NCBI GenBank assembly: GCA_038894195.1
Contig: JAWAPZ010000001.1
Location: forward strand, 129,566 to 193,565
Direction of reading: 5' to 3'
DNA length: 64,000 nucleotides
Origin: Candidatus Pacearchaeota archaeon
Lineage (GTDB): Archaea; Nanobdellota; Nanobdellia; Pacearchaeales; UBA284
Part shown: positions 1-64,000 of the stretch, in pieces
Position numbering within the stretch: the first letter of the stretch is position 1
Layout of the letters: each line of letters begins with the position of its first letter
Position numbers and translations under genes: made by a program
Notes under the pieces: generated by a model
Database searches by the model: none
Seen by the model: the letters and a program-made list of their open reading frames with translations, nothing else
What the model was told of the DNA's origin: nothing

Positions 1-790
1 CAGTATGGCCATTAATTAATAATTTTGCTCCGATATCATCAAGAAATTCTGCGGCATCTCCAGATCTGTTCCAGAGAATGTCATAAATTGCTTTGTTTCT
101 ATTAGAATACTGCTCTCTACTAGGATAACCTCCATGAGTAAGGACAATGCTATCATCTATTATTACTGCAATTGGCAGTGATTTTAAATATGCATACTGG
201 TTTTCTGTGAATCCTCTTGAAGGAAATCTAATTTCATGCCATGCATTAGCGAGTGCTTTTCCGGGTCCAAATTTTTTGAGCCATCTGTAAAATAAGTTAA
301 GGATACCTATATTGCAACCATTAACTGCTTTACGTTTTTCATAACTTTTTTCTGCTTCATAATCATGATTTCCTTTTAAACAAGTATAATATCTCTCTTT
401 TCCTAATTTTTCTAAAGTGTCCTTTCTTGCAATCTCTCTGTCTAAAAATTTAGATTCTTGCCCATGCTCGCTGATTCTTTCAGGATGAACAACATCACCT
501 AGATCTACAACATAGACTTCACCGTTCTTAACTTTATTAATTAAATCCTCTTTCTTTTCAATTTTTTCATAATTCTTATAACCATCGTGTTTATCTGATA
601 TAACATAACAGGGTTTTCCTTTGGGATATAAACGAACCACATTTTCATCACCTACAATTTTTTCGAGAGTTGTTTTGTATGAAGATTGCTCTTGTGTTTG
701 CCCTGGCATTGTGCTTTGGACTGTTGTGTAAAGCATGAATGGGACTAAGAACTTTGATATTTCTCTCTTGAATTTTTGACCGAATTTCAT
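1..790 (-). CDS. Calcineurin-like metallophosphoesterase, 5'-partial in window (start codon at 790)
   Basis: Reverse-strand translation gives MKFGQKFKREISKF... with GNHDYEAE and DDSIVLTHGGYPSREQYSNRNKAIYDILWNRSGDAAEFLDDIGAKLLI. These are GNHE and GH motifs of the metallophosphatase fold. Confidence 0.55.
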   Translation of the reverse strand, partial: MKFGQKFKREISKFLVPFMLYTTVQSTMPGQTQEQSSYKTTLEKIVGDENVVRLYPKGKPCYVISDKHDGYKNYEKIEKKEDLINKVKNGEVYVVDLGDVVHPERISEHGQESKFLDREIARKDTLEKLGKERYYTCLKGNHDYEAEKSYEKRKAVNGCNIGILNLFYRWLKKFGPGKALANAWHEIRFPSRGFTENQYAYLKSLPIAVIIDDSIVLTHGGYPSREQYSNRNKAIYDILWNRSGDAAEFLDDIGAKLLINGHT

Positions 791-905
791 AAAACATCAA
801 GGAAAACTAGATTTATAAATCTTTTGTTTGTTACTACTTTATAGATACACAGGATTAATTCAAAGCGAAGGATAATTTAAAAACTTTAGTTTTCCTAAAC
901 ATTGT

Positions 906-2447
906 ATGAAAAAAGGGTTGCGGAAAGTATCCATTTGGGGTAGGTTGGGTAATCAGTGCACCATTGGCAGGGATGGAAAGTGTTGTAAAAATTGTCTAAT
1001 GGGCCCTTGTGTTGTTTGGAGTTTAAGAAATAAAGGCGCTTGTGGTGCTTCACAAGATTTAATTGTTTCGAGAAATTTGTTAAGATTTACTGCAGGAGGA
1101 ACAGCTGCGCATTGTGGGCATGCTTATCATCTGCTTGAATATTTAAAAGAAAAGTATCCTAAAGATTATATAAAAAGAAGAGCACCACCCTATCTTTATA
1201 AATTGTGGCAAGAAAAAGGGTTTCTTCCTTCTGCGGAAGGTGAACATTTCAAAGAAATCTCTGAAGCAATACATACAACTACAATGGGGTGCAATGCTGA
1301 TTTTCATGATATACTTGCATGGTGTTTAAAACTAGGAATACTAGACGGTTACTACGGACTGTATCTTGCAACTGAACTTGAAGATAAGACTTATGGAAAA
1401 CCAAAACCAAAAATAGGTGAACTGAATCTTGGGGTTATTAATCCTAATAAAGTAAATATCGCTGTTCACGGGCATGAACCAATGCTCGCTGAATCTATCG
1501 CCCATGAAGTAAAGAAAAAAGAGAACCAGGATATTAATCTTGTTGGTGTCTGTTGTACTGGTGCAAGTTTGCTGGCAAGACATGGTGTACCACTTGCAGC
1601 TAATTTCCTGTTACAGGAACAAGTAATCGCGAGTGGTTTGATTGACGCGATGGTTGTTGATGTTCAATGTATAATGCCCTCTCTAGCTGATCTTGCTGAG
1701 TGTTATCATACAAAAATTATCACAACAAGTGACTTGTGTAGAATTCCTAATGCACTACATATGCCAGTAAAGAACAAACAAGAAGCCAAAGAAGTTGCTG
1801 AAAAAATAATAATTACTGGGAGAACAATGTCAAGACATAGAACCTGCAAACAAATTTTTTCTGAAGAAAAGAAATTTGCCATAGTTGGCTTTCACGAGAA
1901 TAATCTCCCTTGGAATACAAAAGAAATTGCAAAAAAGATAAAAGAAAAAAAACTGAAAGGAATCATAGCAGTTATTGGATGCCAGAATCCTCACGTGAAA
2001 GAAAACTGGGTTGAGGTTTATAAAGAACTTTCGCGAGATTATCTGTTTGTGACAACTGGTTGTATTGCATTCAAGTTAGCACAGCATGGCTTACTTGATG
2101 GAAAGAACTTTTTTCATTTTGGAAGTTGCGTTAACAACTCTCGTGTAGCTGAGTTATTTAAAATCGTAGCAGAAGTTTGTAATAAAGAAATACACGAAAT
2201 GCCTTTTTTGGTTTCATGTCCAATGCCAATAACAGAAAAAGCTATCGCAATCGGAATGTTCTTCGCAGCTTTGGGTGTGGACGTTCACTTTGGATATAAT
2301 TTTCTTTTGTCAAGTGATATGCACATTGCACAATTCTTGGAGCATGTACTAAAAGAAGAATTCAAAAGCAAAGTTTTCCTTGAAATGAATCCAAAAAAAT
2401 TTAAAAAACGCATTCAAACAGAGGGGCTTGCAACAATCTACAAATAA
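906..2447 (+). CDS. cooS: Ni-CO dehydrogenase catalytic subunit-like (CooS/hybrid-cluster protein family), short form
   Basis: N-terminal Cys cluster CTIGRDGKCCKNCLMGPC (B/D-cluster-like). VHGHEPML His motif. VCCTGAS and DVQCIMP match the C-cluster ligand motifs of CooS. 513 aa is shorter than canonical CooS. Confidence 0.6.
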   Translation: MKKGLRKVSIWGRLGNQCTIGRDGKCCKNCLMGPCVVWSLRNKGACGASQDLIVSRNLLRFTAGGTAAHCGHAYHLLEYLKEKYPKDYIKRRAPPYLYKLWQEKGFLPSAEGEHFKEISEAIHTTTMGCNADFHDILAWCLKLGILDGYYGLYLATELEDKTYGKPKPKIGELNLGVINPNKVNIAVHGHEPMLAESIAHEVKKKENQDINLVGVCCTGASLLARHGVPLAANFLLQEQVIASGLIDAMVVDVQCIMPSLADLAECYHTKIITTSDLCRIPNALHMPVKNKQEAKEVAEKIIITGRTMSRHRTCKQIFSEEKKFAIVGFHENNLPWNTKEIAKKIKEKKLKGIIAVIGCQNPHVKENWVEVYKELSRDYLFVTTGCIAFKLAQHGLLDGKNFFHFGSCVNNSRVAELFKIVAEVCNKEIHEMPFLVSCPMPITEKAIAIGMFFAALGVDVHFGYNFLLSSDMHIAQFLEHVLKEEFKSKVFLEMNPKKFKKRIQTEGLATIYK

Positions 2448-2570
2448 ATCTAGAGATGAAAAGTCCAAATGTTTTATTGGTTTCAAACTAAGGGTGACCT
2501 GAGATGCTACTGTTCCTTGGAAGTATGATTTAAACAACAAATTTATAATCCCTTTTTCCCTGGATTTTAA

Positions 2571-3467
2571 ATGGAAATTTATGATGTTATAATTCTTGGA
2601 GCAGGGCCGGCTGGGATGACAGCTGCACTATACTGTGCAAGATATCAGTTAAAAACACTTGTTTTAGGTAAAGAGATTGGTGGACAAGCAAATTATATCT
2701 ACGTTCTTGAAAATTATCCTGGCATTGAAAAAACTTCAGGCATAGAACTTGTAAAAAAGTTAAAATCACAACTTGAAAAACTAAAAGTTGAAATAAAACA
2801 AGAAGAGGCAATCGACATTAAAAAGGAAAAAATGTGTATAGTAAAAACTCATACCAGGGTTTATTTTTCTAAAACAATGATCCTTGCGCTTGGAACAGAA
2901 AGTAAGAAACTTGGATTAAAAAATGAAAATAAGTTGATTGGTAAAGGAATAAGTTATTGTGCAACTTGCGACGCTCCTTTATTCAAAAATAAAGTTGTCG
3001 CAGTTGTTGGAAGTGGCAATAGTGCTGTTATGACTGCTTTGTTGCTCGCTGAATATGCAAAAAAAGTTTATTTAATTACAAAATATGAAGAAGAAAAAAT
3101 GAAAGCTGAGAATGTTAAGTTAGAAGAAGCAAAGAAAAATACAAAAATTGAAATATTGCGCGGAAATGTTAAAGAGGTCACTGGCAAAAATTTTGTTGAG
3201 GCGATTATTTTAGAGAATGGCAGGAATCTTGAATGCCAAGGAATTTTTGTTGAAATTGGAAAGGTTCCTAGAACTGATCTTGTTAAGCAACTCGAAGTTA
3301 AATTGGATGATAAAGGTTATATTCTAGTTGATAAAGAAATGAAAACTAACGTGGAAGGAATTTTTGCAGCAGGAGATTGTATTGCAAAGTCATTAAGACA
3401 GATTATAACAGCTGCAAGTGATGGTGCTATTGCAGCACATTCTGCCTACAAATTTTTGAAGAAATGA
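2571..3467 (+). CDS. trxB: Thioredoxin reductase
   Basis: FAD motif GAGPAG, redox-active CATCD, NAD(P) motif VVGSGNSA, C-terminal AAGDC. Confidence 0.85.
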   Translation: MEIYDVIILGAGPAGMTAALYCARYQLKTLVLGKEIGGQANYIYVLENYPGIEKTSGIELVKKLKSQLEKLKVEIKQEEAIDIKKEKMCIVKTHTRVYFSKTMILALGTESKKLGLKNENKLIGKGISYCATCDAPLFKNKVVAVVGSGNSAVMTALLLAEYAKKVYLITKYEEEKMKAENVKLEEAKKNTKIEILRGNVKEVTGKNFVEAIILENGRNLECQGIFVEIGKVPRTDLVKQLEVKLDDKGYILVDKEMKTNVEGIFAAGDCIAKSLRQIITAASDGAIAAHSAYKFLKK

Positions 3468-3472
3468 AATAA

Positions 3473-3802
3473 TTACTCAACATAAAATTGGGGATATTTT
3501 TGATGGTCTGGCATCTGATTATCACCTTTTCTTCTTTGGGAATTTTGAAATTCTTTTAACAAATCTGTTGATGAAATTATATCTCCAATATCAACACTGA
3601 TCTTTATTGGATGAACGCAGATGCACTCTATTTTGTTAGACCCCACTTTTTTTACCCTATCAATCAATGTAGCATGATCACAAATTTCTTGATCTATTTT
3701 AGTTAGAGTTCTATCTTTTCCAACGGCTTCGTAATAAGTAATAAGAAATTTATATCTTTCTACTTCTTTCTTAAAATCTTCAAAATTTCTAAATCTATTC
3801 AT
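3473..3802 (-). CDS. Hypothetical protein
   Basis: 109-aa ORF, no recognisable motif. Confidence 0.3.
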   Translation of the reverse strand: MNRFRNFEDFKKEVERYKFLITYYEAVGKDRTLTKIDQEICDHATLIDRVKKVGSNKIECICVHPIKISVDIGDIISSTDLLKEFQNSQRRKGDNQMPDHQKYPQFYVE

Positions 3803-3880
3803 ATCTGTCTCTGTTTTTCTTAGTTTTTATATTTTTCTAAACAAAAAGTTTTAAAAAATCTCTTTCTATAGATAATACAT

Positions 3881-4033
3881 GCCCCGATGGTGCAACGGTT
3901 AACATAGAACCCTGTCAGAGCCTTTTAAAAAGCCTCGGGAAACTAGTGCTTTAGGCTACTGAACGGTTCAGATCCGAGTTCGAATATAAGGGTAAACCCT
4001 TGTCAACCCTTAACGAAATTCTCGGTCGGGGCG
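3881..4033 (+). tRNA. Intron-containing tRNA, isotype undetermined; T-loop (59/60) intron plus probable further intron(s)
   Basis: Perfect 7-bp acceptor stem GCCCCGA/TCGGGGC. T-arm CCGAG-TTCGAA[35-nt insert]T-CTCGG. Discriminator G. TATA-like TTTTAAAAAA about 25 nt upstream. D-arm and anticodon arm are not contiguous, implying additional introns. Confidence 0.5.
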
Positions 4034-4132
4034 TTCTGAAAAGTTTGATTCCCAAGGTAAGTTTTTTATAAAATACTAACATGATATTTTTTTTCTATTT
4101 CTTTGGATAACTTTTTAGCTTTTTCTAACGCT

Positions 4133-4588
4133 TCAGGAAGCATGAATGAATGGGCTATATCTCTCTTTAATTTTTTTACAGCTTCTTCTAAACCCATCCT
4201 TTTTAGACATATAGTAAAATTTGGTAAAATTGGAGAGATTATCTGCAGAAAAAACTATTTTTGCTTCTATTGTTTCAGGATCCGGCCCTCTGCTCGTTCT
4301 ATGTGATTCAATACAATGCAAAATTGCTTTTAATTTAGTTTTATCATAACCAATTGCATTTAGGAATTCTTCTGCCATCTTTGCAGAAGCAACATTATGA
4401 TCATCTTTATCATAGCCTCCAGTAGGATGAACTATTTCATGTAACCAACAACCATATTCAACAACTTCTTTATTTGCACCTGGATAAAATTGTAATAACC
4501 ATAATCCCTCTTTAACCACCTACACTACATGATTATCAACAAAATATTTTGGTAATTTTGACCTCACAAATTGTTCTACTTTTTCCAT
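4133..4588 (-). pseudogene. HD-domain phosphohydrolase interrupted by an in-frame TAG (pseudogene, sequencing error or recoding)
   Basis: ATG at 4588 gives MEKVEQFVRSKLPKYFVDNHVV, then TAG (4520-4522), then VVKEGLWLL...LHEIVH...DKDDH in the same frame. Sequence on both sides of the TAG is typical of one HD-domain protein. The ORF table shows only the downstream part, starting at a GTG. Confidence 0.5.
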
Positions 4589-4834
4589 AAAAAGATAAAA
4601 GGATTACTTACTTAGATCCTTCTCTTAGATCCATAAAAAGAAAAATGTATTAACTTTGATGCTATTAATGCAATAATACACTAAAAAAAGATACAACTCA
4701 TTAATATGCAGGTTGGTAGTTAACTAGGTATAAGCGTTTCATCTTAGCAAATAAGAGAGTAGGTTTAAGATTTAACACAAGTGCTTGCATCCTAACACAA
4801 TAAAAAATAAAAACCAAGATTTTAAGTTAAAAAC

Positions 4835-5185
4835 ATGAAACTTGAAAAAATCGTTTTGTTTGCTTTGCCATTTTTTATAGCAAGCTCTGTTTTTGAAAAA
4901 ACCAAGGCCCCTGTTTATGAATTTAGAAAGCAAGAGGTTACAGACACGTTCTACTTAAGGAAACATAGAAGTTTAGGGCCATACGATATATTTTTAAAGG
5001 AAATTCTCGGAGATTCGGTTACGGTTGTGATAACTAAAGATAAGGAAAGTTATTTATTTTTATTAAAATTAGGTACTTCAATTACTTATCAAGACAAAAA
5101 TAATGAAACCACAATTACTGTTAATTCTATAAATAATGAGAAAGGAAAAGAGTGCATAATTTTTTCAAAAATTAATGAAAATTAA
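4835..5185 (+). CDS. Hypothetical small secreted protein
   Basis: N-terminal hydrophobic signal-like segment MKLEKIVLFALPFFIASSVF. Confidence 0.3.
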   Translation: MKLEKIVLFALPFFIASSVFEKTKAPVYEFRKQEVTDTFYLRKHRSLGPYDIFLKEILGDSVTVVITKDKESYLFLLKLGTSITYQDKNNETTITVNSINNEKGKECIIFSKINEN

Positions 5186-5237
5186 ACTAATCTTGCATCA
5201 CAACAAAGCTTATAAATTAGGCAGGTTTGGAAAAAAG

Positions 5238-5384
5238 ATGGCAGACAAGAATTGCGAGAAATGTCATGGAACAGGAATAGTAAAAGAGAAAGATGGTAGT
5301 GTCCATGTTTGTTTTGACTGCCTTAATAAGGGCGAAATGAATCAGCATTCTAAAGATGTTAAAGAAACGAAGATAAAAATTTAA
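5238..5384 (+). CDS. Small zinc-ribbon protein (CxxCxGxG ... CxxC)
   Basis: MADKNCEKCHGTGIVKEKDGSVHVCFDCLNKG with a DnaJ-type CxxCxGxG finger. Start chosen at an internal Met of the 69-aa ORF. Confidence 0.35.
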   Translation: MADKNCEKCHGTGIVKEKDGSVHVCFDCLNKGEMNQHSKDVKETKIKI

Positions 5385-5422
5385 TTCTAAAAGTTTAAAT
5401 AGTTTAAAAAGGAAACAAAATA

Positions 5423-6844
5423 ATGCGGTTAAAACATATATATGCTATTATCCCTGTAGGTTTCATAAGTGAGACATCTCAAGCTTTTCATACTGGTAAT
5501 CTTGCTGCTCCGATTCTTCGCGCAATGACCCCTAAAGAGATAAAAATTACACTTACAGACGAAAATCTTGGTGGTAAGATCGACTTTAATTCAAATGCTG
5601 ACCTTATCTTGCTGTTGAGTGTCATAACTTCTTGCGCCCCAAAAGCTTATAGAATTGCAAATGAGTTCAAAAAACGTGGTAAGATCGTTGGCATAGGGGG
5701 CCCACATCCAAGTGTTGCACCTGAAGAATCACTAGAATTTGCTGATTTTGTTGGTATTGGCGAGCTAGAAGGTTACTGGCCACAAGTTTTAAAAGATTTT
5801 GAAAAAAATAAGCTTAAAAAAGTTTACAAAAACAAAGAACCTGTCTGTCTAGACAAGTTACCTTGTCCTGATAGAACTATAATTGAAAATATGCGTGCAA
5901 AAGGCCATAAAGTAAATTATTTAACTGATGTTGTTACTTATACCACAAGAGGTTGCCCGTATAACTGTTCTTTTTGCACTGTCACTAATATTTATGGTGC
6001 AAAATATAGGTTCAGGCCCGTTAAAGAGGTTATTAAAGATATCTTAAAGCATGGTAGGAAATTAAACTTCATGCTTTTTGTAGACGATAATATATGGGCA
6101 AATCCTGAATATGCTAAAGAGCTTTTTAAAGAGATGATAAGAGCTAAATTAAATAAAAAATGGATAAGCCAAGCCAGTCTCTCGCAAGCTTTTGATACAG
6201 AACTACTGAAACTTGCAAAAAAAGCAGGGTGTTCTGGTGTATACATAGGTTATGAAAACATAAATCCTGAAAGCTTGGTAGAAGCACATAAACAAGTTAA
6301 CAAACCAGAACAATTTTTAAAACTAACAAAAAAAATTCATGAAGCAAGAATTCCTGTTATAGGAAGTTTTGTTTTTGGTTTTGATTCTGACACTAAAGAA
6401 ACTATAAAAGAGACTGTTGAATTTGCAATAAAGGCCAATATCGACTATGCACAATTTTGTATATTAACTCCTTTCAAAAAAACAGCTATATATGAGAAAT
6501 TGAAAAAGGAAAATAGAATTATAATTAACGGTGAAGATGGAGGAAAATTCCATGACAACTGGTCTTACTACACCTTTGGAAATGTTGTTTTTGAACCTAA
6601 AAACATGACTGCAAAAGAGCTAAAAGAAATGCAGGTTTGGGCATTCAGAAAATTCGGGGGGGCAAGATCAATTCTTAAGAGAAGTATACACGGCCTAAGA
6701 TATTTTCCTTTATACATGCCATTTCTAGGTTTCTTTAATCTGTTTACAAGACTTTCAGACTCGCAAAGAAGTAAAAACCCAAGAAAATTTCTTGAAAAAA
6801 ACATTAAAAAGTGGGAAAAAAAGTATAAAATCAGAAATGAGTAA
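5423..6844 (+). CDS. B12-binding domain radical SAM protein (class B rSAM)
   Basis: N-terminal cobalamin-binding-like domain, then the CxxxCxxC core RGCPYNCSFCTV. Confidence 0.8.
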   Translation: MRLKHIYAIIPVGFISETSQAFHTGNLAAPILRAMTPKEIKITLTDENLGGKIDFNSNADLILLLSVITSCAPKAYRIANEFKKRGKIVGIGGPHPSVAPEESLEFADFVGIGELEGYWPQVLKDFEKNKLKKVYKNKEPVCLDKLPCPDRTIIENMRAKGHKVNYLTDVVTYTTRGCPYNCSFCTVTNIYGAKYRFRPVKEVIKDILKHGRKLNFMLFVDDNIWANPEYAKELFKEMIRAKLNKKWISQASLSQAFDTELLKLAKKAGCSGVYIGYENINPESLVEAHKQVNKPEQFLKLTKKIHEARIPVIGSFVFGFDSDTKETIKETVEFAIKANIDYAQFCILTPFKKTAIYEKLKKENRIIINGEDGGKFHDNWSYYTFGNVVFEPKNMTAKELKEMQVWAFRKFGGARSILKRSIHGLRYFPLYMPFLGFFNLFTRLSDSQRSKNPRKFLEKNIKKWEKKYKIRNE

Positions 6845-6853
6845 AACACTAAG

Positions 6854-6862
6854 CTTTTAAAT
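6854..6862 (+). promoter_or_regulatory. TATA-box-like element upstream of tRNA-Lys
   Basis: CTTTTAAAT lies about 23-30 nt upstream of the tRNA 5' end at 6885. Confidence 0.4.
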
Positions 6863-6884
6863 GTCAAGTTTCTTGTTTTTTAGT

Positions 6885-7057
6885 GGGCCCGTAGCTCAGC
6901 CTGGTTAGAGCACTGGCCTTTTAAATAAGGACACTTCCTTATGAACCTTTAAATTAAAGGTAGAAGGAGAAAGCCAGGTGTCGGGGGTTCGAATGATCAG
7001 AAACCTACGGTTTCCGATGCTTTCCCTTGAGGAAAAACGAAAATCCCCTCGGGCCCG
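6885..7057 (+). tRNA. tRNA-Lys(TTT) with two introns: anticodon loop (~6925-6972) and T-loop 59/60 (~6994-7043)
   Basis: Acceptor GGGCCCG/CGGGCCC. D-arm TAGCTCAGCCTGGTTAGAGCA. Anticodon stem CTGGC, loop CTTTTAA, 48-nt intron, then GCCAG. T-arm GGGGG-TTCGAA[50 nt]T-CCCCT. Discriminator G. Confidence 0.75.
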
Positions 7058-7068
7058 TTTTAAGAAAT

Positions 7069-8541
7069 TTATTTTTTAAGATACTCGTGTCTCCAAATAG
7101 GGTCCGTCAATTTTTCAAGCTTCTTATCAAACTCATCTAAAAATTTTTCAAACTCTTTCGATTTTATTGCTAAAGCAGCATCTTTGTCCTCTGGTTTGGC
7201 TCTTTTCGTTAGAATATTTTTCTTGAAGTTTTTGAAATGATCTCTTATCGAGCATGGCATCAACCAGTTACTTGGATCGCTTTGATGTGCAAAACCATAT
7301 TCCTCTTGCCATTTTCTACCGTTCTTGAACAAATCAGAAAATAAAGCATCGGTAATGCTCTTGCCTTTCTTATAAAGGTCTATGATATTATCCTCGTAAT
7401 ATGGGACAAAAACGCACGGCATTATGTTTCCATTCCAGTCTATGTAAAAATAGCCTCCGCGCCTTGCATACGCAATACATCCATCTGCTAGTACTCCGGA
7501 GTTCCAGAAATCTGCTATGCAGTACCTTTTCTTCTCAAGAAGATATTCCCACTTTTTAAGCAATTCAACTCTCTCTTCTGGCGTTAACATCAACTCTTTT
7601 ACAGTTCTTGCTTTCCCGATTGGCATTAACTGAAATAACCATATGTATGTTGCACCAAGTTTCAAGAAAATAAAATCATAAAAATCATCTCTAAGTAAAG
7701 TGCCTATATTTTCTCTTGTTGCTGTCAATGAAATGCCAAACGGAACCCCGGCACGTCTCAAATTATTGGTGGCTTCAAGAATTTTCTTAAATACTCCTTT
7801 GCCTCTCCTTACATCAGTTTCTTTTTCAAAACCCTCTAATGAAATAGCTGGGCTAACATTTCCAAGTCTTGCAAGTCTCTCTGCAACTTCCTCATTAATA
7901 AGTGTTCCATTAGTATAAAACATAAAAAACATGTCAGGATGCTGCTCCCAGATATCAAACAAAGTCTTTCCTTGAGACTGATACATTAATGGTTCACCAC
8001 CACTTATGACCATAAATTTATTCCCTAGCAAATCGTGAGCTTCATTGGCTATTCTTTCTACTACGTTAAATGGTAGTGTTGGTGCTGTATCTTTTGAACT
8101 TGCGTAACAGCCAACGCATCTTAAATTACATCTCTGTGTAGGTGAAAGGACAATGAAACCAGGTGGCCAAATTCCGAAATCCTGTCTAAATTTATCTATA
8201 GTTCTAAGCTCCTTTGCTCCTTTTACCATGTTTCCCTGTACAAAAACATGTACAAGCTTATTGGCTACCTCTTTAGATATGTATCCTTTCTTAAAATTTC
8301 TAACAGAACACGTTAGGAGAGCTCTAGCAAAATTGAACTTCATTAATTTAACTTTTCTTAAGCAGTGTGGGTTCTTTTCAACTATATCTTTATACATTCT
8401 TCTTTCTAGAGAATTGAGAAATATGGTTTGAAGTATTGGCGTAAAAATGGCTTTTTTAAGTAAAGAAACAACAAAGCTTTCTTTAAACTCTCTTTCCTTA
8501 ACCTCTTTCGTACTACCCCCTTCACTTAGCAGGCTTTCCAT
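7069..8541 (-). CDS. Radical SAM / SPASM-domain protein (anaerobic sulfatase-maturase-like) with ~130-aa N-terminal extension
   Basis: CNLRCVGCY CxxxCxxC motif. C-terminal SPASM-like CIAYARRGGYFYIDWNGNIMPC. Confidence 0.8.
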   Translation of the reverse strand: MESLLSEGGSTKEVKEREFKESFVVSLLKKAIFTPILQTIFLNSLERRMYKDIVEKNPHCLRKVKLMKFNFARALLTCSVRNFKKGYISKEVANKLVHVFVQGNMVKGAKELRTIDKFRQDFGIWPPGFIVLSPTQRCNLRCVGCYASSKDTAPTLPFNVVERIANEAHDLLGNKFMVISGGEPLMYQSQGKTLFDIWEQHPDMFFMFYTNGTLINEEVAERLARLGNVSPAISLEGFEKETDVRRGKGVFKKILEATNNLRRAGVPFGISLTATRENIGTLLRDDFYDFIFLKLGATYIWLFQLMPIGKARTVKELMLTPEERVELLKKWEYLLEKKRYCIADFWNSGVLADGCIAYARRGGYFYIDWNGNIMPCVFVPYYEDNIIDLYKKGKSITDALFSDLFKNGRKWQEEYGFAHQSDPSNWLMPCSIRDHFKNFKKNILTKRAKPEDKDAALAIKSKEFEKFLDEFDKKLEKLTDPIWRHEYLKK

Positions 8542-8595
8542 TTTTATACTAAAAATCTGGGGTTTAAAAAGCTTTATTTTGTTTTATAAAATATA

Positions 8596-8625
8596 TCCCT
8601 GGCTCACCCCTCCTGCGCCAGCCCC
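8596..8625. promoter_or_regulatory. GC-rich hairpin (CTGGC...GCCAG) next to a T-run, between trpS stop and the rSAM/SPASM start; possible terminator or attenuator
   Basis: The 5-bp inverted repeat CTGGC...GCCAG within 8598-8620 has a 13-nt loop and is followed on the minus strand by ATATATTTTAT. It is a GC island in an AT-rich spacer. Confidence 0.3.
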
Positions 8626-8631
8626 TATTTT

Positions 8632-9777
8632 TTATATGTTCCAGTGAAAAATGAACTTATCAACCTGTTTTTTTGCTCTTTCTCTTGCTTTTTGATGCTG
8701 TTTCAAGAATATGTTTATTTTTGTTATAAGGTACTCTTTAAGTTCAGAGGTTAGCATAGAGCCTGTTTTATAATCCCTATAAATATCTGCTATTTTTTTG
8801 TCATCTGGCTCAAAGAAATAATTGAGCCATTGATATGAAACATCAACATCGGGATTACCACCTTGCTGTCTGTGTTCTTCTACAGTTGATTTGCCTCCAC
8901 TAAAAGCGTGCCTTGTTATCTTGTCTCTGACTTGCTCTGGCGTATCGGTAGTCCAGATTGTTGAATCAGGGTCGCTTGTTGACATTTTGCTACCATAAGT
9001 TTTTAATCCACTTAGAAATTTGGCGTGTATAATTGAAGGTTTATAGTAACCGAGTTTGGGTAAAACATCTCGCGCAATTCTGAAATGAGGATCTTGGTCT
9101 ATTCCTAAAGGAATTAAGCAAGGGATATTTTTCTTTGAAAGAACACTCGGCAAGAAACAAGGAACTGCCTGCATGGCTGTATAAAAAATAGAGCCTATGT
9201 TCGTTTCATTTGAAAAACCAAAAACAGCTTTGACAGTTGAGAATGTGATCTTTTTAGCAACTTTGCAAGCTTCTTTGAACATTATATTTGCGTGCCTTGT
9301 ATCAATTAAAAAATGTGTTTTTCTGTGATCAAAACCGAGAGCTATTACATCGAGCATGTTTTCATTTGTCCATTTTTGAACTTCATCAAACTCGAGATCT
9401 TCTCGAATCATGAATTTCTCTTCGTCTGGAAATTGAAACCATAGTTCTGCTTGGAATTTTTCTTGCAACCATCTGCAGAAAACCCATGGTAACAAGTGTC
9501 CTATATGTATCTTGCCTGACGGGGCACGACCAGTGTATAAAAAAAATTTATTTCCTCGTTCATATTCATCAAGAAGCCATGTAAGATCTCTGTGAGCTAA
9601 AAAAACTCTTCTTGTCAGCATGAAATGCAGTTCTTTTGCATGTTTCTTAATTCTTTCAAGAATTTCATTGGTTATGGGTTGAATACCAAATTTTTTTATG
9701 AGGTGCTGATAATCTTTTTCGGTCAGCCTGCCTCTAAATTCGTAGGGGGTTAGTTTAGCATCCTGCACATTTTTCAT
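8632..9777 (-). CDS. trpS: Tryptophanyl-tRNA synthetase, archaeal/eukaryotic type
   Basis: HIGH-like GKIHIGH and KMSTS. The N-terminus KLTPYEFRG...KKFGIQPIT is typical of archaeal TrpRS. The ORF is open to 9849; start is more likely MKNVQD at 9777. Confidence 0.85.
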   Translation of the reverse strand: MKNVQDAKLTPYEFRGRLTEKDYQHLIKKFGIQPITNEILERIKKHAKELHFMLTRRVFLAHRDLTWLLDEYERGNKFFLYTGRAPSGKIHIGHLLPWVFCRWLQEKFQAELWFQFPDEEKFMIREDLEFDEVQKWTNENMLDVIALGFDHRKTHFLIDTRHANIMFKEACKVAKKITFSTVKAVFGFSNETNIGSIFYTAMQAVPCFLPSVLSKKNIPCLIPLGIDQDPHFRIARDVLPKLGYYKPSIIHAKFLSGLKTYGSKMSTSDPDSTIWTTDTPEQVRDKITRHAFSGGKSTVEEHRQQGGNPDVDVSYQWLNYFFEPDDKKIADIYRDYKTGSMLTSELKEYLITKINIFLKQHQKARERAKKQVDKFIFHWNI

Positions 9778-9830
9778 CTTACCATGAAGAACAGAGATTT
9801 TATAAATCTTACTTGCATTAAGAGATAAAA

Positions 9831-10250
9831 ATGTTAATAAGAAAAGCAAAAGAGGAAGATAGAAAACAGATTATCAAGCTAGTTGATACGTTATATTGCA
9901 ACTCTCCTTTTATGAAAAAAGAATGGAGAAAAAAATTTAATGAATTTATTCTAGCAACATTTGTTGTTGAAATAAAAAAGAAAATTGTTGGCTACATTGC
10001 TTTTGGTTTTACTAAAGATTCTGTGTACATTGGTGATCTTTATATTTTGCCAGAACATAGAAGAAAGGGACTTGCTACTAGACTTCTCAAGGTAGTTGAA
10101 AAAATAAAAGAGAAATTTAAAAAGGAAAACATTCTTGTAGATTTTAGAGAACATAATAGAGGAGCTAGAAAATTTTATGAAAAGCATGGATTTAAATTTT
10201 TAAAAAAATTTGGGAAGTTAAATCACAATCTTTTAAGATTTAGAAAATGA
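9831..10250 (+). CDS. GNAT family N-acetyltransferase
   Basis: YIAFGF...IGDLYILPEHRRKGLATRLL acetyl-CoA binding motif. Confidence 0.7.
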   Translation: MLIRKAKEEDRKQIIKLVDTLYCNSPFMKKEWRKKFNEFILATFVVEIKKKIVGYIAFGFTKDSVYIGDLYILPEHRRKGLATRLLKVVEKIKEKFKKENILVDFREHNRGARKFYEKHGFKFLKKFGKLNHNLLRFRK

Positions 10251-11278
10251 AACATAATCTTAAAATTACTGTGGTAATTGTTGTAATGTTTATAATAAGT
10301 ATGCTTCTTGGCCTAGTCGTTATTAATTCTTACGACAGATATTTTGGAAAAACTAGCCAGAAAATTGCACAAGAAGCTGCTGAAAAGAATATAACTATAG
10401 AAAAGCCGGATATCTCGTTTGTGCAAGAAACTGTGCCCCCACCGATGGAACCAAAAAGAACAATAGATGTTATTAATATATTGGTAAGTATCCTTATTGC
10501 TATTGCAATAGCTGTTGGGTTATTTTTATTACTATCTAAAATTAAAATTCACTTATTTATTAAAGGATGGTTTGCGATTGTTATTTTTATTTGTCTGGTG
10601 GTTGCACTAACTTTGCTTTTGTACTATATTTTTGGATCACAAAGTTTGTTTAATTTTTTTGGTAAAAAGATTTCTATAGCGGAAATGCTTGCCTTACCTA
10701 TCGCTTTTGTTCTCACTTATTTTAAAATAAAAAAAGGAAACAGTATAATTCATAATGTTTCGGAACTTTTTGTTTATCCTGGACTTGCGGTTATTTTTAT
10801 TCCTATCCTTAATGTTTTGGCTGCTGCTATTTTGTTAATTTTAATTTCAGTGTACGATATGATTGCGGTGTGGAAAACAAAGCATATGCAAGCTATGGCG
10901 AAATTTCAGATAGAGTATTTAAAGATTTTTACTGGTTTTCTCCTACCCTACACAAGTAAAAAAGATAAAGTAAAAATTAAGAAGTTAAAATTAGAACTTA
11001 AAAAAATTAAATCAAAAAAGAAACAGCAAGCTTTTTTAAAAAAACAAAAAATTAAAGTCAATATAGCTGCTCTTGGCGGTGGAGACGTTGCATTCCCCCT
11101 CATATTTATTGGGACTATTTTACTTTCTTATGGTTTAACAGCTGCTTTCACTGTAGTTGGAACAACCACCTTAGCACTTGCCCTCTTGCTTATATTTGCA
11201 AAGAAAGGTAAATTTTATCCTGCAATGCCTTTTTTAAGTGCAGGATGTTTTCTTGGGTTGTTGCTTGTGCTAATCTAG
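10247..11278 (+). CDS. Presenilin / signal-peptide-peptidase-like intramembrane aspartyl protease (A22 family)
   Basis: Multi-TM protein with YD (SVYDMIAVW), GxGD (LGGGDVAFP) and PAL-like (YPAMPFL) motifs in the canonical order. Confidence 0.65.
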   Translation: MKHNLKITVVIVVMFIISMLLGLVVINSYDRYFGKTSQKIAQEAAEKNITIEKPDISFVQETVPPPMEPKRTIDVINILVSILIAIAIAVGLFLLLSKIKIHLFIKGWFAIVIFICLVVALTLLLYYIFGSQSLFNFFGKKISIAEMLALPIAFVLTYFKIKKGNSIIHNVSELFVYPGLAVIFIPILNVLAAAILLILISVYDMIAVWKTKHMQAMAKFQIEYLKIFTGFLLPYTSKKDKVKIKKLKLELKKIKSKKKQQAFLKKQKIKVNIAALGGGDVAFPLIFIGTILLSYGLTAAFTVVGTTTLALALLLIFAKKGKFYPAMPFLSAGCFLGLLLVLI

Positions 11279-11279
11279 T

Positions 11280-11771
11280 TCAATAAACAATCACAACAAG
11301 CAAACCAACAATTTGCGAAAACCTTACTTTGCTATCACTGAATTGAGCATTGTCACCTTTTGTTTTGCAGAACCACCCATCAGAATCATAACCGATTGCA
11401 GTAACACGATGAGAAATTATCTCCTCTCCAGATTTATAAGAGATTATATCCCCAACATGAATCTCTTTAGAGTTTGCCGGTTTAATTTCAATGCCATTTG
11501 CTGTATTGTCTAAGGTTGGGTCCATACTGTTTGTATCGGAATAAGTAACCAGGACAGGATTGTCAAGATAGATGATTACCTTATCCTCCAAAACCTGGAT
11601 CTGATTTTCAGTTATTCTGTCAGAGGGGCTTTTCTTTTCTGTAAGTACAGATAGATGGTCTGTTAAAGATCTACCCTCACGCGAGGCTAATGATGATATA
11701 CACAGGAAAAGAGAAAAAACCACGAAGATTAGGGCAATTGTAAGAAAAATTTTAATTGTTTTTGTTTTCAT
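11280..11771 (-). CDS. Signal peptidase I (S26 family, Sec11-like)
   Basis: N-terminal TM segment. Catalytic-Ser box TNSMDPTL. Confidence 0.7.
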   Translation of the reverse strand: MKTKTIKIFLTIALIFVVFSLFLCISSLASREGRSLTDHLSVLTEKKSPSDRITENQIQVLEDKVIIYLDNPVLVTYSDTNSMDPTLDNTANGIEIKPANSKEIHVGDIISYKSGEEIISHRVTAIGYDSDGWFCKTKGDNAQFSDSKVRFSQIVGLLVVIVY

Positions 11772-11853
11772 TTTCTTATTTTTGACACTTTAAAATGGTT
11801 ACAACTGTTTATAAATTTTTTCTTAAAAAGTTAGGATAAGTAAGGAGTAAAAA

Positions 11854-12453
11854 TTAATAAGCAAAAAAATCAATTTTACACCTTGACATTATTTTATAAA
11901 ATTCCAGGTCTCTTTTGTATTCTGTGTGTTCTTCATATAAAAAAAGGGCTTTTGCCATCCCCTCCCAAAAAAAGAACCATCCTGCCGGCTCTAAAACTAC
12001 AATAAGGACTGCAGAAATGAAACTTCCCTCTAAAAAATGAGTAAATAAAACAATCGCTCCTAAAATCATTAATAGAAACCCAAGCGAAGCAAGAATTAAG
12101 CCATTTTTTCTTTTGTCTCTAACCTCCTTTTCCTTTGCTCTGAAATGCTCCTCAAAGTGATTTTTCAACCTTTTTTTGATAATTCTTTCAATCTTTAAAT
12201 CTCTCTTGTTTTCTGGTATCATAAATTTTAATTCATGAATTCCTGGTCCTTTTTCTCTAACCGCTTTTTTTGCTTCAAGCAAAAAATCGTCTGAAAGAGC
12301 CCTTATAGATAGGTCTCTTGGGTCAAAATCAGAGAATATATCATTGTAGGTATCCAGTAGAATACTTATCTCTGACATGTCTAAAAGATATTTTTTATGC
12401 TTTGCACACTGCTCAAATGATGGTACTTTTAAGATCTTTTCCTCTTTTTCCAT
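11854..12453 (-). CDS. Hypothetical membrane protein
   Basis: 199 aa with two C-terminal TM helices. Confidence 0.35.
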   Translation of the reverse strand: MEKEEKILKVPSFEQCAKHKKYLLDMSEISILLDTYNDIFSDFDPRDLSIRALSDDFLLEAKKAVREKGPGIHELKFMIPENKRDLKIERIIKKRLKNHFEEHFRAKEKEVRDKRKNGLILASLGFLLMILGAIVLFTHFLEGSFISAVLIVVLEPAGWFFFWEGMAKALFLYEEHTEYKRDLEFYKIMSRCKIDFFAY

Positions 12454-12491
12454 GCTTCTAGATAGAAATCATAATTTTTAAGTTTATCGTG

Positions 12492-12534
12492 ATAAGGGCA
12501 CACCTACTTATCAACCCTTAATGAACATTTAACG
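12492..12534 (+). repeat. Free-standing copy of the tRNA-intron-like hairpin element (ATAAGGG...CTTAT-CAACCCTTAA)
   Basis: ATAAGGGCACACCTACTTATCAACCCTTAATGAACATTTAACG resembles the intron of the tRNA at 3985-4019, the Lys anticodon intron and the Ser intron repeat unit. It lies across the 3' end of the aCPSF1 gene and the adjoining spacer. Confidence 0.4.
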
Positions 12535-14436
12535 TATTCTTATTGTGTCTAAGTTCCTTGGAACAGTTGTTTCTACTTTATAAAGTTTATAGAAAGTTGA
12601 AGCCAAATCCAGAGAACGAGAAAGCTCACCATGATTAATTATGATCCTTTTTGGTGAAGGTACTAAGTTGTTTACAAAACTCAAAAGTTCTTTTCTTCCA
12701 GCATGACCTGAAAAACCATCTAGAGAATGAACTTCCATTTTTAAAGTAGCGTGTTCTTCTTTTTCGCCCTCGAATTTTATTTCTTTCAAGCCCTCTTGAA
12801 TCTGCCTTCCTAGAGAACCTGCAGCCTGATAACAAACAAAAATCAGTGTGTTTAGTTTATTGTCTATTAAATTTTTTAAATACTCCACACTAGCTCCCCC
12901 GACCAACATTCCAGATGTTGCAAGTATAATACAAGGGCCACCTTCGAGAACTTGCTGTCTTTCTTGTGGCGAACCCACATGCTTAATATTATCGGACAAG
13001 AAAGGGTTCTGGTCCTGGAAAATCAAGGACCTTAGATTAGAAGAAAGAAAATTAGGATATGCTGTGTGTATTGCAGTTACATCCCAAACAAGACCATCTA
13101 CATAAACATTGACATTTTTAGGAAGCTTGCCCTCCTTTATTGCATTATCTATTACAAGAATCTCTTCCTGTCCTCTTCCAACACCGAGAACAGGAATAAG
13201 TACCTTGCCTTTTCTCTCGAGGGTCTTGTTTATTATTTCGATAAGTGAAGCCTCGAGCTCTTTTCTTGGCAAAAAAATGTTTTGCTGACCACCATATGTG
13301 CTTTCACAAATCAGTGTTTCTAAACGAGGAAAATTACAAGCAGCAAGATCTAGAACCCTAGATCTTGAGAATTTAAAGTCAGCTGTATAGAGTAAATTAT
13401 GCAAACCATTACCTATATTAAGATGTATCATTGAACTTCCAAGGCAGTGCCCAGCATTGTACAAAGTGAGTCGAACATCAGGAGTTATATCAGTAACTTC
13501 ATTATACTCCAATTCAACAGAGTGTTTTATCATTGTCTTAACGTCAGCAACCCTAAAGAGAGGTGCTACTGCTTGTTTATAGCTGACTCCTATAAAATCT
13601 AGAGCAAGTAAAGCTGTTATGTCTCTTGTAGGAGCAGTCATGTAACAGGGACCTCTATAACCTATTCTATAAAGGTATGGCAAAACACCACTGTGGTCAA
13701 GATGCGCATGCGAAAGTATAACGGCGTCTATGCTCTTGAGATCAAATTCGGGCGCATTAAAATAAGGAAATTTTTCTGAATTAACCCCCGCAACATTTAT
13801 GCCGCAATCAAGCAAGATTCTAGATTCGGGTGTTTGTAACAGTAAGCAACTTCGGCCAACTTGTCTTCCCCCCCCAAGAAAACTTATTCTTACCCACTCT
13901 TCTTTTTTCTCAGGACTCCATTCTTTATAGATCTTTTTACCTATGCTATTTAAAAATTTCTTTCTGTAACCTTCCTTTTCAAAAAGAGTGTGCCTTATTG
14001 CAGTAGTGATTTTACTTTGAATTGCTGGGATTCTAGAAACTTGGGGTGTCCAAAAAGTTTTTTCTTTAATGCTCTTTAGTATTTCGCCTCCCTTGCCTAT
14101 CGCTAATCCTGGTTTTTTTGTTTCTATGACTACTATGCTTCTTGCATCGTCAAACAAAACACCTTGAACTTCGGCTTCTTTTGGTACAAGTTCTTGGATT
14201 ATCTTCTCTGTTTTATCGTGATCTAACAAAATTTCTTTTTCTGCCCTTAGCTCTACACGTTTTTTAATCTTGTTGACTATCTCTCTAATTTTTTCATCAC
14301 TTTCATGGAAAAATTCCTTATCACGAGTGTAAAGAACAATGTTTGCTCCTTCAAAGTTTGCAGAGCTGATTACCTTTGGTAGTTCGTCTAAAATTACTTT
14401 TAAGATGTCTGGCATTTTTAATTTTTTACTAGCCAA
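12529..14436 (-). CDS. aCPSF1: KH-domain / metallo-beta-lactamase / beta-CASP ribonuclease
   Basis: 635 aa. N-terminal KH domains. HAHLDHSG metallo-beta-lactamase motif and beta-CASP C-terminal region. Confidence 0.85.
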   Translation of the reverse strand: MASKKLKMPDILKVILDELPKVISSANFEGANIVLYTRDKEFFHESDEKIREIVNKIKKRVELRAEKEILLDHDKTEKIIQELVPKEAEVQGVLFDDARSIVVIETKKPGLAIGKGGEILKSIKEKTFWTPQVSRIPAIQSKITTAIRHTLFEKEGYRKKFLNSIGKKIYKEWSPEKKEEWVRISFLGGGRQVGRSCLLLQTPESRILLDCGINVAGVNSEKFPYFNAPEFDLKSIDAVILSHAHLDHSGVLPYLYRIGYRGPCYMTAPTRDITALLALDFIGVSYKQAVAPLFRVADVKTMIKHSVELEYNEVTDITPDVRLTLYNAGHCLGSSMIHLNIGNGLHNLLYTADFKFSRSRVLDLAACNFPRLETLICESTYGGQQNIFLPRKELEASLIEIINKTLERKGKVLIPVLGVGRGQEEILVIDNAIKEGKLPKNVNVYVDGLVWDVTAIHTAYPNFLSSNLRSLIFQDQNPFLSDNIKHVGSPQERQQVLEGGPCIILATSGMLVGGASVEYLKNLIDNKLNTLIFVCYQAAGSLGRQIQEGLKEIKFEGEKEEHATLKMEVHSLDGFSGHAGRKELLSFVNNLVPSPKRIIINHGELSRSLDLASTFYKLYKVETTVPRNLDTIRIR

Positions 14437-14491
14437 GAGAATTTAATCATGAAAAATATAACGCGATTCTATTCTTTTAGGCCATTATGTT

Positions 14492-15151
14492 TTAACTTTT
14501 CTTTATTAAAACTTGTTTGACTTCTTCTGTCAATACTTTTTTTGCACCGTCTTTATTAATAACAACAACATCTATTCCTGAACCTGAAGCTGTGTCTCGT
14601 TGCATTGCTGCATTTATCGCTCTTACAGCAAGTTTAATTCCTTCCTCTACAGTTATTTCTTGTTTGTATGCATCTTCAAGCACTCCATAAGCAATAACAC
14701 TACCTGAACCATCTGAAACATAATCTTTATGTTCCATTAAACTTCCGTCTGGAGCTACCTCAAAAAGCCAGAAACCTTTCTTATCAACACCACCAACTAA
14801 AAAGGCTGAAATTCCTATTAGTGTTGAAAATTTCCTTATATTCTCGTAAGTTAGCATCGCAAAAAGACTTGCTATTTCTTTAATTGTCGGTTCTGCCTTA
14901 GTTCTAAGCTGTTTTAATTTTAATTCAGCTTTTGTTAATTTCAGAATTAACTGCACGTCTGAAACATTTCCGGCTGTTGTTACTGCTGATTTGTCGGTTA
15001 CTAAAAAAACTTTGTCAGCTTTTTTGTGCGCCACTAAAGGAGGATATCCCATCGTTGCACGCTTGTCAGCAGCAAGTACTATACCATCTTTACAAACTAA
15101 TCCGAGAGTTGTAGTTCCAGACTTAACAACATTTTTTTCTATCTTGTCCAT
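14492..15151 (-). CDS. psmB: Proteasome subunit beta
   Basis: Propeptide then TTTLGLVCKDGIVLAADKRAT, with the Thr1 nucleophile context. Confidence 0.9.
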   Translation of the reverse strand: MDKIEKNVVKSGTTTLGLVCKDGIVLAADKRATMGYPPLVAHKKADKVFLVTDKSAVTTAGNVSDVQLILKLTKAELKLKQLRTKAEPTIKEIASLFAMLTYENIRKFSTLIGISAFLVGGVDKKGFWLFEVAPDGSLMEHKDYVSDGSGSVIAYGVLEDAYKQEITVEEGIKLAVRAINAAMQRDTASGSGIDVVVINKDGAKKVLTEEVKQVLIKKS

Positions 15152-15324
15152 TTTCAGAATACATCTTTCTTATGCCTCGAAAGTTTTTAAATGTTTCTAT
15201 ATGTTTTATATGTTGGTTTGCTGAGACATTATTTTTAGACAACATAAATAATTTTCTGTTAACAATAATCATACAATCTAATAATTTTAAAAAGGAAGCA
15301 TTAACAATTTTTTATTTGTAAAAG

Positions 15325-15440
15325 TCCCCGCAGCCGGATTTGAACCGGCAACCTCACGGGTTCTATGAACGCATGCTCGAGTTTCACGCAAAATGATGCA
15401 TAAACTACAGCCGTGCGCTCCACCATTGAGCTATGCGGGG
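15325..15440 (-). tRNA. tRNA-Tyr(GTA) with ~45-nt anticodon-loop intron
   Basis: Reverse complement shows acceptor CCCCGCA/TGCGGGG, D-arm GCTC-AATGGTG-GAGC, anticodon stem CACGG/CCGTG around CTGTAG plus intron, T-arm GCCGG-TTCAAAT-CCGGC. Discriminator A. Confidence 0.75.
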
Positions 15441-15478
15441 TGTTGGAATGAAGAAATATGGCTTAAAAAATTTTCCGA

Positions 15479-15772
15479 TTATGAAGAAAAAATTTCTCTT
15501 AATCTTCCTTGCTTAAACAATTCAAGGACTTGACTATAAGTTTTATTTAAAATATACCATGGAACATGTTTGTCCTTATAGGGGATGTTATTCATCATAA
15601 CATTATTTTTAATTTCTTGCTCAAAACTTTTTCCTAGTTTTTGCGTTAATTCTTCATTTATTTCTTTGGGTATTTGTTCTGAAACAAGATAGGGGCATTC
15701 CTCAACAACACCATGTTGTTCTATAGCTTTTTTAACAGCTTCTAGAATTCTTGATTGAAAAAGCGTATCCAT
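15479..15772 (-). CDS. Hypothetical protein; start chosen to abut the aspS stop
   Basis: Start set at MDTLFQS so the gene abuts aspS without overlap. No recognisable motif. Confidence 0.35.
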   Translation of the reverse strand: MDTLFQSRILEAVKKAIEQHGVVEECPYLVSEQIPKEINEELTQKLGKSFEQEIKNNVMMNNIPYKDKHVPWYILNKTYSQVLELFKQGRLREIFSS

Positions 15773-15773
15773 T

Positions 15774-17069
15774 TTAAGGAACAAGTCTTTCAGTATCTCT
15801 TGGAAACAAACAAGCTTCACGAATATTTTCAAGTCCAAGCAAAACTTGCGTAAATCTTTCTATCCCTAGAGCAAAGCCCCCATGTGGCGGCATACCATAT
15901 TTAAAGAATTTAGTAAACCACTCAAGGTTCTTTGGATTTAATTTTTTTTCTTTTATATTTTTGATTAGAACATTATATCTATGTTCTCGCTGACCTCCTG
16001 AACTAAGCTCAAGATTTTTGCAGTATAGGTCAACACTTCTAGCATAATCATTATCGTGATAAACATAAAAAGGTTTGAGTTTGAATGGAAAACCGTTTAT
16101 AAAGAAAAAATCTGATTTATATTTTTTTTGTACATAGCTTGTAAGTAATTTTTCGGCTTCTGAATCAAGATCTTCGTCAGTTTTTATTTTTTTTCCAAGC
16201 CCTTCTAAAATTTCATAAATTTTAGGAAACTTAAGTTCTGGGAAAGGAACTTTTGGAATTTTTAGCCGAACATTTAAAAATTCAAGTTCTTCTTTGCACT
16301 TTCCAATTGCATTTTTAATTGCATTCGCAACAATTTGCTCTTCAACTCGCATTGTGTCCTCTTCATTTTCAATAAAAGCTAACTCTACTGCCATACATCT
16401 ATGTTCAGTCAAATGCTTTACTGTATGGCTTTTTTCAGCTCTCCAGCTAGGTCCAAGGTCATAGATTTTTTCTAAACCTCCTGCAATTGTTAATTGCCGA
16501 TGTAACTGTGGGTCCTGCCTTAAAAATGCTTTCTTGTTAAAGTAGAGAACATGAAAGACATCTGCACCAGACTCAGAAGCGGAACCCATCAAACAAGGTG
16601 TTGAGACTTGTATGAACCCTTGAGAATTAAGCCATTGCTGCATTCCCTCAATTAAAGCTGCTTGAATCTTAAAAATTGCTATGTTTTTTCTTGTTCTCAA
16701 GTCAAGGCTTCTATAATCCAATCTTCTCGCAAATCCAGTCTTGATTTCTTTTGATTTAATATCGATGGGTAGAGGCTCTGCTATCGATAAGATTTTAATT
16801 TTATTAGCTTCAATTTCAATATTTTTTTTTGTAACCTCGGGACTTTTAATTTGTGCTTCACAAACCTGGCCTTCAACCGAAATAACAGATTCTAGTGTTA
16901 GCTTCGTAAATTCAGGAAAAAGTTTTTCATCTTTAATGACACATTGAACTATACCAGTCACGTCACGTAAAAGAATAAACTTTATCTTAGCTAGATCTCT
17001 AAGCTCGTGAATCCAACCTTTTAAGAGCACCCGACCATTTTTTAAATCTTTAATATATGCACGTTCCAT
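15774..17069 (-). CDS. aspS: Aspartyl-tRNA synthetase, archaeal type (possibly non-discriminating)
   Basis: N-terminal OB fold, class II motifs including GGFALGIERF, C-terminal FPRDTERLVP. Confidence 0.9.
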   Translation of the reverse strand: MERAYIKDLKNGRVLLKGWIHELRDLAKIKFILLRDVTGIVQCVIKDEKLFPEFTKLTLESVISVEGQVCEAQIKSPEVTKKNIEIEANKIKILSIAEPLPIDIKSKEIKTGFARRLDYRSLDLRTRKNIAIFKIQAALIEGMQQWLNSQGFIQVSTPCLMGSASESGADVFHVLYFNKKAFLRQDPQLHRQLTIAGGLEKIYDLGPSWRAEKSHTVKHLTEHRCMAVELAFIENEEDTMRVEEQIVANAIKNAIGKCKEELEFLNVRLKIPKVPFPELKFPKIYEILEGLGKKIKTDEDLDSEAEKLLTSYVQKKYKSDFFFINGFPFKLKPFYVYHDNDYARSVDLYCKNLELSSGGQREHRYNVLIKNIKEKKLNPKNLEWFTKFFKYGMPPHGGFALGIERFTQVLLGLENIREACLFPRDTERLVP

Positions 17070-17165
17070 AAATTATTTCAGCAAAGATAATTTATAAATT
17101 TTGGCTTATTTTAGATCTGTTAATTAGTTAATCAAAATTATTGTATTAGTTTCTTTTGATCAGTT

Positions 17166-18578
17166 TTATTTAACATATTTTTTTAATATATCCGAAGCAT
17201 CTTTTGGATTAACATACTTAAAATGTTGCATTATGATACCCATGTAAGCATTAACGCTAAGCCCTTTTTTTGTTTTGATTAATTGCTGAATGTACTCTTC
17301 TACTTTTTGTAGGTCAATTTTTTCTGCTTTTAATGCTTGCTCAAGCTCCTTACCCCTAACAATTTCAAGCATAACTTTTTTTACCTGTGACTCTTGAACC
17401 TCACCCCTAATAGTTTTTTCAAGCAAATGTTCTATAATGTCAAGATTAAGTTTCTTATCAATTTCTTCAAGCCCAAGTTTTTCATGGCTTGCTATCTCAT
17501 GAGGCCATAAAACAAGCATCTTAGCAATTAAATTTGGTTTGTTCGCAAGTTTTTCAAGTGCCTTGAACTCCTGAAGTTTATTCTTTTGTAAAATTAATTT
17601 AATAAGCTCAGGATTCATTCCTTTTTCTTTCAACTCAAGTTCAATTTCTTCTCGAAGTTTTGGCAAAGTTCCTCTTGCTTCTTTCAAGAATTCTTTTGTA
17701 TAAATTAAAGGAAGATCTGTTTCAGGATACATTCTAGCTGATCCTGCTAATGGCCTAAGAAAAGTTGTGCTTCCGTCTTGGTTTGCCTTTCTTACTTCCC
17801 GTCTTTTTGTCTTTTCTTGCTGTTGTCTTCTTATTTCATATTCCAAAACTTTTACTATCAAATCTGGTTCTTGGACTCCCTTAATCTCAACTCTTGGATG
17901 CCCCGGCGTACTTATATTGACGTCCTGTCTTATAGTCCCTATGCCTCGCTTAACTTTACAAGCCCTGAGAATTTCTCCAAGTTTTAAAGCAACTTGCTTA
18001 GCTTCTTCTGGCGAGTTTATATCTGGTTTAGTCACGAGCTCGACAAGAGGAATTCCAAGCCTGTCAAGTCTGAATGTTATTGAATTTGCTTCTCTTTTTA
18101 TCTCGCGAGCAGCATCTTCTTCAAGTGTCAAGCTCTGGAGACCTATTTTCTTGTTACCAATTTCAAGAAAACCATCTTCTGCAACAAGAAGAGTTCTTTG
18201 AAAACCTGAAACACAACTGCCATTAATTATTGTTTTACGCATTACTTGAGTAACTGGAAAAACTTTCATATTGAGCAAAAGAGCAAGCTGTAAAGCTATT
18301 ATTAAAGCATCTTGGTTAATTTCGTGCGGCGGTTCTTCATCTAACTCAACTAAGCAGTTAGAATCTTTATAAGCTTCATAAATAAACTCACGCTCTTGAG
18401 CTTCTTCAAAACTTGCTGCTTCGTCAATTACACCTGTCTCTCCAACAACCGCTTTCATTCTTCTTTTTAGAATTATTTCTGGTTCATCTTGCCTTAAGAT
18501 AGAAGGACATCTACAAAACAACTTTCCTGTATCAAGCTGCTGATGAATTTCAATGCCTATCTTGACCGAATCTTGCAT
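17166..18578 (-). CDS. gatB: Glu/Asp-tRNA amidotransferase subunit B/E family
   Basis: N-terminal IGIEIHQQLDTGKLFCRC is the GatB/GatE signature. 470 aa matches GatB length, but the N-terminal motif is GatE-like. Location next to aspS suggests Asn-tRNA formation. Confidence 0.7.
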   Translation of the reverse strand: MQDSVKIGIEIHQQLDTGKLFCRCPSILRQDEPEIILKRRMKAVVGETGVIDEAASFEEAQEREFIYEAYKDSNCLVELDEEPPHEINQDALIIALQLALLLNMKVFPVTQVMRKTIINGSCVSGFQRTLLVAEDGFLEIGNKKIGLQSLTLEEDAAREIKREANSITFRLDRLGIPLVELVTKPDINSPEEAKQVALKLGEILRACKVKRGIGTIRQDVNISTPGHPRVEIKGVQEPDLIVKVLEYEIRRQQQEKTKRREVRKANQDGSTTFLRPLAGSARMYPETDLPLIYTKEFLKEARGTLPKLREEIELELKEKGMNPELIKLILQKNKLQEFKALEKLANKPNLIAKMLVLWPHEIASHEKLGLEEIDKKLNLDIIEHLLEKTIRGEVQESQVKKVMLEIVRGKELEQALKAEKIDLQKVEEYIQQLIKTKKGLSVNAYMGIIMQHFKYVNPKDASDILKKYVK

Positions 18579-18681
18579 GAAAATAAAAAAGAGGGCATAT
18601 TAATAAATATTTTGATGCCTTTTACTTTATTTTTTAATGTAGTACAGTAAACTATATATAAAAATATAACTTCTGTTTTTT

Positions 18682-18960
18682 ATGGCTAAGAGGATAAATA
18701 TAATATACCTTGGGTCTCGAAACGAAGAGAATAAATACATACTTTGCGAACATAAAAGTTATGATCCTTCTGATAAAGACACCAAGTTTAAGGATCTCAC
18801 CTCATTACTTAAATTTCTAAATAACGGTTTTTTGCATAGGAAAAGACTATTAGAGGTGGCTTTAGATAAAGAAATACCACCAGAAGATAAGGAAAAACTT
18901 GTAAACTTTATTAAAGGAAACTTTCCAAGAGCTAAGATTATAGATTATCAATTATTTTAA
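18682..18960 (+). CDS. Hypothetical protein
   Basis: 92-aa ORF, no motif. Confidence 0.3.
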   Translation: MAKRINIIYLGSRNEENKYILCEHKSYDPSDKDTKFKDLTSLLKFLNNGFLHRKRLLEVALDKEIPPEDKEKLVNFIKGNFPRAKIIDYQLF

Positions 18961-19182
18961 GTCTCTCATTAATTTTTCGCAATTTATATATAATATGATT
19001 GGATCTTCTGAGAAAAGCCCTTTTTTCTTAAGTAGTTCTTCTGGAATTTTTATATGCTCTCGAGGTTGTGTTTGATACTTGTCTCCTAAAGATTCTAATC
19101 CATTTTTCTTTAAAACGTGATGAGGGGGAGAATTACAAGTATAGTGAATTACAAATCTGCCTTGCTGTGCTTCATTTTTCAT
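18952..19182 (-). CDS. Hypothetical protein
   Basis: 76-aa ORF, no motif. Confidence 0.25.
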   Translation of the reverse strand: MKNEAQQGRFVIHYTCNSPPHHVLKKNGLESLGDKYQTQPREHIKIPEELLKKKGLFSEDPIILYINCEKLMRDLK

Positions 19183-19247
19183 ATTTTTTAAAAGAAATCT
19201 TTATTTATAAATCTTTCTATTTGTTGTTACCAAATAATAACAAAAAA

Positions 19248-19320
19248 TGCTCCTGCCGAGATTTGAACTCGGGTCACAGCCGTGAGAGGGCTGTATCCTT
19301 GGCCTCTAGACTACAGGAGC
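19248..19320 (-). tRNA. tRNA-Glu(CTC), intron-less
   Basis: Reverse complement: GCTCCTG/CAGGAGC acceptor, anticodon stem CAGCC/GGCTG with loop CTCTCAC, T-arm CGAG-TTCAAAT-CTCG. Discriminator A. Confidence 0.85.
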
Positions 19321-19343
19321 TAGAACTGTAAGAAAAGAGAAGT

Positions 19344-19493
19344 TTAAAAATTTTCACCAAGTTTTTTAACAACAATAAGCTCGCCACAATTACTACAAGA
19401 ATAAAAAGTATCGTACTGATTATTAGCTTTAACCTTTGCTTTTGCTTTACATTTCGGACATTCAACTTCGATTTCTTTATATTCTGGTTTCAT
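19344..19493 (-). CDS. Small C4 zinc-ribbon protein (49 aa), not in the ORF track
   Basis: Reverse translation MKPEYKEIEVECPKCKAKAKVKANNQYDTFYSCSNCGELIVVKKLGENF, with CxxC...CxxCG, lying between tRNA genes. Could be an RpoP, Nop10 or ribosomal-type zinc ribbon; identity unresolved. Confidence 0.45.
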   Translation of the reverse strand: MKPEYKEIEVECPKCKAKAKVKANNQYDTFYSCSNCGELIVVKKLGENF

Positions 19494-19557
19494 TTTTGCT
19501 AGTATTTTTTTAAAGGTATGATTGTATTTATATTTTTTGATGCTCGAAAATATAGAA

Positions 19558-19657
19558 TAGCCCTGCCAGGATTTTCTTAAGCATCTAAAAAATGCTCGTT
19601 CGAACCTGGGTCCTTTGGGCCAGAGCCAAAGATCCTTGACCGCTAGACTACAGGGCT
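19558..19657 (-). tRNA. tRNA-Gln(CTG) with 27-nt intron at T-loop position 59/60
   Basis: Reverse complement: AGCCCTG/CAGGGCT acceptor. Anticodon stem TTTGG/CCAAA with loop CTCTGGC. T-arm CCAGG-TTCGAA[CGAGCATTTTTTAGATGCTTAAGAAAA]T-CCTGG. Confidence 0.75.
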
Positions 19658-19711
19658 TTAATATTAAAAAAACAATTATCTTTAAAAAACCTTTTTCTTT
19701 ACTATTTTTAA

Positions 19712-19797
19712 GCCTCGGTAGCTCAGTTGGTTAGTAGCGCGACCTTGGTAATTAACTAAAAAGGTCGAGGTCCCGTGTTCAAATCACGGCCGAGGCT
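19712..19797 (+). tRNA. tRNA-Thr(GGT) with short (~11-nt) anticodon-loop intron
   Basis: GCCTCGG/CCGAGGC acceptor. Anticodon stem CGACC/GGTCG enclosing TTGGTAA plus TTAACTAAAAA. T-arm CCGTG-TTCAAAT-CACGG. D-stem pairing is imperfect. Confidence 0.65.
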
Positions 19798-19834
19798 TCA
19801 CAATATTTAAAAACTCGTTAAGCTTGAAAAAAAG

Positions 19835-20320
19835 ATGGAAAAAAATGTTAGTCTTTCTGAAATTAGGAAAAAATACAAAAAACTTGAGAGCAAATACAAA
19901 CTGCCTAGTTTTTCTGATCTAAATGAAGAGTTTGAAATTGAAAAAGTTCAAGAAAGGGAGACTGAATTTTTGCTAAGAGAAATTAGGAGAGCAATGAGTG
20001 ATAAGGTTATAGCTTTCCTAAGATTTTTAGAACTTTTTTTGAATCCTGTAACTGCGCCGCTTTTCGTTCTAGTTGCTTTAAAAAATATGAGCATTCAGGA
20101 TAAGGAGAAAATGGAAAGCTTATATCAAGAACTTGTGAGGGTAGAAATTAAATCGATAATTTTAGACATAGAATATAGTGAAGCCGAAGAAGCAAAATTC
20201 ATAAAAGAAATATATGCGAAATGGAAAGAAGTCAAAAAAGAGCTTGGTGAAATTTGTAAAGAAATTGAAAAAGTACATGAAAAAAGTTCTGAAAAAAAGA
20301 GTAAGAGTTATTTTGGTTAG
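19835..20320 (+). CDS. Hypothetical coiled-coil protein
   Basis: 161 aa, charged and helical, no motif. Confidence 0.35.
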   Translation: MEKNVSLSEIRKKYKKLESKYKLPSFSDLNEEFEIEKVQERETEFLLREIRRAMSDKVIAFLRFLELFLNPVTAPLFVLVALKNMSIQDKEKMESLYQELVRVEIKSIILDIEYSEAEEAKFIKEIYAKWKEVKKELGEICKEIEKVHEKSSEKKSKSYFG

Positions 20321-20332
20321 TTGGTTAAGGTT

Positions 20333-21991
20333 CTAGAATAATTCATCAAAAAAGAGCTCGAGAGCTGAAACCGGCATTTTGAGATTCCAATTCTCAAGAA
20401 CTTGTGGGGCTATCTCACCGATAATCCCTATTTTTTTGTCCTGTATTACAATCTCTGCTGCTCTTCCAGGAATAAAAAAAGAACTGTCCACTGGTTCAAG
20501 TTTATATTCCTTTTTAACATTTTTCATTAAATATGCTAAAATCTGTGCAACCTCTGTGAAATTTGCTTTTGCATGTGAAATTGTTAAAGCTAGTTTTGTT
20601 TTATTCTCAGCCTTGGTCTCATTTTCCAAATTTTGCTTGACAATTTCTCCAATTTCAAAGATCTTCTGAGGAAAATCTTTTGTTGTATTAAAAGCAAGAA
20701 ACTTGAGCTGAGAAGGTAAAAGTCTCGTTCTTAAACAAGTAAACGTTTCTGAAACCGGGTTTAAAATTTCAATCGCTTGTTCTGGTTTAAGATTCATGTT
20801 ATCAAACTGTTCTTTTTTATTGCTCAGTATCTGTGAATTTATCTCTTGAAAGCCTAAACCAATAAGTAACTCAGAAATTTTTTCTTTTTTCTTTGTTTCT
20901 TCTAAGAGATTACCGACCGTATAAAATTTCAACTCTTCTGGTAAAATATTTTTATAACCAAACGCAATTGCAATATCCTCAATAATGTCGACTGTATGAA
21001 TCACGTCCTGCCTATAAAAAGGGATTTCAATAATAAGTTTATCTTTTGTTTTTGATTCTTTGGCACTATATCTCAACTTATGGAGCAACTCAATAACTTG
21101 TCTAGATTTTAATTTTAATCCAAGCAAAGAGGTAATTTCTTGTAATTCTAAAATTTTCACTCTTGTGGTAAAAATTGGTGTTGCAGTCCTCTTCGTACCA
21201 CGAATTTCTACTGTAAAAATTTTGCCTCCACGCTCGGCTAATGCAGAAACTACAACATTAAGAACATTAGAAATTTTATTTAGATTGAAGCCAGAAACCT
21301 CTATGAACACGTTCTTAGTCTTTTCTGTCACCTTGCCCGAATATTCCGAATTAATTATTGGTGGCATGCTTAGAACATTTTCAGCAGCATCAATAAAAAT
21401 TGGGTACTCTTTTGCTTGTTGGAGTAAACCAGCATAAGCCTGCCCCTTTTCATGTTTTTCTAAAATTTGCTTTAGGGTAAGCCTTTCAACAAAACCTAAT
21501 GGTACAAAACTAAGTGATTCTGGTTTGAAAGTTGTGTAGGTTATTGGCCATACAATCTTATCAAAATCATAGATGCCAATTGCAGCTTCTTTTCTTTTTC
21601 TTCCAAATGTCTCAGAAAGTTTTTCTTGTAATTGTATAATCTGTTGTATCATAGCATTATTGAAATGAAGATCTTTGACAACAGCACACACTGTGTAGGG
21701 CCTAACCCGTCTTACCTTTGGATTGACATTTACAAAGTAATTAGACTGTTCAATCTTGTAATTTGCCAGGCCTTTTTCTTTGCCAAGAATCCCTTTTAGC
21801 TCGCGAGCTATACCTTCAACTGACAAGAGATCTGCACGGTTCGCATCCTCTATTTCAAGTGAAAGATTATCGTTTTCAACTTTTTCTATGTTTATTTTTG
21901 TAAATTCTAAAATCTCTTTTAATTGCTCTAAAGAGAACCTTTTTTTACATAAATTTTCTAGATCTTTTTTGCTTATTTCTAGTTTTGGCAT
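20333..21991 (-). CDS. pheT: Phenylalanyl-tRNA synthetase beta subunit (archaeal)
   Basis: 552 aa with B3/4 and B5 domain-like regions. Immediately downstream of pheS. Confidence 0.9.
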   Translation of the reverse strand: MPKLEISKKDLENLCKKRFSLEQLKEILEFTKINIEKVENDNLSLEIEDANRADLLSVEGIARELKGILGKEKGLANYKIEQSNYFVNVNPKVRRVRPYTVCAVVKDLHFNNAMIQQIIQLQEKLSETFGRKRKEAAIGIYDFDKIVWPITYTTFKPESLSFVPLGFVERLTLKQILEKHEKGQAYAGLLQQAKEYPIFIDAAENVLSMPPIINSEYSGKVTEKTKNVFIEVSGFNLNKISNVLNVVVSALAERGGKIFTVEIRGTKRTATPIFTTRVKILELQEITSLLGLKLKSRQVIELLHKLRYSAKESKTKDKLIIEIPFYRQDVIHTVDIIEDIAIAFGYKNILPEELKFYTVGNLLEETKKKEKISELLIGLGFQEINSQILSNKKEQFDNMNLKPEQAIEILNPVSETFTCLRTRLLPSQLKFLAFNTTKDFPQKIFEIGEIVKQNLENETKAENKTKLALTISHAKANFTEVAQILAYLMKNVKKEYKLEPVDSSFFIPGRAAEIVIQDKKIGIIGEIAPQVLENWNLKMPVSALELFFDELF

Positions 21992-21998
21992 TTTTTAG

Positions 21999-23489
21999 TT
22001 ACGCTTTTCTCAAAAAATTTATGTCTTGGGTAAAAAGATCGCGGATATCTGTAATATTCTCGCGTACCATAAATAATCTGTCTATACCAATTCCCCACGC
22101 AAGAACTTTTTCTTTGATTCCTAGTGGCAATGTAACCTCTGGCCTAAAAATTCCTGCTGGCAAAACTTCAATCCAACCGTGTTTTTCATGGTACAAATAC
22201 CCTTGAACACTCGGTTCTGTGAATGGAAAATAAGCTGGTGAAAATTTTACCTTATCTGTTTTAGCTATTTTTTTGGCAAATGTTGTTAGCAAGTACAATA
22301 AATTCCTAAAATTGACTTCTCCTATGACTATTCCTTCGAGCTGATTAAATTCGGTCAGATGTCTCGCATCGACAATGTCTGGCCTAAAACATCTAGCTAT
22401 TGCAAAATATTTTCCTGGAATTTTCGGTTTAGAAGCGAGTATTCTTGCAGAAATCGCTGTTCCCTGACTTCTAAGAACTAGTTTGGCTGTTTCTTCATTG
22501 TTAAATTTGTAATTCCAACCATCTGAACCAGTTTTCCACCCATTTTCATGAGTTTTTTTCACTTGTTCCAGTATTTTTATATTTTTTCGAAGATCTGCCT
22601 TACCATAGACAAAATAAAGGTCATGAATGCCGCGAGCAGGATGATTTTGTGGCATGAACAAAGAGTCGCAGTTCCAAAAATTTGATTCTACTAAAGGCCC
22701 GGTTGCTTCTTCAAAACCAAGTGAAAGAAGTTCCTGTCTTACTTCATCAAGAAATTTTAAATAAGGATGCCTTTTGCCACCAAAAATATCCGGGAGTTTT
22801 ACATTCAGATCATAAATTCTAAATTTTTTTCCTTTCCATTTTTTACTTTTAATCATTTCTGGAGTTAACTGTTCTAGAAGTTCTTGTTTAAACATTCTCA
22901 ACTTGTTTATAAGCTCGTGGCATTCGGGTGTTACTTCCATACTTATTTTCTCTTTTCTCTCTACAATAATTATTTTTTTCCTTTTCCTTAATTCTTCTAA
23001 TATGCTTCGATCTTGCGTCGGTACTTTCTCTAAAGGTAAAGGTAAAAGCTCAAGAAATTTTTCTTCAGGAAACTTGTTTATTAAATCCTCTTTTGTCTTA
23101 CTGAGTATTACGTTACGGTTTTCGATTTTGATTATATTTTTAGATTTTAATACACCTAAAGCAATTTGAAATTCATTGTCAGTAAGCCCGGATTGTTCTT
23201 TTACTTTTTCCAATTTTAAATGTGGATTTTCTACAAGTAGATTCAATAATTTTCGCTCTGGGAGCCCATTTTTTTTGTACAAGATTCCATTAACATCAAG
23301 ATCTACTATTTCCTCGGATGCTTTTTTTATTTTAACTAAATCCTTCTTTTCGAGAAATTGTAATGCGCGCTTGAGTGTAGTTTCATCTAACCCACTTGCT
23401 TCTTCAATCTTTTCAAAATCTCTAAGCTCAAGAAATGGTAGAATCTTTTTTTCTATAGGGCTTAAAGATAAAAGTTTATTCTCTTCCAT
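21999..23489 (-). CDS. pheS: Phenylalanyl-tRNA synthetase alpha subunit (archaeal)
   Basis: Class II core FRPDIVDARHLTEFNQLEG and GIGIDRLFM. N-terminal winged-helix repeats. Confidence 0.9.
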   Translation of the reverse strand: MEENKLLSLSPIEKKILPFLELRDFEKIEEASGLDETTLKRALQFLEKKDLVKIKKASEEIVDLDVNGILYKKNGLPERKLLNLLVENPHLKLEKVKEQSGLTDNEFQIALGVLKSKNIIKIENRNVILSKTKEDLINKFPEEKFLELLPLPLEKVPTQDRSILEELRKRKKIIIVERKEKISMEVTPECHELINKLRMFKQELLEQLTPEMIKSKKWKGKKFRIYDLNVKLPDIFGGKRHPYLKFLDEVRQELLSLGFEEATGPLVESNFWNCDSLFMPQNHPARGIHDLYFVYGKADLRKNIKILEQVKKTHENGWKTGSDGWNYKFNNEETAKLVLRSQGTAISARILASKPKIPGKYFAIARCFRPDIVDARHLTEFNQLEGIVIGEVNFRNLLYLLTTFAKKIAKTDKVKFSPAYFPFTEPSVQGYLYHEKHGWIEVLPAGIFRPEVTLPLGIKEKVLAWGIGIDRLFMVRENITDIRDLFTQDINFLRKA

Positions 23490-23527
23490 ACATAATTAAA
23501 GAAAGAGGAATTTTAAAAGGTTGTGCT

Positions 23528-25087
23528 TTACTTTCTTTTTCTAGCCTTTGCTGAGGCGGACTCTTTTGTTATTCTTTTTGGTTTTCTTGCAAGGAAAATT
23601 GTTAAAAGAATTATTATTATTATCAAAACAATTATCAAAATAAACCATCCAAGATTTCTTTGCAATTCAAAAAGAAATTGCTGCCATGCAGAAGCTGGCT
23701 TCGTTTCTCTCTGAACTCTTACTTCAATTTCCTGGCTTTTCGACACAGAATCGAAAGCGACCGTTATCTTAAAAGTATTGACTAAAGAGGCGTTTTCTTT
23801 TGGCTTGAGAGTTATAAAAAAATTACCTTGCGATCCTGGCTCGAGCTCGAGAGAGCTTGGCTCTATTTCAATTATAGAAGCCCACGACTCATAATCGGAA
23901 ACTAAAATAGAATAATTTGTCTTGACATTTCCTGTATTGGCTATAGTTACTCTTATTGCGACATCTTGACCAATATAGGCTGTAACACTTTCTGTTACTA
24001 TTGAAACATCTTTTAGTATTGTTCTACAATTGTCTCTCAGCTCAACTTCAATACTATCATAAATGCTTATTGTATCGGAAAAAACACGAATCTCAAAAAT
24101 ATATTTTCCTGGAGCAACTACAGGCAATACATCTTGAAAAAAGAAATTTTTGCTTTCTCCCTCGTCAATACTTTTTCTTTGCTCTGAGCTAAAATTTATT
24201 TCGGTGTTGTAAACTTTGACTATAACGTCTTCATCACTTTTCCCTGCGTTCGCAACTTTTAGATGCAACCCTAAAGGAGCATTGCAAGCGATAGGCGATG
24301 TAAAAGTTTTCTTTTCTATAACAAGAGAATGCGTTCTTTTTTTGATCTGTATGCTTATACTTTTTTCTTTGCATTGCTTCTCTTCGTTACCGTCTTCATA
24401 AACTTTAACATTAACAGCATATTCATGATTTGGATTTATGTTGTAAGGAACTTTTAAGTTTAGTGTGTAATCTTTATCTTCGTCTTCATCGAGAGTATCC
24501 TCGAGAGAAGTTTCGTCTATTGCATCGTTATCTGTCAAGTCAAAAAGTTCTGCTTCGATAACAATATCGACTTCTTCGCCTCTATTTTCAACATTCAGCT
24601 CTATAGTAATATTTTCGCCCGCATAAAATCTATCGCCGTTTTTTGGCTTATCAACATCAAGAACAAGCTGTCTTCCTTTTTCGCCATACTCGCAAAATTG
24701 TTTTTTAACATTCAAATCAAAATTAAAACTTGTTGAGGCGTTCTCTCCAGTTACATTTATTGTTACTGTTTTCTTTCCAAGAGCAGTACTTGAAGATGCG
24801 CTCAAAGTGAAGCCGACAATAACAGAAGAACCGTTTTCTAGAACTATGTTGGTTTGGTTGAAGATTATGCTTACGCCAGAAGGCAAATTCAATGCATTGA
24901 AAGTTATGTTTGTTACAGTCTCATTACCGATGTTTGTCAAATTGAAGGAACTTGAAATGTTGCTACTTCTGTAAAGGCTTAAAGAACTCGGACTATTGCT
25001 TATAGATAAAATTCCCTGAGCAAAAGCAACTTGAGCAAAAATAACTATAAAAACGATGCTTAAAAAAAGCTTCATTGGTTTATTCAT
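23528..25087 (-). CDS. Secreted cell-surface protein with signal peptide and C-terminal TM anchor plus basic tail (CARDB/NEW3-like beta domains)
   Basis: N-terminal MNKPMKLFLSIVFIVIFAQVAFAQG. Many N-x-S/T sequons. C-terminal TM followed by ARKPKRITKESASAKARKRK. Confidence 0.5.
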   Translation of the reverse strand: MNKPMKLFLSIVFIVIFAQVAFAQGILSISNSPSSLSLYRSSNISSSFNLTNIGNETVTNITFNALNLPSGVSIIFNQTNIVLENGSSVIVGFTLSASSSTALGKKTVTINVTGENASTSFNFDLNVKKQFCEYGEKGRQLVLDVDKPKNGDRFYAGENITIELNVENRGEEVDIVIEAELFDLTDNDAIDETSLEDTLDEDEDKDYTLNLKVPYNINPNHEYAVNVKVYEDGNEEKQCKEKSISIQIKKRTHSLVIEKKTFTSPIACNAPLGLHLKVANAGKSDEDVIVKVYNTEINFSSEQRKSIDEGESKNFFFQDVLPVVAPGKYIFEIRVFSDTISIYDSIEVELRDNCRTILKDVSIVTESVTAYIGQDVAIRVTIANTGNVKTNYSILVSDYESWASIIEIEPSSLELEPGSQGNFFITLKPKENASLVNTFKITVAFDSVSKSQEIEVRVQRETKPASAWQQFLFELQRNLGWFILIIVLIIIIILLTIFLARKPKRITKESASAKARKRK

Positions 25088-25202
25088 GTTCCCCTAGCCT
25101 TCGAGTTCTATTATTTTTGTTGTAATTCTTAAGTTAAATCACTTTAAAAACTTTTCGTTTCCAAAACGATTATTTTAAAAATCAAAAATTCTTTGAGAAA
25201 AC

Positions 25203-25802
25203 ATGAAAACCATTAAAAAAGAGATTAGAATTCTTGGGATTGATGATACGCCTTTTAAAAAATTTGAAAGAGGTAAAAAGATTTTAATTATCGGGGTTAT
25301 TTTTCGTGGTGGTGAATTCCTTGACGGGGTTATTTCAACCAATATTAAAATAGACTGTGATGACGCAACAAAAAAAATTGTAGAGATGATAAAAGAAACA
25401 CGCCACATTGGACAACTTAGATGTATAATGTTGAAGGGTTTGTCTCTTGGTGGTTTTAATGTGATAGATATCAAGGAAATAAAAAAAAGAACGAAACTAC
25501 CAGTGATTATTTTTATGAGAAAAAAACCGAATTTTAATAAAATAAATAAGGCTCTTAAAAAAGCAATTAAAAATGAAAATAAAAGAAGAAGAAAAATAGA
25601 TTTAATGAAAAAAGCTGGAAAAATATTTACAGTAAAAATAAAAACAAAGAAAGTTTATTTTCAGATTGCAGGAATTTCAGAGAAAAAAGCTTCTGAAATA
25701 ATAAAACTTACAAGTACTCGGGCCTTGGTGCCTGAACCATTAAGGGTGGCTCATCTTATAGCACAAGGAATTACTCTTGGAGAAAGTAAAGGACGAGCTT
25801 AA
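25203..25802 (+). CDS. DUF99/UPF0215 family protein (RNase H-like fold, archaeal)
   Basis: N-terminal IRILGIDDTPF...IIGVIFRGGEFLDGV resembles the DUF99 consensus. Confidence 0.5.
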   Translation: MKTIKKEIRILGIDDTPFKKFERGKKILIIGVIFRGGEFLDGVISTNIKIDCDDATKKIVEMIKETRHIGQLRCIMLKGLSLGGFNVIDIKEIKKRTKLPVIIFMRKKPNFNKINKALKKAIKNENKRRRKIDLMKKAGKIFTVKIKTKKVYFQIAGISEKKASEIIKLTSTRALVPEPLRVAHLIAQGITLGESKGRA

Positions 25803-26075
25803 TTAAAAATTCGCAAAAGCATTTTTTATTTTTTGTATTGCTTCTGCAACTTGTTGGCCTTTGTTTGTTAATTTGATTAATTTGATTCTACCCTTTTTCT
25901 CAAAACCAACAAGATTGTATTTTTCTAAACTCTGTAAAATTTTTACAGCATGACTGTACGTACAATCAACCTCCTTGGCAAGCAAAGAACCATACCTTAC
26001 TCTTGCACTTTTTTTTAATGCAAGAAGAATTAAAGCTGGTTTTTTTCTAAAAAAAGTATCAAACGCGTCTTTCAT
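25803..26075 (-). CDS. Winged-helix transcriptional regulator
   Basis: 90 aa. LAKEVDCTYSHAVKILQSLEKYNLVGF looks like a helix-turn-helix recognition helix. Confidence 0.5.
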   Translation of the reverse strand: MKDAFDTFFRKKPALILLALKKSARVRYGSLLAKEVDCTYSHAVKILQSLEKYNLVGFEKKGRIKLIKLTNKGQQVAEAIQKIKNAFANF

Positions 26076-26216
26076 TTTTCCTCAGCCTTGTGTATACTAA
26101 AAACTATATGTTACAGTATAGTATTCCTTTATAAATTTTTCGTTGGATTAAAAAATTTAAAAATTTTTGTTTTTCCTTCGGTAAAATTTATTTAAGAATT
26201 TGTAAATCGACGATTT

Positions 26217-27125
26217 TTAAAAAGTATTTATGCCAGAATCAGAAATTTTTTTCAACTTTTGATAATTTTTCTCAAAAATTTTTTTCAGTTCTATAATATC
26301 TTTTTCTTTCAAATGAGAAAATCTTCCTTGAACCTTAAGATAATTTTCCAGTTTTTCTTCTGGAAATTCTTGTAGCTTAAGCCTTCCATTTTCAATTTCG
26401 AATAAAAGATAGACTTTAGAATTTACAGCTTGTTTTGCAAGCTTGATTGTTATGTTGCTAGGAATTTTCCATCCTGGAATACAAGGACATAACACTTGGA
26501 TGTATGCTGGTCCGCCCTCTTTACCTGGTCTATGAATATGCTCTAAAGCTTTTTTCAGCTTGCTCTTAAAATCTTCAAGATAACCTATAGAAGCAGTTGC
26601 AACATAAACATTGCCATGACTTGCCACAAGGAACGGCATGTTTTTCTTTACTTCAAGTTTTCCATGAATAACTGAACCAAAAGGCGAGGTTGTTGTATCT
26701 GCATGTAATGGGGTAGCACCACTCCGCTGAATTCCTGTGTTCATATAAGCTTCATTGTCATAACAAATATAAAGAACTCGATGACCTCGTTCAAGCATTC
26801 CAGAAAGTGCTTGTAATCCTATATCAAAAGTCCCGCCATCACCAGCTATAGCAATAACATTTATTTTTTTTCCTTGTTTTTTTAATGCGGCTTCTATGCC
26901 AGATGCTGTTGCAGCTGTATTTTCAAAAGCTGAATGAATACAAGGGACTTTCCATGCTGTAAGAGGATAAACAGTTGAAACAACTTCCATACATCCTGTT
27001 GCAATTGTTACAATTGTATTTGGGCCAGCAATTTTTAGAATGTGTCTCATGGCAAGAGCTGAGCCACAACCTGCACACGCATTGTGCCCTGAAACAAAGC
27101 CTTCAAAGTTTTTTTGCTTTTTCAT
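26217..27125 (-). CDS. porB: Pyruvate:ferredoxin oxidoreductase beta subunit (TPP-binding)
   Basis: TPP motif IAIAGDGGTFDIG. CPC...GW C-terminal region. Confidence 0.9.
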   Translation of the reverse strand: MKKQKNFEGFVSGHNACAGCGSALAMRHILKIAGPNTIVTIATGCMEVVSTVYPLTAWKVPCIHSAFENTAATASGIEAALKKQGKKINVIAIAGDGGTFDIGLQALSGMLERGHRVLYICYDNEAYMNTGIQRSGATPLHADTTTSPFGSVIHGKLEVKKNMPFLVASHGNVYVATASIGYLEDFKSKLKKALEHIHRPGKEGGPAYIQVLCPCIPGWKIPSNITIKLAKQAVNSKVYLLFEIENGRLKLQEFPEEKLENYLKVQGRFSHLKEKDIIELKKIFEKNYQKLKKISDSGINTF

Positions 27126-27439
27126 TTTATTTTAAATTTTATTATAAACAATTTTGTTTTTGAAGTAACTTTTTTCTTATAATAATGAGAAAAAATTTTG
27201 CACATTTCTTCAATATTCTTATAAACTTTATGCCCTTCCTTGTCTTCTTTTGTTAAATTTTCGAAAGTAGTTTTTTTTATCCACAAAACTTTTGCTTTTG
27301 CAAATTTTTTTCCATTAGCATAAAATAATAGTTTTTCACCTGGATTAAGCTTTTCATATTTTTTTCCTATTCTCCATGTTATGGTTTTCTTACCTGTTAA
27401 AATTCTTTCTATACTGCTTTCTAAAAAATTTATTTTCAT
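27122..27439 (-). CDS. ASCH/PUA-like domain protein embedded in the por operon
   Basis: ILTGKKTITWRIGKK resembles the ASCH GxKxxExR signature. Overlaps porA stop and porB start by 4 nt. Confidence 0.4.
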   Translation of the reverse strand: MKINFLESSIERILTGKKTITWRIGKKYEKLNPGEKLLFYANGKKFAKAKVLWIKKTTFENLTKEDKEGHKVYKNIEEMCKIFSHYYKKKVTSKTKLFIIKFKIK

Positions 27440-28530
27440 TTTATCAACTTTTTAATCATCCGTGGTGTAATGTCTTGGCCACCTAAGCCAAGGATGTGTG
27501 AATTTATTTTTACATTGTCTTGTAAAATTGCTTTGACTTCAGTATATAGAGGAGCATGGCTGCCTAGAGATATCGCCCTATCAATAACATCAATTCTTTT
27601 CAGATTTTTGCATGCCGTTTGTAATTCTTTTTTAGGAAAAGGCCTAAAAGATTTTATCCTTATTAAACCAACTTTTTTAGTTTTCTGTCCTTGTAAAACG
27701 TGTTTTATTGTTGAACACTGAGAACCTAGAGCTATAACTGCTTGATTTGTATCTTGCATATTAAAAGTTTCAATTAGGCCATTTCCATACACACGGTAGA
27801 ACTTTTCTTTAAATTCAGAGTTTACTTTTTTAATTACTTCTAAAGCTTGTTTCATTGCGTTTTGTTGCTGCACTTTAAACTTCCAGTAATTATCAGGAAA
27901 AGCAACTGAACCCATTGTAACTGGCTTCTTTGGATCAAGAATATAGTTTGGTTTGTAAGTTGGCAAGAAGCTAGAAACTTGTTTTTCATTTAACAGTTCA
28001 ACATTTTCAGAAACATGACTTAAAGTGAAACCATCTATACAAACCATCACTGGCAACAAAACTTGCTCGGCAATTTTATAAGCCTGTAAAACAGTATCGT
28101 GAGCTTCTTGAACTGATTCACAGTATAGTTGAATCCAACCAGAATCACGAGAAGCCATCGTATCAGAATGATCACACCATATGTTCAGAGGCGCGCTTAA
28201 AGCTCTATTAACTGTAACCATCACAATAGGCAATCTCAAACCAGAAGCAATGAATAACATTTCATGCATTAAAGCTAAACCCTGGCTTGACGTAGCAGTA
28301 AAAGTTCTGCAACCAGTAGCTTCAGCACCTATGCAAATACTTAGTGCAGAATGTTCTGATTCTACATTTATAAATTCTGCTTGAAGTTTGCCATCTGCAT
28401 GCATCTTAGCAAGTTCTTCAACAATCAAAGTCTGTGGTGTTATTGGATATGCTGCTATGACTTCTGGTTTGCACAAACGAACAGCTTCTGCAATTGCCTT
28501 ACTGCATTGAATTGCTCTTGGAATTTTCAC
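27436..28530 (-). CDS. porA: Pyruvate:ferredoxin oxidoreductase alpha subunit
   Basis: 364 aa. Pyruvate-flavodoxin/ferredoxin oxidoreductase domain I/II pattern. Sits in the porG-D-A-B gene order. Confidence 0.9.
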   Translation of the reverse strand: MKIPRAIQCSKAIAEAVRLCKPEVIAAYPITPQTLIVEELAKMHADGKLQAEFINVESEHSALSICIGAEATGCRTFTATSSQGLALMHEMLFIASGLRLPIVMVTVNRALSAPLNIWCDHSDTMASRDSGWIQLYCESVQEAHDTVLQAYKIAEQVLLPVMVCIDGFTLSHVSENVELLNEKQVSSFLPTYKPNYILDPKKPVTMGSVAFPDNYWKFKVQQQNAMKQALEVIKKVNSEFKEKFYRVYGNGLIETFNMQDTNQAVIALGSQCSTIKHVLQGQKTKKVGLIRIKSFRPFPKKELQTACKNLKRIDVIDRAISLGSHAPLYTEVKAILQDNVKINSHILGLGGQDITPRMIKKLIK

Positions 28531-28799
28531 TTTTCCTCCTTAACCATAAGGATAGTATGGTTTGGGCATTCAATAGCACAGATGCCACAACCTTTGCAAT
28601 AACCATAATCAATAATTTTCTTACTATTAGTTATTTTTATTGCCCCCTCTGGGCAAAATTCTGCACATAAGCCACAGGCACTGCATTTTTTTAAATCAAT
28701 TTTTGGCCTTAAAGTTCTCCAGGAACCTGTTTTATTCTTGAGACTTGAACCAGGATCGGTTATTATTGCTGCAAAATTTATTTTTTCTTGTTTTTTCAT
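28527..28799 (-). CDS. porD: POR delta subunit (2x[4Fe-4S] ferredoxin)
   Basis: CSACGLCAEFCP and CKGCGICAIECP cluster motifs. Confidence 0.85.
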   Translation of the reverse strand: MKKQEKINFAAIITDPGSSLKNKTGSWRTLRPKIDLKKCSACGLCAEFCPEGAIKITNSKKIIDYGYCKGCGICAIECPNHTILMVKEEK

Positions 28800-29302
28800 T
28801 TTAAATTTTTATAAACTTCTTCGATTGCTTGCAAGTTTTTTTTAAAGAGTCCTTCTGAAAATGATTCCTTACATGCTTCTATTAAAGCTCGTCTTGAAAT
28901 TATTCCTGTAAAACATGAAAAAACGGCAAGCATAGCTGTATTGACAAAAGGCTTTCCGAAAATTTTTAATGCTAAACTTGTTGCATCAAATTCACATGCT
29001 TTTTTATTTATTTTTTTGTTAGTTGAATTGATGATTAAAGTTTTTGCCTGAATTCTCTTTACTTTCAATAACGAAGAATCAAGGATTATAGCATAATCTG
29101 CTTTATCAACATGACTTCTCAGAATGATTGGCTTATCTGAAATCCTACAGTAAGCTTCGACAGGGGCTCCCTCTCGCTCGATACCAAAACTTGGAAATGC
29201 TTGGCTGTATTTTCCTTCCAAGGAAGCTGCTAAAGCAAGTAACTGAACTGCTTTTACCGCGCCTTGACCACCACGACCATGAATTACTATCTGAATCACC
29301 AT
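28796..29302 (-). CDS. porG: POR gamma subunit
   Basis: HGRGGQG N-terminal motif. Operon position. Confidence 0.8.
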   Translation of the reverse strand: MVIQIVIHGRGGQGAVKAVQLLALAASLEGKYSQAFPSFGIEREGAPVEAYCRISDKPIILRSHVDKADYAIILDSSLLKVKRIQAKTLIINSTNKKINKKACEFDATSLALKIFGKPFVNTAMLAVFSCFTGIISRRALIEACKESFSEGLFKKNLQAIEEVYKNLK

Positions 29303-29323
29303 CTTTATACCTTATTTAATTTA

Positions 29324-29680
29324 TTATGAATTTTGCTTGATTAAATTTTTAATTGTATTTATTGCTTCGTCTGTTTTCATATTTCTTATGTCTGCACCAA
29401 AATGTTTTGTTAAATCAAAATTAGCTTCTTTAAAAGCATCCTTAAACATTTTCTGCTGCATTTTTGGATCACAACCTGCTACAAATAATCTCTCAATTTC
29501 TTTGTTTTTTAACAATGCTTTAAGAAACTCGTCACCATCGTCGGCGCAAAGTTGTGGATGTATTGCTACAAAATCCACAAGTTTTTCCTTTCGTATTTTA
29601 TTCAAAACTTCAAAAATGTCCATGTTTTTGAACGAAGGGCAGGTGCCTTGACAAACACACAACAAAAGTCCTGTTTTCAT
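29324..29680 (-). CDS. Small Cys-motif redox protein (MvhD/FlpD-like?)
   Basis: N-terminal LLLCVCQGTCPSF and later AGCDP. Translationally coupled to the downstream ferredoxin gene. Confidence 0.35.
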   Translation of the reverse strand: MKTGLLLCVCQGTCPSFKNMDIFEVLNKIRKEKLVDFVAIHPQLCADDGDEFLKALLKNKEIERLFVAGCDPKMQQKMFKDAFKEANFDLTKHFGADIRNMKTDEAINTIKNLIKQNS

Positions 29681-29895
29681 TTTTTATTCCAACTATTATC
29701 TCCAGGAAAAAGTATTGCCTTATTTTGGCATGCTCCTTTCTGACAGCCTCGACAAAACTCCACACAATTTTCGGGTTTCACTACTATCGGTTTGCCATCT
29801 TTAACCCTAAAAACCTTATTCTTACAAAAATTTACGCATGCTAAACAACCGATACATTTCTTATAATCTATTTTAGGGTACCAAGTTTTAGTCAT
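29677..29895 (-). CDS. 2x[4Fe-4S] ferredoxin
   Basis: CIGCLACVNFC and CVEFCRGCQKGAC. Confidence 0.7.
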   Translation of the reverse strand: MTKTWYPKIDYKKCIGCLACVNFCKNKVFRVKDGKPIVVKPENCVEFCRGCQKGACQNKAILFPGDNSWNKK

Positions 29896-29945
29896 TTTTT
29901 ATTTAACATAAAAAAGAATTTGTTTTTTTAAACTTATTGTTCGAA

Positions 29946-30890
29946 CTACTTTTTCACAACTTTATAGATTTCTTCAAGATCTTTTTCATGTATTAAAGGA
30001 ACAAAAGCATAACCCGGTTCTCTTGAAACAAGATAAAGATTGCCGCCCCGGAATTGCCATACTTCTAGGCCGCCGTAATCAAAGAATTCACGAGTAGGAA
30101 ACAGAATCAAACCATCTTCTCTAAGAAGCGATTGGCCCATCTCTTTCACGCGAGGAAGATGTTCTTTAGAAACACCTGCTGTAAAAAAAATTCTGTCGTA
30201 TTTTTGTTTCCAGATCGGATTCTCTTTATCAAGAGCATCTCCAACTACGAATTGTATTTCAAATTTTTTTCTCTCTTTTTTGTCAAGACTTTCTATAAAA
30301 CGGTTTATATTTTTGATTGCATTTTCTGCTAGTGGTTGAAAAATTTCTATAGTAGTTACCTGGCCTGGATAGACGAGCCATGAAGCCAGAGCAGCATGAT
30401 ATCCTGTATTCGTTCCTATTTCAAGAACATCAAGTCCTGGCCTCAGCTCAATTTTTTTCAACATCCTGGCTATTGTTGTTGGCTGACTTATTGTTTGACC
30501 GAAAGCAATGTGTTTGGCTTCATCGCTATATGGATCATGTTTAACAAAAAATTTTCTGTCTACAATTCTAAAAGCTTGCTCAATTTCTGGAGGCAAACCC
30601 GGATTATTGATCTTAATCGACTTTATCATCAGTTCTAATTCGTTTTTAACTGGGATGAAAATTTTTTTCTGTTCTTGAGTTTTTCTTGTTTTGTTAATTT
30701 TTCTTGTCCTCATCCCTGTTTCCTTAGATTTTGTTTTTATGTGTTTTATTTTATGCTTAATTTTTTTAATAGAAAATAGACCGATACGAAGTGCTGATTT
30801 TTTCTTTTGTTTTTTCCTTGTTTTTTTAATTTTATGTTTTATTTTCTTTATATCTTTATATTTCTTGTTTTTTTTGCCTCTTTTTTTCAT
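29946..30890 (-). CDS. pcm: Protein-L-isoaspartate O-methyltransferase with ~85-aa lysine-rich N-terminal extension; true start may be internal (~30629)
   Basis: AFRIVDRKFFV and the SAM-binding DVLEIGTNTGYHAALA. Residues 1-87 are about 50% Lys/Arg. Confidence 0.8.
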   Translation of the reverse strand: MKKRGKKNKKYKDIKKIKHKIKKTRKKQKKKSALRIGLFSIKKIKHKIKHIKTKSKETGMRTRKINKTRKTQEQKKIFIPVKNELELMIKSIKINNPGLPPEIEQAFRIVDRKFFVKHDPYSDEAKHIAFGQTISQPTTIARMLKKIELRPGLDVLEIGTNTGYHAALASWLVYPGQVTTIEIFQPLAENAIKNINRFIESLDKKERKKFEIQFVVGDALDKENPIWKQKYDRIFFTAGVSKEHLPRVKEMGQSLLREDGLILFPTREFFDYGGLEVWQFRGGNLYLVSREPGYAFVPLIHEKDLEEIYKVVKK

Positions 30891-30939
30891 CTGGATTAAA
30901 AGATAATTGGCTTAATAAAGTTTCTGTTTTTAAACATAT

Positions 30940-31290
30940 TCATGTGGATTGTTTTCCGATCAGGAATTTATTGTTTGGCGGGATTGTTTTTATCCAAGGG
31001 ATCTGCACTAGAAAAGGTTTCTCATTTTCTTCAGTCTTCTTTTCTCTTTTCTTGACCTCAAATTCTTCTAAATAATCATTTTCAAGAGCATATGCTATCG
31101 ATTCTGCTAATTGCTGATAATAGTTGCTTTTTTCATTTTCGATAGTTACTTGAATAGTTTGGGAAAAGTCAAACCAATTAAAAAGCGAATTTCTGAGTTT
31201 TTTTGAAACAAGAGAAATGATACTATCAAGTTTTTGTTGCTCGATTCTAAATTGTTTTCCATTATAGGATATATTTATTTCTTTTACCAT
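30940..31290 (-). CDS. Hypothetical protein
   Basis: 116 aa, no motif. Confidence 0.3.
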   Translation of the reverse strand: MVKEINISYNGKQFRIEQQKLDSIISLVSKKLRNSLFNWFDFSQTIQVTIENEKSNYYQQLAESIAYALENDYLEEFEVKKREKKTEENEKPFLVQIPWIKTIPPNNKFLIGKQST

Positions 31291-31306
31291 TTCCCCTTTT
31301 TTTACC

Positions 31307-31564
31307 TTAATCTCTAAACTTGGGAGGAGAATCTACTTCGAATAAAATATAATCTACTAATGTTTTGAGTAAATTATCGAAATTTTTGTTAGTTCCTTTC
31401 TTTTTTGTCAAGGAATATGAATTAATATATTTGGTTAAAAAATACTTAATTCTTTTTTTATAGTAGTTTCTAATTTCTTGAATATCTTTGAATGTTAATT
31501 CGGGTGGGACCATATTCTCTACATCCTCTAATGACATTTTTCCTCTTTTATTTTTTAAGCGCAC
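31307..31564 (-). CDS. Hypothetical protein
   Basis: 85 aa, no motif. Confidence 0.3.
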   Translation of the reverse strand: MRLKNKRGKMSLEDVENMVPPELTFKDIQEIRNYYKKRIKYFLTKYINSYSLTKKKGTNKNFDNLLKTLVDYILFEVDSPPKFRD

Positions 31565-31733
31565 TGTCTATCTTTTCGCATATGGCATCTATCAACTCTT
31601 GATATTCGACTTTCATCTTCCCCCTTTATATTAATCTACAGAGTTGTATTTTAGTTATACTTTTCTTACCAAAAAATGTATATGGTGTTGTACTGTAGGA
31701 AAAGTTTAAATATTTCAAAATCCTATAAATAGG

Positions 31734-32585
31734 ATGCTGACACCTGAAATAGCAAAAAAGATAAATGATTTTGTATATGTAAAGCCAAGGACAATTGATG
31801 AAATTGCAAACCACATCAAGAAAAATTGGAGGACAGCAAATAGATATGTCGAATCAATACAAAAACACCAGGGAAATTTGGCAGTAAGGGTTTTTAGAGA
31901 AGGAACAAGAGGTGCATTGAAGATAGTTTATTGGGCTAATATAGAGAACATCCATTCAACAAGTCTTCAAGAAAGACTCTTCAGAAAAATTGAAATAGGA
32001 AGAACAAAAGAAGACTTTAGTCCTTCTGAAATTTATCAGTACGTAAATAAAAATAAAAAACGTCTGTCTGCACATACGTATGCAAGCTATGTATCTAAGA
32101 AAAACTTTGATGATTTTTGCTCTTTTTTAAGGGGGGCCCAGAAACAAATTTCATTTTTTTCAGGCAATTTAACTTGGAGCAATATGGCATATCATGATAA
32201 AAAAATTTTACAAATTGTAGAAGAACTTGCTAAAAAAAATGTGATTATTAAAATTTTGACCAGGGTTGAGCTTGCAGGAATCGATAATATAAAAAATATA
32301 CTTTCTATTAACAGCAAGATAGGAAAGGAGATGGTAGAAGTTAGGCATTGCTATCAGCCTCTCAGGGCTACAATTGTTGACAATAAGTCTGCAAGATTCA
32401 AAGAAATTTTAAAAAAACAGGATTATGCTAAAGGAGAGTTAAAAGAAGATACTTACCTTTTATATGAAATTCTTGATAAGGAATGGGTTGAATGGCTTCA
32501 AAAAATTTTTTGGAATTTATTCAATGCATCAATTTCAGCTGAAAAAAGAATAGAAGAATTAGAAATAATAAAGAGGAGTTTGTAA
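31734..32585 (+). CDS. Hypothetical protein with N-terminal wHTH-like region
   Basis: 283 aa. IDEIANHIKKNWRTANRYVESI resembles an HTH. No catalytic motif recognised. Confidence 0.35.
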   Translation: MLTPEIAKKINDFVYVKPRTIDEIANHIKKNWRTANRYVESIQKHQGNLAVRVFREGTRGALKIVYWANIENIHSTSLQERLFRKIEIGRTKEDFSPSEIYQYVNKNKKRLSAHTYASYVSKKNFDDFCSFLRGAQKQISFFSGNLTWSNMAYHDKKILQIVEELAKKNVIIKILTRVELAGIDNIKNILSINSKIGKEMVEVRHCYQPLRATIVDNKSARFKEILKKQDYAKGELKEDTYLLYEILDKEWVEWLQKIFWNLFNASISAEKRIEELEIIKRSL

Positions 32586-32591
32586 ACTAAT

Positions 32592-33827
32592 TTACCTTAG
32601 TTGTCTTTCGATCCTAAGAAGTTCATGCAATTTTGCAAATCGCTCCTTGCCGAGAATTCCTGTCTTGATGATTGGAATTTGCCATCCAACTGCAAGATGA
32701 GCAATTGTATTATCGTATGTCTCTCCGGAACGATGACTTATAATAAGAGTTATGTTATTTTTCTTTGCAAAATCAATCACTTTTTTTGTTTCAAGTAAAC
32801 TAGCTACTTGGTTTGGTTTTACTATAAGGGAATTTATTGCTTTCATATCTATTGTTTTTTTCACTAATTCCATGTGCGTACATGTAAGGTCATCTCCACA
32901 TATGAGACAGTTTTTTGTTTTTTTCAGAAGTAAAGAAAAGGATTCGAAAGCCTTGTCATGAAAAGGATCCTCAACATAAAAAAGATTGTATTTGTTTATT
33001 ATACTCCTAACATACTCTAGCTGTGCTTCTTCTGTTAACTTTGTCCTCGGTTTTTCTTTTTTAAAATTTTGATATCTGTATCGAGAGTCCTGCCACAAAG
33101 AATCTGCTGCTATATCCACCCCAATTAGAATTTCTATTCCGTATTTTTCTTTAATTTTTTCTTTAACCTCTTGAAGAAGATCGAGAATTGATTCATTGTC
33201 CATTGTAGAAGCAAGAGCATTTTCGTAGGTTAGAGTGCCTTGCCATGTCTTGTCTTTTTTTTGCAATAAAGATTTAGTTTCTTTATACGTTTGTAAATTT
33301 ATAAAGTAAGAATCAAAGAAATGTTCTGTTCTTGGCATAACAAGAAATTCCTGAAAATCTGGTCTCAGTTCTTGTTCAGTATGCTTCCCCCCACCAATAC
33401 AGTTTCCTAATGGTTTAGGAATTTGCGCCTTTTTGTTTTCAAGAAGAAACTGCCAAAGTTCTTGTTTGTAGCTTGCAGCTATTGCTTTTAGAAGACTAGC
33501 CTCAAGAGCATAAAGAGAATTGCCGCCGATAACTGAAAAATTATTTGTTTTGTCAAGTTGTTTAACGAGAGATTCAAGTTTTTCTAGGTCATCAAATGTG
33601 CAGAAAATTAACTTGTCTTGCACAATTTTCTTACCAAGAGCATTAACAAGCGAGATTGAAAAATCTATTCCTTTTTCCGAGAGTGCAGAAACTTCATATT
33701 TGCCCTTGCTTGTTCCTTCTGGAGCGCTTGTCTCAAAAATCTTGCCCTGACTTTTTACTATGACAGAAATTGTTTCTTTTCCTTTCGAATTGAGAATCTT
33801 TCTTGCACTTATTTCTTGAGGTTGCAT
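32592..33827 (-). CDS. eno: Enolase
   Basis: N-terminal ISARKILNSKGKETI...SAPEGTSKGKYE. C-terminal SHRSGETYDNTIAHLAV enolase signature. Confidence 0.9.
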   Translation of the reverse strand: MQPQEISARKILNSKGKETISVIVKSQGKIFETSAPEGTSKGKYEVSALSEKGIDFSISLVNALGKKIVQDKLIFCTFDDLEKLESLVKQLDKTNNFSVIGGNSLYALEASLLKAIAASYKQELWQFLLENKKAQIPKPLGNCIGGGKHTEQELRPDFQEFLVMPRTEHFFDSYFINLQTYKETKSLLQKKDKTWQGTLTYENALASTMDNESILDLLQEVKEKIKEKYGIEILIGVDIAADSLWQDSRYRYQNFKKEKPRTKLTEEAQLEYVRSIINKYNLFYVEDPFHDKAFESFSLLLKKTKNCLICGDDLTCTHMELVKKTIDMKAINSLIVKPNQVASLLETKKVIDFAKKNNITLIISHRSGETYDNTIAHLAVGWQIPIIKTGILGKERFAKLHELLRIERQLR

Positions 33828-33857
33828 GAAATAAGTATAGAGAATGAATATAAAAAT

Positions 33858-34163
33858 TTAACTTTCCTCGGTTTCGTTTATTGTTTTTAATTTTTCTTCT
33901 GTTCTTGGAGTTTCTTCAGTTACTATCTCTTTTATGTCTGGCAATATTTCAGTTCTTTTTGGCATTGGTCTTTTTATTGTTATTGGTAAAATTCCTGCTT
34001 CAAATTCCGCCTCCGCAATCCTTAAAGGATCATAAGCCATGCTCTCAAGCTGTTCTTTGCTTAATTTCAAAAGTATTGGGGCGTTTGCACTAATCTGTAA
34101 AGCTCTTGCTCCAAGGATTCTGGCTATTTCATACTTTGTGTACTTTTCTTTTTCTTTTTTCAT
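33858..34163 (-). CDS. rpoK: DNA-directed RNA polymerase subunit K (Rpb6 homologue)
   Basis: TKYEIARILGARALQISANAP...FEAGILPITIKRP matches the Rpb6/RpoK core. Conserved rpoK-eno neighbourhood. Confidence 0.7.
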   Translation of the reverse strand: MKKEKEKYTKYEIARILGARALQISANAPILLKLSKEQLESMAYDPLRIAEAEFEAGILPITIKRPMPKRTEILPDIKEIVTEETPRTEEKLKTINETEES

Positions 34164-34198
34164 TTTTGAGTTAAGTTAAATGATCTTTTTTTGATTTA

Positions 34199-34996
34199 TT
34201 ATTTTTGTAATTTAACAAGTTTCTCATGAAGTTTTTTACCCTCGTTTATTAGAACCTCAAGAATCCTTAATAATTTTTCTGTTTCAATTGCTTCTTCTCC
34301 ATTCTTTAATAAACCATGAATTTTTGGTTCTTTATGATACGTAACTGAAATAGAAAGTTGAAGGACTGAAGCTTCTTCTTCTTCAGAACAAGGATCAATT
34401 ATAAAAGAATCACCGATTTTATATGCAGTAATGGTTATTGGTGGCTCGTTCAAAGGAAGTTTCTTTTGTGTTAACTCGCCATACTTGACTTTATTGTTTT
34501 CTATTTCAGGAATATATGTGTTCATCAAAGCTAGAACACCTGCAAGTGCACTTGCGTCTATAAGATTGCCGGCATCATTTATTGCGTATATATCAAGAAA
34601 AATACCCCATACAAGCTCTCCTTTTTTTAAACATAATTTCTTGAAATCAATAAACCCGGATTCTCTGATTGCGCGATCAACCACCCTTGCCAGTTTAATA
34701 GCCTTTATATCTGGAGGTCCTAATTCAAATTTTTCTGAAGCTAGGGGTTGTAATTCTGCTCCCACTATAAGGATACCTTCATCAGGAGTGTCTGTAAAAG
34801 GCTCAAGAAGGTCAAGTTTCGTACCAGCTATCACTTCAGTATCCCCTATTTTCACATGAACAGAACCCTCTGCATGGGACGATACATTAAATTCTACTTT
34901 AATCTCCCGAAACTCTAGTGGTGTTCTACCATCTAGACGTTTGTTTTTTTCAAGAAGTTCAGAAATTTTTTCCTTGGTCATATTTGGGATTTCCAT
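34199..34996 (-). CDS. rrp42: Exosome complex component Rrp42 (RNase PH-like)
   Basis: RNase PH fold pattern (LDGRTPLEFREIKVE...). Position after rrp41. Confidence 0.85.
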   Translation of the reverse strand: MEIPNMTKEKISELLEKNKRLDGRTPLEFREIKVEFNVSSHAEGSVHVKIGDTEVIAGTKLDLLEPFTDTPDEGILIVGAELQPLASEKFELGPPDIKAIKLARVVDRAIRESGFIDFKKLCLKKGELVWGIFLDIYAINDAGNLIDASALAGVLALMNTYIPEIENNKVKYGELTQKKLPLNEPPITITAYKIGDSFIIDPCSEEEEASVLQLSISVTYHKEPKIHGLLKNGEEAIETEKLLRILEVLINEGKKLHEKLVKLQK

Positions 34997-35003
34997 TTTA
35001 AAA

Positions 35004-35723
35004 TCAATCTGTAATTTTTTTAATCGTTTGTTTTTGTATGGCTTCTATCTTTACACATGCTTTCTTCATTAACTCGAAAGCTTCTTTAAGCTCCTCAAGC
35101 TTCAAGTTTCCATCAACATGTAAAAGCGAAAGTTTTTTTGATCTGGTTAAAAAGGCTGCTGCAATGTCTGTTGCAGCTTTTATTTCTTGACCATCCTTTT
35201 TTATTTTATACTGTTCTTCTTCATGATTTAGATCAATAACAATAGTCGTATCAAGTTTTCCTGCAGAAACTGCTGTTACGAGTTCTTGCATCGGTATTCC
35301 TGCACTCGCTAATGCCATCGATGCTGCATTTACAGCAGCACACCTTGTAGAAGCATCTGCTTCGAGAATCTGTATATAAACGTCTATTACTGTATTCGGA
35401 AATGTGTCAAGTAACAATGCTGGTTCTATTGCTTTAGTTATTTCATGCGATATTTCAAGATTTCTTCTTCCAGGACCTGGTTTCTTTCGTTCTGAAACTG
35501 AAAAAGAAAGCATATCATAGTAACATCTAAAAAGGGCCTTTCCTGGGTTTTGTAAATGTTGAGGAAAAAGTTCTCTCGGACCATAAACCGCTGCAAGTGC
35601 TTTGCTTTTTCCAAAAGAAAAAAACGCAGACCCATCTGCTCTTTTGATTACGTTTGTTCTAGCTTCAATTTTTCTCATCTCGTCAAATGCGCGACCATCT
35701 GCTCTTTTAAATTTTTCATTCAT
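35004..35723 (-). CDS. rrp41: Exosome complex exonuclease Rrp41 (RNase PH)
   Basis: RADGRAFDEMRKIEART...ADGSA and phosphate-binding region. Confidence 0.9.
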   Translation of the reverse strand: MNEKFKRADGRAFDEMRKIEARTNVIKRADGSAFFSFGKSKALAAVYGPRELFPQHLQNPGKALFRCYYDMLSFSVSERKKPGPGRRNLEISHEITKAIEPALLLDTFPNTVIDVYIQILEADASTRCAAVNAASMALASAGIPMQELVTAVSAGKLDTTIVIDLNHEEEQYKIKKDGQEIKAATDIAAAFLTRSKKLSLLHVDGNLKLEELKEAFELMKKACVKIEAIQKQTIKKITD

Positions 35724-36421
35724 TTTTTCTTTCCTTTTAAAAAATCTTTTATATAATCTGTTAAACCTTCAACAAATGGTTTTTCAACCACGAGATTTAT
35801 CGCTTCTCTAGCAAGCATTTCTTCTTCGATACTAGGGCCCTTAATCCAAATCAAACCGTTCTGACCGACAATTACATTGCAGCCGGTTTCGTTTTTGATC
35901 ATTGTCACCATGCTACCTTCCTTTCCAATAACTCGTGGAACCCTGGTTGGATTTATCCGCATCAAAAAACCACCGCTTAATTTTTTACAAGTCTTATCTT
36001 TCATTGTGAGTTCTATGCTTCTCGCACGGATTTCCTTTACTTTAGTTACTATCACATCGTTGATATCATAATATTCTGAAAGATCCTTTTTATTAACATA
36101 ACCAAAGCACTCTGAAACAGGTAGGAATCCAGAATGCGGAGAGAGTATATCTACAATCCAACCATTAAAAGTTATGTCAAGTACCTGTCCTATTAATGTG
36201 TTCCCAACACGGGGGATATAAGCACCGCTAAGAGGGATTATCTTGACAAGGTTGTTATCTTTTTCTAATAAGCCAAATTTTATAGCAATTATATCTTTTC
36301 CTTCCCTCCTTGTTCCTTCACCCGGTAAAAATTCCTCGCCAGAAGCAACAATCTCACCAGGAACAACTACAATTCTTTTTTGCTTCTCTTGCTTTTTAAT
36401 TATTTGCTTTTCCATTCTCAA
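35720..36421 (-). CDS. rrp4: Exosome complex RNA-binding protein Rrp4 (S1 + KH)
   Basis: VVPGEIVA N-terminus, S1 and KH (IGKEGSMV) domains. Confidence 0.85.
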   Translation of the reverse strand: MRMEKQIIKKQEKQKRIVVVPGEIVASGEEFLPGEGTRREGKDIIAIKFGLLEKDNNLVKIIPLSGAYIPRVGNTLIGQVLDITFNGWIVDILSPHSGFLPVSECFGYVNKKDLSEYYDINDVIVTKVKEIRARSIELTMKDKTCKKLSGGFLMRINPTRVPRVIGKEGSMVTMIKNETGCNVIVGQNGLIWIKGPSIEEEMLAREAINLVVEKPFVEGLTDYIKDFLKGKKK

Positions 36422-36647
36422 TTTCTTCCTCCATTTTTGAAGTTATTTTAATTAGTTCAAAAAAATCTGGCAGAAACATCAATAAACGCCACCTAGAATG
36501 CACTGGCGTTATCTTATCAATCCAGTGATAGATAAAAAAATCTTTCTCTACCTCTATTTTTATTTCTCTGTTTTGTTCTTCTTCAATCTCTTTTATGAGT
36601 TTTTCTGTAAAATTTAATTGTTCCGAATTTTCCATTTTAATTTTCAT
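36396..36647 (-). CDS. Small hypothetical ORF between sdo1 and rrp4
   Basis: 83 aa. Overlaps rrp4 start by 26 nt. Could be spurious. Confidence 0.25.
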   Translation of the reverse strand: MKIKMENSEQLNFTEKLIKEIEEEQNREIKIEVEKDFFIYHWIDKITPVHSRWRLLMFLPDFFELIKITSKMEEEIENGKANN

Positions 36648-37351
36648 AAACTGATTTGTTCTAGTTCTTGAGTTATAGCCGAACCTTTAGTCAAATTGTT
36701 TAATTTATCATAAAACTCGATCTGCATTCCTGCTGGCAAACTAATTATACATTTGAGTGACCCATCATTAAGCCATTCTTCTTTCTCCCTATTAAATTTT
36801 TGCAAAAAAGAATAAGTATGCCCGACGTGCTCTGGAGGCACTGTAACCATCAATCTCTTGGTTGCTATTTTTATTGGTAGTTTCTCTTCAAGTTTTCTAA
36901 TTATAACAAGAGCTTGTTCTGTTGCATCTCTGTTTTCATCTATTCTAACACCAATTTCTTTAAGTGCAGTTGCTAATACTATTGTAGTGTAGGGTATACC
37001 TGTTCTCGGATCAATGCAGTTTTTTGTGAGAAAATCTATTATTTGCTTAAACTTCATATCCCTCATTTTTTCTCTGTATTCTTGTGGTAACTGCAGCTCT
37101 CCCTGTTTTATTATTTTTTCTGCAATTTCATAAATATTCTCTGTTCCAAAAGAGGCTCTTAGATCAGCAGAGGACGCTCTTAAACCTTTCTTATGATCTG
37201 TAAAAATTATTTCGGTCACAAGAGCATTCTCTATTTTTCCAGGTTTTCCCTTTTTTAAATCAAGTGCCCTGTCAAGATCAACTAGAACTTCAAAAGTTTT
37301 ATTTTTAATCCTTAATTTTGCTATAGTATCCATTTTAATGTTATTTCGCAT
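36644..37351 (-). CDS. sdo1: SBDS/Sdo1 ribosome maturation protein
   Basis: 235 aa. N-terminal FYSH-like region IKNKTFEVLVD. Superoperon position. Confidence 0.8.
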   Translation of the reverse strand: MRNNIKMDTIAKLRIKNKTFEVLVDLDRALDLKKGKPGKIENALVTEIIFTDHKKGLRASSADLRASFGTENIYEIAEKIIKQGELQLPQEYREKMRDMKFKQIIDFLTKNCIDPRTGIPYTTIVLATALKEIGVRIDENRDATEQALVIIRKLEEKLPIKIATKRLMVTVPPEHVGHTYSFLQKFNREKEEWLNDGSLKCIISLPAGMQIEFYDKLNNLTKGSAITQELEQISL

Positions 37352-38063
37352 ACTTAATTAATTGCTCTGGAAGTAATCTTTTCGCTTTTTGGTCCGATTT
37401 ATTAACATAGTAAGCCTCGAAACGTGCAATATTAAAACTCTTACCTAGAATTTTTTTGAAAATCGAAAGTGCAAGTTTGATTCCTTGCTCGATATTCATA
37501 GTTTCCTTATAAGACTCTCTAAGCATTTCTATTATTTTTTCATCATTCTCACCTATTGCAGTTGCTTTATAGCAAAAGTAATTTCCAGTAACTTCAGAAA
37601 CAAAAAGTTTTGCAGTTTCGTCTGGATTGATTCCAGCTATCATTATTTTGGTTCCGAAAGGCCTTACTCCGCCATGCAGTGTGTAGGCTTGCTTTATATC
37701 GGCGATTTCTTTCATAACGGATTCAACATCTATTGGTTCTTCATAAGTTATTTTATGCTGCTGAGCTGTTAGTTGTGCTCTTTCTATTAGAACGCGCGCA
37801 TCACTTAGGACACCGGCTGCACTCGCAATTATATGATCATCAACTTGATAGATTTTCATTGAAAATTCAGGAACCATTAAACTATCTACGATTCTTTTGT
37901 CTGTTATAATAAATACACCATCACTGCAGACCATCCCTATGCTGGCTGATCCTAAACGGACGGTTTTTTCAGCATACTCTACCTGTAGAATTCTTCCTTC
38001 GGGTGAGAACAAAGTTGCAGCTCTGTCATAACCCATTACTTGATGTTGCATTTCTAAAGCCAT
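37341..38063 (-). CDS. psmA: Proteasome subunit alpha
   Basis: YDRAATLFSPEGRILQVEYA N-terminal signature. Confidence 0.9.
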   Translation of the reverse strand: MALEMQHQVMGYDRAATLFSPEGRILQVEYAEKTVRLGSASIGMVCSDGVFIITDKRIVDSLMVPEFSMKIYQVDDHIIASAAGVLSDARVLIERAQLTAQQHKITYEEPIDVESVMKEIADIKQAYTLHGGVRPFGTKIMIAGINPDETAKLFVSEVTGNYFCYKATAIGENDEKIIEMLRESYKETMNIEQGIKLALSIFKKILGKSFNIARFEAYYVNKSDQKAKRLLPEQLIKYAK

Positions 38064-38202
38064 TTTAAAATTAGCTTAATCAATTTTTTGTTTATGTATT
38101 TTCTTTACTTAAAACATAAATTCAGAAGATTTATAAAGGTTTTGGCTCGCTTAATCAAAACTTATTTAAAAGCTGATTCTCTTTTATCTAAAAAGAGGGA
38201 AA

Positions 38203-38733
38203 ATGTTAAGAAGATTAAATCACAAGGCACAAACAATGGGTGTTCCTTTTCAATTGATTTTTTCGCTGATTATTGTAGCTGTTGTTATTGTTTTCGCTTT
38301 TTTGGCTATAAGAATGTTTTTAGAACGAGCAGAGCAAGCTAAGTTTGGGGCTACTTTTACTGAAATTCAAAATGAAATACGTGGAGCATGGGAAAAAGAT
38401 GCAACCAATAGAACAATAACTGTTCTAGTTCCGAAGAAAATTGAGGCTGTATGTTTTTTAAATAAAAGTGCAACTTGTAGAGATCCCTCTGGGGTAGATT
38501 TTTGTGGTTCATACGAATCTTTTATGAATGCTAATGAAAACTTTTTTTTCTATCCTCTTGGAATAGCTGAAGATTATAAAAGCAAGTCTGCATGGAGCTT
38601 GCTGTGCCAGAACCATTCTTGTATAACTAGCCCAAGGAATCCTTTGTGTTTTTTCAAGCAAGATAGTAACATTAAAATTAAAATTGTAAAAAATTTTGAC
38701 GAGCCATTCGTAAGATTATATGAAGTCTATTGA
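38203..38733 (+). CDS. Pilin-like protein with class III (type IV pilin-type) signal peptide, paralogue 1
   Basis: Basic N-terminus, KAQTMG, then the hydrophobic VPFQLIFSLIIVAVVIVFAFLA. Cys-containing C-terminal domain. Confidence 0.5.
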   Translation: MLRRLNHKAQTMGVPFQLIFSLIIVAVVIVFAFLAIRMFLERAEQAKFGATFTEIQNEIRGAWEKDATNRTITVLVPKKIEAVCFLNKSATCRDPSGVDFCGSYESFMNANENFFFYPLGIAEDYKSKSAWSLLCQNHSCITSPRNPLCFFKQDSNIKIKIVKNFDEPFVRLYEVY

Positions 38734-38734
38734 G

Positions 38735-39655
38735 ATGAAAAACAAAAAAGCAATGGAGTTTGCATGGATTTTTGCAATAGTACTGGGTGCAATTATCTTA
38801 TTTCTCGCTTTTTACTTTCTAGGCTCGCAGATTTTTTTGAAAGAAAAAACCAGGTCGACTGAAACCGCCCACAGCACAGAAATACTATTTAATCCATTCT
38901 CGTATCTTGGTGCCATGGGTGCTATAACTTATAAACCAATAGAAATGCAAAAAGAAGTGCAGTTTGAATTTGATTGTGATCCAGACATGGAGATTGTAGG
39001 TAGCAACACAATAATAGTTGATTCCAGCCCAAGGACCATTTATGACAAATATATTTTTAGTGAAAATTTGAAAGCAAAAAGAATAGAAACTATAAGCAAA
39101 TCATTTGAAATGCCCTGGCGTATTGCAGACCTTATCTATGTTTTTCCTTCTGGAAGAGAGTACTGTTTCATAGATGCGCCTTCAAGAATTGAGGAAGAAA
39201 TTGAGCTGTTAAACATAAGTAACATTTTTTTTCAAGAGCCCTGTCCTGAGAATGCAACAAAAGTCTGCTTTGGAAGGGAGGGATGCGAAATAAAAGTCAC
39301 AAACTTAGAAGGATTTTACCATAGAGGATTTGTAGAGAAAAGTGAAGAAACTGGTAGAATGTATTTTATTGGTGATAATTATGCCTTACTGCTTGGCGCT
39401 ATTTTTTCTTCACGAGATTTGTATAATTGTAACTTAAAAAGACTCGCAAAAAGAATTCTACTTGAAGTAAATGTTTACCGAGAAAAACAAAGAATTATGG
39501 CAGAGCGAGGATGCGCTGCTGAAATGAATCTAGAAAGTTTAGAGCAAGCTGCATCAAACGTTAGAGCAAGTGCAAATGAAAATAATTTAAATGCCCTGTA
39601 TCAAGTTGCAAAAGAAATTAAGAATCAAAATTCATACGAATGCCCTTTGTTTTAA
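38735..39655 (+). CDS. Pilin-like protein, paralogue 2 (start set at MKNKKAMEF)
   Basis: MKNKKAMEF followed by AWIFAIVLGAIILFLAF. The same MKNKKA start occurs in paralogue 4. Confidence 0.5.
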   Translation: MKNKKAMEFAWIFAIVLGAIILFLAFYFLGSQIFLKEKTRSTETAHSTEILFNPFSYLGAMGAITYKPIEMQKEVQFEFDCDPDMEIVGSNTIIVDSSPRTIYDKYIFSENLKAKRIETISKSFEMPWRIADLIYVFPSGREYCFIDAPSRIEEEIELLNISNIFFQEPCPENATKVCFGREGCEIKVTNLEGFYHRGFVEKSEETGRMYFIGDNYALLLGAIFSSRDLYNCNLKRLAKRILLEVNVYREKQRIMAERGCAAEMNLESLEQAASNVRASANENNLNALYQVAKEIKNQNSYECPLF

Positions 39656-39656
39656 A

Positions 39657-40142
39657 ATGTTAAAAATATTTAAAAATAAAAAAACACAATTTAAGATACA
39701 AGAGATGGCTTTTGTTCTTTTAGCAGTTGTTCTACTTTTCGGCCTGGTATTTGTTTTTTTTGCAAGGTTCGAGTTGGAGAAAGTTAGAAATATTGCAGAG
39801 ACTACCCGAGAGGAAAGAGCTGTAACACTTGTAAGAGTTATAGCTTCTATGCCTGAATTAAGATGTTCGGGGAGTATAAACAAGATAAGCGAAGCTGCTT
39901 GTCTCGATCTTGATAAAGTCAAAGCATTTAATAACAGTGACGTCTTGAGATCTAATTATAGAAAGATTTGGCAGTCTAGTTTTGTTACTGAAGTAATTGT
40001 TAGAGAAATTTTTCCTGGAAATAAAACGTATACGATTTATAAAGAGCAAGAAAGTAATGAAAGTTACTATAGTTTTATGCCATTATGTTCACAAAAGAAA
40101 TGTGTTGTTGCAAGACTTATAGTTGGAATAAAAACTGTGTAA
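39657..40142 (+). CDS. Pilin-like protein, paralogue 3
   Basis: KNKKTQFKIQEM followed by AFVLLAVVLLFGLVFVFF. Confidence 0.45.
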   Translation: MLKIFKNKKTQFKIQEMAFVLLAVVLLFGLVFVFFARFELEKVRNIAETTREERAVTLVRVIASMPELRCSGSINKISEAACLDLDKVKAFNNSDVLRSNYRKIWQSSFVTEVIVREIFPGNKTYTIYKEQESNESYYSFMPLCSQKKCVVARLIVGIKTV

Positions 40143-40143
40143 G

Positions 40144-40644
40144 ATGAAAAACAAAAAGGCGCAGGAAGAGATGATGGGTTTTTTAATGATAGTAATAATT
40201 ATAGTTATAATAGGACTTGTTTTTTTTGCGTTCTCTTTGAGACAGAAAGGTAAAAACATAGAACCAAAAGCAATGCAACAGGAGGATTTGTTACAAGCTG
40301 TTCTGCTTTATAGTACTGATTGCGAACTTAACAATGAAATGCTAAACGTAAGAGAGCTTATACAAGAATGTAATGAAATGCCTTCAAGAACTTGTGAGAA
40401 TGATAATATCAGGATGTGTAGCAAGCTAGAAGAGAATTTAGAGTCTATGTTAGAGGTTTTGCTTGGAAAAAATCAAAGTATAAAGAACGCTTTTATCCAT
40501 GGATATAGTTTTTATATTAACGCTTCACAAGAGATCTTGATAGAAAAAGGAAATCTAACTGGGGATTATTTCAGTTCAAGGGTTCCTATCCCCGTCGGTT
40601 ATGGCAGTGAAGCTATCATAGTTCTAAAAAGTTATTATAGCTAG
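40144..40644 (+). CDS. Pilin-like protein, paralogue 4
   Basis: MKNKKAQEEMMG followed by FLMIVIIIVIIGLVFFAF. Confidence 0.5.
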   Translation: MKNKKAQEEMMGFLMIVIIIVIIGLVFFAFSLRQKGKNIEPKAMQQEDLLQAVLLYSTDCELNNEMLNVRELIQECNEMPSRTCENDNIRMCSKLEENLESMLEVLLGKNQSIKNAFIHGYSFYINASQEILIEKGNLTGDYFSSRVPIPVGYGSEAIIVLKSYYS

Positions 40645-40671
40645 TTTGATATACAAAACTAAATTAAAACC

Positions 40672-41169
40672 TTAAATGCTTATAGAGAGGTTTAATTTAT
40701 TAACTTGCAAAACAGGTTTGAGTTTCTCTCTTGCTTTTGTTCTTTCTTTTACCATTTTAATTAAACCGAACTTTTCCAAGGTTCTAAGATCCTCCCTTAC
40801 TGCTTTAAAATCTCTGGCAGAAAGTTTAGCTAGTTTGTAGATAGAGCTTGGTTTTTTTGTTTTTATCAAATGTAGCAACCTTGCTTTTTCATTGCTAAGC
40901 AATGCACGGATGTCAGAAAGCTCTATATGCTGACTCAAAGCTAGTGGTCCTGCTTTTCTTAAATCTTTTATACTTTTTGTCACCTCTTCCACGCTTTCAG
41001 TCACTGTTGATTTTATTTTTTTAATAGCTGGGACCCAGGAAGCCAGGGGTGTTTGCTCTAACATACCTGAAATGCCTGTTCCTTTTTTCTGTTCTTCATT
41101 TTGTGCTTGTTTTTCTTGTTTTCTTTCTTTAAAACTAAGAAACAGGTGTATATTTTTCTTGCCTTTCAT
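40672..41169 (-). CDS. Winged-helix/HTH transcriptional regulator
   Basis: C-terminal LSARDFKAVREDLRTLEKFGLIKMVKERTK wing-helix pattern. Confidence 0.45.
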   Translation of the reverse strand: MKGKKNIHLFLSFKERKQEKQAQNEEQKKGTGISGMLEQTPLASWVPAIKKIKSTVTESVEEVTKSIKDLRKAGPLALSQHIELSDIRALLSNEKARLLHLIKTKKPSSIYKLAKLSARDFKAVREDLRTLEKFGLIKMVKERTKAREKLKPVLQVNKLNLSISI

Positions 41170-41470
41170 TTTTTACGTCGTTAAAACTTGAATAATTGCA
41201 AGGTAAAATATGTTTTTAAATATTATGCTTCTAAGATATATATATTTTTTTAGCATATATGTAACAAAATAACATATAAAATTAAAATCGCGCTGCTGGT
41301 TTTTTAGCATCCTAAATATAGTGTAACTTTTAAGAAGAAACATAAGCTTTATAAATAAAACCTAAGAACTTAGTAAAAAAAATTGGTGTCATAGAAAACT
41401 TTAAAAATGCAGAATTTATAAGTTAAACATAAGCTGGCCAGCGTTCATTTCTGAACGCAATTTTTAATTG

Positions 41471-41490
41471 ATTGAAAGGAGGTTTAGAAA
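41471..41490 (+). promoter_or_regulatory. Strong Shine-Dalgarno-like site (GGAGG) for the S-layer gene
   Basis: AAAGGAGGTTTAGAAA immediately precedes the ATG at 41491. About 300 nt of AT-rich leader lies upstream. Confidence 0.5.
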
Positions 41491-43755
41491 ATGAAACTAC
41501 TTAAGAAAATAGCACCTATAGCAGGAATCCTTTTAATGACTGGATTGACTTTTGGTGCTGCAACAGCAGCAGAACTTGGAACATGGAAAGCAAACTTTCC
41601 ATCAGCAAGTACTTCAATTGTTGTTGGTACAGGCCATAACGATGCAATTGCAATGACAGAAATTGCATCTGAGATTGGAATAACTGCTGCAACCACAACA
41701 GTAACTGGTGAAAGCTACAAGTTTGAAAAAACAAGGGATCACCTTAATCTAGGGGAAAACTTTTACCACATAAAGGAAAGGCTTACAAAAAACGAATTGC
41801 CAACCATACTTGCAGATAAGTCTTACGAGGACGCAGATGGAAATACTTATGATTATACACAAAAAATAAGTATCGCAAACGGAAATAGTCTTACACACTT
41901 CAAGAATGACGACTACAAAGATGGTGCGTTAACTCTCGGGTTTGAATTGAATGAAAATGACCCTATACTAAATTACACTTTGAGCTTTGTAGAGAAACCA
42001 GATTTTGATAATGATACTTTAGAAACAACAGTAATAGAAATGATGGGAAGAGAGTATTATATAAGTAGTATTGATGCTACTGCCGACTCGATGACTTTTC
42101 TTGAAGCCGGACAAACTGCCACAGTGTATGAAGGCGAAACTGCATCAATAGGTGGAAAGAGTGTAAAACTTGTTACTGTTTATCCTTCCGGAGACACGTA
42201 TAAAGCTGTGTTAGAAATAGATGGCACTGAAACAAGGGGTCTTAAAGAGGGTGGAACACAAAAAGTGGGTTCGGTCTATGTTGGTGTTCTTGAAATAAGA
42301 TACAATTCAAGAGAAACAGGGAGAAGCTCTGCACGAATAAGTATAGGTAGTGGAGAAATAGTGATAAAGGATGGAGAAGAAGTAAAAATAAGTGAGAAAA
42401 GTGTAGATAACCTGTTCGGTCATATTGACACCTCTAGTGATAAACTTAACAGCATCACATTAGAATGGCTACTTGAAGAGGATGCATTTCTTGGTTCTGG
42501 GGATGAGATTGTTTTACCTGGTTTCAAAAATATAAAACTGATGATGACAGAAATGGTTTTCCCAACAGGAGAGCAAATAAAAGTTGGTTATTCTGGAACT
42601 AAGAAAGCTTTGTTAAAAGTTCCTATAGAATCTGGAACTGGAACTTCTGATGTTGTTCTTTTGGAAGGTGATGGAACTACCTGGAATTACCTTGGAGAAT
42701 CAAGTAAACCATTGAAGGTTACTAATGAAAGTGAATTTACGGGCCTAACCAAGAAGGACCGCTTCTTTGCCACATACATGGAAGAAGAAGAAGGACAATC
42801 TTATTACTTATATGTATATGGCTTTGACGAAGACAAAGATACAGTAACCTTTAAGTCAGTTGATGGAAGCAGTAGTTGCACAGTTTCTGATGGGGATGAT
42901 TGCACTTTTGGACAGGTTTCATTCAAAGTTGCTGGTTTGGATGCTGAAGGTGAAGAAGTAAACATAACGGCAGCAGATGATGTTTACTTTGACAGAATTG
43001 TTTCAAAAGCAGGAGCTTTGTTTTGGCTTCCCAACACAATAGAAGGTAATGAACACTACATTAATCTCACAGTGAGTAATTCTTGGGATCTTGTTATGTC
43101 TGAAAAAGATGAAGACGGAAATATAGGGGATGGAAAAGAAATAACCTTTGCATTAAAATTCGCAGACGCTAAGGCAACTGTTGGACAACCAACAGCAACA
43201 TGGGCTGGAGGTGATATGCTCGAACAAGATGATGACACTGATGTTGGTTATGTTGAATCGCCCCTTGCAACAAAAGTAGTTTATGAAACTGGTGGCGACC
43301 AGGATTACGCGGATGTGACTTATTTTGGTGAAGAAGTCTACGGTAACGTTTATATTGCAGGTGCTGGTACAACAACCAGCGGTGAAGGCAGTGTAGCTAT
43401 TCTTGATACAGAATTCCTGGCTGGACCAAAGACAAACAATGTCGTGCTTATAGGGGGTTCTGGTGTCAACAAAGCATCAGCTCAGTTGCTCTTTAATTCC
43501 CAAAACCTAGTATATGGAAGTGATCCTGCCTGGGTTGCGGCCACTGGAGTTGACTCTGTTGGTAAGGCACTAGTAAAACTTCAGGCAAGTCCATGGGCTA
43601 CTGGCAAATATGCACTGCTTGTTGCTGGTTTCGAGGCAACAGATACGCTAAGAGCTGCAAGGCTTTTGACAACAACTCCTAGTGCACTAGCGGGAAAAAC
43701 AACTGCCTTACTTAATACAGGTACTGAAGAAGCAACCCTTATAAGTGGTAGCTAA
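41491..43755 (+). CDS. S-layer (surface layer) protein, Methanococcus-type
   Basis: Signal peptide MKLLKKIAPIAGILLMTGLTFGAATAAE. N-terminal DAIAMTEIASEIG and C-terminal ALLVAGFEATDTLRAARLL resemble methanogen S-layer proteins. GC content is markedly above flanking genes. Confidence 0.65.
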   Translation: MKLLKKIAPIAGILLMTGLTFGAATAAELGTWKANFPSASTSIVVGTGHNDAIAMTEIASEIGITAATTTVTGESYKFEKTRDHLNLGENFYHIKERLTKNELPTILADKSYEDADGNTYDYTQKISIANGNSLTHFKNDDYKDGALTLGFELNENDPILNYTLSFVEKPDFDNDTLETTVIEMMGREYYISSIDATADSMTFLEAGQTATVYEGETASIGGKSVKLVTVYPSGDTYKAVLEIDGTETRGLKEGGTQKVGSVYVGVLEIRYNSRETGRSSARISIGSGEIVIKDGEEVKISEKSVDNLFGHIDTSSDKLNSITLEWLLEEDAFLGSGDEIVLPGFKNIKLMMTEMVFPTGEQIKVGYSGTKKALLKVPIESGTGTSDVVLLEGDGTTWNYLGESSKPLKVTNESEFTGLTKKDRFFATYMEEEEGQSYYLYVYGFDEDKDTVTFKSVDGSSSCTVSDGDDCTFGQVSFKVAGLDAEGEEVNITAADDVYFDRIVSKAGALFWLPNTIEGNEHYINLTVSNSWDLVMSEKDEDGNIGDGKEITFALKFADAKATVGQPTATWAGGDMLEQDDDTDVGYVESPLATKVVYETGGDQDYADVTYFGEEVYGNVYIAGAGTTTSGEGSVAILDTEFLAGPKTNNVVLIGGSGVNKASAQLLFNSQNLVYGSDPAWVAATGVDSVGKALVKLQASPWATGKYALLVAGFEATDTLRAARLLTTTPSALAGKTTALLNTGTEEATLISGS

Positions 43756-43764
43756 AAAGAGGTG

Positions 43765-43830
43765 CTAAAAAGAATTTTTTCTTTTTTGTTTTTTCTTTTT
43801 GTTTTTTAATTTTTTATTTCTATTGATGAT
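43765..43830 (+). terminator. Oligo-T terminator region after the S-layer gene
   Basis: TTTTTTCTTTTTTGTTTTTTCTTTTTGTTTTTTAATTTTTTATTT runs of T, typical of archaeal termination. Confidence 0.5.
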
Positions 43831-43952
43831 AATAGGTGGTTGAAAATTACCCCTTTCGTCAAAATTGGCTTCCAGCTAATATAAATATGCCGTTACTTTC
43901 TACAAAGCTACATTGGTGAGAAAATTTAAATATTAAATCAGAACTTATTTTA

Positions 43953-44606
43953 ATGTACAAGATTAAAAAGACCAGAACAAAAATGTTAAAACCACTAGAA
44001 ACAAAAGAAATGCAAGAAAAAAGGATAAAAAAAAGAAATATAATTTTTGGTGTTATAATAGCTGTTATTATGATTGCTGGAACAGTCGGATGGGCTCTTT
44101 CAGGAAGAGAAAAAACAAACCAAGAAGAATACAACGGATTTAAGTTCATAAAGCAAGAGAATTACTGGCAAACTTCAGTAAGCATTTATGGTAGCAATTT
44201 TTTGCTTAGAACTAGTTACTTGCCAAGGGAGGTTGAAAACATAACCAGTAAAAGTAGAACACTTTCATTAGAAAAAATTTATGGCAAGACCCTATATGTT
44301 GTGTTAGATTCGGCTATTGAGCAAGAACCTGTCAGAGAACTTGCACTAAATTTGCAAAATTTTGTTGAAAGAATACAGATTGCTTGTTCAGAAAATGTGT
44401 CAGAAGAAAGTATAAGTTTTTGCTCTGACAAGCCAGTAAAGGGCTGTGATGACGCAACTCTTGAAAATGCAATAATAGTTTTTGAAGAAAAAAATTTAAC
44501 AAAACTGGAGTACAAGGCTGGTTGTTTACAGATACAGGCTCAAGAATCTGATTTTTTGAGGGCTTCGGATAAAGCTTTATTTTTAATTTTTGGTATTATG
44601 ACATAA
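43953..44606 (+). CDS. Hypothetical membrane-anchored protein
   Basis: N-terminal TM helix (IIFGVIIAVIMIAGTVGWAL). Confidence 0.35.
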   Translation: MYKIKKTRTKMLKPLETKEMQEKRIKKRNIIFGVIIAVIMIAGTVGWALSGREKTNQEEYNGFKFIKQENYWQTSVSIYGSNFLLRTSYLPREVENITSKSRTLSLEKIYGKTLYVVLDSAIEQEPVRELALNLQNFVERIQIACSENVSEESISFCSDKPVKGCDDATLENAIIVFEEKNLTKLEYKAGCLQIQAQESDFLRASDKALFLIFGIMT

Positions 44607-44638
44607 GAATATAAAAGGACTTTAAAAGGATATAAAAA

Positions 44639-45367
44639 ATGGACGAGCAAAATAATGAAATAGAAAAGGGAGAAAATGCTGAAGAAAGAGAAAATCTTGA
44701 AAAAGGGCAAGAAAAATTGCCTGGAACTGAAAAAAAAGTTCTAAAAAGTAAAAACATTACCCTAATTATACTTTTACTGGTTATTGCTGCCGTCATAGTT
44801 TTTTTTGTTTTTAAAGATGATATAACTTCTTTTGTTGTTAAAAACAATTTTAATTACAATGGCTTAGAATTTTTTAAGACAACGTTGTACAAAGAAACTT
44901 TCTTCGCGACAAAAGTTAATTTAACTGTAAAAAATGTAAAGAACACACATATCTTCTATTTCAGAAATGATCCTAGAAAACTCGATAGGATCCCTTTTAG
45001 TGTTAATAGAAAAATTGCAACAAAAACTTACGTTTCCTTTACAAAAGAATCCCTTCAATGTGAAACTGTGAATCTTGTTGCATGGAATCTCGGTGATTTT
45101 TTAGGAAGAATGGGTTCTAAAGTTACTGGTGCTGTTGCTGATCCTGAATCCAGTGAAAACGGCACAAAGCTAGTTGTAAATTGTTCAAGTAACAAAAAAG
45201 AGATTATTGTTTTAAAAGCACAAGCTAGCCAAACAAGAGTGTATCAGGATGCTAATAACGAGGGGTGCATCATAATAGAAGCCAAGGATTGTTCGATTAT
45301 AGAAGCAAGTGAAAGATTTATCCTTGGAATGCTTGTAAAAAAAATTAATGAAGAAAAAGTTGAATAG
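44639..45367 (+). CDS. Hypothetical membrane-anchored protein
   Basis: N-terminal acidic region then a TM helix (ITLIILLLVIAAVIVFFVF). Confidence 0.35.
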   Translation: MDEQNNEIEKGENAEERENLEKGQEKLPGTEKKVLKSKNITLIILLLVIAAVIVFFVFKDDITSFVVKNNFNYNGLEFFKTTLYKETFFATKVNLTVKNVKNTHIFYFRNDPRKLDRIPFSVNRKIATKTYVSFTKESLQCETVNLVAWNLGDFLGRMGSKVTGAVADPESSENGTKLVVNCSSNKKEIIVLKAQASQTRVYQDANNEGCIIIEAKDCSIIEASERFILGMLVKKINEEKVE

Positions 45368-45402
45368 AAAGATTTTAAATTGCTTCTTCTTTATATTTTT
45401 AT

Positions 45403-45600
45403 GCCGACGTGGCCCAATGGTACGGCGCCCGCCTTGAGAGCGGGTTCCCGCAAGGGTTTCCAGGTTCGAAAATAAGGAACACATTTCCTTATCAACCTTT
45501 GGAAGAATAAGGAACACATTTCCTTATCAACCTTTGGAAGAATAAGGAACACATTTCCTTATCAACCTTTGAGTTGAAAACGAAAATCCTGGCGTCGGCG
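45403..45600 (+). tRNA. tRNA-Ser(TGA) with ~116-nt intron at T-loop position 59/60
   Basis: Acceptor GCCGACG/CGTCGGC. D-arm GCC-CAATGGTAC-GGC. Anticodon stem CCCGC/GCGGG with loop CTTGAGA. Long variable arm TCCCGCAAGGGT. T-arm CCAGG-TTCGAA[intron]T-CCTGG. Discriminator G. TATA-like TTTTAAAT about 25 nt upstream. Confidence 0.8.
45471..45575 (+). repeat. Three tandem direct repeats of a 35-bp unit inside the tRNA-Ser intron (third copy truncated)
   Basis: The unit AATAAGGAACACATTTCCTTATCAACCTTTGGAAG occupies 45471-45505 and 45506-45540. Copy 3 (45541-45570) diverges into GAGTTGAAAACGAAAA. Each unit has the hairpin TAAGGAA...TTCCTTA. Confidence 0.9.
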
Positions 45601-45651
45601 TTGTATTTTATCACTTTACTTTCTTAAAAGCCAAATTTTCTCAAGTTGTAT

Positions 45652-48600
45652 CTATCTAAATTTTTTAAGAACCTGACCAAGTTTTCTTTCTCTTATTTCT
45701 TTGATTATTAAAAATTTTTTTCTGTAGGACAGTAGGATCACCACTGCAACTATGGCAACAATTATAACAGTCCATGCCAGGATACCCATTCTAAATGCTT
45801 CTTCCTCAAGAGGAATTTCTTCAATCTCTTTGAATTTAGAAATAATCAACGTTACTTTCCCATCTTTTATCTCTTTAATTTTTATTGTTATATCCTCTCT
45901 ACCATCCCTATCAAGATCTATGTTCTTAGCCTCACCAACTTGTATTGTTAAAGTAACCAGTGAATTTATTTCAATAGTTACTTTGTTATTGCCTATATTC
46001 AAAATTTTTATAACGTGTTCTTCACCATTGACAATAAATTGAATGGTTTCCCCCTGGCTCATGTTTATTTCTTTGCTACTTTCTGATAGCTCTCCAATGC
46101 TGTAAGGAGGAACACCCCCCCTTGTATCTTCGGTTGTTACATTTGTTTGGTTAGTTACATTGGTCACATTTTGTTGTGTCGTGCCTCCACCGCCTCTATT
46201 TCCGCCGCCATCTTCTTCCTCCTCAACAATAGATTTTCCAACAATATTTGGTTCTATGCCAGAGAAGTGTGGTATTTTAAACCAAACCATATTATGTGCC
46301 AAATCTTTATAACATAAACCAGTCAAGTTTTCATCACTTTCATTACAAAGCACAGCACTTCCATTAATGTATTCAATATAAATATCAGTTTTGTAATCTT
46401 CATAATCAGTTCCATTTAATTCTTCTATATCCTCACCTTGTTCCCAAATATATTGCCACTCTTCATCATAAAATTTAGTTATATTAACTTTCATGTCCTC
46501 AGATTCATTTATTGCAGAACTGTTATAAGGAACACCTATTATTACATAGTCATATATATTAGGACCCATGCTTCCAAAACGCCAGGCTTCTTTCATCATG
46601 TTGCCACTTGGAGTTTTATTAGCACTTTCATCAAAAATTCCATCTGGCGGCTGACTTGCCAATAAATCAACATTTACATAATGAATGGTTATGTTTGTTG
46701 TGTTCTGTCTCATTTCTAGATCATACTTACCTCCACTTATAACCCATGTAAATGGATTTGGTGGGCCTCCGCCCTGCCCAACGCCTTCTGGCAAGCATCC
46801 TAGATCACCAGGAGTCTCGTTAGGCCATGGCACAGAACAAGAACCATCATCTTTGTATTTAAAGTTTCTAAACTGAACATTTTGTATTTCCTCACCATCT
46901 GGCCTTTTTGCTTTTAATTGCTCAAGTATAAGTTCAAAAGGACTTTCTTGTAAATCTTCTACTTTGATCGTTCTTTTTATTGGAGGAAATTGCGGAGAGA
47001 ATATTCTTATATTAATACTGTCATTTAGTAAAGGAATTTTTATTATATTATTATCTCCAGAATCAGCCATCCAAGAGAAGGAAGCATCTGATCCAGAAAA
47101 TTTAGAGTAATCTACTTCTATTTCTGCATGAACATTTGTAACTCCTGTTTTGTTTCCATCTTCTAACAAACTTGTTATGTTAAATGCAAAGAGGGAAGTA
47201 TTAATTGGTTCGCCTATCTCTCCAACTTTGCTCTCGAGTGTTGCTTCTTCTCCAACCATTGGATAAAGAGTTAAATTTAATTCTGTAGGATTTTCACCAT
47301 AATTTAAAGTAACTGTTTTAAAACCACCATACCATACACCCTCTTTTTTTGCCGAAGCAAATAACAAAATATTGGCTCCATACAGTGCTGCTGGTAGTGT
47401 TATATTGTAGAAGCCAGTTGTTTTATCGAGAACATCTTCAACAGGTGGTTCATCATGCTGTCCTATGTTTTGCGGCATCATTGCACCTAAAAATACCATT
47501 TTTCCTGCTTCAAGCAAAAAGCCAACAACTGTATAATTGTCAAAGTTTTGATTCCCATTAGAACCATTTAATTTTGAAAAACCACTTAACTGAACCAAAT
47601 CTGTTGTCAAGTTTAATTCTGTAAGGTTCAAGTACAGAGCTTGATTTATTGATGTTATTGTTCTATTTTCTACTGTTCCAAGAGAAATATTATTACCATA
47701 AACCAAATTATTTAATTCTATACTAACTGGAAAAGCCGGGCCTCCTTCAGGGTAAATCATAAGAGAGTAATTTCTATCAGCAGGAATATAAACTCTATCA
47801 AAATACTTTAATTCATTAAAACTTTCTTTTATTCCATAACCTAATTTTTTGTCTTTAAACTGATATCTAAAAGCATACTCGTTCGTAAAAAAATTTATGT
47901 TTGTTAAATTTTTATCTGGCGAAGAAGAAGCAATAAAATATCTTGGATTCTCATAAAAAACATCATCAACAAAGCCATTAACAACCAAACCTTCTGTTAA
48001 GTTTACTGGTCTATCACAACTAAAATCTTCACCCATAAAAATTTTGTAAAAAACATATCTTCCTGAATTATTTCCTATTCCAAAGCCACCCCCAGGGTTG
48101 AAAAGCATCTTTCCAACATAACAGTTGGGTGTATAAAAATCTTTATGAAGAGTAAAATTAGGATAATAAATATAAACGTGGCTTTCCCCACTTCCATTTA
48201 GTGCTGAAACAAAAAATTTTCCTTCCTCTCCTGCAAATTCATTAAACGAAATGCCACCAATTTCACTGAATTCTTCTGAAGACAAATCTGTGTAGTTTCC
48301 CTCGTTGCAATCCATTGTTCCCTCACTAACATTTAAAAAACATCTTTGAACTCCTGTCAGATTAATAAAATAAAACACCCATAAACCCTCTTCTACTGGT
48401 CCGTCAGTAAACTCTTTTATGTTTGTTATATTTAAATCGCAAAAAGAATTATTATAATCTAAAGTTTCATTTAAAAAAATAAGACAATCACTCCCATTTA
48501 TATAAGTATATTGTTTTTCTCCAGAATTATTTATTATGGCTAACCCGGTTTTATAATCTTCTGGAAAAGAACCAATATTATTATATTCTATCTTGCTTTC

Positions 48601-49074
48601 ATCTTCTGTCACATACTCTTGACCAATTGCAGAAATATCAATAGTTATGGCCGGCCTTAAATAAAAATAAACTGTTCCTAAGTTGCTTATCTGCTCAGCT
48701 GGAAAATAAGGCAAGTTAGGCCCTATAAATCTTGCATAATTCTCGTTATATTTTATAAGAACTATTTTATACATGAAACTTTCACTTAGGTGTTCCCCGT
48801 CAATTGTTATGTTGAAATATCCACTTCCGTTTGATAAAGTCGAAAGAGTTGCGTTCAGAGAGGGCGGGCCAATCTCGCTTCGTTGATAAATTTCAATAGT
48901 TACATTTGTTTCATTTAAATATTCTTGCCCTCCCTCTTCGATGCCTATTGTATAGCCAGTAATATTGAATGGTGTTAATCCATTAGCAGAAACATTTTGT
49001 GACAATACTGCCAACAATACTAAACATAATAACGAAAAAAAAACTTTGTAGTTCTTTAAAATTATTTTTTTCAT
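45652..49074 (-). CDS. Large secreted cell-surface protein (1140 aa) with signal peptide, Gly/Thr/Gln stalk and C-terminal TM anchor
   Basis: N-terminal signal peptide. Dozens of N-x-S/T sequons. GGGPPNPF and RGGGGTTQQNVTNVTNQTN stalk. C-terminal TM plus basic tail. Confidence 0.55.
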   Translation of the reverse strand: MKKIILKNYKVFFSLLCLVLLAVLSQNVSANGLTPFNITGYTIGIEEGGQEYLNETNVTIEIYQRSEIGPPSLNATLSTLSNGSGYFNITIDGEHLSESFMYKIVLIKYNENYARFIGPNLPYFPAEQISNLGTVYFYLRPAITIDISAIGQEYVTEDESKIEYNNIGSFPEDYKTGLAIINNSGEKQYTYINGSDCLIFLNETLDYNNSFCDLNITNIKEFTDGPVEEGLWVFYFINLTGVQRCFLNVSEGTMDCNEGNYTDLSSEEFSEIGGISFNEFAGEEGKFFVSALNGSGESHVYIYYPNFTLHKDFYTPNCYVGKMLFNPGGGFGIGNNSGRYVFYKIFMGEDFSCDRPVNLTEGLVVNGFVDDVFYENPRYFIASSSPDKNLTNINFFTNEYAFRYQFKDKKLGYGIKESFNELKYFDRVYIPADRNYSLMIYPEGGPAFPVSIELNNLVYGNNISLGTVENRTITSINQALYLNLTELNLTTDLVQLSGFSKLNGSNGNQNFDNYTVVGFLLEAGKMVFLGAMMPQNIGQHDEPPVEDVLDKTTGFYNITLPAALYGANILLFASAKKEGVWYGGFKTVTLNYGENPTELNLTLYPMVGEEATLESKVGEIGEPINTSLFAFNITSLLEDGNKTGVTNVHAEIEVDYSKFSGSDASFSWMADSGDNNIIKIPLLNDSINIRIFSPQFPPIKRTIKVEDLQESPFELILEQLKAKRPDGEEIQNVQFRNFKYKDDGSCSVPWPNETPGDLGCLPEGVGQGGGPPNPFTWVISGGKYDLEMRQNTTNITIHYVNVDLLASQPPDGIFDESANKTPSGNMMKEAWRFGSMGPNIYDYVIIGVPYNSSAINESEDMKVNITKFYDEEWQYIWEQGEDIEELNGTDYEDYKTDIYIEYINGSAVLCNESDENLTGLCYKDLAHNMVWFKIPHFSGIEPNIVGKSIVEEEEDGGGNRGGGGTTQQNVTNVTNQTNVTTEDTRGGVPPYSIGELSESSKEINMSQGETIQFIVNGEEHVIKILNIGNNKVTIEINSLVTLTIQVGEAKNIDLDRDGREDITIKIKEIKDGKVTLIISKFKEIEEIPLEEEAFRMGILAWTVIIVAIVAVVILLSYRKKFLIIKEIRERKLGQVLKKFR

Positions 49075-49218
49075 CTTGCCTCTTTTTTAAAGTTAAGAAA
49101 AAACAGATATATAAATATTTCGTTTATAATTTTGTTCTAACTTCGGGTTTTGATACCAAAGACCATTATTTCTTAGCCATTACTTGAAAATCTATCTCTC
49201 TTAATCTTTTTTTTGTTT

Positions 49219-50892
49219 TTATTTTACTCTAGATTTTCTCCACCAGTAGTGCCTCTTTCTTGCAATTAACATCCATGCAGCAAGAAAAACTACGGCAGCA
49301 GCAAGGATAATTATGACCGCCCATCTAGCATCGAACCATTCAAAACCTATTCTGCATTTTTTTCTTTGCCCTGTTAGATTGTCTGTCTGATCAGTTAGAT
49401 TTCCAGTTAAGTTGCCTGTTACATTTGTTAAATTAGATGAAAATTCTCCTATAGCTTTCAAGAGCAAGTCGATCTTGCTGGTGCTTAGTTTTGTTAAAGT
49501 TACAGAAAAATCATTTATGTTATTCGCGTTTAAATCAAATTCTTTTGTTTCATTAAGTGTAAGAGTTGTTGTTACTGGTTTCGAGTTAATTTCTAAAGTT
49601 GTTGAATTGCTTGTTATATCTTTTACAGTAATTAAATGAGTTTCATTACCAAGAGTAAAGTTAATTTTCTCATCTTTTGCAACATTACTTACAGTTTTGT
49701 TTGTTCCTGTTATATTACCAATATTATGTATTCCTTGGGGAGGTGAATTGCATGTCTTGCTCGTAGAATTGCAACCATAAGTACAATTTTCTATTGTTAC
49801 CCATTCATCATCAATACATTTTTGTAAAGCATCGCCAGAACATCTTTTTGCATTTTCAGTACATGTTGTGCCACCACCACTTGTAGTAGATTTTATAGTT
49901 ATATCCCGAGTTTCAGAGTTATCTGAATTGCCAGCATAGTCATAACACTTAACATACCACTCATATGTTCCTTTTTCAAGCTCGATATCTGAAAATTCTT
50001 GTTGCGTGCCATTTTCTACACTAGCATCAGTATCTTCTAAATCATCGTCTATATACAGAGAACAATTCTTAATACCAAAATTATCTGTAACATTGTACTT
50101 AAAATCTATCGTTGTTGAAGTTGTATTATAATTATCTGCCGGAGATTTTAGATGCACTTCTGGTTTTGTTGTGTCTATTGTTAAAGTTCTATTGCTTGAG
50201 AAATTACAATTTCCTGCAGCATCACAAGCATAACAGTTCCATAAATATCTTGCATTTGCAGTCAAGCTATGGGTAAATGTTGTTGTATTGTTTGTTCCTG
50301 AAACATTACTTGAGTTTTTTTCTTGCCAGCCAGACCAATTGCCATAAAGAGTTATGTTACCTAAATTGTAATTGTCCTGAGCTGTGCAATTAAATGTAAC
50401 ACTTGTACTCGAAAGATTAGCATAAGCAACTGGAGCATTCAATGTCACACTTGGTGCTGTCGTGTCATTTACTTCAAGGTCTAATATAATGTCCCAAGAT
50501 CCTGTTGCATTAGTGATAGTTATTGTTAAATTATAATTACCTGGCTCAGAAACTGTAACATTAAACCAAAAGTATTCTATAGAGTTATTCATAACAAGAC
50601 CTTCTTTTTCCCAGCTTAAAACACTGGATGTGTTAGAAAAATTAGCTTCAGCAACACTGCTACCATTAGAATCTGTAATGAATATAAAACCAGAAGGTAA
50701 AGTTATATTAACTTGGGTTATATTTGATTCTTCTGTCTCATAACTATTGTTTATTGAAATGTTAATTAAAGATGAAACATCTTCTTTAATTGAATTTTCT
50801 TGTAGCTGAGCAGAATAATCGGCAAGAACAAAAAAAGGTAGGATTGCTATAAGAAGCATAACAAAAAAAATTACTATCAAGACTTTCTTCAT
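49219..50892 (-). CDS. Secreted surface protein (557 aa) with the shared NCxxCDxxGNC domain and C-terminal TM anchor
   Basis: Signal peptide. VTFNCTAQDN...ITLYGNWSGW...YLWNCYACDAAGNCNFSSNRTLTID domain. Cys-rich CxxxC segment. C-terminal TM plus RKRHYWWRKSRVK. Confidence 0.55.
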   Translation of the reverse strand: MKKVLIVIFFVMLLIAILPFFVLADYSAQLQENSIKEDVSSLINISINNSYETEESNITQVNITLPSGFIFITDSNGSSVAEANFSNTSSVLSWEKEGLVMNNSIEYFWFNVTVSEPGNYNLTITITNATGSWDIILDLEVNDTTAPSVTLNAPVAYANLSSTSVTFNCTAQDNYNLGNITLYGNWSGWQEKNSSNVSGTNNTTTFTHSLTANARYLWNCYACDAAGNCNFSSNRTLTIDTTKPEVHLKSPADNYNTTSTTIDFKYNVTDNFGIKNCSLYIDDDLEDTDASVENGTQQEFSDIELEKGTYEWYVKCYDYAGNSDNSETRDITIKSTTSGGGTTCTENAKRCSGDALQKCIDDEWVTIENCTYGCNSTSKTCNSPPQGIHNIGNITGTNKTVSNVAKDEKINFTLGNETHLITVKDITSNSTTLEINSKPVTTTLTLNETKEFDLNANNINDFSVTLTKLSTSKIDLLLKAIGEFSSNLTNVTGNLTGNLTDQTDNLTGQRKKCRIGFEWFDARWAVIIILAAAVVFLAAWMLIARKRHYWWRKSRVK

Positions 50893-50954
50893 CTTCCCTC
50901 TTTATTTTTTCTTTGAAAAAATAAGTTAAATGATATTAAAAATCTTTCGTTTTT

Positions 50955-53900
50955 CTATTTTCTCTTTTTCTTTTTGAAAACTGTAAAAAAGATTAAAACA
51001 ATTAAAATTATTGCAACTAAAATTAGTAAAATGTAAAGAAGAGGGAGAGAAATTTTTCTAACAGACTCTTCCCCTAATTTTTCTTCTTTCTTCTCTTCTG
51101 TTTTATTTCCTTCTTTCTTCTCTTCTCTTGTTATTGGTTGCTGTGGCATTGTTACATTTGTTATGTTTGTTACATTTTGTTGTGTTGTTCCTCCACCTCT
51201 ACCGCCACCGCTGCTAGGAGAGTAATACATAGGAGCGAGAATCGCATGATGGGTAATGCTAACGTTTCCAGAATAAACATAATTATGTGCTGTGTTGACT
51301 CCGCTGCTTGCAAGCTCGTTCCAAGAGCCATTATAAGCAAACATTTTCAAGCTAGCTTCATTACTAATTTCCCTTTCATCATAGCTAACATTAAGATAGA
51401 TCCATGAATTTCCTGATGCTGCAATTACATTAACAAATTTACCAATGTTTTCATAGTTCCTTGGATCCGAGGCTGGTGCTATTGTCTTATTTAAAGCAAT
51501 ATTTTCTGACGTAAAACTTACTGTTTCTTCTAAGCCGATATCAAAATAAGAAACTATATTATTTGTAGAGTTTAGTTGAGAAACAAATGCAAAAAGTTGA
51601 TTATTTTTTGACTCGTCATTAATTAAAATGTTGTTATCAGAATCTGATAATATAGTCCCAACCTGATTATTGTTGGTTTTTGATGAAAGAATATAAGTGT
51701 AATGACTTCCTGTCAAAAAGATTCCAAAGCTATTTGAGTTGGCAGTTGTATTAAAGATAACATTTGTTGAAGAGTAAACAACTTCAACACCAAGATAGCC
51801 AGAATCAAAAGAAGAATTCGTTATGTTGTTGTGGTTGGAATCAAAAATAGCCAAACCAAAATAATTACCGGAAGAATTGATTAGATCAAAAGTTGTATTT
51901 TCAGTTGCTAAAACAAGCAAGCCATTGTTGTCAATACTCTCAGAGCCAGCAATGGTTATGTTCTTAAGTGAAGAATTATCGGCATTGCATAAAATTAATT
52001 CTGAGAGAGTTTCATTTTCTAAGGTTACGCTAGAATTATAGAATTTTATTTCTCTGTCGCCAGAACCGGTGTTATTCTCTATAAGATTATTGCAATTTTC
52101 CTCTAAAGAAGCATAACCCATCAAATCAAACAAGTTGTTTTCTCTTATCATATTATTAATAATAACATTGTTTTGACCGTCTTCAAGATAAAGGCCATAA
52201 AGGTTATATTCAAAAATGCTATCATTAATATTATTGCCATTAGAATCTTCTAAATAAATTCCATAATAATTTCCAGAAGAATTAACCAAACTAAAATTAG
52301 AATAATCTGTATAATAGACAAATATGCCATTGTTTTGCAAGTAATCAGAACCGATAACAGTTACATTATAAATTGAAGAGCTATCTGCGTTACATAAAAT
52401 AAGTTCAGAAAAAATTTCGTCGCTTAAGTTAACACTTTCGTTATAGAAAGCAATAGCTCTTCCATCAGAACCAATAACATCTTCAATAAAGATATGATCA
52501 CAACCAGAATCTGATAAGCTATTAAACCCTACATCTTGCTGTAAGTTATCTTGAACATTACAATTGCTTATGTTTATACTTAGCTCGCCAGTGTCGGGAA
52601 GATCGTAAACGTAAATGCCTGTACTAAAATTAGAAATTGTCAAATTAAAAATAGTTATATTTCCACTTTGAGAAGTGTTTATTCCGTAACCTGTGCTATT
52701 GCCAGTAATGCTATAGTTAGCTCCGTCAATCACTACGTTATCTGAACCAATTGTGAAGCAAGTTCCATTGCTCTGTAAGTTTCCATTTAAAGTGCATGAT
52801 TCATAAATTCTATCGCCACATGTATAAATCATGCCGCTTTCTGCAACACAGCCATAAGGAATTGTTAAAGTTCTATTGCTTGAAGCAAAAACACAATTTC
52901 CAGCAGCATCACATGCCTGACAATTCCAAACATAGGTTCCTGAATCAAGAATTTTTTCAAAAATTACTGGTGTTGCATTTTCTGGCGAGCTATTGGTTTC
53001 ATTAGCGTGCCAGCCACCAGACCAATTGCCGTAAAGAGTTACATTTGTCAAATTTACATTATCAGAAGCAGAACAATTAAATGTAATATTTCTTAAGTTT
53101 GAAGTAAAGTTATCTTCTGGTTCGTTCAAACTAACTTCTGGCTCTCCATAATCTAAAGTAAAGGTCTTCGTTGCAGATGTATTAACTATACCAAAATCTT
53201 CTTCCCAACACTGAATTTTCCAGTTGTAAATTCCTTTTTCACTAAGAATGTATGTTATTATAGTAAGTGTATTATTTTCTGCAATAGTTGTATTAACAAC
53301 AGTATTGTTTATTATTAAATCGCAATTAGCGTTTGTTGCATTTTTATTTATCGTTGTAAAATTAAAAGTTATTAAAGAATCATTTGTTATATAATTATCC
53401 TCTGGAAAGTTTAGTAAGATGCTCGGCTTAAAGTTCGGCGCATTGACTGTATGCGGATAATTAATTTCATCAGTTACATTACATTCATTAAAACCCAACT
53501 TGAAGTAACCATTTTCTCCCCAACCTGTGCCCCAGCTGTTTTTTATTATCCAGTAACTTGTTTCATCATTTCCAGTATCATTATAGCCTACAATTAGTAC
53601 AGCGTGATTGGCATAATCATCATCGGTGCATCTTTCGATACGGCCATCACCAACTAGGTCATCTGCATTAATTGCTGTAGCCAAGGGCCCATAATCAATA
53701 AGTAATTGCTCTACTTGTTTATTTGTTAACCCACTTGGCCATAACCACGTGTAATCATTTATTTTCCATAATCTCTGTGAGTAACTTGAGCATCTATTTG
53801 AGCATATTGTATCAGAGCAGTTTCCACTAGTGTTATAAGTGCAACTTAAAATCGAGCCACAATAATAAAAGCAATCACAACCTGAACCATCAACGTAATT

Positions 53901-54677
53901 AAAACAATTTTCGTCACTTATACCATCTGTCATGATAAAATCAAGAGCGACATCAATCCAGCCGCCACAACAGTTCTCATACAAGCCATAATAAGGATCT
54001 GTATGACAGTTAGAAACAAGATACTCTTCTGCAATATTTGAATTTAATCTTGAATTGTTCTGATTAATTTCATACTTGGCTTCGACTGAAGCAACCGCAG
54101 CAAAGGCCCAGCAAGAGCCACAAGATCCTTGATCCTTAACAGAAGTAAGCCATCCATTGCTTGTATCAAAAAATGTAAAATTATATTTACTATACCTTGT
54201 TCCATTCGGAGGATTGCGCCAATCCCAGTAAGGAAAATCAGAAGCATTATAAGTTTTAATTGGACTATACCCTTGGCTTGAAATTCTTCTTTGTGGTCTT
54301 TCCTTTTCCTTGCCACATGTCATTTTTTCTTTTAAATTCATTAACTTAGAGACAGGGATTTCCTCTATTTTTCCAGATTCATTATCAGGAACAATACAGA
54401 AAGCCATGCCATTCTTACTTTTAAGCTCATAGCCCTGCTTAGAACAGTAAGAAAATTCCTGGCCGCATTCACCTCTAAAAAAAGACCATTCATCACATTT
54501 TTCATTGTTTGGCATAACACAAATACCTTTTTGGCCTAAAGAAGTTTCAACAACCTTATACTTATAACCTAATTCGCTACAATAAACTGCTGCAGGATTC
54601 GGTAGAGCAGAAACATAAGCAATGTTTGCTAGAAAGATAACTATCAAAATTAAAAACAAAATTTTTTTCATTTTCAT
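50955..54677 (-). CDS. Membrane-anchored papain-like (C1A) cysteine protease fused to DUF333 repeats, parallel beta-helix repeats and the shared NCxxCDxxGNC domain (1240 aa)
   Basis: C1 catalytic motifs QGSCGSCWAF (Cys), NHAVLIVGY (His) and IKNSWGTGWGENGYFKL (Asn). N-terminal YCSELGYKY...CDEWSFFRGECG is DUF333-like. The beta-helix repeats are SGNYYGIYLEDSNGNNINDS...LYGLYLEDGQNNVI. Also has WNCQACDAAGNC, a GGGRGGGTTQQNVTNITN stalk and a C-terminal TM. Confidence 0.8.
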   Translation of the reverse strand: MKMKKILFLILIVIFLANIAYVSALPNPAAVYCSELGYKYKVVETSLGQKGICVMPNNEKCDEWSFFRGECGQEFSYCSKQGYELKSKNGMAFCIVPDNESGKIEEIPVSKLMNLKEKMTCGKEKERPQRRISSQGYSPIKTYNASDFPYWDWRNPPNGTRYSKYNFTFFDTSNGWLTSVKDQGSCGSCWAFAAVASVEAKYEINQNNSRLNSNIAEEYLVSNCHTDPYYGLYENCCGGWIDVALDFIMTDGISDENCFNYVDGSGCDCFYYCGSILSCTYNTSGNCSDTICSNRCSSYSQRLWKINDYTWLWPSGLTNKQVEQLLIDYGPLATAINADDLVGDGRIERCTDDDYANHAVLIVGYNDTGNDETSYWIIKNSWGTGWGENGYFKLGFNECNVTDEINYPHTVNAPNFKPSILLNFPEDNYITNDSLITFNFTTINKNATNANCDLIINNTVVNTTIAENNTLTIITYILSEKGIYNWKIQCWEEDFGIVNTSATKTFTLDYGEPEVSLNEPEDNFTSNLRNITFNCSASDNVNLTNVTLYGNWSGGWHANETNSSPENATPVIFEKILDSGTYVWNCQACDAAGNCVFASSNRTLTIPYGCVAESGMIYTCGDRIYESCTLNGNLQSNGTCFTIGSDNVVIDGANYSITGNSTGYGINTSQSGNITIFNLTISNFSTGIYVYDLPDTGELSINISNCNVQDNLQQDVGFNSLSDSGCDHIFIEDVIGSDGRAIAFYNESVNLSDEIFSELILCNADSSSIYNVTVIGSDYLQNNGIFVYYTDYSNFSLVNSSGNYYGIYLEDSNGNNINDSIFEYNLYGLYLEDGQNNVIINNMIRENNLFDLMGYASLEENCNNLIENNTGSGDREIKFYNSSVTLENETLSELILCNADNSSLKNITIAGSESIDNNGLLVLATENTTFDLINSSGNYFGLAIFDSNHNNITNSSFDSGYLGVEVVYSSTNVIFNTTANSNSFGIFLTGSHYTYILSSKTNNNQVGTILSDSDNNILINDESKNNQLFAFVSQLNSTNNIVSYFDIGLEETVSFTSENIALNKTIAPASDPRNYENIGKFVNVIAASGNSWIYLNVSYDEREISNEASLKMFAYNGSWNELASSGVNTAHNYVYSGNVSITHHAILAPMYYSPSSGGGRGGGTTQQNVTNITNVTMPQQPITREEKKEGNKTEEKKEEKLGEESVRKISLPLLYILLILVAIILIVLIFFTVFKKKKRK

Positions 54678-54698
54678 CTCTTTTTTATTAAAAAATGA

Positions 54699-54983
54699 TT
54701 AAGGTTTTTTAAATTTTTCTCCAGGTTTACATTCTCCTTGATAGTATGACCATTCCTCACACTCACTACCATCAGGAAAGATGCATACACCGTATTGGCC
54801 TTGCTCATTTTCTCTTATTTCAAGAGTACCATTATGTTCTATGCAATAGACGCTCGCTGGATTTGGTATTGACTGGTTTGATTGATTTTTTTCTTTGTCC
54901 TTGCTTTCAGGAAATTTGATTATCGTAACTAAAACAAGGGCAAAAATCAGTAATATGCACACAAAAACAAAAATTTTTTTCAT
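54699..54983 (-). CDS. DUF333 ('putative hemolysin') domain protein, 94 aa
   Basis: NPASVYCIEHNGTLEIRENEQGQYGVCIFPDGSECEEWSYYQGEC matches the DUF333 consensus. N-terminal TM or signal segment. Confidence 0.6.
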   Translation of the reverse strand: MKKIFVFVCILLIFALVLVTIIKFPESKDKEKNQSNQSIPNPASVYCIEHNGTLEIRENEQGQYGVCIFPDGSECEEWSYYQGECKPGEKFKKP

Positions 54984-55021
54984 TTGATCTTTTTTTAATT
55001 AATTGTCTTATTTTTACTTTT

Positions 55022-56647
55022 TTAGTATCTCAGTTCTCTGTTTTTAATTATCTTTAGTTTATATAGTATTGCGACAAGAATTACAAGAAGAGTTACTATG
55101 ATCAAGAAAAAATCCCCGGCTTTTAATGCACCAAGTTTTCTTTGAGGATATGCTATTTTAAAGAACGCACTTGCACTTGCAACAGTTCCATTATAAGTTG
55201 CTTTAGCATAAAGAACGTAACCTCCTAGTTGTGTTTGCAAAGGAATTTTAAAAGTTTTAATTTTACTGAGATGTGTCTCTATCGCCACCGTCTCTCTCTC
55301 ATAAACGATTTTGTCAATTTCATGATTTTTTATAGTATATTCTAAAAGCACATCCACTGGTTTTCCTGTTTCTCCGATTTTATGCAAAGTCACTACAGCC
55401 ATTAAATCCCCTCCTGGGAAAATTTCCAGATATTTTTCTGGAATCTCTAATTCGACATCAAGTAAAGGTCCTTTAGATTCTATGTCTACTGCAACTAAAA
55501 CTTCTTTTGTTATTGTACTGCTTTTGAATATAATTTTTCCCATGTATAACTGTGGAACCGTATCTTGTCTTGCTATAAAATCTAAAGTTAGTGTTTTAGT
55601 TTCCCCGGCATTCAAAGAAAAAGTTGTTTCACTAATTTTTACAAAATCTTGAATTTTTGTTATTTCTACTTCTATGTTCAGATTTTTTTTACCAGTATTT
55701 TTAATCTGCAAAAATTCCGTCTTTGTTTCTCCCTGTTTTAGAGAAACGTGTATGTTTTCTCTATCTAGTATAAAATTCTCTTCTAATGTTACACCACCTC
55801 CTCCTCCTTTTTCTTTTTCTTCTTCTGTTTCTCCAACAGTGTAGTTTGTAAAACCAGTTACATTTACTTGAAATATGCCATCAACATAGGATTGGCCAGA
55901 ACAAATATCGGCAGAACAAGGAATGCCGTTTCTTAGAACTCTTGGATTTTTAAAGTTAAGATTGTAAAACCATAAAGTCGCCTTCTTATTCAAGTTAGGC
56001 AACCCGGTTTCATTAACAAAAATAGAAGAATTCGCAATTACCACATTGTAATCTAGTGTTGTTATCCTATCATTTGGGTCTACATCTGCTGTAACATTTA
56101 CATTTTCAAGCCATAAAATCTTACCATAATCTGTATTTTCAAGAGTCATGCCAGAAAGATTTTCTAATTCTTCATCACTCAGCAAATCAAAATCTGTTGA
56201 GTTGCCTCTTTTACCTTGACGAAAATTTTCGTAAATAACAATGATCTTTGAATTATTTGCAAAAAATCTAACACTTTTTGAACTTAGAGTTCCTTGAGTA
56301 TCATTAGCATATAAATAAAGGATATGATTTCCTTCTGAGGTGTTGAAATATGTCTGGCCACTTGACGAATTTCCTAAACTTATATTGGTTTCGTTGTCTA
56401 TATTATACCAGACAAGAGATATACCATCAGCATCATAAACACTATAGTTCAATAAAATGTTCTGACTTCTATAAGTTCTATTTTCTTTTGGCGAAAATAT
56501 TGAAATTGTCGGTGCAATACTTACAACTGTAATTGATGCATTTATCTGATTTGAAGTAGCTTCACCAGAAATATAAATTCCATTTGTTAAAGGAAAAACT
56601 AGAATAAATAAAAAAATTATGAAAATAATGAACACTCTTTTTTTCAT
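55022..56647 (-). CDS. Secreted surface protein (541 aa) with beta-sandwich repeats, Gly-rich hinge and C-terminal TM anchor
   Basis: Signal peptide. Many sequons. EEEKEKGGGGGV linker. C-terminal TM plus KLKIIKNRELRY. Confidence 0.5.
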   Translation of the reverse strand: MKKRVFIIFIIFLFILVFPLTNGIYISGEATSNQINASITVVSIAPTISIFSPKENRTYRSQNILLNYSVYDADGISLVWYNIDNETNISLGNSSSGQTYFNTSEGNHILYLYANDTQGTLSSKSVRFFANNSKIIVIYENFRQGKRGNSTDFDLLSDEELENLSGMTLENTDYGKILWLENVNVTADVDPNDRITTLDYNVVIANSSIFVNETGLPNLNKKATLWFYNLNFKNPRVLRNGIPCSADICSGQSYVDGIFQVNVTGFTNYTVGETEEEKEKGGGGGVTLEENFILDRENIHVSLKQGETKTEFLQIKNTGKKNLNIEVEITKIQDFVKISETTFSLNAGETKTLTLDFIARQDTVPQLYMGKIIFKSSTITKEVLVAVDIESKGPLLDVELEIPEKYLEIFPGGDLMAVVTLHKIGETGKPVDVLLEYTIKNHEIDKIVYERETVAIETHLSKIKTFKIPLQTQLGGYVLYAKATYNGTVASASAFFKIAYPQRKLGALKAGDFFLIIVTLLVILVAILYKLKIIKNRELRY

Positions 56648-56731
56648 AAAAAAATTATATAAATAAAGTATTTAAAATTAGTGATTATAAATAAAACAGA
56701 AAAATAGAGGTGTCCAAAAAGGTAATTAAAA

Positions 56732-57337
56732 TTACTTTTTCTTGCCCATCTCTCTTTCTTCTTTCTTTTCCTCTCTTCTAGTCTCTTTTTTCTTTCTTGT
56801 TAGAAGCCAGATTATAAAAATGATTACAATGATTACTATAGTTATCACCACAATTAGCAATGTAGGGAATTTCTTTTCTTGAACAGGAGCTGGTTGAGTT
56901 GGAGTTTTAATTATAACAGGAAAGTATTTTTCAATGCTTGTACCTACTTCTACCCCTCCTGTTCTGCTTGGCTTGATTGTTGTAAAAGCAACCCCTATTG
57001 TATACTCTTTGCCTTCAGGCGCGCTAGTTGGAATTATTATTCTTATATTGACTGTAACATTTTTAACTCCAAGAGGTACATAATACTCTTTATTTGGATC
57101 TATTATCTCGGCTATTTCTGTTCCATTTATTATTTCGGCCCTGACTCTTAGGTTTTCATTTCCAACCATGTTCTGCAGTTGTAGAGTAACTGTTGCAATT
57201 TCTCCTGGAGCCAATTCAAGAGGCCTTTCTTTCCAGTAAGGTGACGTAATTCCAAAAGCACTTACATTTGATAAAGTAAGGATCACTATAGCTACTAACA
57301 TTCCGAAAGTCAAGTTTATTCTTACTAAGTTTTTCAT
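56732..57337 (-). CDS. Small surface protein (201 aa), signal peptide, C-terminal TM, Lys/Glu-rich tail
   Basis: MKNLVRINLTFGMLVAIVILTLSNVSA signal. C-terminal TM plus KKKETRREEKKEEREMGKKK. Confidence 0.45.
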   Translation of the reverse strand: MKNLVRINLTFGMLVAIVILTLSNVSAFGITSPYWKERPLELAPGEIATVTLQLQNMVGNENLRVRAEIINGTEIAEIIDPNKEYYVPLGVKNVTVNIRIIIPTSAPEGKEYTIGVAFTTIKPSRTGGVEVGTSIEKYFPVIIKTPTQPAPVQEKKFPTLLIVVITIVIIVIIFIIWLLTRKKKETRREEKKEEREMGKKK

Positions 57338-57416
57338 TTCATTTACCTCTTTTGCTTATTGTCTTTAATTATTTTTAATTTTTATATTTTTTGTTTTTAA
57401 TTCCTTTTTCAGTTGT

Positions 57417-60167
57417 TTATGATAATATTTTAATTATCCAAGAGCCCAGGGTACTTGTCGAATAAGTTTGTGAAATTAAACTGCTTGGAGCTTCTCTTAA
57501 ACAGTAATACAATTGTTCTTGACCTTGGCCAGCTGAATTGTTTCCAGCAGGCAAGCTAGCTCCTGCAATGCCAACAAAAGTATTGTTCTGTAGTGCAGTA
57601 CCATCACACTCTATTGGTGGCGAGCCACCTGTTTCTATGTCTACTGTAAAGTTTTCTGCTGGTATGTAATAAGCATTGTTTGTTTCACCAATAAGATCTA
57701 AACCCTTGACCTGAATTGTGCTTATGTCGGCATTTCCAGTATTGTTAAGCAGAGAAGGATCGTTGTTTGATGTTACATTTTCAGAACCAGGAGCTGTTGT
57801 AGGGAAACTTATAAGTACTGGCGAAAGAACAAATGCTGCTGTTTCTAGAAGTAAAAAACTCTCATTATAAGGTTGAGAAATCAAGCCATCTGTATCATTT
57901 GCTGTTGCATTTACTTGCCATGTTCCTGCTTTATCCCAATACCAGATGCCTATTGTACAAGAATAATTCGCTTGAGTTGCATTTATCGCATTGACAAAAA
58001 CACAGCTTGAATTGTATCTTAAATCCTCGCCTTCAAGATAGAAAGTTGCATTCACTGTATCTATAGTTTCATAACCTTGAGCATCTGAAACATTAACATA
58101 GAATGTAACATATGTGACACTTGCTTCTGTTATACTTTGATCTGGAATAGCTGATATATCGTCGATTGTTGGTGCTTGAGCTGCTACTATCACACTAACT
58201 TCCAAAGGTCCAAGAATTTCTTCACCAAGATTGCCAGCAGAATCATTTGCATATGTATAATTAATATAAAAAGTTCCAGGAGTTGAGCCAACATTTATTT
58301 CAACACCATAATTATTATCTCCTGGAGCGCCATCACAAGATGTTTCCCCATTATCAGACATTTCTGTTACAGCTGAATAATTTAATTCAGTTCCATTTGG
58401 GTATGTTATATAAACCCAGACTTTATTTATGCCAGAACCCTCTCCAACTTCCTGAACATTTGCATTAACACAGACAAATTCATTTGTATAAACACTACTA
58501 GCATTAACTTGTGTTCCTGAAACATCTGGCGGTTGTGTATCAACTGTAAAACTATAATTGCTTGCAGAAAAATTGCAATTACCTGACGTATCACAAGAGT
58601 AACAATTGTAAACATATTTGCCGTCACTTAAAGTATTTTGCCACTGACTTGAGTTGCTTGTGCCCGAAATGCTTGATGAATTTTTTGCACCCCAACCAGA
58701 CCAATCTCCATATAAAGTAATATTTTTTAACTGAACAGCATCTTCTGCAGAGCAATTAAAAGTTACCAAACTACCTTGAAATGAGTTATTTTGAGGCAAA
58801 TTCAGTGTTACTTCAGGAGCTGTCTTATCAGAAACAAATTTTTCAAAAACAAACTGAAATTGCTCATAAGTTGCTACAGAAGTTAATGCAACAGCATTTG
58901 CTACCTCAACAGCAGTGCAGGTTGTTGTAGTGCAAGAAGTTATTCCTTTATAAACTGCAAGATTCGCTGTCTGATCGCGCATCAAAGCAAAGATTCTTGA
59001 GCTATTGTCTGGATCATAATCCATATTAATCCAAGAACCATCTGTTCCGATGTCTGTTGTTCCCCATGGCGCAGCTATTAAACTAGACCAAGTACCAGCA
59101 GCACAATTTGCAGCAGAAGTGCATTGATAACCAGAAAAATAGTCTACATTGCTATCATCAACTCCAACAAGAAAACCACCCGTAGCTTGAACAGGAGCAA
59201 TATCCATATGCCTCCAAGTAGTTACTGTTTCTATACTTGTATCAACACCTTTCACAGTTCCCCATGAATTGCCATTCCATTCTTGACAAAACAAGTCATT
59301 GGCTGTATAAACTTCAACGCACATCATTATTCTGTCTGTTCCAGGATAATTAACTGTTCTAATCCAATAATTGGTTGCTGAACCAGTAGAACCAGCCGTT
59401 CCAGGAGTGCCCCAAGACCCCGTGCTGCTATAAGTTATATACTCCGGGGTTGCTAAAGCACCATCGACCCATACAATCAAAGCATCTCCAGATGCTTCAT
59501 AAGCAACATCAAATGTCTGAACTGTAGCGACTTCAGAATTAGTTTCAAGTTCTTTAACAGAAAGAAAAGAAGTGCCGTTCCAAGGAATTGCAACTATTCT
59601 TCTATCAGCGTCCATTGCAACAAGCATCATTTGATTACTATCACTTCTTGCCTCAAGTCTTATCCAATTTACTAAGCCAGAACCGCCTGTTGAAATTGTT
59701 TGCTCTGCACTCCAGCTCTGGCCGTTCCAAATTTTGTAGCCAATATAACCAGCTGTTCCATTTCCATATGCTACCATAACTTTACCGCTCAAAGACATAA
59801 TGCCTATATCAAAACAACGATAAGCATTTGTTGAAGCACTTGCTGTCATCTCTACTGGCAAACTCCAACCGCTTCCATTCCATATTTGTACATCAATATC
59901 AGAATCTGCATCAAGTGTCGCAAGAACTGTTTCATTTCTTGCAGGATTTGCTTTTAGTTCAAGCCATCTAATTGTATTGCCAACTGGATTCGCGCTAGCC
60001 AAAGAACTCCAAGCGCTACCGTTCCATATCATGTACTTTGGTGTAGCGCTTTGATTTTGTGTAACCAACAAACCTCTTGTTGCTGAAACGTTTTTTATTG
60101 ATAAAAAGAAGATAAATACGAACAAAAGTAATACAACCGATAATTTTTTATTAAATGTTTTTTTCAT
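57417..60167 (-). CDS. Large secreted surface protein (916 aa) with the shared NCxxCDxxGNC domain
   Basis: Signal peptide. VTFNCSAEDAVQLKNITLYGDWSGW...YNCYSCDTSGNCNFSASN. Many sequons. 4-nt gap to the upstream gene suggests co-transcription. Confidence 0.55.
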   Translation of the reverse strand: MKKTFNKKLSVVLLLFVFIFFLSIKNVSATRGLLVTQNQSATPKYMIWNGSAWSSLASANPVGNTIRWLELKANPARNETVLATLDADSDIDVQIWNGSGWSLPVEMTASASTNAYRCFDIGIMSLSGKVMVAYGNGTAGYIGYKIWNGQSWSAEQTISTGGSGLVNWIRLEARSDSNQMMLVAMDADRRIVAIPWNGTSFLSVKELETNSEVATVQTFDVAYEASGDALIVWVDGALATPEYITYSSTGSWGTPGTAGSTGSATNYWIRTVNYPGTDRIMMCVEVYTANDLFCQEWNGNSWGTVKGVDTSIETVTTWRHMDIAPVQATGGFLVGVDDSNVDYFSGYQCTSAANCAAGTWSSLIAAPWGTTDIGTDGSWINMDYDPDNSSRIFALMRDQTANLAVYKGITSCTTTTCTAVEVANAVALTSVATYEQFQFVFEKFVSDKTAPEVTLNLPQNNSFQGSLVTFNCSAEDAVQLKNITLYGDWSGWGAKNSSSISGTSNSSQWQNTLSDGKYVYNCYSCDTSGNCNFSASNYSFTVDTQPPDVSGTQVNASSVYTNEFVCVNANVQEVGEGSGINKVWVYITYPNGTELNYSAVTEMSDNGETSCDGAPGDNNYGVEINVGSTPGTFYINYTYANDSAGNLGEEILGPLEVSVIVAAQAPTIDDISAIPDQSITEASVTYVTFYVNVSDAQGYETIDTVNATFYLEGEDLRYNSSCVFVNAINATQANYSCTIGIWYWDKAGTWQVNATANDTDGLISQPYNESFLLLETAAFVLSPVLISFPTTAPGSENVTSNNDPSLLNNTGNADISTIQVKGLDLIGETNNAYYIPAENFTVDIETGGSPPIECDGTALQNNTFVGIAGASLPAGNNSAGQGQEQLYYCLREAPSSLISQTYSTSTLGSWIIKILS

Positions 60168-60170
60168 TTT

Positions 60171-62342
60171 TTATGAAATTTTTTCTAAAGAAAAATTAGT
60201 TATGAGCACATAACCAAAATAATCTTCAATGCCTTCAGATCTAAAGCCGATAAGTGCTTTGGTAGAATTTTTTGGCAACTCTAATTCGATAGTAATTTTT
60301 TTCCATAGACCCGAGTCAGAAACACTGAATTTTCTTTTTTCTTTTTGTGTATGGTCAGCCTCCCATACTTCATCATTATTCCAGACTAAAGGAGGATATG
60401 TTTCTATTTCTTTATTGCTGCTATCTAAAATGTCTATTATGATAGAAAACCCGTTATCTTTATTTCCTATAATCTGCAGCTCGGGTCTTACATAAAAACT
60501 TATTCTGTATTTGCCTTCTTCAACATCAAAAACAGAACTTATGCCAATGTTGTCTTTTGTTTCTGCAACATGAGAAAGATTGTAAAGCAAAGCGTTTCCG
60601 CATTCGACTTGAACAAGATTTGCTGTATTTTTTACTTTTTTTGAATGCTCATCGTCTTTCAGCTCAAGGCTATTTTTTTCTTTCAAAAACCATTTACCAG
60701 GAAGCTTTATATCTTCTTTTCTTGGCTCATCAAAAAGACAAGTAAAATTAATTTCAACTACACTAATAAAAATTTCATTACTCTCGACAGTAAAATTTCC
60801 GTCGCTTGCATAAAATTTTAAAGTTTTATTACCCACAAAATCTTTTTCAGGAACTAAAGTAACATAAGAATCTTTTATGATCACACTTATGTTTTCTGGA
60901 TGTGTTGAGCTAAAAGTTAAAAAATCGTTGTCAGGATCTTTAAAATAGGCAGCAAGATCTAAATTTATGTTCGAGTTTTTCAAAATCGTGATGTTTGGAA
61001 TTGGATTTAACAAAATCGGAGGATTGTTTGTAACATTTACTACTTTTATTGTAAATTGATTGCCCTCTACACTTAAATTACCGTCAGAAGCAGAAACAAT
61101 CAACTTCTCATAGCCTACATCATAAGCACTTACAAAAAAAATCTCTTCGTTAATAGTGATGTTTGTTAAATTTTCGTTTTCAAGAACTTTGTAGTAAAAA
61201 ATTAAAGCATCGCCATCTGGATCTGAAAAGTATTCTGAAAGATTTAGCATGAAAGAAGAATTAACCAAAATTTCTTGATCTGGAATTTCTTTCTTAAGTT
61301 TTGGTGCTCGATTCTTGCTTTCTATTGGCAAGATTGTATAAGTTATTGAATCAAGATGCAAGAAAGCATCTTGAATTTCTATACGCAGAATATAACTTTT
61401 GTCAGTTAAATTTAAATCTCTAAGATCACAGGTTTCAATACATACTTGAGAAAAATCAATTTCGTAAGTTATTATTTCTTCTGGCAAAGATTCAACTGGT
61501 TCTTCCTCTTCTTCTGTAATATTTTCTTCTGTTAAATTCTCCTCAGAAACTTTTTCTTCTGGTTTTTCTTGTGTTGGTTCATTCACCTCTGGTTCACTTT
61601 GTTCTGGTTCTGAAGGTGTTTCAGAAGAATGTTCTACTAGTTCTGGCGATGATGGAGTTTCTTCAGTAATTTCACTTCCTTCACCTTCAACAGCCAAGCC
61701 TGTTATTAAATTTCGTGATGCTTGAGAAGATTTAGTTTCAAGTTTTGAGCTGTCAAGAATTAATTTATCTTGAAAATAAATTTTTACAGAACCCTGGTCA
61801 ATCAAAGTCAATTTTCCTGAAACTTTTAAACCGGTTAACTGACCATAATTTTCAGGATGCCATTCATATTCTTGTGAAGCATTAAACTCAAGAAGCAAGT
61901 TATCTTGATAGGTTTTTTCTTGCGGTGCTATAATAAAACCAGTTAATTTCGCTATTTCTGTTCTGAAAAAAAATAGCACGAAAAAAATAAAAAAGAGCAA
62001 GAAAAAAATAGATGCCAGCCTAAAACTCTTTCTAACTTTCTTTTTCCTTTTTTCTTGTTCTTCTCTTCTTAAAGCATAAATTTCTTCAGTCAAGACTTGA
62101 ATTTCTTTTTTTAATTTTTCTATCTCCTTGTCTATTTTTTTAAGAAAAGTTTCAAGAGTTTCATCAATAAATGAGAGTCTTTTTCTGTATTCATAATAAC
62201 TTATCACTCCAAGCTTGTATTTTTGTTCAGTAGCCTGAAAAAAATTAACAACTTTTTTCTTTTTAAGTTCAAGTTTTTCTATCTCTTTTTCTGTATCTAT
62301 CAACCTACGAAGCTTATTTCTGATTTGTCCTTCTAATTTCAT
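60171..62342 (-). CDS. Type-II membrane protein: cytoplasmic coiled-coil, TM, acidic Glu/Pro linker, cadherin-like (DPDGD) repeats
   Basis: N-terminal heptad-rich 100 aa. TM IFFLLFFIFFVLFFF. EPEQSEPEVNEPTQEKPEE linker. DPDGDALIFYY and DPDNDFLTFSS cadherin-like motifs. Confidence 0.5.
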   Translation of the reverse strand: MKLEGQIRNKLRRLIDTEKEIEKLELKKKKVVNFFQATEQKYKLGVISYYEYRKRLSFIDETLETFLKKIDKEIEKLKKEIQVLTEEIYALRREEQEKRKKKVRKSFRLASIFFLLFFIFFVLFFFRTEIAKLTGFIIAPQEKTYQDNLLLEFNASQEYEWHPENYGQLTGLKVSGKLTLIDQGSVKIYFQDKLILDSSKLETKSSQASRNLITGLAVEGEGSEITEETPSSPELVEHSSETPSEPEQSEPEVNEPTQEKPEEKVSEENLTEENITEEEEEPVESLPEEIITYEIDFSQVCIETCDLRDLNLTDKSYILRIEIQDAFLHLDSITYTILPIESKNRAPKLKKEIPDQEILVNSSFMLNLSEYFSDPDGDALIFYYKVLENENLTNITINEEIFFVSAYDVGYEKLIVSASDGNLSVEGNQFTIKVVNVTNNPPILLNPIPNITILKNSNINLDLAAYFKDPDNDFLTFSSTHPENISVIIKDSYVTLVPEKDFVGNKTLKFYASDGNFTVESNEIFISVVEINFTCLFDEPRKEDIKLPGKWFLKEKNSLELKDDEHSKKVKNTANLVQVECGNALLYNLSHVAETKDNIGISSVFDVEEGKYRISFYVRPELQIIGNKDNGFSIIIDILDSSNKEIETYPPLVWNNDEVWEADHTQKEKRKFSVSDSGLWKKITIELELPKNSTKALIGFRSEGIEDYFGYVLITNFSLEKIS

Positions 62343-62477
62343 ACTTATTTTGTATGTATTTTCACCTTTTAAAGCTTTCTAATTAATACTTATTTTTGTT
62401 AGTTAATACTTAATATGTATGTATAAATCACTTAAAAGCTGAGGAAAGTTTTAAAAATAAAAACTACGTGCTTTTGG

Positions 62478-62842
62478 TGTAGTCAGGAGGCTGACTGTCT
62501 CACTTAAGTGGGAGGAAGGTCCGCTCACCCATAAAGATCTGGGCAAGCATTTTGTCCGACTTTATGAAGTAGCTGGCTTTCGCAAGAAAGTTTGTCGTGA
62601 GGCAAAGCTCTGCCACAGAAACGACACAGCTTTCATGGAGATATGAAGCATGCGCTGATCTGGGAAATGAAAGACTTGATGAAACGCCTTGTTTTTTAAC
62701 AAGGCACGCCAAAATCTTAGATTTTGCGCGTGGGCAACTCAGCTGGTGCAACTCTTCGAGAGGCGAAGTCGGATGTTGGCATGGTCGGTTTTGGGCAAAA
62801 AGCCAAAGGACCAACAGAAAGCGGCCTACTCCTGACTGCAAA
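62478..62842 (+). ncRNA. rnpB: RNase P RNA (type A-like)
   Basis: GC-rich island. GGGAGGAAGGTCCGCTCACC matches the conserved GAGGAAAGTCCGGGCTC region. ACAGAAAGCGGCCTACTCC matches ACAGAANCCGGCTTA. P1 pairing AGTCAGGAG/CTCCTGACT at the ends. Overlapping ORFs have no protein-like features. Confidence 0.7.
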
Positions 62843-62873
62843 CATTTTTATATGTCGGAGCATTACCTGAAAA

Positions 62874-63023
62874 ATGGCAGAAGAATTAAAAATACCGGCA
62901 TCTGGTGGTGGTTTGGTAAGGTATGGTGAAGAAATTGAAAGCAAATTAAAGATAAAGCCAGCACATGTTATTGCAATAATCATAGCGCTTGTTGCTTTTG
63001 AACTTCTTTTAAGAATTCTTTAA
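62874..63023 (+). CDS. secG: Sec61-beta/SecG-like preprotein translocase subunit (49 aa), not in the ORF track
   Basis: MAEELKIPASGGGLVRYGEEIESKLKIKPAHVIAIIIALVAFELLLRIL shows the GGGL-VRY-E motif plus a single C-terminal TM, typical of archaeal Sec61-beta. Confidence 0.55.
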   Translation: MAEELKIPASGGGLVRYGEEIESKLKIKPAHVIAIIIALVAFELLLRIL

Positions 63024-63180
63024 GGGTTTAGAACAACGGATGAAGTAAAAAGAAAACACAAAACTTTTGAGAAGGAAAAGTAAAAAATCAAGAAGTCAAT
63101 CATGAAAGAACCTTTATTGCAGTAGAAATTTAATTCTCAAGTAGCATAAAAATTTTATATTTCAAAAACCTCTTAGTTCT

Positions 63181-63570
63181 ATGAAAAGCTTAGAGCAAGC
63201 AGAGAATTTTTTGAGAATTGCAGATCATCTCGCTTATGTTACTTATCCTCTAATGAAAGATGGTAATCTACTTAAAAAAATTCTTGAGAATCTCGAAGCA
63301 AGTTTAAAAAATATTCTAGAAATTCAAGAAAAAAATAAAATGGAGGAAGAAATTCAAAAACTTAAAAACATTGATGAAGAATACAAAAATTTGTTATCCA
63401 GATTGACAGAAATGTTTGAGAAACGAGAGTCAAGCTCATTTGAGTTTTTAAGAAGAAATAAACTTGTGTTTATGGATAATGATCTTAAATTAAGTGAAAT
63501 AAACCTCGAGGAATTAAAAAAATATATACAGATTTTAAAAAAAATCCTATTTGACTTAAAAAACCGATAA
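63181..63570 (+). CDS. Hypothetical coiled-coil protein
   Basis: 129 aa, K/E-rich helical. Confidence 0.3.
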   Translation: MKSLEQAENFLRIADHLAYVTYPLMKDGNLLKKILENLEASLKNILEIQEKNKMEEEIQKLKNIDEEYKNLLSRLTEMFEKRESSSFEFLRRNKLVFMDNDLKLSEINLEELKKYIQILKKILFDLKNR

Positions 63571-63648
63571 ATATATAAGATGAACTGATTCCTACTAGCT
63601 TGTTTATTAGAGCAAAATGCTATACCTAACAGAAAAGAGGTTCTAGAA

Positions 63649-64000
63649 TGAAAAATTTAATTAAAGAAATAAGGAGAGAGCAAAAAATGGCTGAACATCT
63701 TTTTTATGTTAGCTTGAAATACACAAAGAGCGGTGATGTCATCTTGAACTTAATTGAAAGATGGGAAAAAATGACCGGATCTTGCATTGAATTGTTGTTA
63801 AAAAAAGCTAAAAAGAAAAAACAAATAACAAGTATCCCTATAGCACCAAAGGTAAAAGAAATTTTAGTTAAGAAAATTTATAAAGGAATAGATAATATTA
63901 TCGATCTTTATGATTTATTTAGAAAAATGCCCAACCTTGAAAAAATCAAAGAGCACGAATTTAGAAAAAATGTTGCTGTTCGTGTAATAGACCAGGGAAA
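63649..64000 (+). CDS. Hypothetical protein, 3'-partial at window end
   Basis: ATG at 63649. ORF is open to the window edge (MKNLIKEIRREQKMAEHLFYVSLKY...). Confidence 0.3.

What the first reader, a model, noticed from the sequence alone, without database searches (positions are those of the whole stretch)
3881..45600. Four tRNAs share an intron at the non-canonical T-loop position 59/60, with a common 3' motif that can form the splicing helix
The tRNA at 3881, tRNA-Lys, tRNA-Gln and tRNA-Ser all read T-stem-TTCGAA[insert]T-T-stem. The inserts are 35, 50, 27 and ~116 nt and end in ...AACGAAAAT, ...AACGAAAT or ...AAGAAAAT. The intron-terminal CGAA can pair with the exonic T-loop TTCG, giving the central helix of a bulge-helix-bulge substrate. 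This is a coherent family of 59/60 introns, not scattered degenerate inserts. It implies a relaxed-specificity splicing endonuclease in this organism.
Basis: partly seen in the sequence, partly recalled or inferred. Interest (0 to 1): 0.7.

Follow-up and report, generated by a model that had tools for sequence, protein, structure and literature searches.

The report
T-loop introns in DPANN tRNA genes

Summary
tRNA-Asp(GUC), tRNA-Lys(UUU), tRNA-Gln(CUG) and tRNA-Ser(UGA) read T-stem–TTCGAA–[35/50/27/116 nt]–T–T-stem. Deleting each insert restores a tRNA that ARAGORN accepts; reversed-sequence controls gave 0 of 284.

The last intron bases (CGAA, AGAA in Gln) pair with T-loop 54-57. This leaves a 3-nt 3' bulge next to the T-stem and A58-A59|i1 unpaired. 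That is the canonical 37/38 geometry moved to the T-arm.

The helix closing the 5' bulge is imperfect or absent, so these are relaxed hBH-type BHB introns. Relatives support this:
- Intronless orthologues exist.
- Position 57 and its intron partner often change together (TTCG:CGAA versus TTCA:TGAA).

The window is from a Pacearchaeota/Woesearchaeota-like DPANN archaeon. 59/60 introns, relaxed motifs and multi-intron tRNAs are already documented in ARMAN-2, Thermoproteales and a 2018 DPANN survey, so this is a new member of a known kind.

New detail: a conserved module (ATAAGGG…CCCTTATCAACCCTT) recurs.
- In the window: the Asp and Ser 59/60 introns (tripled in Ser) and the Lys canonical intron.
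- In metagenomes: other tRNAs at 30/31, 37/38 and 59/60, and an RNase P RNA.
This suggests intron spread.

No EndA gene lies in the window. More distant relatives carry a single-unit EndA, not the predicted (αβ)2 or ε2.

The parts
3881..4033 (+). tRNA-Asp(GUC) gene with two introns
   Evidence: Cloverleaf restored after removing the T-loop insert; ARAGORN calls Asp gtc with a canonical intron. TTTTAAAAAA box about 30 nt upstream.
3918..3963 (+). Canonical 37/38 intron of tRNA-Asp, 46 nt
   Evidence: Coordinates. Central helix 32-35 CTGT: ACTG pairs 3 of 4; 3' bulge AA|C.
3985..4019 (+). 59/60 intron of tRNA-Asp, 35 nt (TATAAGGGTAAACCCTTGTCAACCCTTAACGAAAT); carries the conserved module
   Evidence: MFE equals centroid: T-stem, 3-nt bulge AUU, 4-bp TTCG:CGAA, 5' AAUA unpaired, then a 7-bp UAAGGGU:ACCCUUA helix; z = -3.6. 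Pairing probabilities 0.67-0.75 for the central helix.
6885..7057 (+). tRNA-Lys(UUU) gene with two introns
   Evidence: ARAGORN after removal of the insert; promoter box.
6924..6971 (+). Canonical 37/38 intron of tRNA-Lys, 48 nt; starts with the same module (A-ATAAGGACACTTCCTTATGAACCTTT)
   Evidence: Central helix CTTT:GGAG (2 Watson-Crick + 2 GU); 3' bulge AA|A.
6994..7043 (+). 59/60 intron of tRNA-Lys, 50 nt; no module
   Evidence: TTCG:CGAA 4 of 4, 3' bulge AA|T. The MFE slips the G-run T-stem by one position and the intron body forms two hairpins in a multiloop.
19558..19657 (-). tRNA-Gln(CUG) gene (A1-U72, A73) with one intron
   Evidence: The identical sequence is on an independent Logan contig, L001.
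19572..19598 (-). 59/60 intron of tRNA-Gln, 27 nt
   Evidence: TTC:GAA 3 bp plus a G57-A mismatch, 3' bulge AAU, 8-bp internal hairpin; z = -3.6. Orthologues: a 12-nt intron at the same site in L002, none in L003 and L004.
45403..45600 (+). tRNA-Ser(UGA) gene (long variable arm) with one intron
45471..45586 (+). 59/60 intron of tRNA-Ser, 116 nt
   Evidence: TTCG:CGAA 4 of 4, bulges AA|A and AA|T. The motif is kept in both MFE and centroid; z = -4.8.
45471..45571 (+). Tandem array inside the Ser intron: 2.9 identical copies of a 35-nt unit (AATAAGGAACACATTTCCTTATCAACCTTTGGAAG), each holding the module
   Evidence: TRF: period 35, 100% matches; module match.
15324..15440 (-). tRNA-Tyr(GUA) with a 44-nt canonical intron (15361-15404); context showing how intron-rich the tRNA set is
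19712..19797 (+). tRNA-Thr(GGU) with an 11-nt canonical mini-intron (19751-19761); context
   Evidence: The orthologue in L003 instead has a 65-nt 59/60 intron.
19247..19320 (-). tRNA-Glu(CUC), the only intron-free tRNA gene in the window; context

Best explanation
These are four genuine tRNA genes. Each carries a protein-spliced archaeal (bulge-helix-bulge class) intron between T-loop nucleotides 59 and 60.

Geometry (shown): the T-arm has a 5-bp stem and a 7-nt loop, the same shape as the anticodon arm. An intron inserted after the sixth loop nucleotide, whose 3' part pairs with loop nucleotides 1-4, recreates the canonical 37/38 substrate 22 nucleotides further on. The parts are:
- the T-stem as the outer helix;
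- a 3-nt bulge (last two intron bases plus T60) holding the 3' cut;
- a 4-bp central helix, T54-T55-C56-G57 with CGAA;
- A58-A59 plus the first intron base holding the 5' cut.
The helix that should close the 5' bulge is imperfect (Asp, Gln) or replaced by local hairpins in a multiloop (Lys, Ser). The substrates are therefore relaxed 'hBH' motifs.

Processing (inferred): the splicing endonuclease EndA cuts both sites, RtcB-type ligase joins the exons, and the normal TTCGAAT loop results. The enzyme must tolerate a poorly formed 5' bulge.

Origin (inferred): the shared 3' motif is a consequence of pairing to the invariant T-loop, not proof of common descent. Two of the four introns, together with the canonical Lys intron, do share a homologous 5' module (N-ATAAGG-loop-CCTTAT-C/G-AACC-C/T-TT). 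That module also sits in other tRNAs and positions in related organisms. At least this subfamily therefore spread by duplication or transposition, needing only a new 4-nt 'guide' at its 3' end to fit each new site.
For: - Cloverleaf and correct anticodons after insert removal, with a zero false-positive control.
- Motif geometry table: central helix 4/4 Watson-Crick in Asp, Lys and Ser, 3/4 in Gln; 3' bulge of 3 nt in all.
- The motif is the MFE and centroid for isolated T-arm substrates in 3 of 4 window genes and in 2 relatives, z from -2.6 to -4.8. In the full pre-tRNAs it is the MFE in Asp, Gln and Ser.
- Co-variation at position 57 and intron position -6: C with G57 in Asp, Lys, Ser, L002 Gln, L003 Thr and L053; T with A57 in L025, L027, L099, L119 and L128.
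- Orthologue alignments show clean presence or absence at this site. Gln: 27 nt in the window, 12 nt in L002, none in L003/L004. Thr: 65 nt in L003, none in five others.
- All seven tRNA genes and the RNase P RNA gene have a TTTTAAA-type box about 27-33 nt upstream, and all eight introns end in AA (AU in the Asp 59/60 intron) before the 3' site.
- Module shared across positions and genes.
- Literature: 59/60 is a recognised non-canonical site (PMC4090602). A 13-nt hBH intron at 59/60 of ARMAN-2 tRNA-Cys is cut in vitro by its EndA (PMC3239211). Similar introns at canonical and non-canonical sites in Thermoproteales were interpreted as transposition (Fujishima 2010, cited in PMC4090602 and PMC4033280).
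Against: - There are no RNA data, so splicing and expression are inferred.
- No EndA or RtcB gene lies in the window, so the enzyme of this organism is unknown.
- In tRNA-Lys the thermodynamic model prefers a T-stem slipped by one base, giving a 2-nt bulge.
- In tRNA-Ser the motif has only about 0.3 probability in the full-length ensemble, because the repeats offer competing folds.
- The central helix cannot show much covariation because one strand is the nearly invariant T-loop, and several relatives have a mismatch at position 57.
- The rest of the genome is unseen, so intact second copies of these tRNAs cannot be excluded.
Confidence: 0.85

Rival explanations
1. The four loci are decaying tRNA pseudogenes that picked up insertions; functional copies lie elsewhere in the genome.
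For: Only 64 kb of the genome is visible. Standard tRNA finders reject the loci.
Against: - Exons are intact, with perfect 7-bp acceptor stems, correct discriminators and promoter boxes like those of the uninterrupted genes.
- Inserts are always at one site and end in a sequence complementary to the T-loop.
- The tRNA-Gln intron site is kept in a relative with 72% PheRS-beta identity, while the intron body differs.
- One related MAG has a complete chromosome of only 648 kb. From general knowledge, not tested here, DPANN genomes of that size usually carry single tRNA gene copies.
Confidence: 0.04
2. The inserts are real but are not removed by EndA. Either they stay in the RNA as T-loop expansions, or they are self-splicing (group I or II) introns.
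For: None positive. The same module sits in an RNase P RNA loop in L120 without a convincing BHB, so it may stay in the RNA there.
Against: - 27-116 nt is far too short for a group I or II ribozyme, and Rfam finds none.
- From established tRNA structure, a T-loop enlarged by 27-116 nt could not form the D-loop/T-loop elbow.
- The conserved helix-plus-3-nt-bulge is the EndA substrate signature.
Confidence: 0.03
3. All four 59/60 introns descend from one ancestral intron: a single homologous family.
For: Same position and near-identical 3' ends, AACGAAA(A/T) in three of them.
Against: - The Lys and Gln T-loop introns share nothing with the Asp and Ser introns beyond the last 6-9 bases, which are constrained by pairing with TTCG.
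- The Asp/Ser module is instead shared with the canonical intron of tRNA-Lys.
- Introns at TTCA loops often end in TGAA, as expected for a structural constraint.
Confidence: 0.15
4. The triplicated 35-nt unit in the tRNA-Ser intron is an assembly artefact, and the true intron is about 46 nt.
For: The copies are 100% identical, the source is a metagenome assembly, and no second assembly of this locus was found.
Against: The 101-nt array is shorter than a typical read pair. The flanks are unique and the intron still folds into the motif. Tandem duplication by slippage is ordinary.
Confidence: 0.1

Closest known systems
59/60 intron of pre-tRNA-Cys(GCA) in ARMAN-2 (Candidatus Micrarchaeum acidiphilum), Fujishima et al. 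2011, PMC3239211
   Same: It is a DPANN archaeon with an intron at the same T-loop position. The motif is relaxed hBH/BHL with a well-formed 3' bulge and central helix. The 12-nt tRNA-Gln intron of relative L002 is almost the same design as the 13-nt ARMAN-2 intron. Cleavage by the cognate EndA was shown in vitro for ARMAN-2.
   Different: The lineage differs (Pacearchaeota/Woesearchaeota-like). Here 4 of 7 visible genes carry the intron, with lengths up to 116 nt, and one has an internal tandem repeat. ARMAN-2 uses a three-unit epsilon2 EndA. The enzyme here is unknown, and more distant relatives have a single-unit enzyme.
Multi-intron tRNA genes and 'intron transposition' in Thermoproteales (Sugahara 2008; Fujishima 2010; summarised in PMC4090602, PMC4033280, PMC8450103)
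   Same: Several introns per gene: 8 introns in 7 genes here, against a reported average of 0.84 per gene in Thermoproteales. 59/60 is among the listed sites. [quoted passage not shown]
   Different: Those are hyperthermophilic Crenarchaeota with (alpha-beta)2 EndA carrying the Crenarchaea-specific loop. This is a low-GC (33%) DPANN organism. The module here is also found in an RNase P RNA gene.
Canonical archaeal 37/38 BHB intron
   Same: Identical geometry relative to a 5-bp stem and 7-nt loop: cut after loop nucleotide 6, intron 3' end paired to loop nucleotides 1-4, 3-nt bulges. The canonical introns of Asp, Lys, Tyr and Thr in this window follow the same rule and also end in AA.
   Different: It is located in the T-arm, so the intron must be removed before the tRNA elbow can form. 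The inner helix h' is not canonical.
DPANN survey of Kaneta et al. 2018 (PMC5829648)
   Same: That study analysed one Pacearchaeota and one Woesearchaeota genome. It reported single-unit (alpha4-type) EndAs with an extra loop in several DPANN lineages, associated with more disrupted tRNA genes, and it predicted undetected disrupted tRNAs.
   Different: In the main text read here, that paper gives no per-gene description of 59/60 introns, the module or the tandem repeat in this lineage. Its supplement was not available.

Membership tests
Archaeal BHB-class tRNA intron, non-canonical position 59/60 (relaxed hBH type) | Interrupts an otherwise complete tRNA gene; removal restores the cloverleaf and a 7-nt T-loop | tested here: met
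   ARAGORN accepts all four after removal. The reversed-sequence control gave 0 of 284. Intronless orthologues read TTCGAATCC.
Archaeal BHB-class tRNA intron, non-canonical position 59/60 (relaxed hBH type) | 4-bp central helix formed between exon and intron, with a 3-nt bulge holding the 3' splice site next to an outer helix | tested here: met
   TTCG:CGAA 4/4 in Asp, Lys and Ser; 3/4 in Gln. A 3-nt bulge abuts the T-stem in all. It is the MFE or centroid, except for a one-base slip in Lys. Position 57 and intron -6 change together in relatives.
Archaeal BHB-class tRNA intron, non-canonical position 59/60 (relaxed hBH type) | Removed by EndA and joined by RtcB-type ligase in vivo | not testable with these tools
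   No RNA data are available. No EndA or RtcB was found in the window.
Strict hBHBh' motif (3-4-3 with both flanking helices) | 5' splice site in a 3-nt bulge closed by an inner helix h' directly adjoining the central helix | tested here: not met
   Asp has a 4x1 internal loop (A-A mismatch) before a 7-bp helix. Gln has a 4x2 loop. In Lys and Ser the 5' site opens into a multiloop with local hairpins.
Transposed or duplicated tRNA intron families (as described for Thermoproteales) | Closely similar intron sequences in different isoacceptors and at different positions | tested here: met
   The module is in Asp 59/60, Ser 59/60 (three copies) and Lys 37/38 in the window, and in L003 Thr 59/60. 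The 26-mer is identical or nearly so in Ser-GCU, two class-II Leu-type tRNAs (one read as Leu-UAA), Lys (30/31) and Gly (37/38) of metagenome contigs.
Transposed or duplicated tRNA intron families (as described for Thermoproteales) | Demonstrated mechanism of movement | not testable with these tools
   The mechanism is unknown in the literature as well (PMC4090602). There were no hits in viral contigs.
Self-splicing group I / group II introns | Ribozyme core recognisable by covariance model; length above about 200 nt | tested here: not met
   Inserts are 27-116 nt, with no Rfam match even at E up to 10.
Broad-specificity EndA, (alpha-beta)2 or epsilon2 type, in this organism | Genes for alpha+beta subunits or a three-unit protein, with a specific Lys-bearing loop | not testable with these tools
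   The gene is not in the window. Seven Aenigmatarchaeota-like relatives have a single-unit EndA of about 180 aa with a 6-aa Lys-rich insertion before the catalytic His. A database search from one of these returned only single-unit proteins of 174-297 aa in the top 120, and none was labelled Pacearchaeota.

The most novel reading that the evidence does not exclude
The 26-35-nt module (N-ATAAGGGTAAACCCTTATCAACCCTT plus a short site-specific tail) may be an actively spreading element of Pacearchaeota/Woesearchaeota-like DPANN archaea. It would insert into loops of structured RNA genes: the T-loop at 59/60, the anticodon loop at 37/38, the anticodon stem at 30/31, and an RNase P RNA loop. It would be tolerated because it supplies half of an EndA substrate and needs only a 4-nt match to the target loop. 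The identity of its 26-mer in several different tRNA genes on separate metagenome contigs, loop bases included, would then reflect recent horizontal or intragenomic spread, or recognition of the sequence by a protein. If so, this would be a tractable case for the unsolved question of how archaeal tRNA introns are gained.
Probability: 0.3. Interest if true: 0.65.

Novelty: new member of a known kind. Interest (0 to 1): 0.35.

Why it matters
- Annotation: ARAGORN and Rfam miss 4 of the 7 tRNA genes in this window. According to PMC8450103, the intron models of tRNAscan-SE 2.0 were trained on Crenarchaeota, Euryarchaeota and Thaumarchaeota only. DPANN genomes scored as 'lacking' tRNAs may simply carry T-loop introns. 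Kaneta et al. 2018 suspected this, and the present case documents it.
- Biology: it extends heavy tRNA-gene disruption (more than one intron per gene) and intron families shared between positions from hyperthermophilic Thermoproteales to a low-GC, reduced-genome lineage. The clean presence/absence differences among close relatives could be used to time intron gain and loss.
- Enzyme: it predicts that this lineage's EndA, probably a single-unit enzyme, cuts substrates with a poorly formed 5' bulge.

Tried and rejected
- Default ARAGORN, ARAGORN with introns, and Rfam at gathering and at E up to 10 do not see the four genes. Low-stringency ARAGORN calls at 30576, 40418 and 54000 have no support from either custom scan and were dropped.
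- EndA in the window: Pfam on 40 ORFs, phmmer with M. jannaschii EndA (sequence checked against PDB 1a79) and an HMM of eight EndAs all found nothing in the window or in the closest relatives' loci.
- A database search seeded with an Aenigmatarchaeota-like EndA returned only Aenigmatarchaeota- and Nanohaloarchaeota-labelled proteins in the top 120. The enzyme of the Pacearchaeota-like lineage stayed out of reach.
- The metagenome scan for the degenerate module gave 116 hits, about the number expected by chance (roughly 1.5e-10 per base). Most are unrelated hairpins, and only those inside tRNA or RNase P genes were used.
- I tried to read the module in the L120 RNase P RNA as a BHB intron. The best pairing is GU-rich and lacks an outer helix, so it is not convincing.
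- There were no matches of the module in viral contigs.
- I looked for C/D-box or other known RNA motifs in the introns by eye and with Rfam and found none.

Full report
**What is in the window.** The window has about 33% G+C and is archaeal. It holds an archaeal RNase P RNA at 62479-62839 (82 bits), exosome, proteasome and aCPSF1/FttA genes, several aminoacyl-tRNA synthetases and large surface proteins. The PheRS beta subunit is 72% and 69% identical to MAGs labelled Candidatus Pacearchaeota, 62-64% to MAGs labelled 'archaeon' or Woesearchaeota, and 40-49% to Aenigmatarchaeota. The organism is therefore a Pacearchaeota/Woesearchaeota-like DPANN archaeon. The only other copy found is a 10-kb Logan contig from SRR27730018.

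**Checking the observation.** ARAGORN and Rfam report only tRNA-Glu, tRNA-Tyr (canonical intron) and tRNA-Thr (11-nt canonical intron).
- My scan looked for a 5-bp stem, TTCRA, an insert, the complementary stem and a 7-bp acceptor.
- With the insert deleted, ARAGORN calls tRNA-Asp(gtc), tRNA-Lys(ttt), tRNA-Gln(ctg) and tRNA-Ser(tga). Asp and Lys each also have a canonical intron of 46 and 48 nt (coordinates).
- The same pipeline on reversed sequences accepted 0 of 284 candidates, against 17 of 260 on real sequence.
- A second scan, based on acceptor stem plus D-arm, found no other tRNA gene.
- In total there are seven tRNA genes with eight introns. Six genes are interrupted, four of them at 59/60.
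- All seven, and the RNase P RNA gene, have a TTTTAAA-type box about 27-33 nt upstream. This argues that they are expressed genes.

**Structure of the junctions.** tabulates the geometry.
- In every case the T-stem is followed by T54-T55-C56-G57. This pairs with the four intron bases that precede the last two: CGAA in Asp, Lys and Ser; AGAA in Gln, giving three pairs plus a G-A mismatch.
- The last two intron bases (AA or AU) and T60 form a 3-nt bulge against the T-stem. A58, A59 and the first intron base are unpaired.
- This is the canonical 37/38 design transposed to the T-arm, because both arms have a 5-bp stem and a 7-nt loop cut after loop position 6. The canonical introns of Asp, Lys, Tyr and Thr follow the same rule. 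Seven of the eight introns end in AA; the Asp 59/60 intron ends in AU.
- Folding isolated T-arm substrates gives this motif as both MFE and centroid for Asp, Gln and Ser, with z from -3.6 to -4.8.
- tRNA-Lys folds with its G-run T-stem slipped by one position.
- The inner helix is not canonical. Asp has an A-A mismatch before a 7-bp helix, Gln has a 4x2 loop, and Lys and Ser open into multiloops. The motifs are therefore relaxed (hBH-like), not strict hBHBh'.

**Comparative evidence.** The Thr-Gln-Glu cluster next to PheRS-beta is syntenic in relatives.
- tRNA-Gln has a 27-nt insert in the window, a 12-nt insert at the same site in L002, none in L003 and L004, and a 30-nt D-loop insert instead in L006.
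- tRNA-Thr has a 65-nt 59/60 insert only in L003.
- More distant Aenigmatarchaeota-like loci carry T-loop inserts in Asn, Phe, Leu and Arg genes.
- Across all cases the partner of position 57 often tracks it. Loops with G57 mostly have C (CGAA). Loops with A57 often have T (TGAA in L025, L027, L099, L119 and L128). Several cases have a mismatch.
- This modest covariation, together with clean presence/absence at one site, supports a spliced intron rather than random damage.

**Are the four one family?** The common 3' motif is explained by the pairing constraint. By sequence there are at least two groups.
- The Asp and Ser T-loop introns begin, from intron base 2, with ATAAGG-loop-CCTT(A/G)TCAACC(C/T)TT. 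So does the canonical intron of tRNA-Lys (with G for the C) and, in a diverged form, the 59/60 intron of L003 tRNA-Thr.
- The Lys and Gln T-loop introns lack this module.
- In tRNA-Ser the module-bearing 35-nt unit is present in 2.9 identical tandem copies.
- A metagenome scan with a degenerate pattern returned about the number of hits chance predicts. Among them were several low-GC contigs in which a nearly invariant 26-mer, ATAAGGG(T/C)AA(A/G)CCCTTATCAACCCTT, lies in structured RNA genes:
  - at 59/60 of tRNA-Ser(GCU);
  - at 59/60 of two class-II, Leu-type tRNAs: L119/L128, which I read as Leu(UAA) and which also have a D-loop insert, and L112/L147 (ARAGORN's isotype calls for class-II genes are unreliable); L053 carries a GTGAAC-loop variant of the module at the same site;
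  - at 30/31 of tRNA-Lys;
  - at 37/38 of tRNA-Gly(CCC);
  - inside a terminal loop of an RNase P RNA.
- This parallels the similar introns at different positions that were interpreted as transposition in Thermoproteales (Fujishima 2010, as summarised in PMC4090602 and PMC4033280).

**The enzyme.** No EndA is encoded in the window or in the closest relatives' loci.
- Seven Aenigmatarchaeota-like loci encode a single-unit EndA of about 180 aa. In several of them it lies just downstream of tRNA genes that carry T-loop introns.
- These proteins keep Tyr115 and His125 (M. jannaschii numbering).
- They have a 6-aa Lys-rich insertion just before His125. This is the same place as the 5-aa insertion of ARMAN-2 EndA in the PDB alignment.
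- They have Ala or Thr where catalytic Lys156 aligns.
- This fits Kaneta et al. 2018 (PMC5829648), who reported single-unit EndAs with extra loops in several DPANN lineages, associated with more disrupted tRNA genes.
For this organism the question remains open.

**Comparison with what is known.**
- 59/60 is a listed non-canonical site (PMC4090602).
- A 13-nt hBH intron at 59/60 of ARMAN-2 tRNA-Cys is cut in vitro by its EndA, and ARMAN-2 tRNA-Pro has a strict BHB intron at 59/60 (PMC3239211).
- Thermoproteales average 0.84 introns per tRNA gene (PMC8450103).
- The finding is therefore a correct, well-read instance of a known phenomenon in a lineage where I found no per-gene description.
- It adds two details: a conserved, apparently spreading intron module, and a tandemly triplicated intron.

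**Verdict.** Novelty: new member of a known kind. Interest is moderate to low (0.35). The most novel reading that remains open is that the module is an active mobile element of structured-RNA genes (probability about 0.3).

Noticed in passing
L120:253-678 (metagenome contig; module at about 525-550): An archaeal RNase P RNA (117 bits) carries the same 26-nt module, ATAAGGGTAAACCCTTATCAACCCTT, inside a 45-nt insertion in a terminal loop. I could not draw a convincing BHB around it, so it may be an unspliced expansion or a very relaxed intron.
   Followed up: partly
L013:2686-3279, L018:650-1219, L021:1664-2254, L024:3667-4317, L025:3663-4319, L027:909-1505, L030:3682-4392: Single-unit EndA genes of Aenigmatarchaeota-like MAGs, in several loci just downstream of T-loop-intron tRNA genes. 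They keep catalytic Tyr and His but have Ala or Thr at the position of catalytic Lys156 (M. jannaschii numbering). They also carry a conserved Lys-rich 6-aa insertion, (K/R)KGPK(S/A), just before the His. A lysine of that loop might replace the missing one.
   Followed up: partly
window 45471-45571: A 35-nt unit of the tRNA-Ser intron is present in 2.9 perfectly identical tandem copies. This is either a recent slippage duplication or an assembly effect.
   Followed up: partly
window 19751-19761 (+): tRNA-Thr(GGU) has an 11-nt canonical mini-intron that can only form a bulge-helix-loop. Orthologues have no intron, a 17-nt canonical intron (L008) or a 65-nt 59/60 intron (L003).
   Followed up: partly
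L006:13340-13444: The orthologous tRNA-Gln of a 58%-identity relative has a 30-nt insert in the D-loop instead of the T-loop. ARAGORN mislabels it tRNA-Ala with an anticodon-loop intron.
   Followed up: partly
window 62479-62839 (+): The RNase P RNA scores 82.1 bits, just under Rfam's gathering score of 84. It has three large insertions relative to the archaeal model (48 vs 12 nt, 104 vs 59 nt, and about 29 extra nt near the 3' end).
   Followed up: no
window, 24-35 nt upstream of 3881, 6885, 15440(-), 19320(-), 19657(-), 19712, 45403, 62479: All eight stable-RNA genes share a (G/A)-TTTTAAA(A/T)-type box at the same distance from the mature 5' end. This is a likely BRE/TATA promoter consensus for this organism.
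   Followed up: partly
window 41491-62342: A run of very large ORFs (754, 1140, 557, 1240, 541, 916 and 723 aa), mostly without Pfam matches apart from weak S-layer or Ig-like domains. They are probably cell-surface proteins, as is typical of DPANN.
   Followed up: no

What the first reader, a model, noticed from the sequence alone, without database searches (positions are those of the whole stretch)
6925..12534. One hairpin element (ATAAGG..CCTTAT..CAACCTTT) recurs in a canonical intron, in non-canonical introns and in an intergenic copy
The tRNA-Lys anticodon intron ATAAGGACACTTCCTTATGAACCTTT..., the Ser T-loop repeat unit, the 3985-4019 T-loop intron (ATAAGGGTAAACCCTTGTCAACCCTTAACGAAAT) and a tRNA-free copy at 12492-12534 (ATAAGGGCACACCTACTTATCAACCCTTAATGAAC) share the same architecture. 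The 12492-12534 copy straddles the 3' end of the aCPSF1 gene and the adjoining spacer. A shared element at 37/38, at 59/60 and outside any tRNA suggests a small mobile or transposing intron-like module, or a common protein or RNA-binding site.
Basis: seen in the sequence. Interest (0 to 1): 0.6.

Follow-up and report, generated by a model that had tools for sequence, protein, structure and literature searches.

The report
Mobile hairpin mini-intron in DPANN tRNAs
A 26-base hairpin-plus-tail sequence forms the core of short spliced introns in three tRNA genes of this tiny archaeon, also sits once between genes, and recurs in other DPANN archaea, so it behaves like a small mobile element that creates tRNA introns.

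Summary
The window comes from a Candidatus Pacearchaeota (DPANN) genome. It holds six copies of ATAAGG-loop-CCTTAT-SAACCYTT at four loci, against about 0.02 to 0.7 expected by chance.

- **tRNA copies.** They lie in the 59/60 intron of tRNA-Asp, the 37/38 intron of tRNA-Lys, and the 59/60 intron of tRNA-Ser as three identical 35-nt units. In each case ATAAGG starts at intron base 2. Removing the inserts gives clean cloverleaf tRNAs.
- **Intergenic copy (12492-12526).** It spans one intron length. It has no exon sequence, no tRNA and no bulge-helix-bulge (BHB) splice motif.
- **Close relatives.** They have an intronless tRNA-Asp, different or no introns in tRNA-Lys, and no copy after aCPSF1. 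The insertions are therefore recent.
- **Other DPANN contigs.** The same element, often the identical 26-mer, occurs in T-loop introns of other tRNAs and in anticodon-arm introns. It also occurs at two different sites in RNase P RNA, in the spacer upstream of 23S rRNA, and in intergenic DNA in both orientations.

Best reading: a mobile, intron-forming hairpin element. It is a DPANN counterpart of the tRNA-intron transposition described in Thermoproteales. How it copies itself is unknown.

The parts
3881..4033 (+). tRNA-Asp(GTC) gene with two introns. Exons are 3881-3917, 3964-3984 and 4020-4033.
   Evidence: The spliced product is a 72-nt cloverleaf. The intronless orthologue in relative L002 differs from it by 1 nt. 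Relative L008 is also intronless.
3985..4019 (+). 35-nt T-loop (59/60) intron of tRNA-Asp. Layout: T + element ATAAGGGTAAACCCTTGTCAACCCTT (3986-4011) + AA + CGAA + AT.
   Evidence: The minimum-free-energy fold shows T-stem, TTCG/CGAA 4-bp helix, a 3-nt bulge ATT on the 3' side, a 4-nt unpaired stretch AATA on the 5' side and one bulged A, and TAAGGGT paired with the distal ACCCTTA. That is a near-canonical bulge-helix-bulge motif. The same layout appears in other DPANN T-loop introns.
6885..7057 (+). tRNA-Lys(TTT) gene with two introns. Exons are 6885-6923, 6972-6993 and 7044-7057.
   Evidence: The spliced product is a 75-nt cloverleaf. The orthologue in L002 has different introns. The orthologue in L008 has none.
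6924..6971 (+). 48-nt anticodon-loop (37/38) intron of tRNA-Lys. The element ATAAGGACACTTCCTTATGAACCTTT occupies 6925-6950, followed by a second hairpin ACCTTTAAATTAAAGGT.
   Evidence: The element starts at intron base 2, within a 1-nt splice-site ambiguity.
12492..12526 (+). Free-standing, partly decayed copy: ATAAGGGCACACCTACTTATCAACCCTT + AA + TGAA + C. It lies in the spacer between the aCPSF1 stop codon (12529-12531, minus strand) and the start of a 199-aa ORF (12453, minus strand). It is antisense to both genes.
   Evidence: It has the layout of a TTCA-type T-loop intron and matches L108 through CAACCCTTAATGAA. There is no tRNA, no bulge-helix-bulge motif by inspection, and the fold z-score is about 0. 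The copy is also present in the Logan assembly from run SRR27730018 (L001). It is absent from relatives.
45403..45600 (+). tRNA-Ser(TGA) gene with one T-loop intron. Exons are 45403-45470 and 45587-45600.
   Evidence: The spliced product is an 82-nt cloverleaf.
45471..45586 (+). 116-nt T-loop (59/60) intron of tRNA-Ser. It holds three head-to-tail units AATAAGGAACACATTTCCTTATCAACCTTTGGAAG, with elements at 45472-45500, 45507-45535 and 45542-45570. It ends in GAGTTGAAAACGAAAA.
   Evidence: Tandem Repeats Finder reports period 35, 2.9 copies, 100% identity. The fold keeps the T-stem, the TTCG/CGAA helix and the bulges AAA and AAT. The same unit occurs twice in tandem in a tRNA-Pro(CGG) T-loop intron on contig L013.

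Best explanation
The element is the core of a family of very short mobile introns in DPANN archaea.

**How it works in tRNA genes.**
- The insert carries everything needed for removal by the archaeal splicing endonuclease.
- One variable base completes the 5' three-base bulge.
- ATAAGG(G) then forms the helix next to that bulge. It does so either as a local hairpin with CCTTAT or by pairing with the second CCCTTA.
- In T-loop copies, a 3' end of AW + YGAA + 2 nt pairs with the T-loop's TTCR to make the central 4-bp helix and the second bulge.
- Cutting in both bulges and ligating the exons restores a normal tRNA. This step is inferred from structure, not shown.

**Why the T-loop is favoured.** Every tRNA carries TTCRAAT, so a copy landing at 59/60 can be spliced at once.

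**What happened in this lineage.**
- The element recently entered tRNA-Asp (59/60) and tRNA-Lys (37/38). The tRNA-Ser (59/60) copy, multiplied there to three tandem units, is assumed to be equally recent, but no orthologue was checked.
- It also left one intron-length, exon-free, now decaying copy in a spacer.

**Elsewhere in DPANN.** It also sits in tolerant places: apical loops of RNase P RNA, the spacer before 23S rRNA, and intergenic DNA.

**What is shown and what is inferred.**
- Shown: the anatomy, the presence/absence differences, and identical copies in different contexts.
- Inferred: the copying mechanism. Either an excised (circular) intron is copied back into DNA, or a palindromic DNA element transposes or recombines.
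For: **In the window.**
- Six copies at four loci, far above chance.
- Spliced tRNAs fold as cloverleafs.
- A bulge-helix-bulge geometry is visible in the folds.

**T-loop family.**
- Seven single-unit copies plus two tandem-unit introns were seen.
- All single-unit copies follow TTCR-AAN-[26-nt element]-AW-[4 nt]-3 nt-T-stem.
- The 4-nt block tracks the T-loop. TTCG goes with CGAA (2 of 2 in the table). TTCA goes with TGAA in 3 of 5, with relaxed GGAA and TGAT in the other two.
- The table picked the wrong T-stem strand for the window tRNA-Ser. Its TTCG/CGAA pairing was read.

**Presence/absence in relatives (82% and 78% aCPSF1 identity).**
- tRNA-Asp is intronless in both.
- tRNA-Lys has other introns in one and none in the other.
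- There is no copy after aCPSF1.
- No copy appears anywhere in their syntenic 22-kb loci.

**Copy-and-paste signature.**
- The exact 26-mer ATAAGGGTAAACCCTTATCAACCCTT occurs in five contexts: three tRNA T-loops, one anticodon arm, and RNase P RNA.
- A variant with the loop GCAGTCTGC occurs in three contexts.
- The window's Ser unit is 97% identical over 70 nt to the unit in a tRNA-Pro intron on another contig.

**Insertions in tolerant sites.** Two RNase P RNAs carry it at different positions, in both cases as inserts relative to Rfam RF00373. Four rRNA operons carry it about 70 to 95 nt upstream of 23S.

**Family is real in archaea.** Among genome-scan hits, 11 of 13 archaeal hits have a perfect CCTTAT, against 24 of 102 bacterial hits. 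Seven of 13 have the extra G-C pair, against 3 of 102.

**Intergenic copy.** It has intron length and intron layout and no exon sequence.
Against: - No splicing data exist, so excision is inferred from structure only.
- No transposase, integrase, reverse transcriptase or splicing endonuclease domain was found among 40 window ORFs.
- No consistent target-site duplication was seen.
- The strong conservation of stem and tail across DPANN groups, and stable inheritance at one spacer site in four related rRNA operons, could instead reflect a function.
Copy number and contexts in this genome beyond 64 kb are unknown.
- The Ser triplication could not be checked in an independent assembly.
- The intergenic copy alone is only modestly significant under the mismatch-tolerant pattern (0.73 expected). 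Its weight comes from the extended match to T-loop introns.
Confidence: 0.7

Rival explanations
1. The hairpin plus tail is a functional RNA module. It would be a binding site for a DPANN protein or RNA acting on precursors of stable RNAs (tRNA, rRNA, RNase P RNA), for example a factor that helps the endonuclease or ligase, or one that marks excised RNA. Selection, not mobility, would then explain its recurrence.
For: - The stem and tail sequences are conserved while the loops vary.
- One compensatory A-T to G-C change occurs at stem pair 1, and pair 7 switches between G-C and A-T.
- The element is always in the sense orientation in RNase P RNA and in the spacer before 23S (6 of 6).
- It is retained at the same spacer position in four related rRNA operons.
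- It starts at a fixed position right after the 5' bulge in the introns.
Against: - Orthologous tRNAs in close relatives work without it.
- Other T-loop introns in the same window lack it: the second tRNA-Lys intron and the tRNA-Gln intron.
- It sits at two different sites in two RNase P RNAs.
- Identical loops at unrelated loci point to copying.
- Intergenic copies occur in both orientations, and one lies antisense inside a tRNA intron.
- The window's intergenic copy is antisense to both neighbouring genes.
- The tail is used in different pairings in different copies.
Confidence: 0.2
2. It is purely a DNA-level palindromic repeat of the REP or MITE type, moved by a transposase encoded elsewhere in the genome. 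Copies in tRNA genes are accidents that survive because they happen to be spliceable.
For: - It contains a short inverted repeat.
- Both orientations occur at intergenic sites and once inside an intron.
- One pair of inverted copies shares longer flanks.
- One copy lies next to att-like repeats of a tRNA 3' end.
- Unrelated bacteria carry longer palindromes built on the same core.
Against: - T-loop copies carry a 3' block that is complementary to the T-loop, not a direct repeat of it. TTCA pairs with TGAA, so target duplication cannot explain the splice helix.
- No consistent target-site duplication was seen.
- No transposase was found in the window.
- The variable spacing of the repeat arms (4 to 9 nt) argues for a hairpin rather than a double-stranded DNA site.
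Confidence: 0.25
3. The similarity is chance similarity in AT-rich, low-complexity sequence, or the intergenic copy belongs to an unrecognised tRNA.
For: The window is 33% G+C. The tail alone is not enriched. The mismatch-tolerant pattern expects 0.73 hits per window.
Against: - The strict pattern expects 0.02 hits.
- The intergenic copy matches a Woesearchaeota T-loop intron over ATAAGGG plus 18 consecutive bases, TTATCAACCCTTAATGAA.
- No tRNA is found there at E<=10, nor by the splice-and-scan test.
- Archaeal hits differ sharply from chance bacterial hits.
Confidence: 0.03

Closest known systems
Transposed tRNA-intron families of Thermoproteales (Fujishima et al. 2010, Mol Biol Evol 27:2233, as summarised in PMC4090602)
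   Same: [quoted passage not shown] Intron gain is recent relative to speciation. Spliceability depends on a bulge-helix-bulge motif. The copying mechanism is unknown.
   Different: The host is DPANN (Pacearchaeota and relatives), not Thermoproteales. The shared part is a defined 26-nt hairpin plus tail, and the T-loop unit is a fixed 35 nt. Copies also occur outside tRNAs: in RNase P RNA, the rRNA spacer and intergenic DNA. Units also occur as tandem arrays.
Non-canonical 59/60 introns of ARMAN-2 and other DPANN, cleaved by broad-specificity endonucleases (PMC3239211, PMC3488258, PMC5829648)
   Same: The host superphylum is the same. The T-loop 59/60 position is the same. The motifs are relaxed bulge-helix-bulge types (hBH or HBh').
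   Different: In the passages of PMC5829648 returned by a term search, the only text from these papers checked here, no shared hairpin-tail sequence, no copies outside tRNAs and no spread of one element among tRNAs is mentioned. The endonuclease of this genome was not examined here.
[quoted passage not shown]
   Same: Introns are gained over short evolutionary times. tRNA fragments and repeats lie near the insertions, as in L175 here.
   Different: That model involves a 1.8-kb element encoding a recombinase. Here the unit is 26 to 35 nt and no recombinase lies nearby.
Bacterial REP elements and MITEs (own knowledge)
   Same: They are short palindromic repeats with a conserved non-palindromic extension. 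They are multi-copy and occur in both orientations between genes.
   Different: No associated transposase or target duplication was found. Copies inside tRNA genes carry a splice helix complementary to the target and are presumably removed at the RNA level.
C/D-box guide RNA inside the archaeal tRNA-Trp intron (own knowledge)
   Same: A conserved functional sequence is housed in a tRNA intron.
   Different: The element has no C (RUGAUGA) or D (CUGA) box, and Rfam gives no match.

Membership tests
Archaeal endonuclease-spliced (bulge-helix-bulge) tRNA introns | Removing the insert restores a canonical cloverleaf tRNA | tested here: met
   ARAGORN folds spliced Asp (72 nt), Lys (75 nt) and Ser (82 nt) as standard tRNAs. 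Spliced Asp differs by 1 nt from the intronless orthologue in L002.
Archaeal endonuclease-spliced (bulge-helix-bulge) tRNA introns | Two 3-nt bulges separated by a 4-bp helix at the exon-intron junctions, or a relaxed hBH/HBh' form | tested here: met
   The Asp T-loop intron is near-canonical: a TTCG/CGAA helix, a 3-nt bulge ATT on the 3' side, and 4 unpaired nt plus one bulged A on the 5' side. The Ser T-loop and Lys 37/38 introns show relaxed forms with a local hairpin next to the 5' bulge. The 4-nt block tracks the T-loop across the family.
Archaeal endonuclease-spliced (bulge-helix-bulge) tRNA introns | Actual excision by the splicing endonuclease and exon ligation | not testable with these tools
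   There are no RNA data. No endonuclease or ligase gene was found among 40 window ORFs scanned.
Archaeal endonuclease-spliced (bulge-helix-bulge) tRNA introns | The intergenic copy 12492-12526 is bounded by a bulge-helix-bulge motif, as an mRNA or other intron would be | tested here: not met
   No complementary 4-nt helix is present: the upstream sequence is TATC-GTG and no matching GATA follows downstream. The folds have z-scores of -0.08 and +1.03.
Transposed tRNA-intron families (Thermoproteales type) | Near-identical intron sequence in non-orthologous tRNAs and at different positions | tested here: met
   In the window: Asp 59/60, Lys 37/38 and Ser 59/60. Elsewhere: Ser-GCT, Pro, a Lys-like anticodon arm and others.
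Transposed tRNA-intron families (Thermoproteales type) | Introns gained after divergence of related genomes (presence/absence differences) | tested here: met
   L002 and L008 lack the Asp introns. The Lys 37/38 element is absent from both.
REP/MITE-type DNA repeats | Terminal or internal inverted repeat, multi-copy, both orientations | tested here: met
   A 6-7-bp inverted repeat is present. Both orientations occur at intergenic sites, and one copy is antisense inside an intron.
REP/MITE-type DNA repeats | Target-site duplication flanking the insert | tested here: not met
   T-loop flanks are complementary, not direct repeats (TTCA with TGAA). Only isolated possible duplications were seen: ATAGCCYYGAGCAGATTCTCAC in L175 and, by eye, ATGAAA in L188.
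REP/MITE-type DNA repeats | A cognate transposase in the genome | not tested
   None was found among 40 ORFs of the window. The rest of the genome was not available.
C/D-box or K-turn RNA housed in an intron | Boxes C (RUGAUGA) and D (CUGA), or tandem sheared G-A pairs | tested here: not met
   These motifs are absent from the element sequence. No Rfam family matches.

The most novel reading that the evidence does not exclude
The element is an active agent of intron gain across DPANN archaea. An excised 35-nt intron, circularised by the tRNA ligase, would be copied back into DNA, with rolling-circle copying producing the tandem 35-nt units. It would then land wherever its 3' end can pair with a target, chiefly the universal T-loop. 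It would also land in RNase P RNA, rRNA spacers and intergenic DNA, and may move between DPANN lineages. This would give the first defined sequence and a testable intermediate for the long-unexplained spread of archaeal tRNA introns.
Probability: 0.25. Interest if true: 0.85.

Novelty: new variant of a known kind. Interest (0 to 1): 0.66.

Why it matters
How archaeal tRNA introns multiply and move to new positions has been open since intron transposition was inferred in Thermoproteales. No mobile unit or intermediate has been defined.

Here the unit is small and sharply bounded: 26 nt, or 35 nt with its splice helix. It has recent insertions, an exon-free copy, tandem multimers, and copies in RNA genes other than tRNAs. 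That makes the question experimentally approachable through:
- circular-RNA and cDNA sequencing;
- endonuclease assays;
- population presence/absence surveys.

There is also a practical point. The host tRNAs are invisible to standard tRNA finders. That helps explain apparently incomplete tRNA sets in DPANN genomes.

Tried and rejected
**Hypotheses tested and rejected.**
- **Hidden tRNA at the intergenic copy.** Rfam at E<=10 finds none. A scan that deleted the element plus 0-74 downstream bases and ran ARAGORN finds none. That scan does miss tRNAs with two introns, such as the window's tRNA-Lys.
- **Bulge-helix-bulge motif or mRNA intron at the intergenic copy.** No such motif is present, and the folds are no better than shuffles.
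- **C/D-box, K-turn or any Rfam family.** None matches.
- **Target-site duplication as the origin of the splice helix.** Rejected, because TTCA-type T-loops are followed by the complementary TGAA rather than a repeat.
- **A link between the 199-aa ORF next to the intergenic copy and the 360-aa gene at that place in L002.** The two proteins are unrelated.

**Attempts that failed or gave nothing.**
- **Covariance model of the element.** MAFFT placed the loop-length gaps at the 5' end. I used mismatch-tolerant regular expressions with resampling instead.
- **Look-ups by exact protein.** These failed for the 635-aa and 242-aa ORFs, probably because of start-codon choice.
- **Independent check of the Ser triplication.** The Logan contig ends before tRNA-Ser, so no check was possible.
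- **Viral-collection scan.** It gave only giant-virus arrays and chance hits, and no archaeal virus.
- **Pfam scan of 40 window ORFs.** It found no transposase, integrase, reverse transcriptase, endonuclease or ligase.
- **Micrarchaeota context (L018, L129).** It matched no Rfam family at E<=0.01.


Full report
**Source and setting**

The window is 33% G+C. It encodes archaeal housekeeping genes: aCPSF1/FttA, proteasome subunits, exosome subunits and aminoacyl-tRNA synthetases. The aCPSF1 protein is 100% identical to one annotated from a Candidatus Pacearchaeota metagenome-assembled genome on a 214,946-bp contig. The nearest relatives are 82%, 80% and 78% identical. Standard tools see only two tRNAs in the window.

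**Check of the observation**

- Strict patterns give 2 hits against 0.02 expected, and 9 against 0.32 expected.
- A mismatch-tolerant pattern finds exactly six copies at four loci, against 0.73 expected, and nothing else in 64 kb.
- The tail alone is not enriched.
- The Ser array is a perfect 35-nt repeat, 2.9 copies.
- Two loci lie outside the coordinates given in the finding.
- The intergenic copy lies in the spacer just past the aCPSF1 stop codon rather than in the gene.

**Anatomy in the tRNA genes**

Hand-splicing gives the following. All three spliced products fold as canonical cloverleafs in ARAGORN.

| tRNA | Exons | Introns |
|---|---|---|
| Asp(GTC) | 3881-3917, 3964-3984, 4020-4033 | 37/38 and 59/60 |
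| Lys(TTT) | 6885-6923, 6972-6993, 7044-7057 | 37/38 and 59/60 |
| Ser(TGA) | 45403-45470, 45587-45600 | 59/60 |

- In all three element-bearing introns, ATAAGG starts at intron base 2, directly after the third base of the 5' bulge. Splice sites are ambiguous by 1 nt because of repeated A or T.
- In the Asp fold, the T-stem is followed by a TTCG/CGAA 4-bp helix.
- On the 3' side of that helix is a 3-nt bulge ATT. On the 5' side are 4 unpaired bases AATA and one bulged A.
- TAAGGGT pairs with the distal ACCCTTA. Together this is a near-canonical bulge-helix-bulge motif.
- In Ser and Lys the local hairpin ATAAGGA...TCCTTAT sits next to the 5' bulge, giving a relaxed motif.
- Other T-loop introns in the window lack the element but keep the generic plan of bulge, hairpin, complementary block and bulge. 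These are the second Lys intron and the Gln intron.

**Comparison with relatives**

Gene order around aCPSF1 is conserved in L002 (82% aCPSF1 identity), L006 (80%) and L008 (78%).

- tRNA-Asp is intronless in L002 and L008. The L002 gene differs from the window's spliced product by one base.
- tRNA-Lys in L002 has an intron at a different place in the anticodon arm and an unrelated T-loop intron. In L008 it has no intron.
- None of the relatives has the element after aCPSF1.
- None has it anywhere in the syntenic loci.

The insertions at the tRNA-Asp, tRNA-Lys and aCPSF1 sites are therefore recent and specific to this lineage.

**The intergenic copy**

- Its sequence is ATAAGGGCACACCTACTTATCAACCCTT-AA-TGAA-C.
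- That is the exact layout of a T-loop intron from a tRNA with a TTCA T-loop. It matches a Woesearchaeota tRNA-Ser intron through CAACCCTTAATGAA.
- It starts at intron base 2 and ends about at the 3' splice site. It has no exon-like flanks.
- It has no tRNA signal, no bulge-helix-bulge motif, and no unusual stability on either strand.
- It is antisense to both neighbouring genes.
- It is also present in the Logan assembly from run SRR27730018 (L001).
- I read it as a dead, intron-length insertion.

**The element elsewhere**

Even so, 13 of 115 loci are archaeal, mostly DPANN, and they differ from the chance bacterial hits:

| Hits | Perfect CCTTAT | Extra G-C pair |
|---|---|---|
| Archaeal (13) | 11 | 7 |
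| Bacterial (102) | 24 | 3 |

A complete metagenome scan added many more copies. The contexts are:

1. **T-loop 59/60 introns of other tRNAs.**
   - Hosts include Ser-GCT, Pro, one group of probably orthologous tRNAs, and Pro-CGG on L013.
   - L013 carries two tandem copies of the window's Ser unit, 97% identical over 70 nt.
   - All single-unit copies follow TTCR-AAN-[26 nt]-AW-[4 nt]-3 nt-T-stem, which makes a 35-nt intron.
   - CGAA goes with TTCG. TGAA goes with TTCA in three of five cases.
2. **Anticodon-arm introns** at other positions (L140, L190, second copy in L173).
3. **Archaeal RNase P RNA** in a Woesearchaeota and a Pacearchaeota contig.
   - The two copies sit at different sites, and both are inserts relative to the Rfam model.
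   - I found no bulge-helix-bulge motif, so these copies are probably retained in the mature RNA.
4. **The spacer about 70 to 95 nt upstream of 23S rRNA** in four related operons, within a conserved block.
5. **Intergenic, 5'-proximal and 3'-proximal sites** in both orientations.
   - One copy is antisense inside a canonical intron.
   - One lies beside att-like repeats of a tRNA 3' end.
   - One inverted pair shows a compensatory A-T to G-C change in the stem.

The exact 26-mer ATAAGGGTAAACCCTTATCAACCCTT occurs in five distinct contexts.

**Interpretation**

The following points fit a small mobile element that forms spliceable introns when it lands in tRNA genes and persists in other tolerant sites:
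- recent insertion;
- identical copies in unrelated hosts;
- a fixed 35-nt T-loop unit whose 3' block complements the universal T-loop;
- an exon-free copy;
- tandem units in two different tRNAs.

This is the same kind of phenomenon as the tRNA-intron transposition inferred for Thermoproteales (Fujishima et al. 2010, cited in PMC4090602). Non-canonical 59/60 introns are known in DPANN (PMC5829648). My literature searches found no description of this shared module. They also found none of copies outside tRNAs or of tandem units.

The copying mechanism is not shown.
- The complementary, not repeated, 3' block argues against simple target duplication.
- The intron-length free copy and the tandem units suggest a free intron-length intermediate.
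- The occurrence of both orientations at intergenic sites suggests events at the DNA level.
- A functional role for the conserved stem and tail remains possible and could coexist with mobility.

**Limits**

- There are no RNA data.
- Only 64 kb of the source genome was seen.
- Taxon labels of the contigs are those of the depositors.
- The patterns used to collect family members fix most stem and tail positions, so conservation there cannot be measured without bias.
- The Ser triplication rests on one assembly. The two-unit array in L013 supports it indirectly.

Noticed in passing
window 6994-7043; 19559-19656 (minus strand); about 19718-19800 (plus strand); 15325-15440 (minus strand): There are further intron-bearing tRNAs without the element. 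tRNA-Lys has a second, 50-nt T-loop intron. tRNA-Gln(CTG) has a T-loop intron and was missed by ARAGORN and Rfam. Another tRNA with an intron lies on the plus strand near 19.75 kb. A fourth, with a long anticodon-region intron, was found only by Rfam.
   Followed up: partly
window 11854-12453 (minus strand): The 199-aa ORF next to the intergenic copy has no Pfam match and is specific to this lineage. L002 has an unrelated 360-aa MJ0711_N protein in that position. L006 and L008 have only a 170-210-bp spacer.
   Followed up: partly
L006 11888-12095; L008 11888-12053: The spacers after aCPSF1 in two relatives share a short conserved block, TTGGTCTTCGGAT, with similar flanks. It may be a small RNA or a regulatory site.
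   Followed up: no
L196 1243-1350; also L130, L132, L139, L145, L156, L197, L198: Contigs labelled as giant-virus genomes carry tandem arrays of AAGGGAAATTCCCTTATGAACCCTTTT, with a 27-nt period and 4 copies in L196. This is the same hairpin-plus-tail pattern. One 27-mer is identical to the copy in an archaeal rRNA spacer (L192). It is unresolved whether this reflects a real relationship or chance between AT-rich palindromes.
   Followed up: partly
L014, L052, L064, L077, L116, L170, L185 (Bacteroidota); L137, L141, L144, L195: Bacterial contigs carry longer palindromes, AAAGGTTGATAAGG-N-CCTTATCAACCTTT, in which the tail pairs with an upstream complement. A conserved terminator-like ATAAGGGGCTGCGGCCCCTTATCAACCCTTGGGTTTTT also recurs; one of its contigs (L195) is from a human-gut metagenome. 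These are probably unrelated repeat families that match the search pattern.
   Followed up: no
L175 1200-1440: A 21-22-nt block matching the 3' end of a minus-strand tRNA, ATAGCCYYGAGCAGATTC..., occurs three times in direct orientation, together with a repeated 23-nt block. This looks like the attachment-site repeats left by integrating elements. One repeat abuts an element copy.
   Followed up: no
L149 4340-4500 and the aligned regions of L159, L192 and L180: The spacer before 23S rRNA contains a conserved block around the element, including ATGAAGTTCAGGATTGAAAC and TTCAATGATACAGGTAGAGAA. It may be a small RNA or part of the 23S processing stem.
   Followed up: no
L018 about 1730-1900 (minus-strand read); L120 3614-3800; L129 (minus-strand read, about 746-900 in that orientation): In three contigs, two of them labelled Micrarchaeota and one unlabelled (L129), the element sits at the 5' edge of a GC-rich, apparently structured sequence. 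The two contigs searched (L018, L129) match no Rfam family at E<=0.01.
   Followed up: partly
L171 3153-3479: A group I intron (Rfam RF00028) lies on a metagenome contig that also carries an element-like hairpin directly after an ORF. The origin of the contig is unknown.
   Followed up: no

What the first reader, a model, noticed from the sequence alone, without database searches (positions are those of the whole stretch)
38203..40644. Four tandem paralogous pilin-like genes with class III signal peptides
All four proteins start with a basic motif ((M)KNKKA(Q)..M) directly followed by a 20-25-residue hydrophobic helix, the hallmark of archaeal type IV pilin-like (class III) signal peptides. 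They then carry 120-280 aa Cys-containing domains. The cluster is tightly packed on one strand, between the exosome/proteasome superoperon and an HTH regulator plus the S-layer gene. No assembly ATPase or prepilin peptidase lies in the window. They may be minor pilins or envelope-associated substrates of a peptidase encoded elsewhere.
Basis: partly seen in the sequence, partly recalled or inferred. Interest (0 to 1): 0.55.

Follow-up and report, generated by a model that had tools for sequence, protein, structure and literature searches.

The report
Four pilin-like genes beside S-layer gene
Four back-to-back genes of an ultra-small (Pacearchaeota, DPANN) archaeon encode unannotated surface proteins with the N-terminal signature and long N-terminal helix of archaeal type IV pilins, and this quartet almost always sits directly upstream of the S-layer gene, which points to one pilin-like envelope complex rather than an ordinary pilus operon.

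Summary
Four + strand genes are separated by one base each: A 38203-38733, B 38735-39655, C 39657-40142, D 40144-40644. Each encodes a short basic leader, a [KR][GA] site usually followed by Gln, a strongly conserved 21-residue hydrophobic helix, and a Cys-paired, sequon-bearing outer domain.

They are not paralogues overall. Only the first 45-75 residues are related, as is typical of pilins.

Each protein defines its own family, found only in Pacearchaeota, Woesearchaeota and "Nanoarchaeota" MAGs. All are named hypothetical, and none reaches the cut-off of any Pfam or NCBIfam model.

AlphaFold2 models of A and B are confident (pLDDT 92-93). Both show a 49-54-residue N-terminal helix followed by a β-rich head. 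The heads match no PDB fold. The only PDB sequence hit is a bacterial type IV pilin (E = 0.0012).

In about 65 independent loci the order is A-B-C-D, wHTH regulator (opposite strand), anchorless S-layer protein, then two type II anchored proteins. There is one exception. No pilus ATPase, platform protein or prepilin peptidase lies within about 10 kb in any locus.

Best reading: a stand-alone, minor-pilin-like heteromeric complex processed by a class III signal peptidase, functionally tied to the S-layer. Cleavage, assembly and the S-layer role are inferred, not shown.

The parts
38161..38202 (+). Putative promoter and ribosome-binding region of the quartet: TATA-like TTATTTAAAA about 35 nt upstream of the ATG, and AGAGGG 5-10 nt upstream of the ATG.
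   Evidence: Read directly from the sequence. Not tested.
38203..38733 (+). Gene A, 176 aa. Leader MLRRLNHKA, predicted cleavage before Q10, hydrophobic helix, β-rich head with 6 Cys.
   Evidence: AF2: pLDDT 91.9, helix 16-64 then β strands. Profile hit to type IV pilin PilE1 (8pfb), E=0.0012. 538 relatives, two of them named UPF0333 family by JGI; 100% identical to NCBI QXP53_00940, Ca. Pacearchaeota.
38735..39655 (+). Gene B, 306 aa (the longest ORF starts at 38720). Leader MKNKKA. Conserved F9, W11 and F13; G18 invariant. β domain plus C-terminal helical bundle with 8 conserved Cys.
   Evidence: AF2: pLDDT 93.3, pTM 0.86, helix 8-61. No PDB fold or sequence match.
39657..40142 (+). Gene C, 161 aa (the longest ORF starts at 39591). 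Leader MLKIFKNKKT, then the near-invariant QxKIQEMAFVL. 4 conserved Cys. Thr at predicted -1 in this genome only.
40144..40644 (+). Gene D, 166 aa. Leader MKNKKA, then invariant QEE..GF. 4 conserved Cys.
   Evidence: Weak Pilin_N hits in 4/24 members.
40672..41169 (-). Winged-helix regulator (Pfam PF25212, HVO_A0114 family), convergent with the quartet and divergent from the S-layer gene. Conserved at this position.
   Evidence: E=5e-15. Synteny.
41491..43755 (+). S-layer-type protein, 754 aa. Sec signal peptide, strong GGAGG ribosome-binding site, no C-terminal membrane anchor.
   Evidence: Pfam S_layer_C 24.3 bits against a cut-off of 23.9. Sequence. All homologues lack a C-terminal TM.
43953..44606 (+). 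Gene E, 217 aa. Type II (uncleaved-type) N-terminal anchor and a 4-Cys outer domain. Always follows the S-layer gene.
44639..45367 (+). Gene F, 242 aa. Type II anchor, follows E. Its profile cross-recruits E, which may reflect only the N-terminal anchors.

Best explanation
A, B, C and D are four different type IV pilin-like (class III signal peptide) proteins, made from one translationally coupled operon.

Proposed mechanism:
1. Each protein inserts in the membrane by its hydrophobic N-terminal segment.
2. A PibD/EppA-type prepilin peptidase encoded elsewhere removes the short Lys-rich leader after [KR][GA], mostly exposing Gln at +1.
3. The four mature proteins pack through their conserved N-terminal helices into one heteromeric 1:1:1:1 assembly. 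This would resemble a minor-pilin tip or priming complex, or a short pseudopilus.
4. The disulfide-bonded, probably glycosylated heads sit in the space beneath or within the S-layer.

The quartet is almost always next to the gene for an S-layer protein that has no membrane anchor, and never next to pilus machinery. The complex therefore most likely works with the S-layer, either tethering it or passing through it, rather than being the shaft of a long adhesive pilus.

Shown: gene structure, motif and helix conservation, predicted architecture, synteny and taxonomic range.
Inferred: cleavage, heteromer formation, localisation and the S-layer link.
For: Operon. One-base gaps separate the four genes.

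Cleavage-site pattern. [KR][GA] precedes the hydrophobic stretch in 164/176 family members, against 13% of controls. Lys/Arg at -3 and Gln at +1 are conserved without being imposed by the search. Leader length varies from 3 to 28 residues and is poorly conserved, while everything after the site is conserved. A basic -2 residue and the importance of positions -2/-1/+1 are the stated hallmarks of archaeal SPase III substrates (PMC3387779). EppA-type sites are a recognised subclass (PMC3387779, PMC6098224).

Helix conservation. Pairwise identity in the hydrophobic helix is 0.59-0.75, against 0.33-0.41 in the heads. The plain TM anchors of E and F in the same loci show 0.26-0.42 against 0.33-0.39.

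Shared N-terminal module. Profile-profile matches between families are limited to the N-terminal 44-74 aligned residues (probability 91-94% for A-D, C-D and B-A).

Structure. AF2 gives helix 16-64 followed by β strands for A (pLDDT 91.9) and helix 8-61 followed by a β domain and helices for B (pLDDT 93.3).

Database hits. The only PDB sequence hit of the A profile is a type IV pilin, covering mature residues 6-87 (E=0.0012). There are sub-threshold hits to classIII_w_PIP, ComGD and Pilin_N. JGI names two A members 'UPF0333 family'.

Outside location. Cys counts are even and the Cys are conserved and confined to the heads; each protein has 2-3 N-X-S/T sequons.

One-to-one co-occurrence. All four genes occur in fixed order wherever the contig is long enough.

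S-layer link. The S-layer gene follows in 22/23 genome-derived and 42/42 metagenome-derived informative loci. All S-layer homologues lack a membrane anchor.

Precedent. Stand-alone pilin genes outside T4P operons, and S-layer-like proteins in T4P loci, are described in archaea (PMC4858521; preprint 10.64898/2026.04.22.720090).
Against: No member reaches the curated cut-off of any pilin or class III Pfam/NCBIfam model.

No secretion ATPase, TadC/FlaJ-type platform or A24 peptidase occurs in the 64-kb window or in about 1.2 Mb of flanks around about 105 related loci. One paper states that type IV pilus components are missing in DPANN genomes (10.1101/2020.05.14.094862), although others report TFF systems in some DPANN (10.64898/2026.04.22.720090; PMC6142677).

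The window's own C has Thr at -1.

The upstream proteasome/exosome genes are also syntenic in 17 loci, so some of the linkage may be general synteny. One locus (L025) has the quartet without the S-layer gene.
Confidence: 0.6

Rival explanations
1. Ordinary bitopic membrane proteins. The N-terminal segment is an uncleaved Sec signal anchor (type II topology). A-D are four unrelated envelope or S-layer accessory proteins, like E and F, with no link to the type IV filament superfamily.
For: No curated pilin family is matched above its cut-off. There are no structural matches to pilins. No pilus machinery lies in any flank. He et al. state that T4P components are missing in DPANN. E and F in the same cluster are plain anchors.
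Against: A plain anchor does not explain the near-universal [KR][GA](Q) site (93-100% against 13% in controls). It does not explain conserved Glu/Gln directly after the basic residues (invariant QEE in D, QxKIQEM in C). It does not explain a TM helix twice as conserved as the ectodomain, when the E/F anchors are not. It also leaves unexplained the cross-family N-terminal homology and the pilin hit extending into the amphipathic half of the helix.
Confidence: 0.17
2. Conventional pilus subunits. One of the four is the major pilin of a long adhesive type IV pilus used for host attachment, and the others are its minor pilins. Assembly is by an ATPase/platform operon elsewhere in the genome. The position next to the S-layer gene is only inherited synteny.
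For: The class III-like N-termini and pilin-like architecture apply equally. Major pilins in archaea are often encoded away from the machinery (PMC4858521). TFF 'system 1' with EppA-type sites is reported in a few DPANN. The proteasome/exosome genes upstream are also syntenic in 17 loci.
Against: All four are strictly single-copy and one-to-one, with large, different, Cys-rich heads of 160-310 aa. Known archaeal major pilins of the EppA class are small and prone to tandem duplication (PMC4858521). Linkage to the S-layer gene survives where the upstream context differs (L004, L006, L029) and holds in 64/65 informative loci. No machinery is nearby in about 105 loci.
Confidence: 0.15
3. Mis-called or chance ORFs: low-GC sequence giving Lys-rich starts followed by hydrophobic runs.
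For: The genome has about 33% GC, which favours AAA/AAG and hydrophobic codons.
Against: Each ORF has hundreds of full-length homologues at 25-60% identity with conserved Cys. AF2 models are confident.
Confidence: 0.01

Closest known systems
Archaeal EppA-type (Epd, TFF 'system 1') pilins of Methanococcus maripaludis: EpdA-C minor pilins and EpdE (UPF0333 / DUF361, class III signal peptides)
   Same: Short basic leader, Lys/Arg at -2, Gly/Ala at -1, Gln at +1, then a conserved hydrophobic helix. Several different pilin-like proteins are co-transcribed. Some pilin genes lie away from the ATPase/platform genes (PMC4858521, PMC6098224, PMC3387779).
   Different: No member reaches the Pfam or NCBIfam class III or pilin models. 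The heads are much larger (120-270 aa) and of unmatched fold. No EppA, PilB or PilC lies in the neighbourhood. The position is fixed next to the S-layer gene. The families occur only in Pacearchaeota/Woesearchaeota.
Bacterial minor-pilin quartets that form tip/priming complexes (GspH-I-J-K of type II secretion, FimU-PilV-PilW-PilX of type IVa pili, ComGD-GG); comparison from own knowledge
   Same: Four adjacent genes with related N-terminal helices but unrelated heads, one much larger than the others (B, as with GspK/PilX), kept in strict one-to-one ratio. Three A-family members give sub-threshold ComGD hits.
   Different: No sequence or fold relation of the heads was detected. The cleavage site is archaeal-type (basic -2, no Phe+1/Glu+5). 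There is no adjacent major pilin or machinery. Heteromer formation was not tested.
ArlF/ArlG (FlaF/FlaG) of the archaellum: pilin/archaellin-related, N-terminally anchored proteins that bind the S-layer (Banerjee et al. 2015, listed in PMC6098224; own knowledge)
   Same: N-terminal hydrophobic helix plus a β-rich domain in the pseudo-periplasm. This is a precedent for a pilin-related protein whose job is contact with the S-layer rather than filament formation.
   Different: No archaellum genes are present here and no sequence similarity was found. The quartet has a conserved cleavage-site motif. S-layer binding by A-D is only inferred from gene order.
[quoted passage not shown]
   Same: Large functional ectodomains on a class III signal/helix, thought to sit in a pilus-like assembly near the S-layer rather than in a long pilus (PMC3387779; preprint 10.64898/2026.04.22.720090).
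   Different: The heads are not solute-binding proteins, there is no ABC transporter context, and no Bas-type ATPase is nearby.

Membership tests
Archaeal class III (prepilin-type) signal peptide proteins | Short N-terminal leader ending in a basic residue at -2 and Gly/Ala (Ser) at -1, directly before the hydrophobic H-domain (PMC3387779) | tested here: met
   164/176 members of the four families have it, against 13% of controls. In the window, A, B and D meet it; C has Thr at -1.
Archaeal class III (prepilin-type) signal peptide proteins | Cleavage by a PibD/EppA/FlaK (A24) peptidase on the N-terminal side of the H-domain | not testable with these tools
   Needs proteomics or an enzyme assay.
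Archaeal class III (prepilin-type) signal peptide proteins | Match to curated models (Pfam Class_IIIsignal or Pilin_N; NCBIfam class III or pilin models) | tested here: not met
   Only sub-threshold hits: Pilin_N at E 0.02-0.18 in 4/24 D members; classIII_w_PIP in 6/104 and ComGD in 3/104 A members.
Type IV pilin fold (type IV filament superfamily subunits) | N-terminal α-helix of about 50 residues, the first half hydrophobic, followed by a β-sheet head | tested here: met
   AF2 gives helix 16-64 for A and 8-61 for B, each followed by β strands, with pLDDT 92-93. C and D were not modelled.
Type IV pilin fold (type IV filament superfamily subunits) | Structural similarity of the whole subunit to solved pilins | tested here: inconclusive
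Type IV pilin fold (type IV filament superfamily subunits) | Assembly by a PilB/FlaI-type ATPase and a PilC/TadC/FlaJ platform | not testable with these tools
   None lies within the 64-kb window or about 10 kb of about 105 related loci. Whole genomes could not be searched. The literature disagrees on DPANN.
Minor-pilin tip/priming complex (GspHIJK-like) | The subunits form one heteromeric complex through helices and heads | not tested
   No multimer prediction was available. Support is indirect: fixed gene order, translational coupling and one-to-one co-occurrence.

The most novel reading that the evidence does not exclude
Pacearchaeota and Woesearchaeota have turned a set of four pilin-derived proteins into a fixed, non-filamentous envelope organelle. 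Processed or not, the four proteins would form the membrane-embedded pillar that holds the anchorless S-layer lattice to the cell, possibly together with E and F. They would do so without a dedicated pilus ATPase. This would be the first S-layer anchor built from type IV pilin-like subunits, and would help explain how these ultra-small cells build their envelope.
Probability: 0.15. Interest if true: 0.75.

Novelty: new variant of a known kind. Interest (0 to 1): 0.5.

Why it matters
Pacearchaeota and Woesearchaeota are abundant, uncultivated, host-dependent archaea with very small genomes, and their cell surface is what meets the host. This work gives four 'hypothetical' protein families a testable identity: A has at least 538 members and B at least 868. 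Together with a regulator, the S-layer gene, two anchor proteins and, in many relatives, pacearchaeosortase, they form a conserved envelope gene block. If the quartet is processed by a prepilin peptidase, type IV filament biology is present in a lineage where some authors report it as missing. If it binds the S-layer, it offers an answer to how an S-layer protein without a membrane anchor is held on the cell. The unmatched head folds are also new structural families.

Tried and rejected
Exact-sequence look-ups. Look-ups of D and of A (P0286) found no contig on record, so the rest of the source genome could not be reached.

Structure-based steps.
- Foldseek of both models against the PDB gave nothing significant.
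C and D therefore remain unmodelled.

Family and profile searches.
- Pfam and NCBIfam scans of every member of the four families gave only sub-threshold hits mixed with transmembrane noise.
- Profile searches of B, C and D against PDB sequences found nothing meaningful.
- An iterative HMM search with full-length proteins merged the four families through their N-termini. I repeated it with the globular parts only, which separated them cleanly.

Neighbourhood checks.
- Insertions between C and D in some relatives are unrelated genes: GNAT, nucleotidyltransferase/HEPN and a Na/Pi transporter. They are not missing machinery.
- Multi-TM neighbours were checked for A24 peptidase or TadC. They turned out to be MFS, PAP2, DedA, AI-2E and pacearchaeosortase.
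- The presenilin/SPP-type GxGD protease in the window was considered as the processing enzyme. I rejected it as evidence because it belongs to a different family (PF06550, not A24) and is 27 kb away.

Literature. Searches found no description of this cluster, and nothing on HVO_A0114.
Full report
**What is there**

The + strand between 38203 and 40644 carries four ORFs. Comparison with relatives fixes the likely starts of B at 38735 and of C at 39657, rather than the longest ORFs at 38720 and 39591. The four genes are then separated by one base each:
- A, 38203-38733, 176 aa
- B, 38735-39655, 306 aa
- C, 39657-40142, 161 aa
- D, 40144-40644, 166 aa

A TATA-like TTATTTAAAA and an AGAGGG ribosome-binding site precede A. 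The layout is that of one translationally coupled operon.

Upstream, on the other strand, lie proteasome alpha, SBDS and the exosome genes. Downstream lie a convergent winged-helix regulator (Pfam PF25212, E=5e-15) and a 754-aa secreted protein that just passes Pfam S_layer_C (24.3 bits against a cut-off of 23.9).

The window comes from a Candidatus Pacearchaeota MAG. Protein A is 100% identical to NCBI QXP53_00940, on a 214,946-bp contig.

**The N-termini**

All four proteins begin with a short Lys-rich leader, then Lys/Arg followed by Gly/Ala, then a hydrophobic stretch of about 21 residues:
- A: ...HKA|QTMGVPFQLIFS
- B: KKA|MEFAWIFA
- C: KKT|QFKIQEMAFVL
- D: KKA|QEEMMGFLMIV

I collected relatives in four ways: a full HMMER scan (641 representative clusters for B), word-indexed searches (868 proteins for B and 538 for A), 21 genome loci and 80 metagenome loci.

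A [KR][GA] pair lies within 8 residues upstream of the hydrophobic stretch in 24/24 A, 94/104 B, 22/24 C and 24/24 D sequences. Lys/Arg at -3 and Gln at +1 were not imposed by the search; Gln at +1 occurs in 17/24 A, 22/22 C and 24/24 D. The same test on other ORFs from the same loci with an N-terminal hydrophobic stretch gives 11/85. On the two anchor proteins E and F it gives 3/24.

Leaders vary from 3 to 28 residues and are poorly conserved, whereas the residues after the site are nearly invariant: QEE..GF in D, QxKIQEMAF in C, FxWxF...G in B.

Mean pairwise identity in the hydrophobic helix is 0.59-0.75, against 0.33-0.41 in the heads. The plain anchors of E and F in the same loci show no such excess (0.26-0.42 against 0.33-0.39).

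A basic -2 residue, a small -1 residue and cleavage on the N-terminal side of the H-domain define archaeal class III signal peptides. Sites recognised by the specialised peptidase EppA form a known subclass (PMC3387779, PMC6098224). That EppA substrates carry Gln at +1 is from my own knowledge of Szabó et al. 2007, which I could not open.

The window's own C is a deviant, with Thr at -1.

**Are they paralogues?**

Only at the N-terminus. BLASTP among the four finds only the first ~40 residues. Family searches with the globular parts alone give four disjoint families. Profile-profile comparison aligns only the N-terminal 44-74 residues, with probability 91-94% for A-D, C-D and B-A and no match for A-C. 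This is the usual situation among pilins of one system.

**Structure**

AlphaFold2 with 104-sequence alignments gives confident models.
- B: pLDDT 93.3, pTM 0.86. Helix 8-61, then a β domain, then a C-terminal helical bundle.
- A: pLDDT 91.9, pTM 0.78. Helix 16-64, then β strands.

A helix of about 50 residues with a hydrophobic first half, followed by a β-rich head, is the type IV pilin architecture.

At sequence level the A profile has one meaningful PDB hit, the type IV pilin PilE1 (8pfb). The match spans mature residues 6-87 at E=0.0012, beyond the purely hydrophobic part.

No Pfam or NCBIfam model is reached. The only hints are sub-threshold hits to Pilin_N, classIII_w_PIP and ComGD, and JGI's 'UPF0333 family' name on two A members.

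Cys residues are even in number (6, 8, 4, 4), conserved and confined to the heads. Each protein has 2-3 N-glycosylation sequons. Both features fit an extracytoplasmic location.

**Neighbourhood**

Wherever the contig is long enough, the order is A, B, C, D, wHTH on the opposite strand, S-layer protein, E, F.
- The S-layer gene follows in 22 of 23 non-redundant loci from genomes and exact-protein look-ups.
- It follows in 42 of 42 metagenome loci with at least 1.3 kb after D.
- This holds down to 30% identity in B.
- It also holds where the upstream genes differ: RFC in L004, a trypsin-like protease and RNase P protein in L006 and L029.

The single exception, L025, has an inversion that puts the exosome operon after D.

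Part of the conservation is general synteny, since proteasome/SBDS/Rrp4 also precede A in 17 loci.

All S-layer homologues have a Sec signal peptide and no C-terminal membrane anchor.

In 19 more distant loci the block continues with pacearchaeosortase (NF033505, E 1e-50 to 1e-65), in several together with DedA/VTT and PAP2 genes. The region is therefore an envelope-biogenesis block.

Across the 64-kb window and about 1.2 Mb of flanks I found no T2SSE-type ATPase, no TadC/FlaJ-like platform and no A24-type peptidase. The window does hold a presenilin/SPP-type GxGD protease at 10247-11278. That is a different family and I do not count it as evidence.

**Interpretation**

The best-supported reading is that A-D are four distinct type IV pilin-like proteins, processed by a class III signal peptidase encoded elsewhere. 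They would act together as one heteromeric assembly held by their N-terminal helices, analogous to a minor-pilin tip or priming complex or a short pseudopilus.

Four observations make a role at the S-layer (tether, pillar or passage) more likely than a role as the shaft of a long pilus:
- strict one-to-one conservation of the four genes;
- large and dissimilar heads;
- absence of nearby machinery;
- near-invariant position beside an anchorless S-layer protein.

Precedents exist. Stand-alone pilin genes and S-layer-like proteins occur in archaeal T4P loci (PMC4858521; 10.64898/2026.04.22.720090). Sulfolobus has class III 'bindosome' proteins (PMC3387779). The pilin-related ArlF binds the S-layer (cited in PMC6098224).

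Cleavage, complex formation and S-layer contact are all inferences.

The main rival is that these are uncleaved signal-anchor proteins. It is kept alive by the lack of curated-family and fold matches, by the absence of machinery nearby, and by one statement that T4P components are missing from DPANN (10.1101/2020.05.14.094862). Other work reports TFF systems in some DPANN and in Nanoarchaeota (10.64898/2026.04.22.720090; PMC6142677). A plain anchor, however, explains none of the cleavage-site pattern, the acidic or Gln residues right after it, or the excess conservation of the helix.

**Novelty and score**

I found no description of this cluster, and every database name is 'hypothetical protein'. 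It is a new variant of a known kind: four new pilin-like families with unmatched heads, in a fixed quartet tied to the S-layer gene and separate from any assembly machinery, restricted to Pacearchaeota and Woesearchaeota.

Interest is moderate (0.5). A specialist would not be surprised by pilin-like proteins in an archaeon. The invariant S-layer linkage in a lineage with disputed pilus machinery does, however, make a concrete and testable hypothesis about envelope architecture in DPANN archaea.

Noticed in passing
window 10247-11278 (+) and 11280-11771 (-): A presenilin/signal-peptide-peptidase-type GxGD intramembrane protease (Pfam PF06550, E=1.7e-11; YD and GGGD motifs). It lies tail to tail with a 163-aa N-terminally anchored protein whose SMDPT...GDN motifs look like an archaeal type I signal peptidase. 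Pfam gave no hit for the second, so that is my own reading.
   Followed up: partly
window 43953-44606 (+) and 44639-45367 (+): Two type II anchored proteins, E and F, each with a 4-Cys outer domain. They follow the S-layer gene wherever the contig extends far enough in relatives and have no known domain. Their profiles cross-recruit, which may reflect only the N-terminal anchors. They may be the S-layer's real membrane partners.
   Followed up: partly
L006 16459-16998, L024 16200-16697, L057 7874-8410 and 16 other loci: Pacearchaeosortase (NCBIfam NF033505, E 1e-50 to 1e-65) lies just downstream of E/F in 19 related loci, in several together with DedA/VTT and PAP2 genes. It is absent from the 64-kb window and from its closest relatives.
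   Followed up: partly
window 39684-39686 (codon for Thr10 of C): The window's protein C has Thr at the predicted -1 cleavage position (KKT|Q), where 22 of 24 relatives have Gly/Ala. It may be cleaved poorly, or the site may tolerate Thr.
   Followed up: no
window 45652-62342 (-): A run of six sequon-rich surface proteins, most very large (201-1240 aa). Most have a C-terminal TM segment plus a basic tail. Pfam finds Ig/cadherin-like domains in the 723-aa protein. The 1240-aa protein (50955-54677) carries a papain-type CGSCWAF motif, by my own reading.
   Followed up: no
window 62479-62839 (+): Archaeal RNase P RNA (Rfam RF00373): 82.1 bits, just under the gathering score of 84, E=5e-23, in a GC-rich island (0.45-0.48 against about 0.30). 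It explains the spurious overlapping ORFs there.
   Followed up: yes
L004 19650-20405 (-) and L024 4446-5228 (+): A fifth class III-like protein type in relatives (MF..KRGQ followed at once by a hydrophobic helix; 251-260 aa). It has no Pfam hit and lies about 5-10 kb from the quartet. Its presence shows that this N-terminal signature is used more widely in the lineage.
   Followed up: no
L009 10457-12034, L011 11441-12963, L013, L027, L032: Unrelated genes are inserted between C and D in several relatives: a Na/Pi-type transporter, or GNAT plus a nucleotidyltransferase/HEPN pair. The C|D junction therefore tolerates insertions, while A-B-C stays contiguous.
   Followed up: partly
window 15325-15440 (-) and 19248-19320 (-): Two tRNA genes. 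The first spans 116 bases against a 71-position model, so it probably contains an intron.
   Followed up: no
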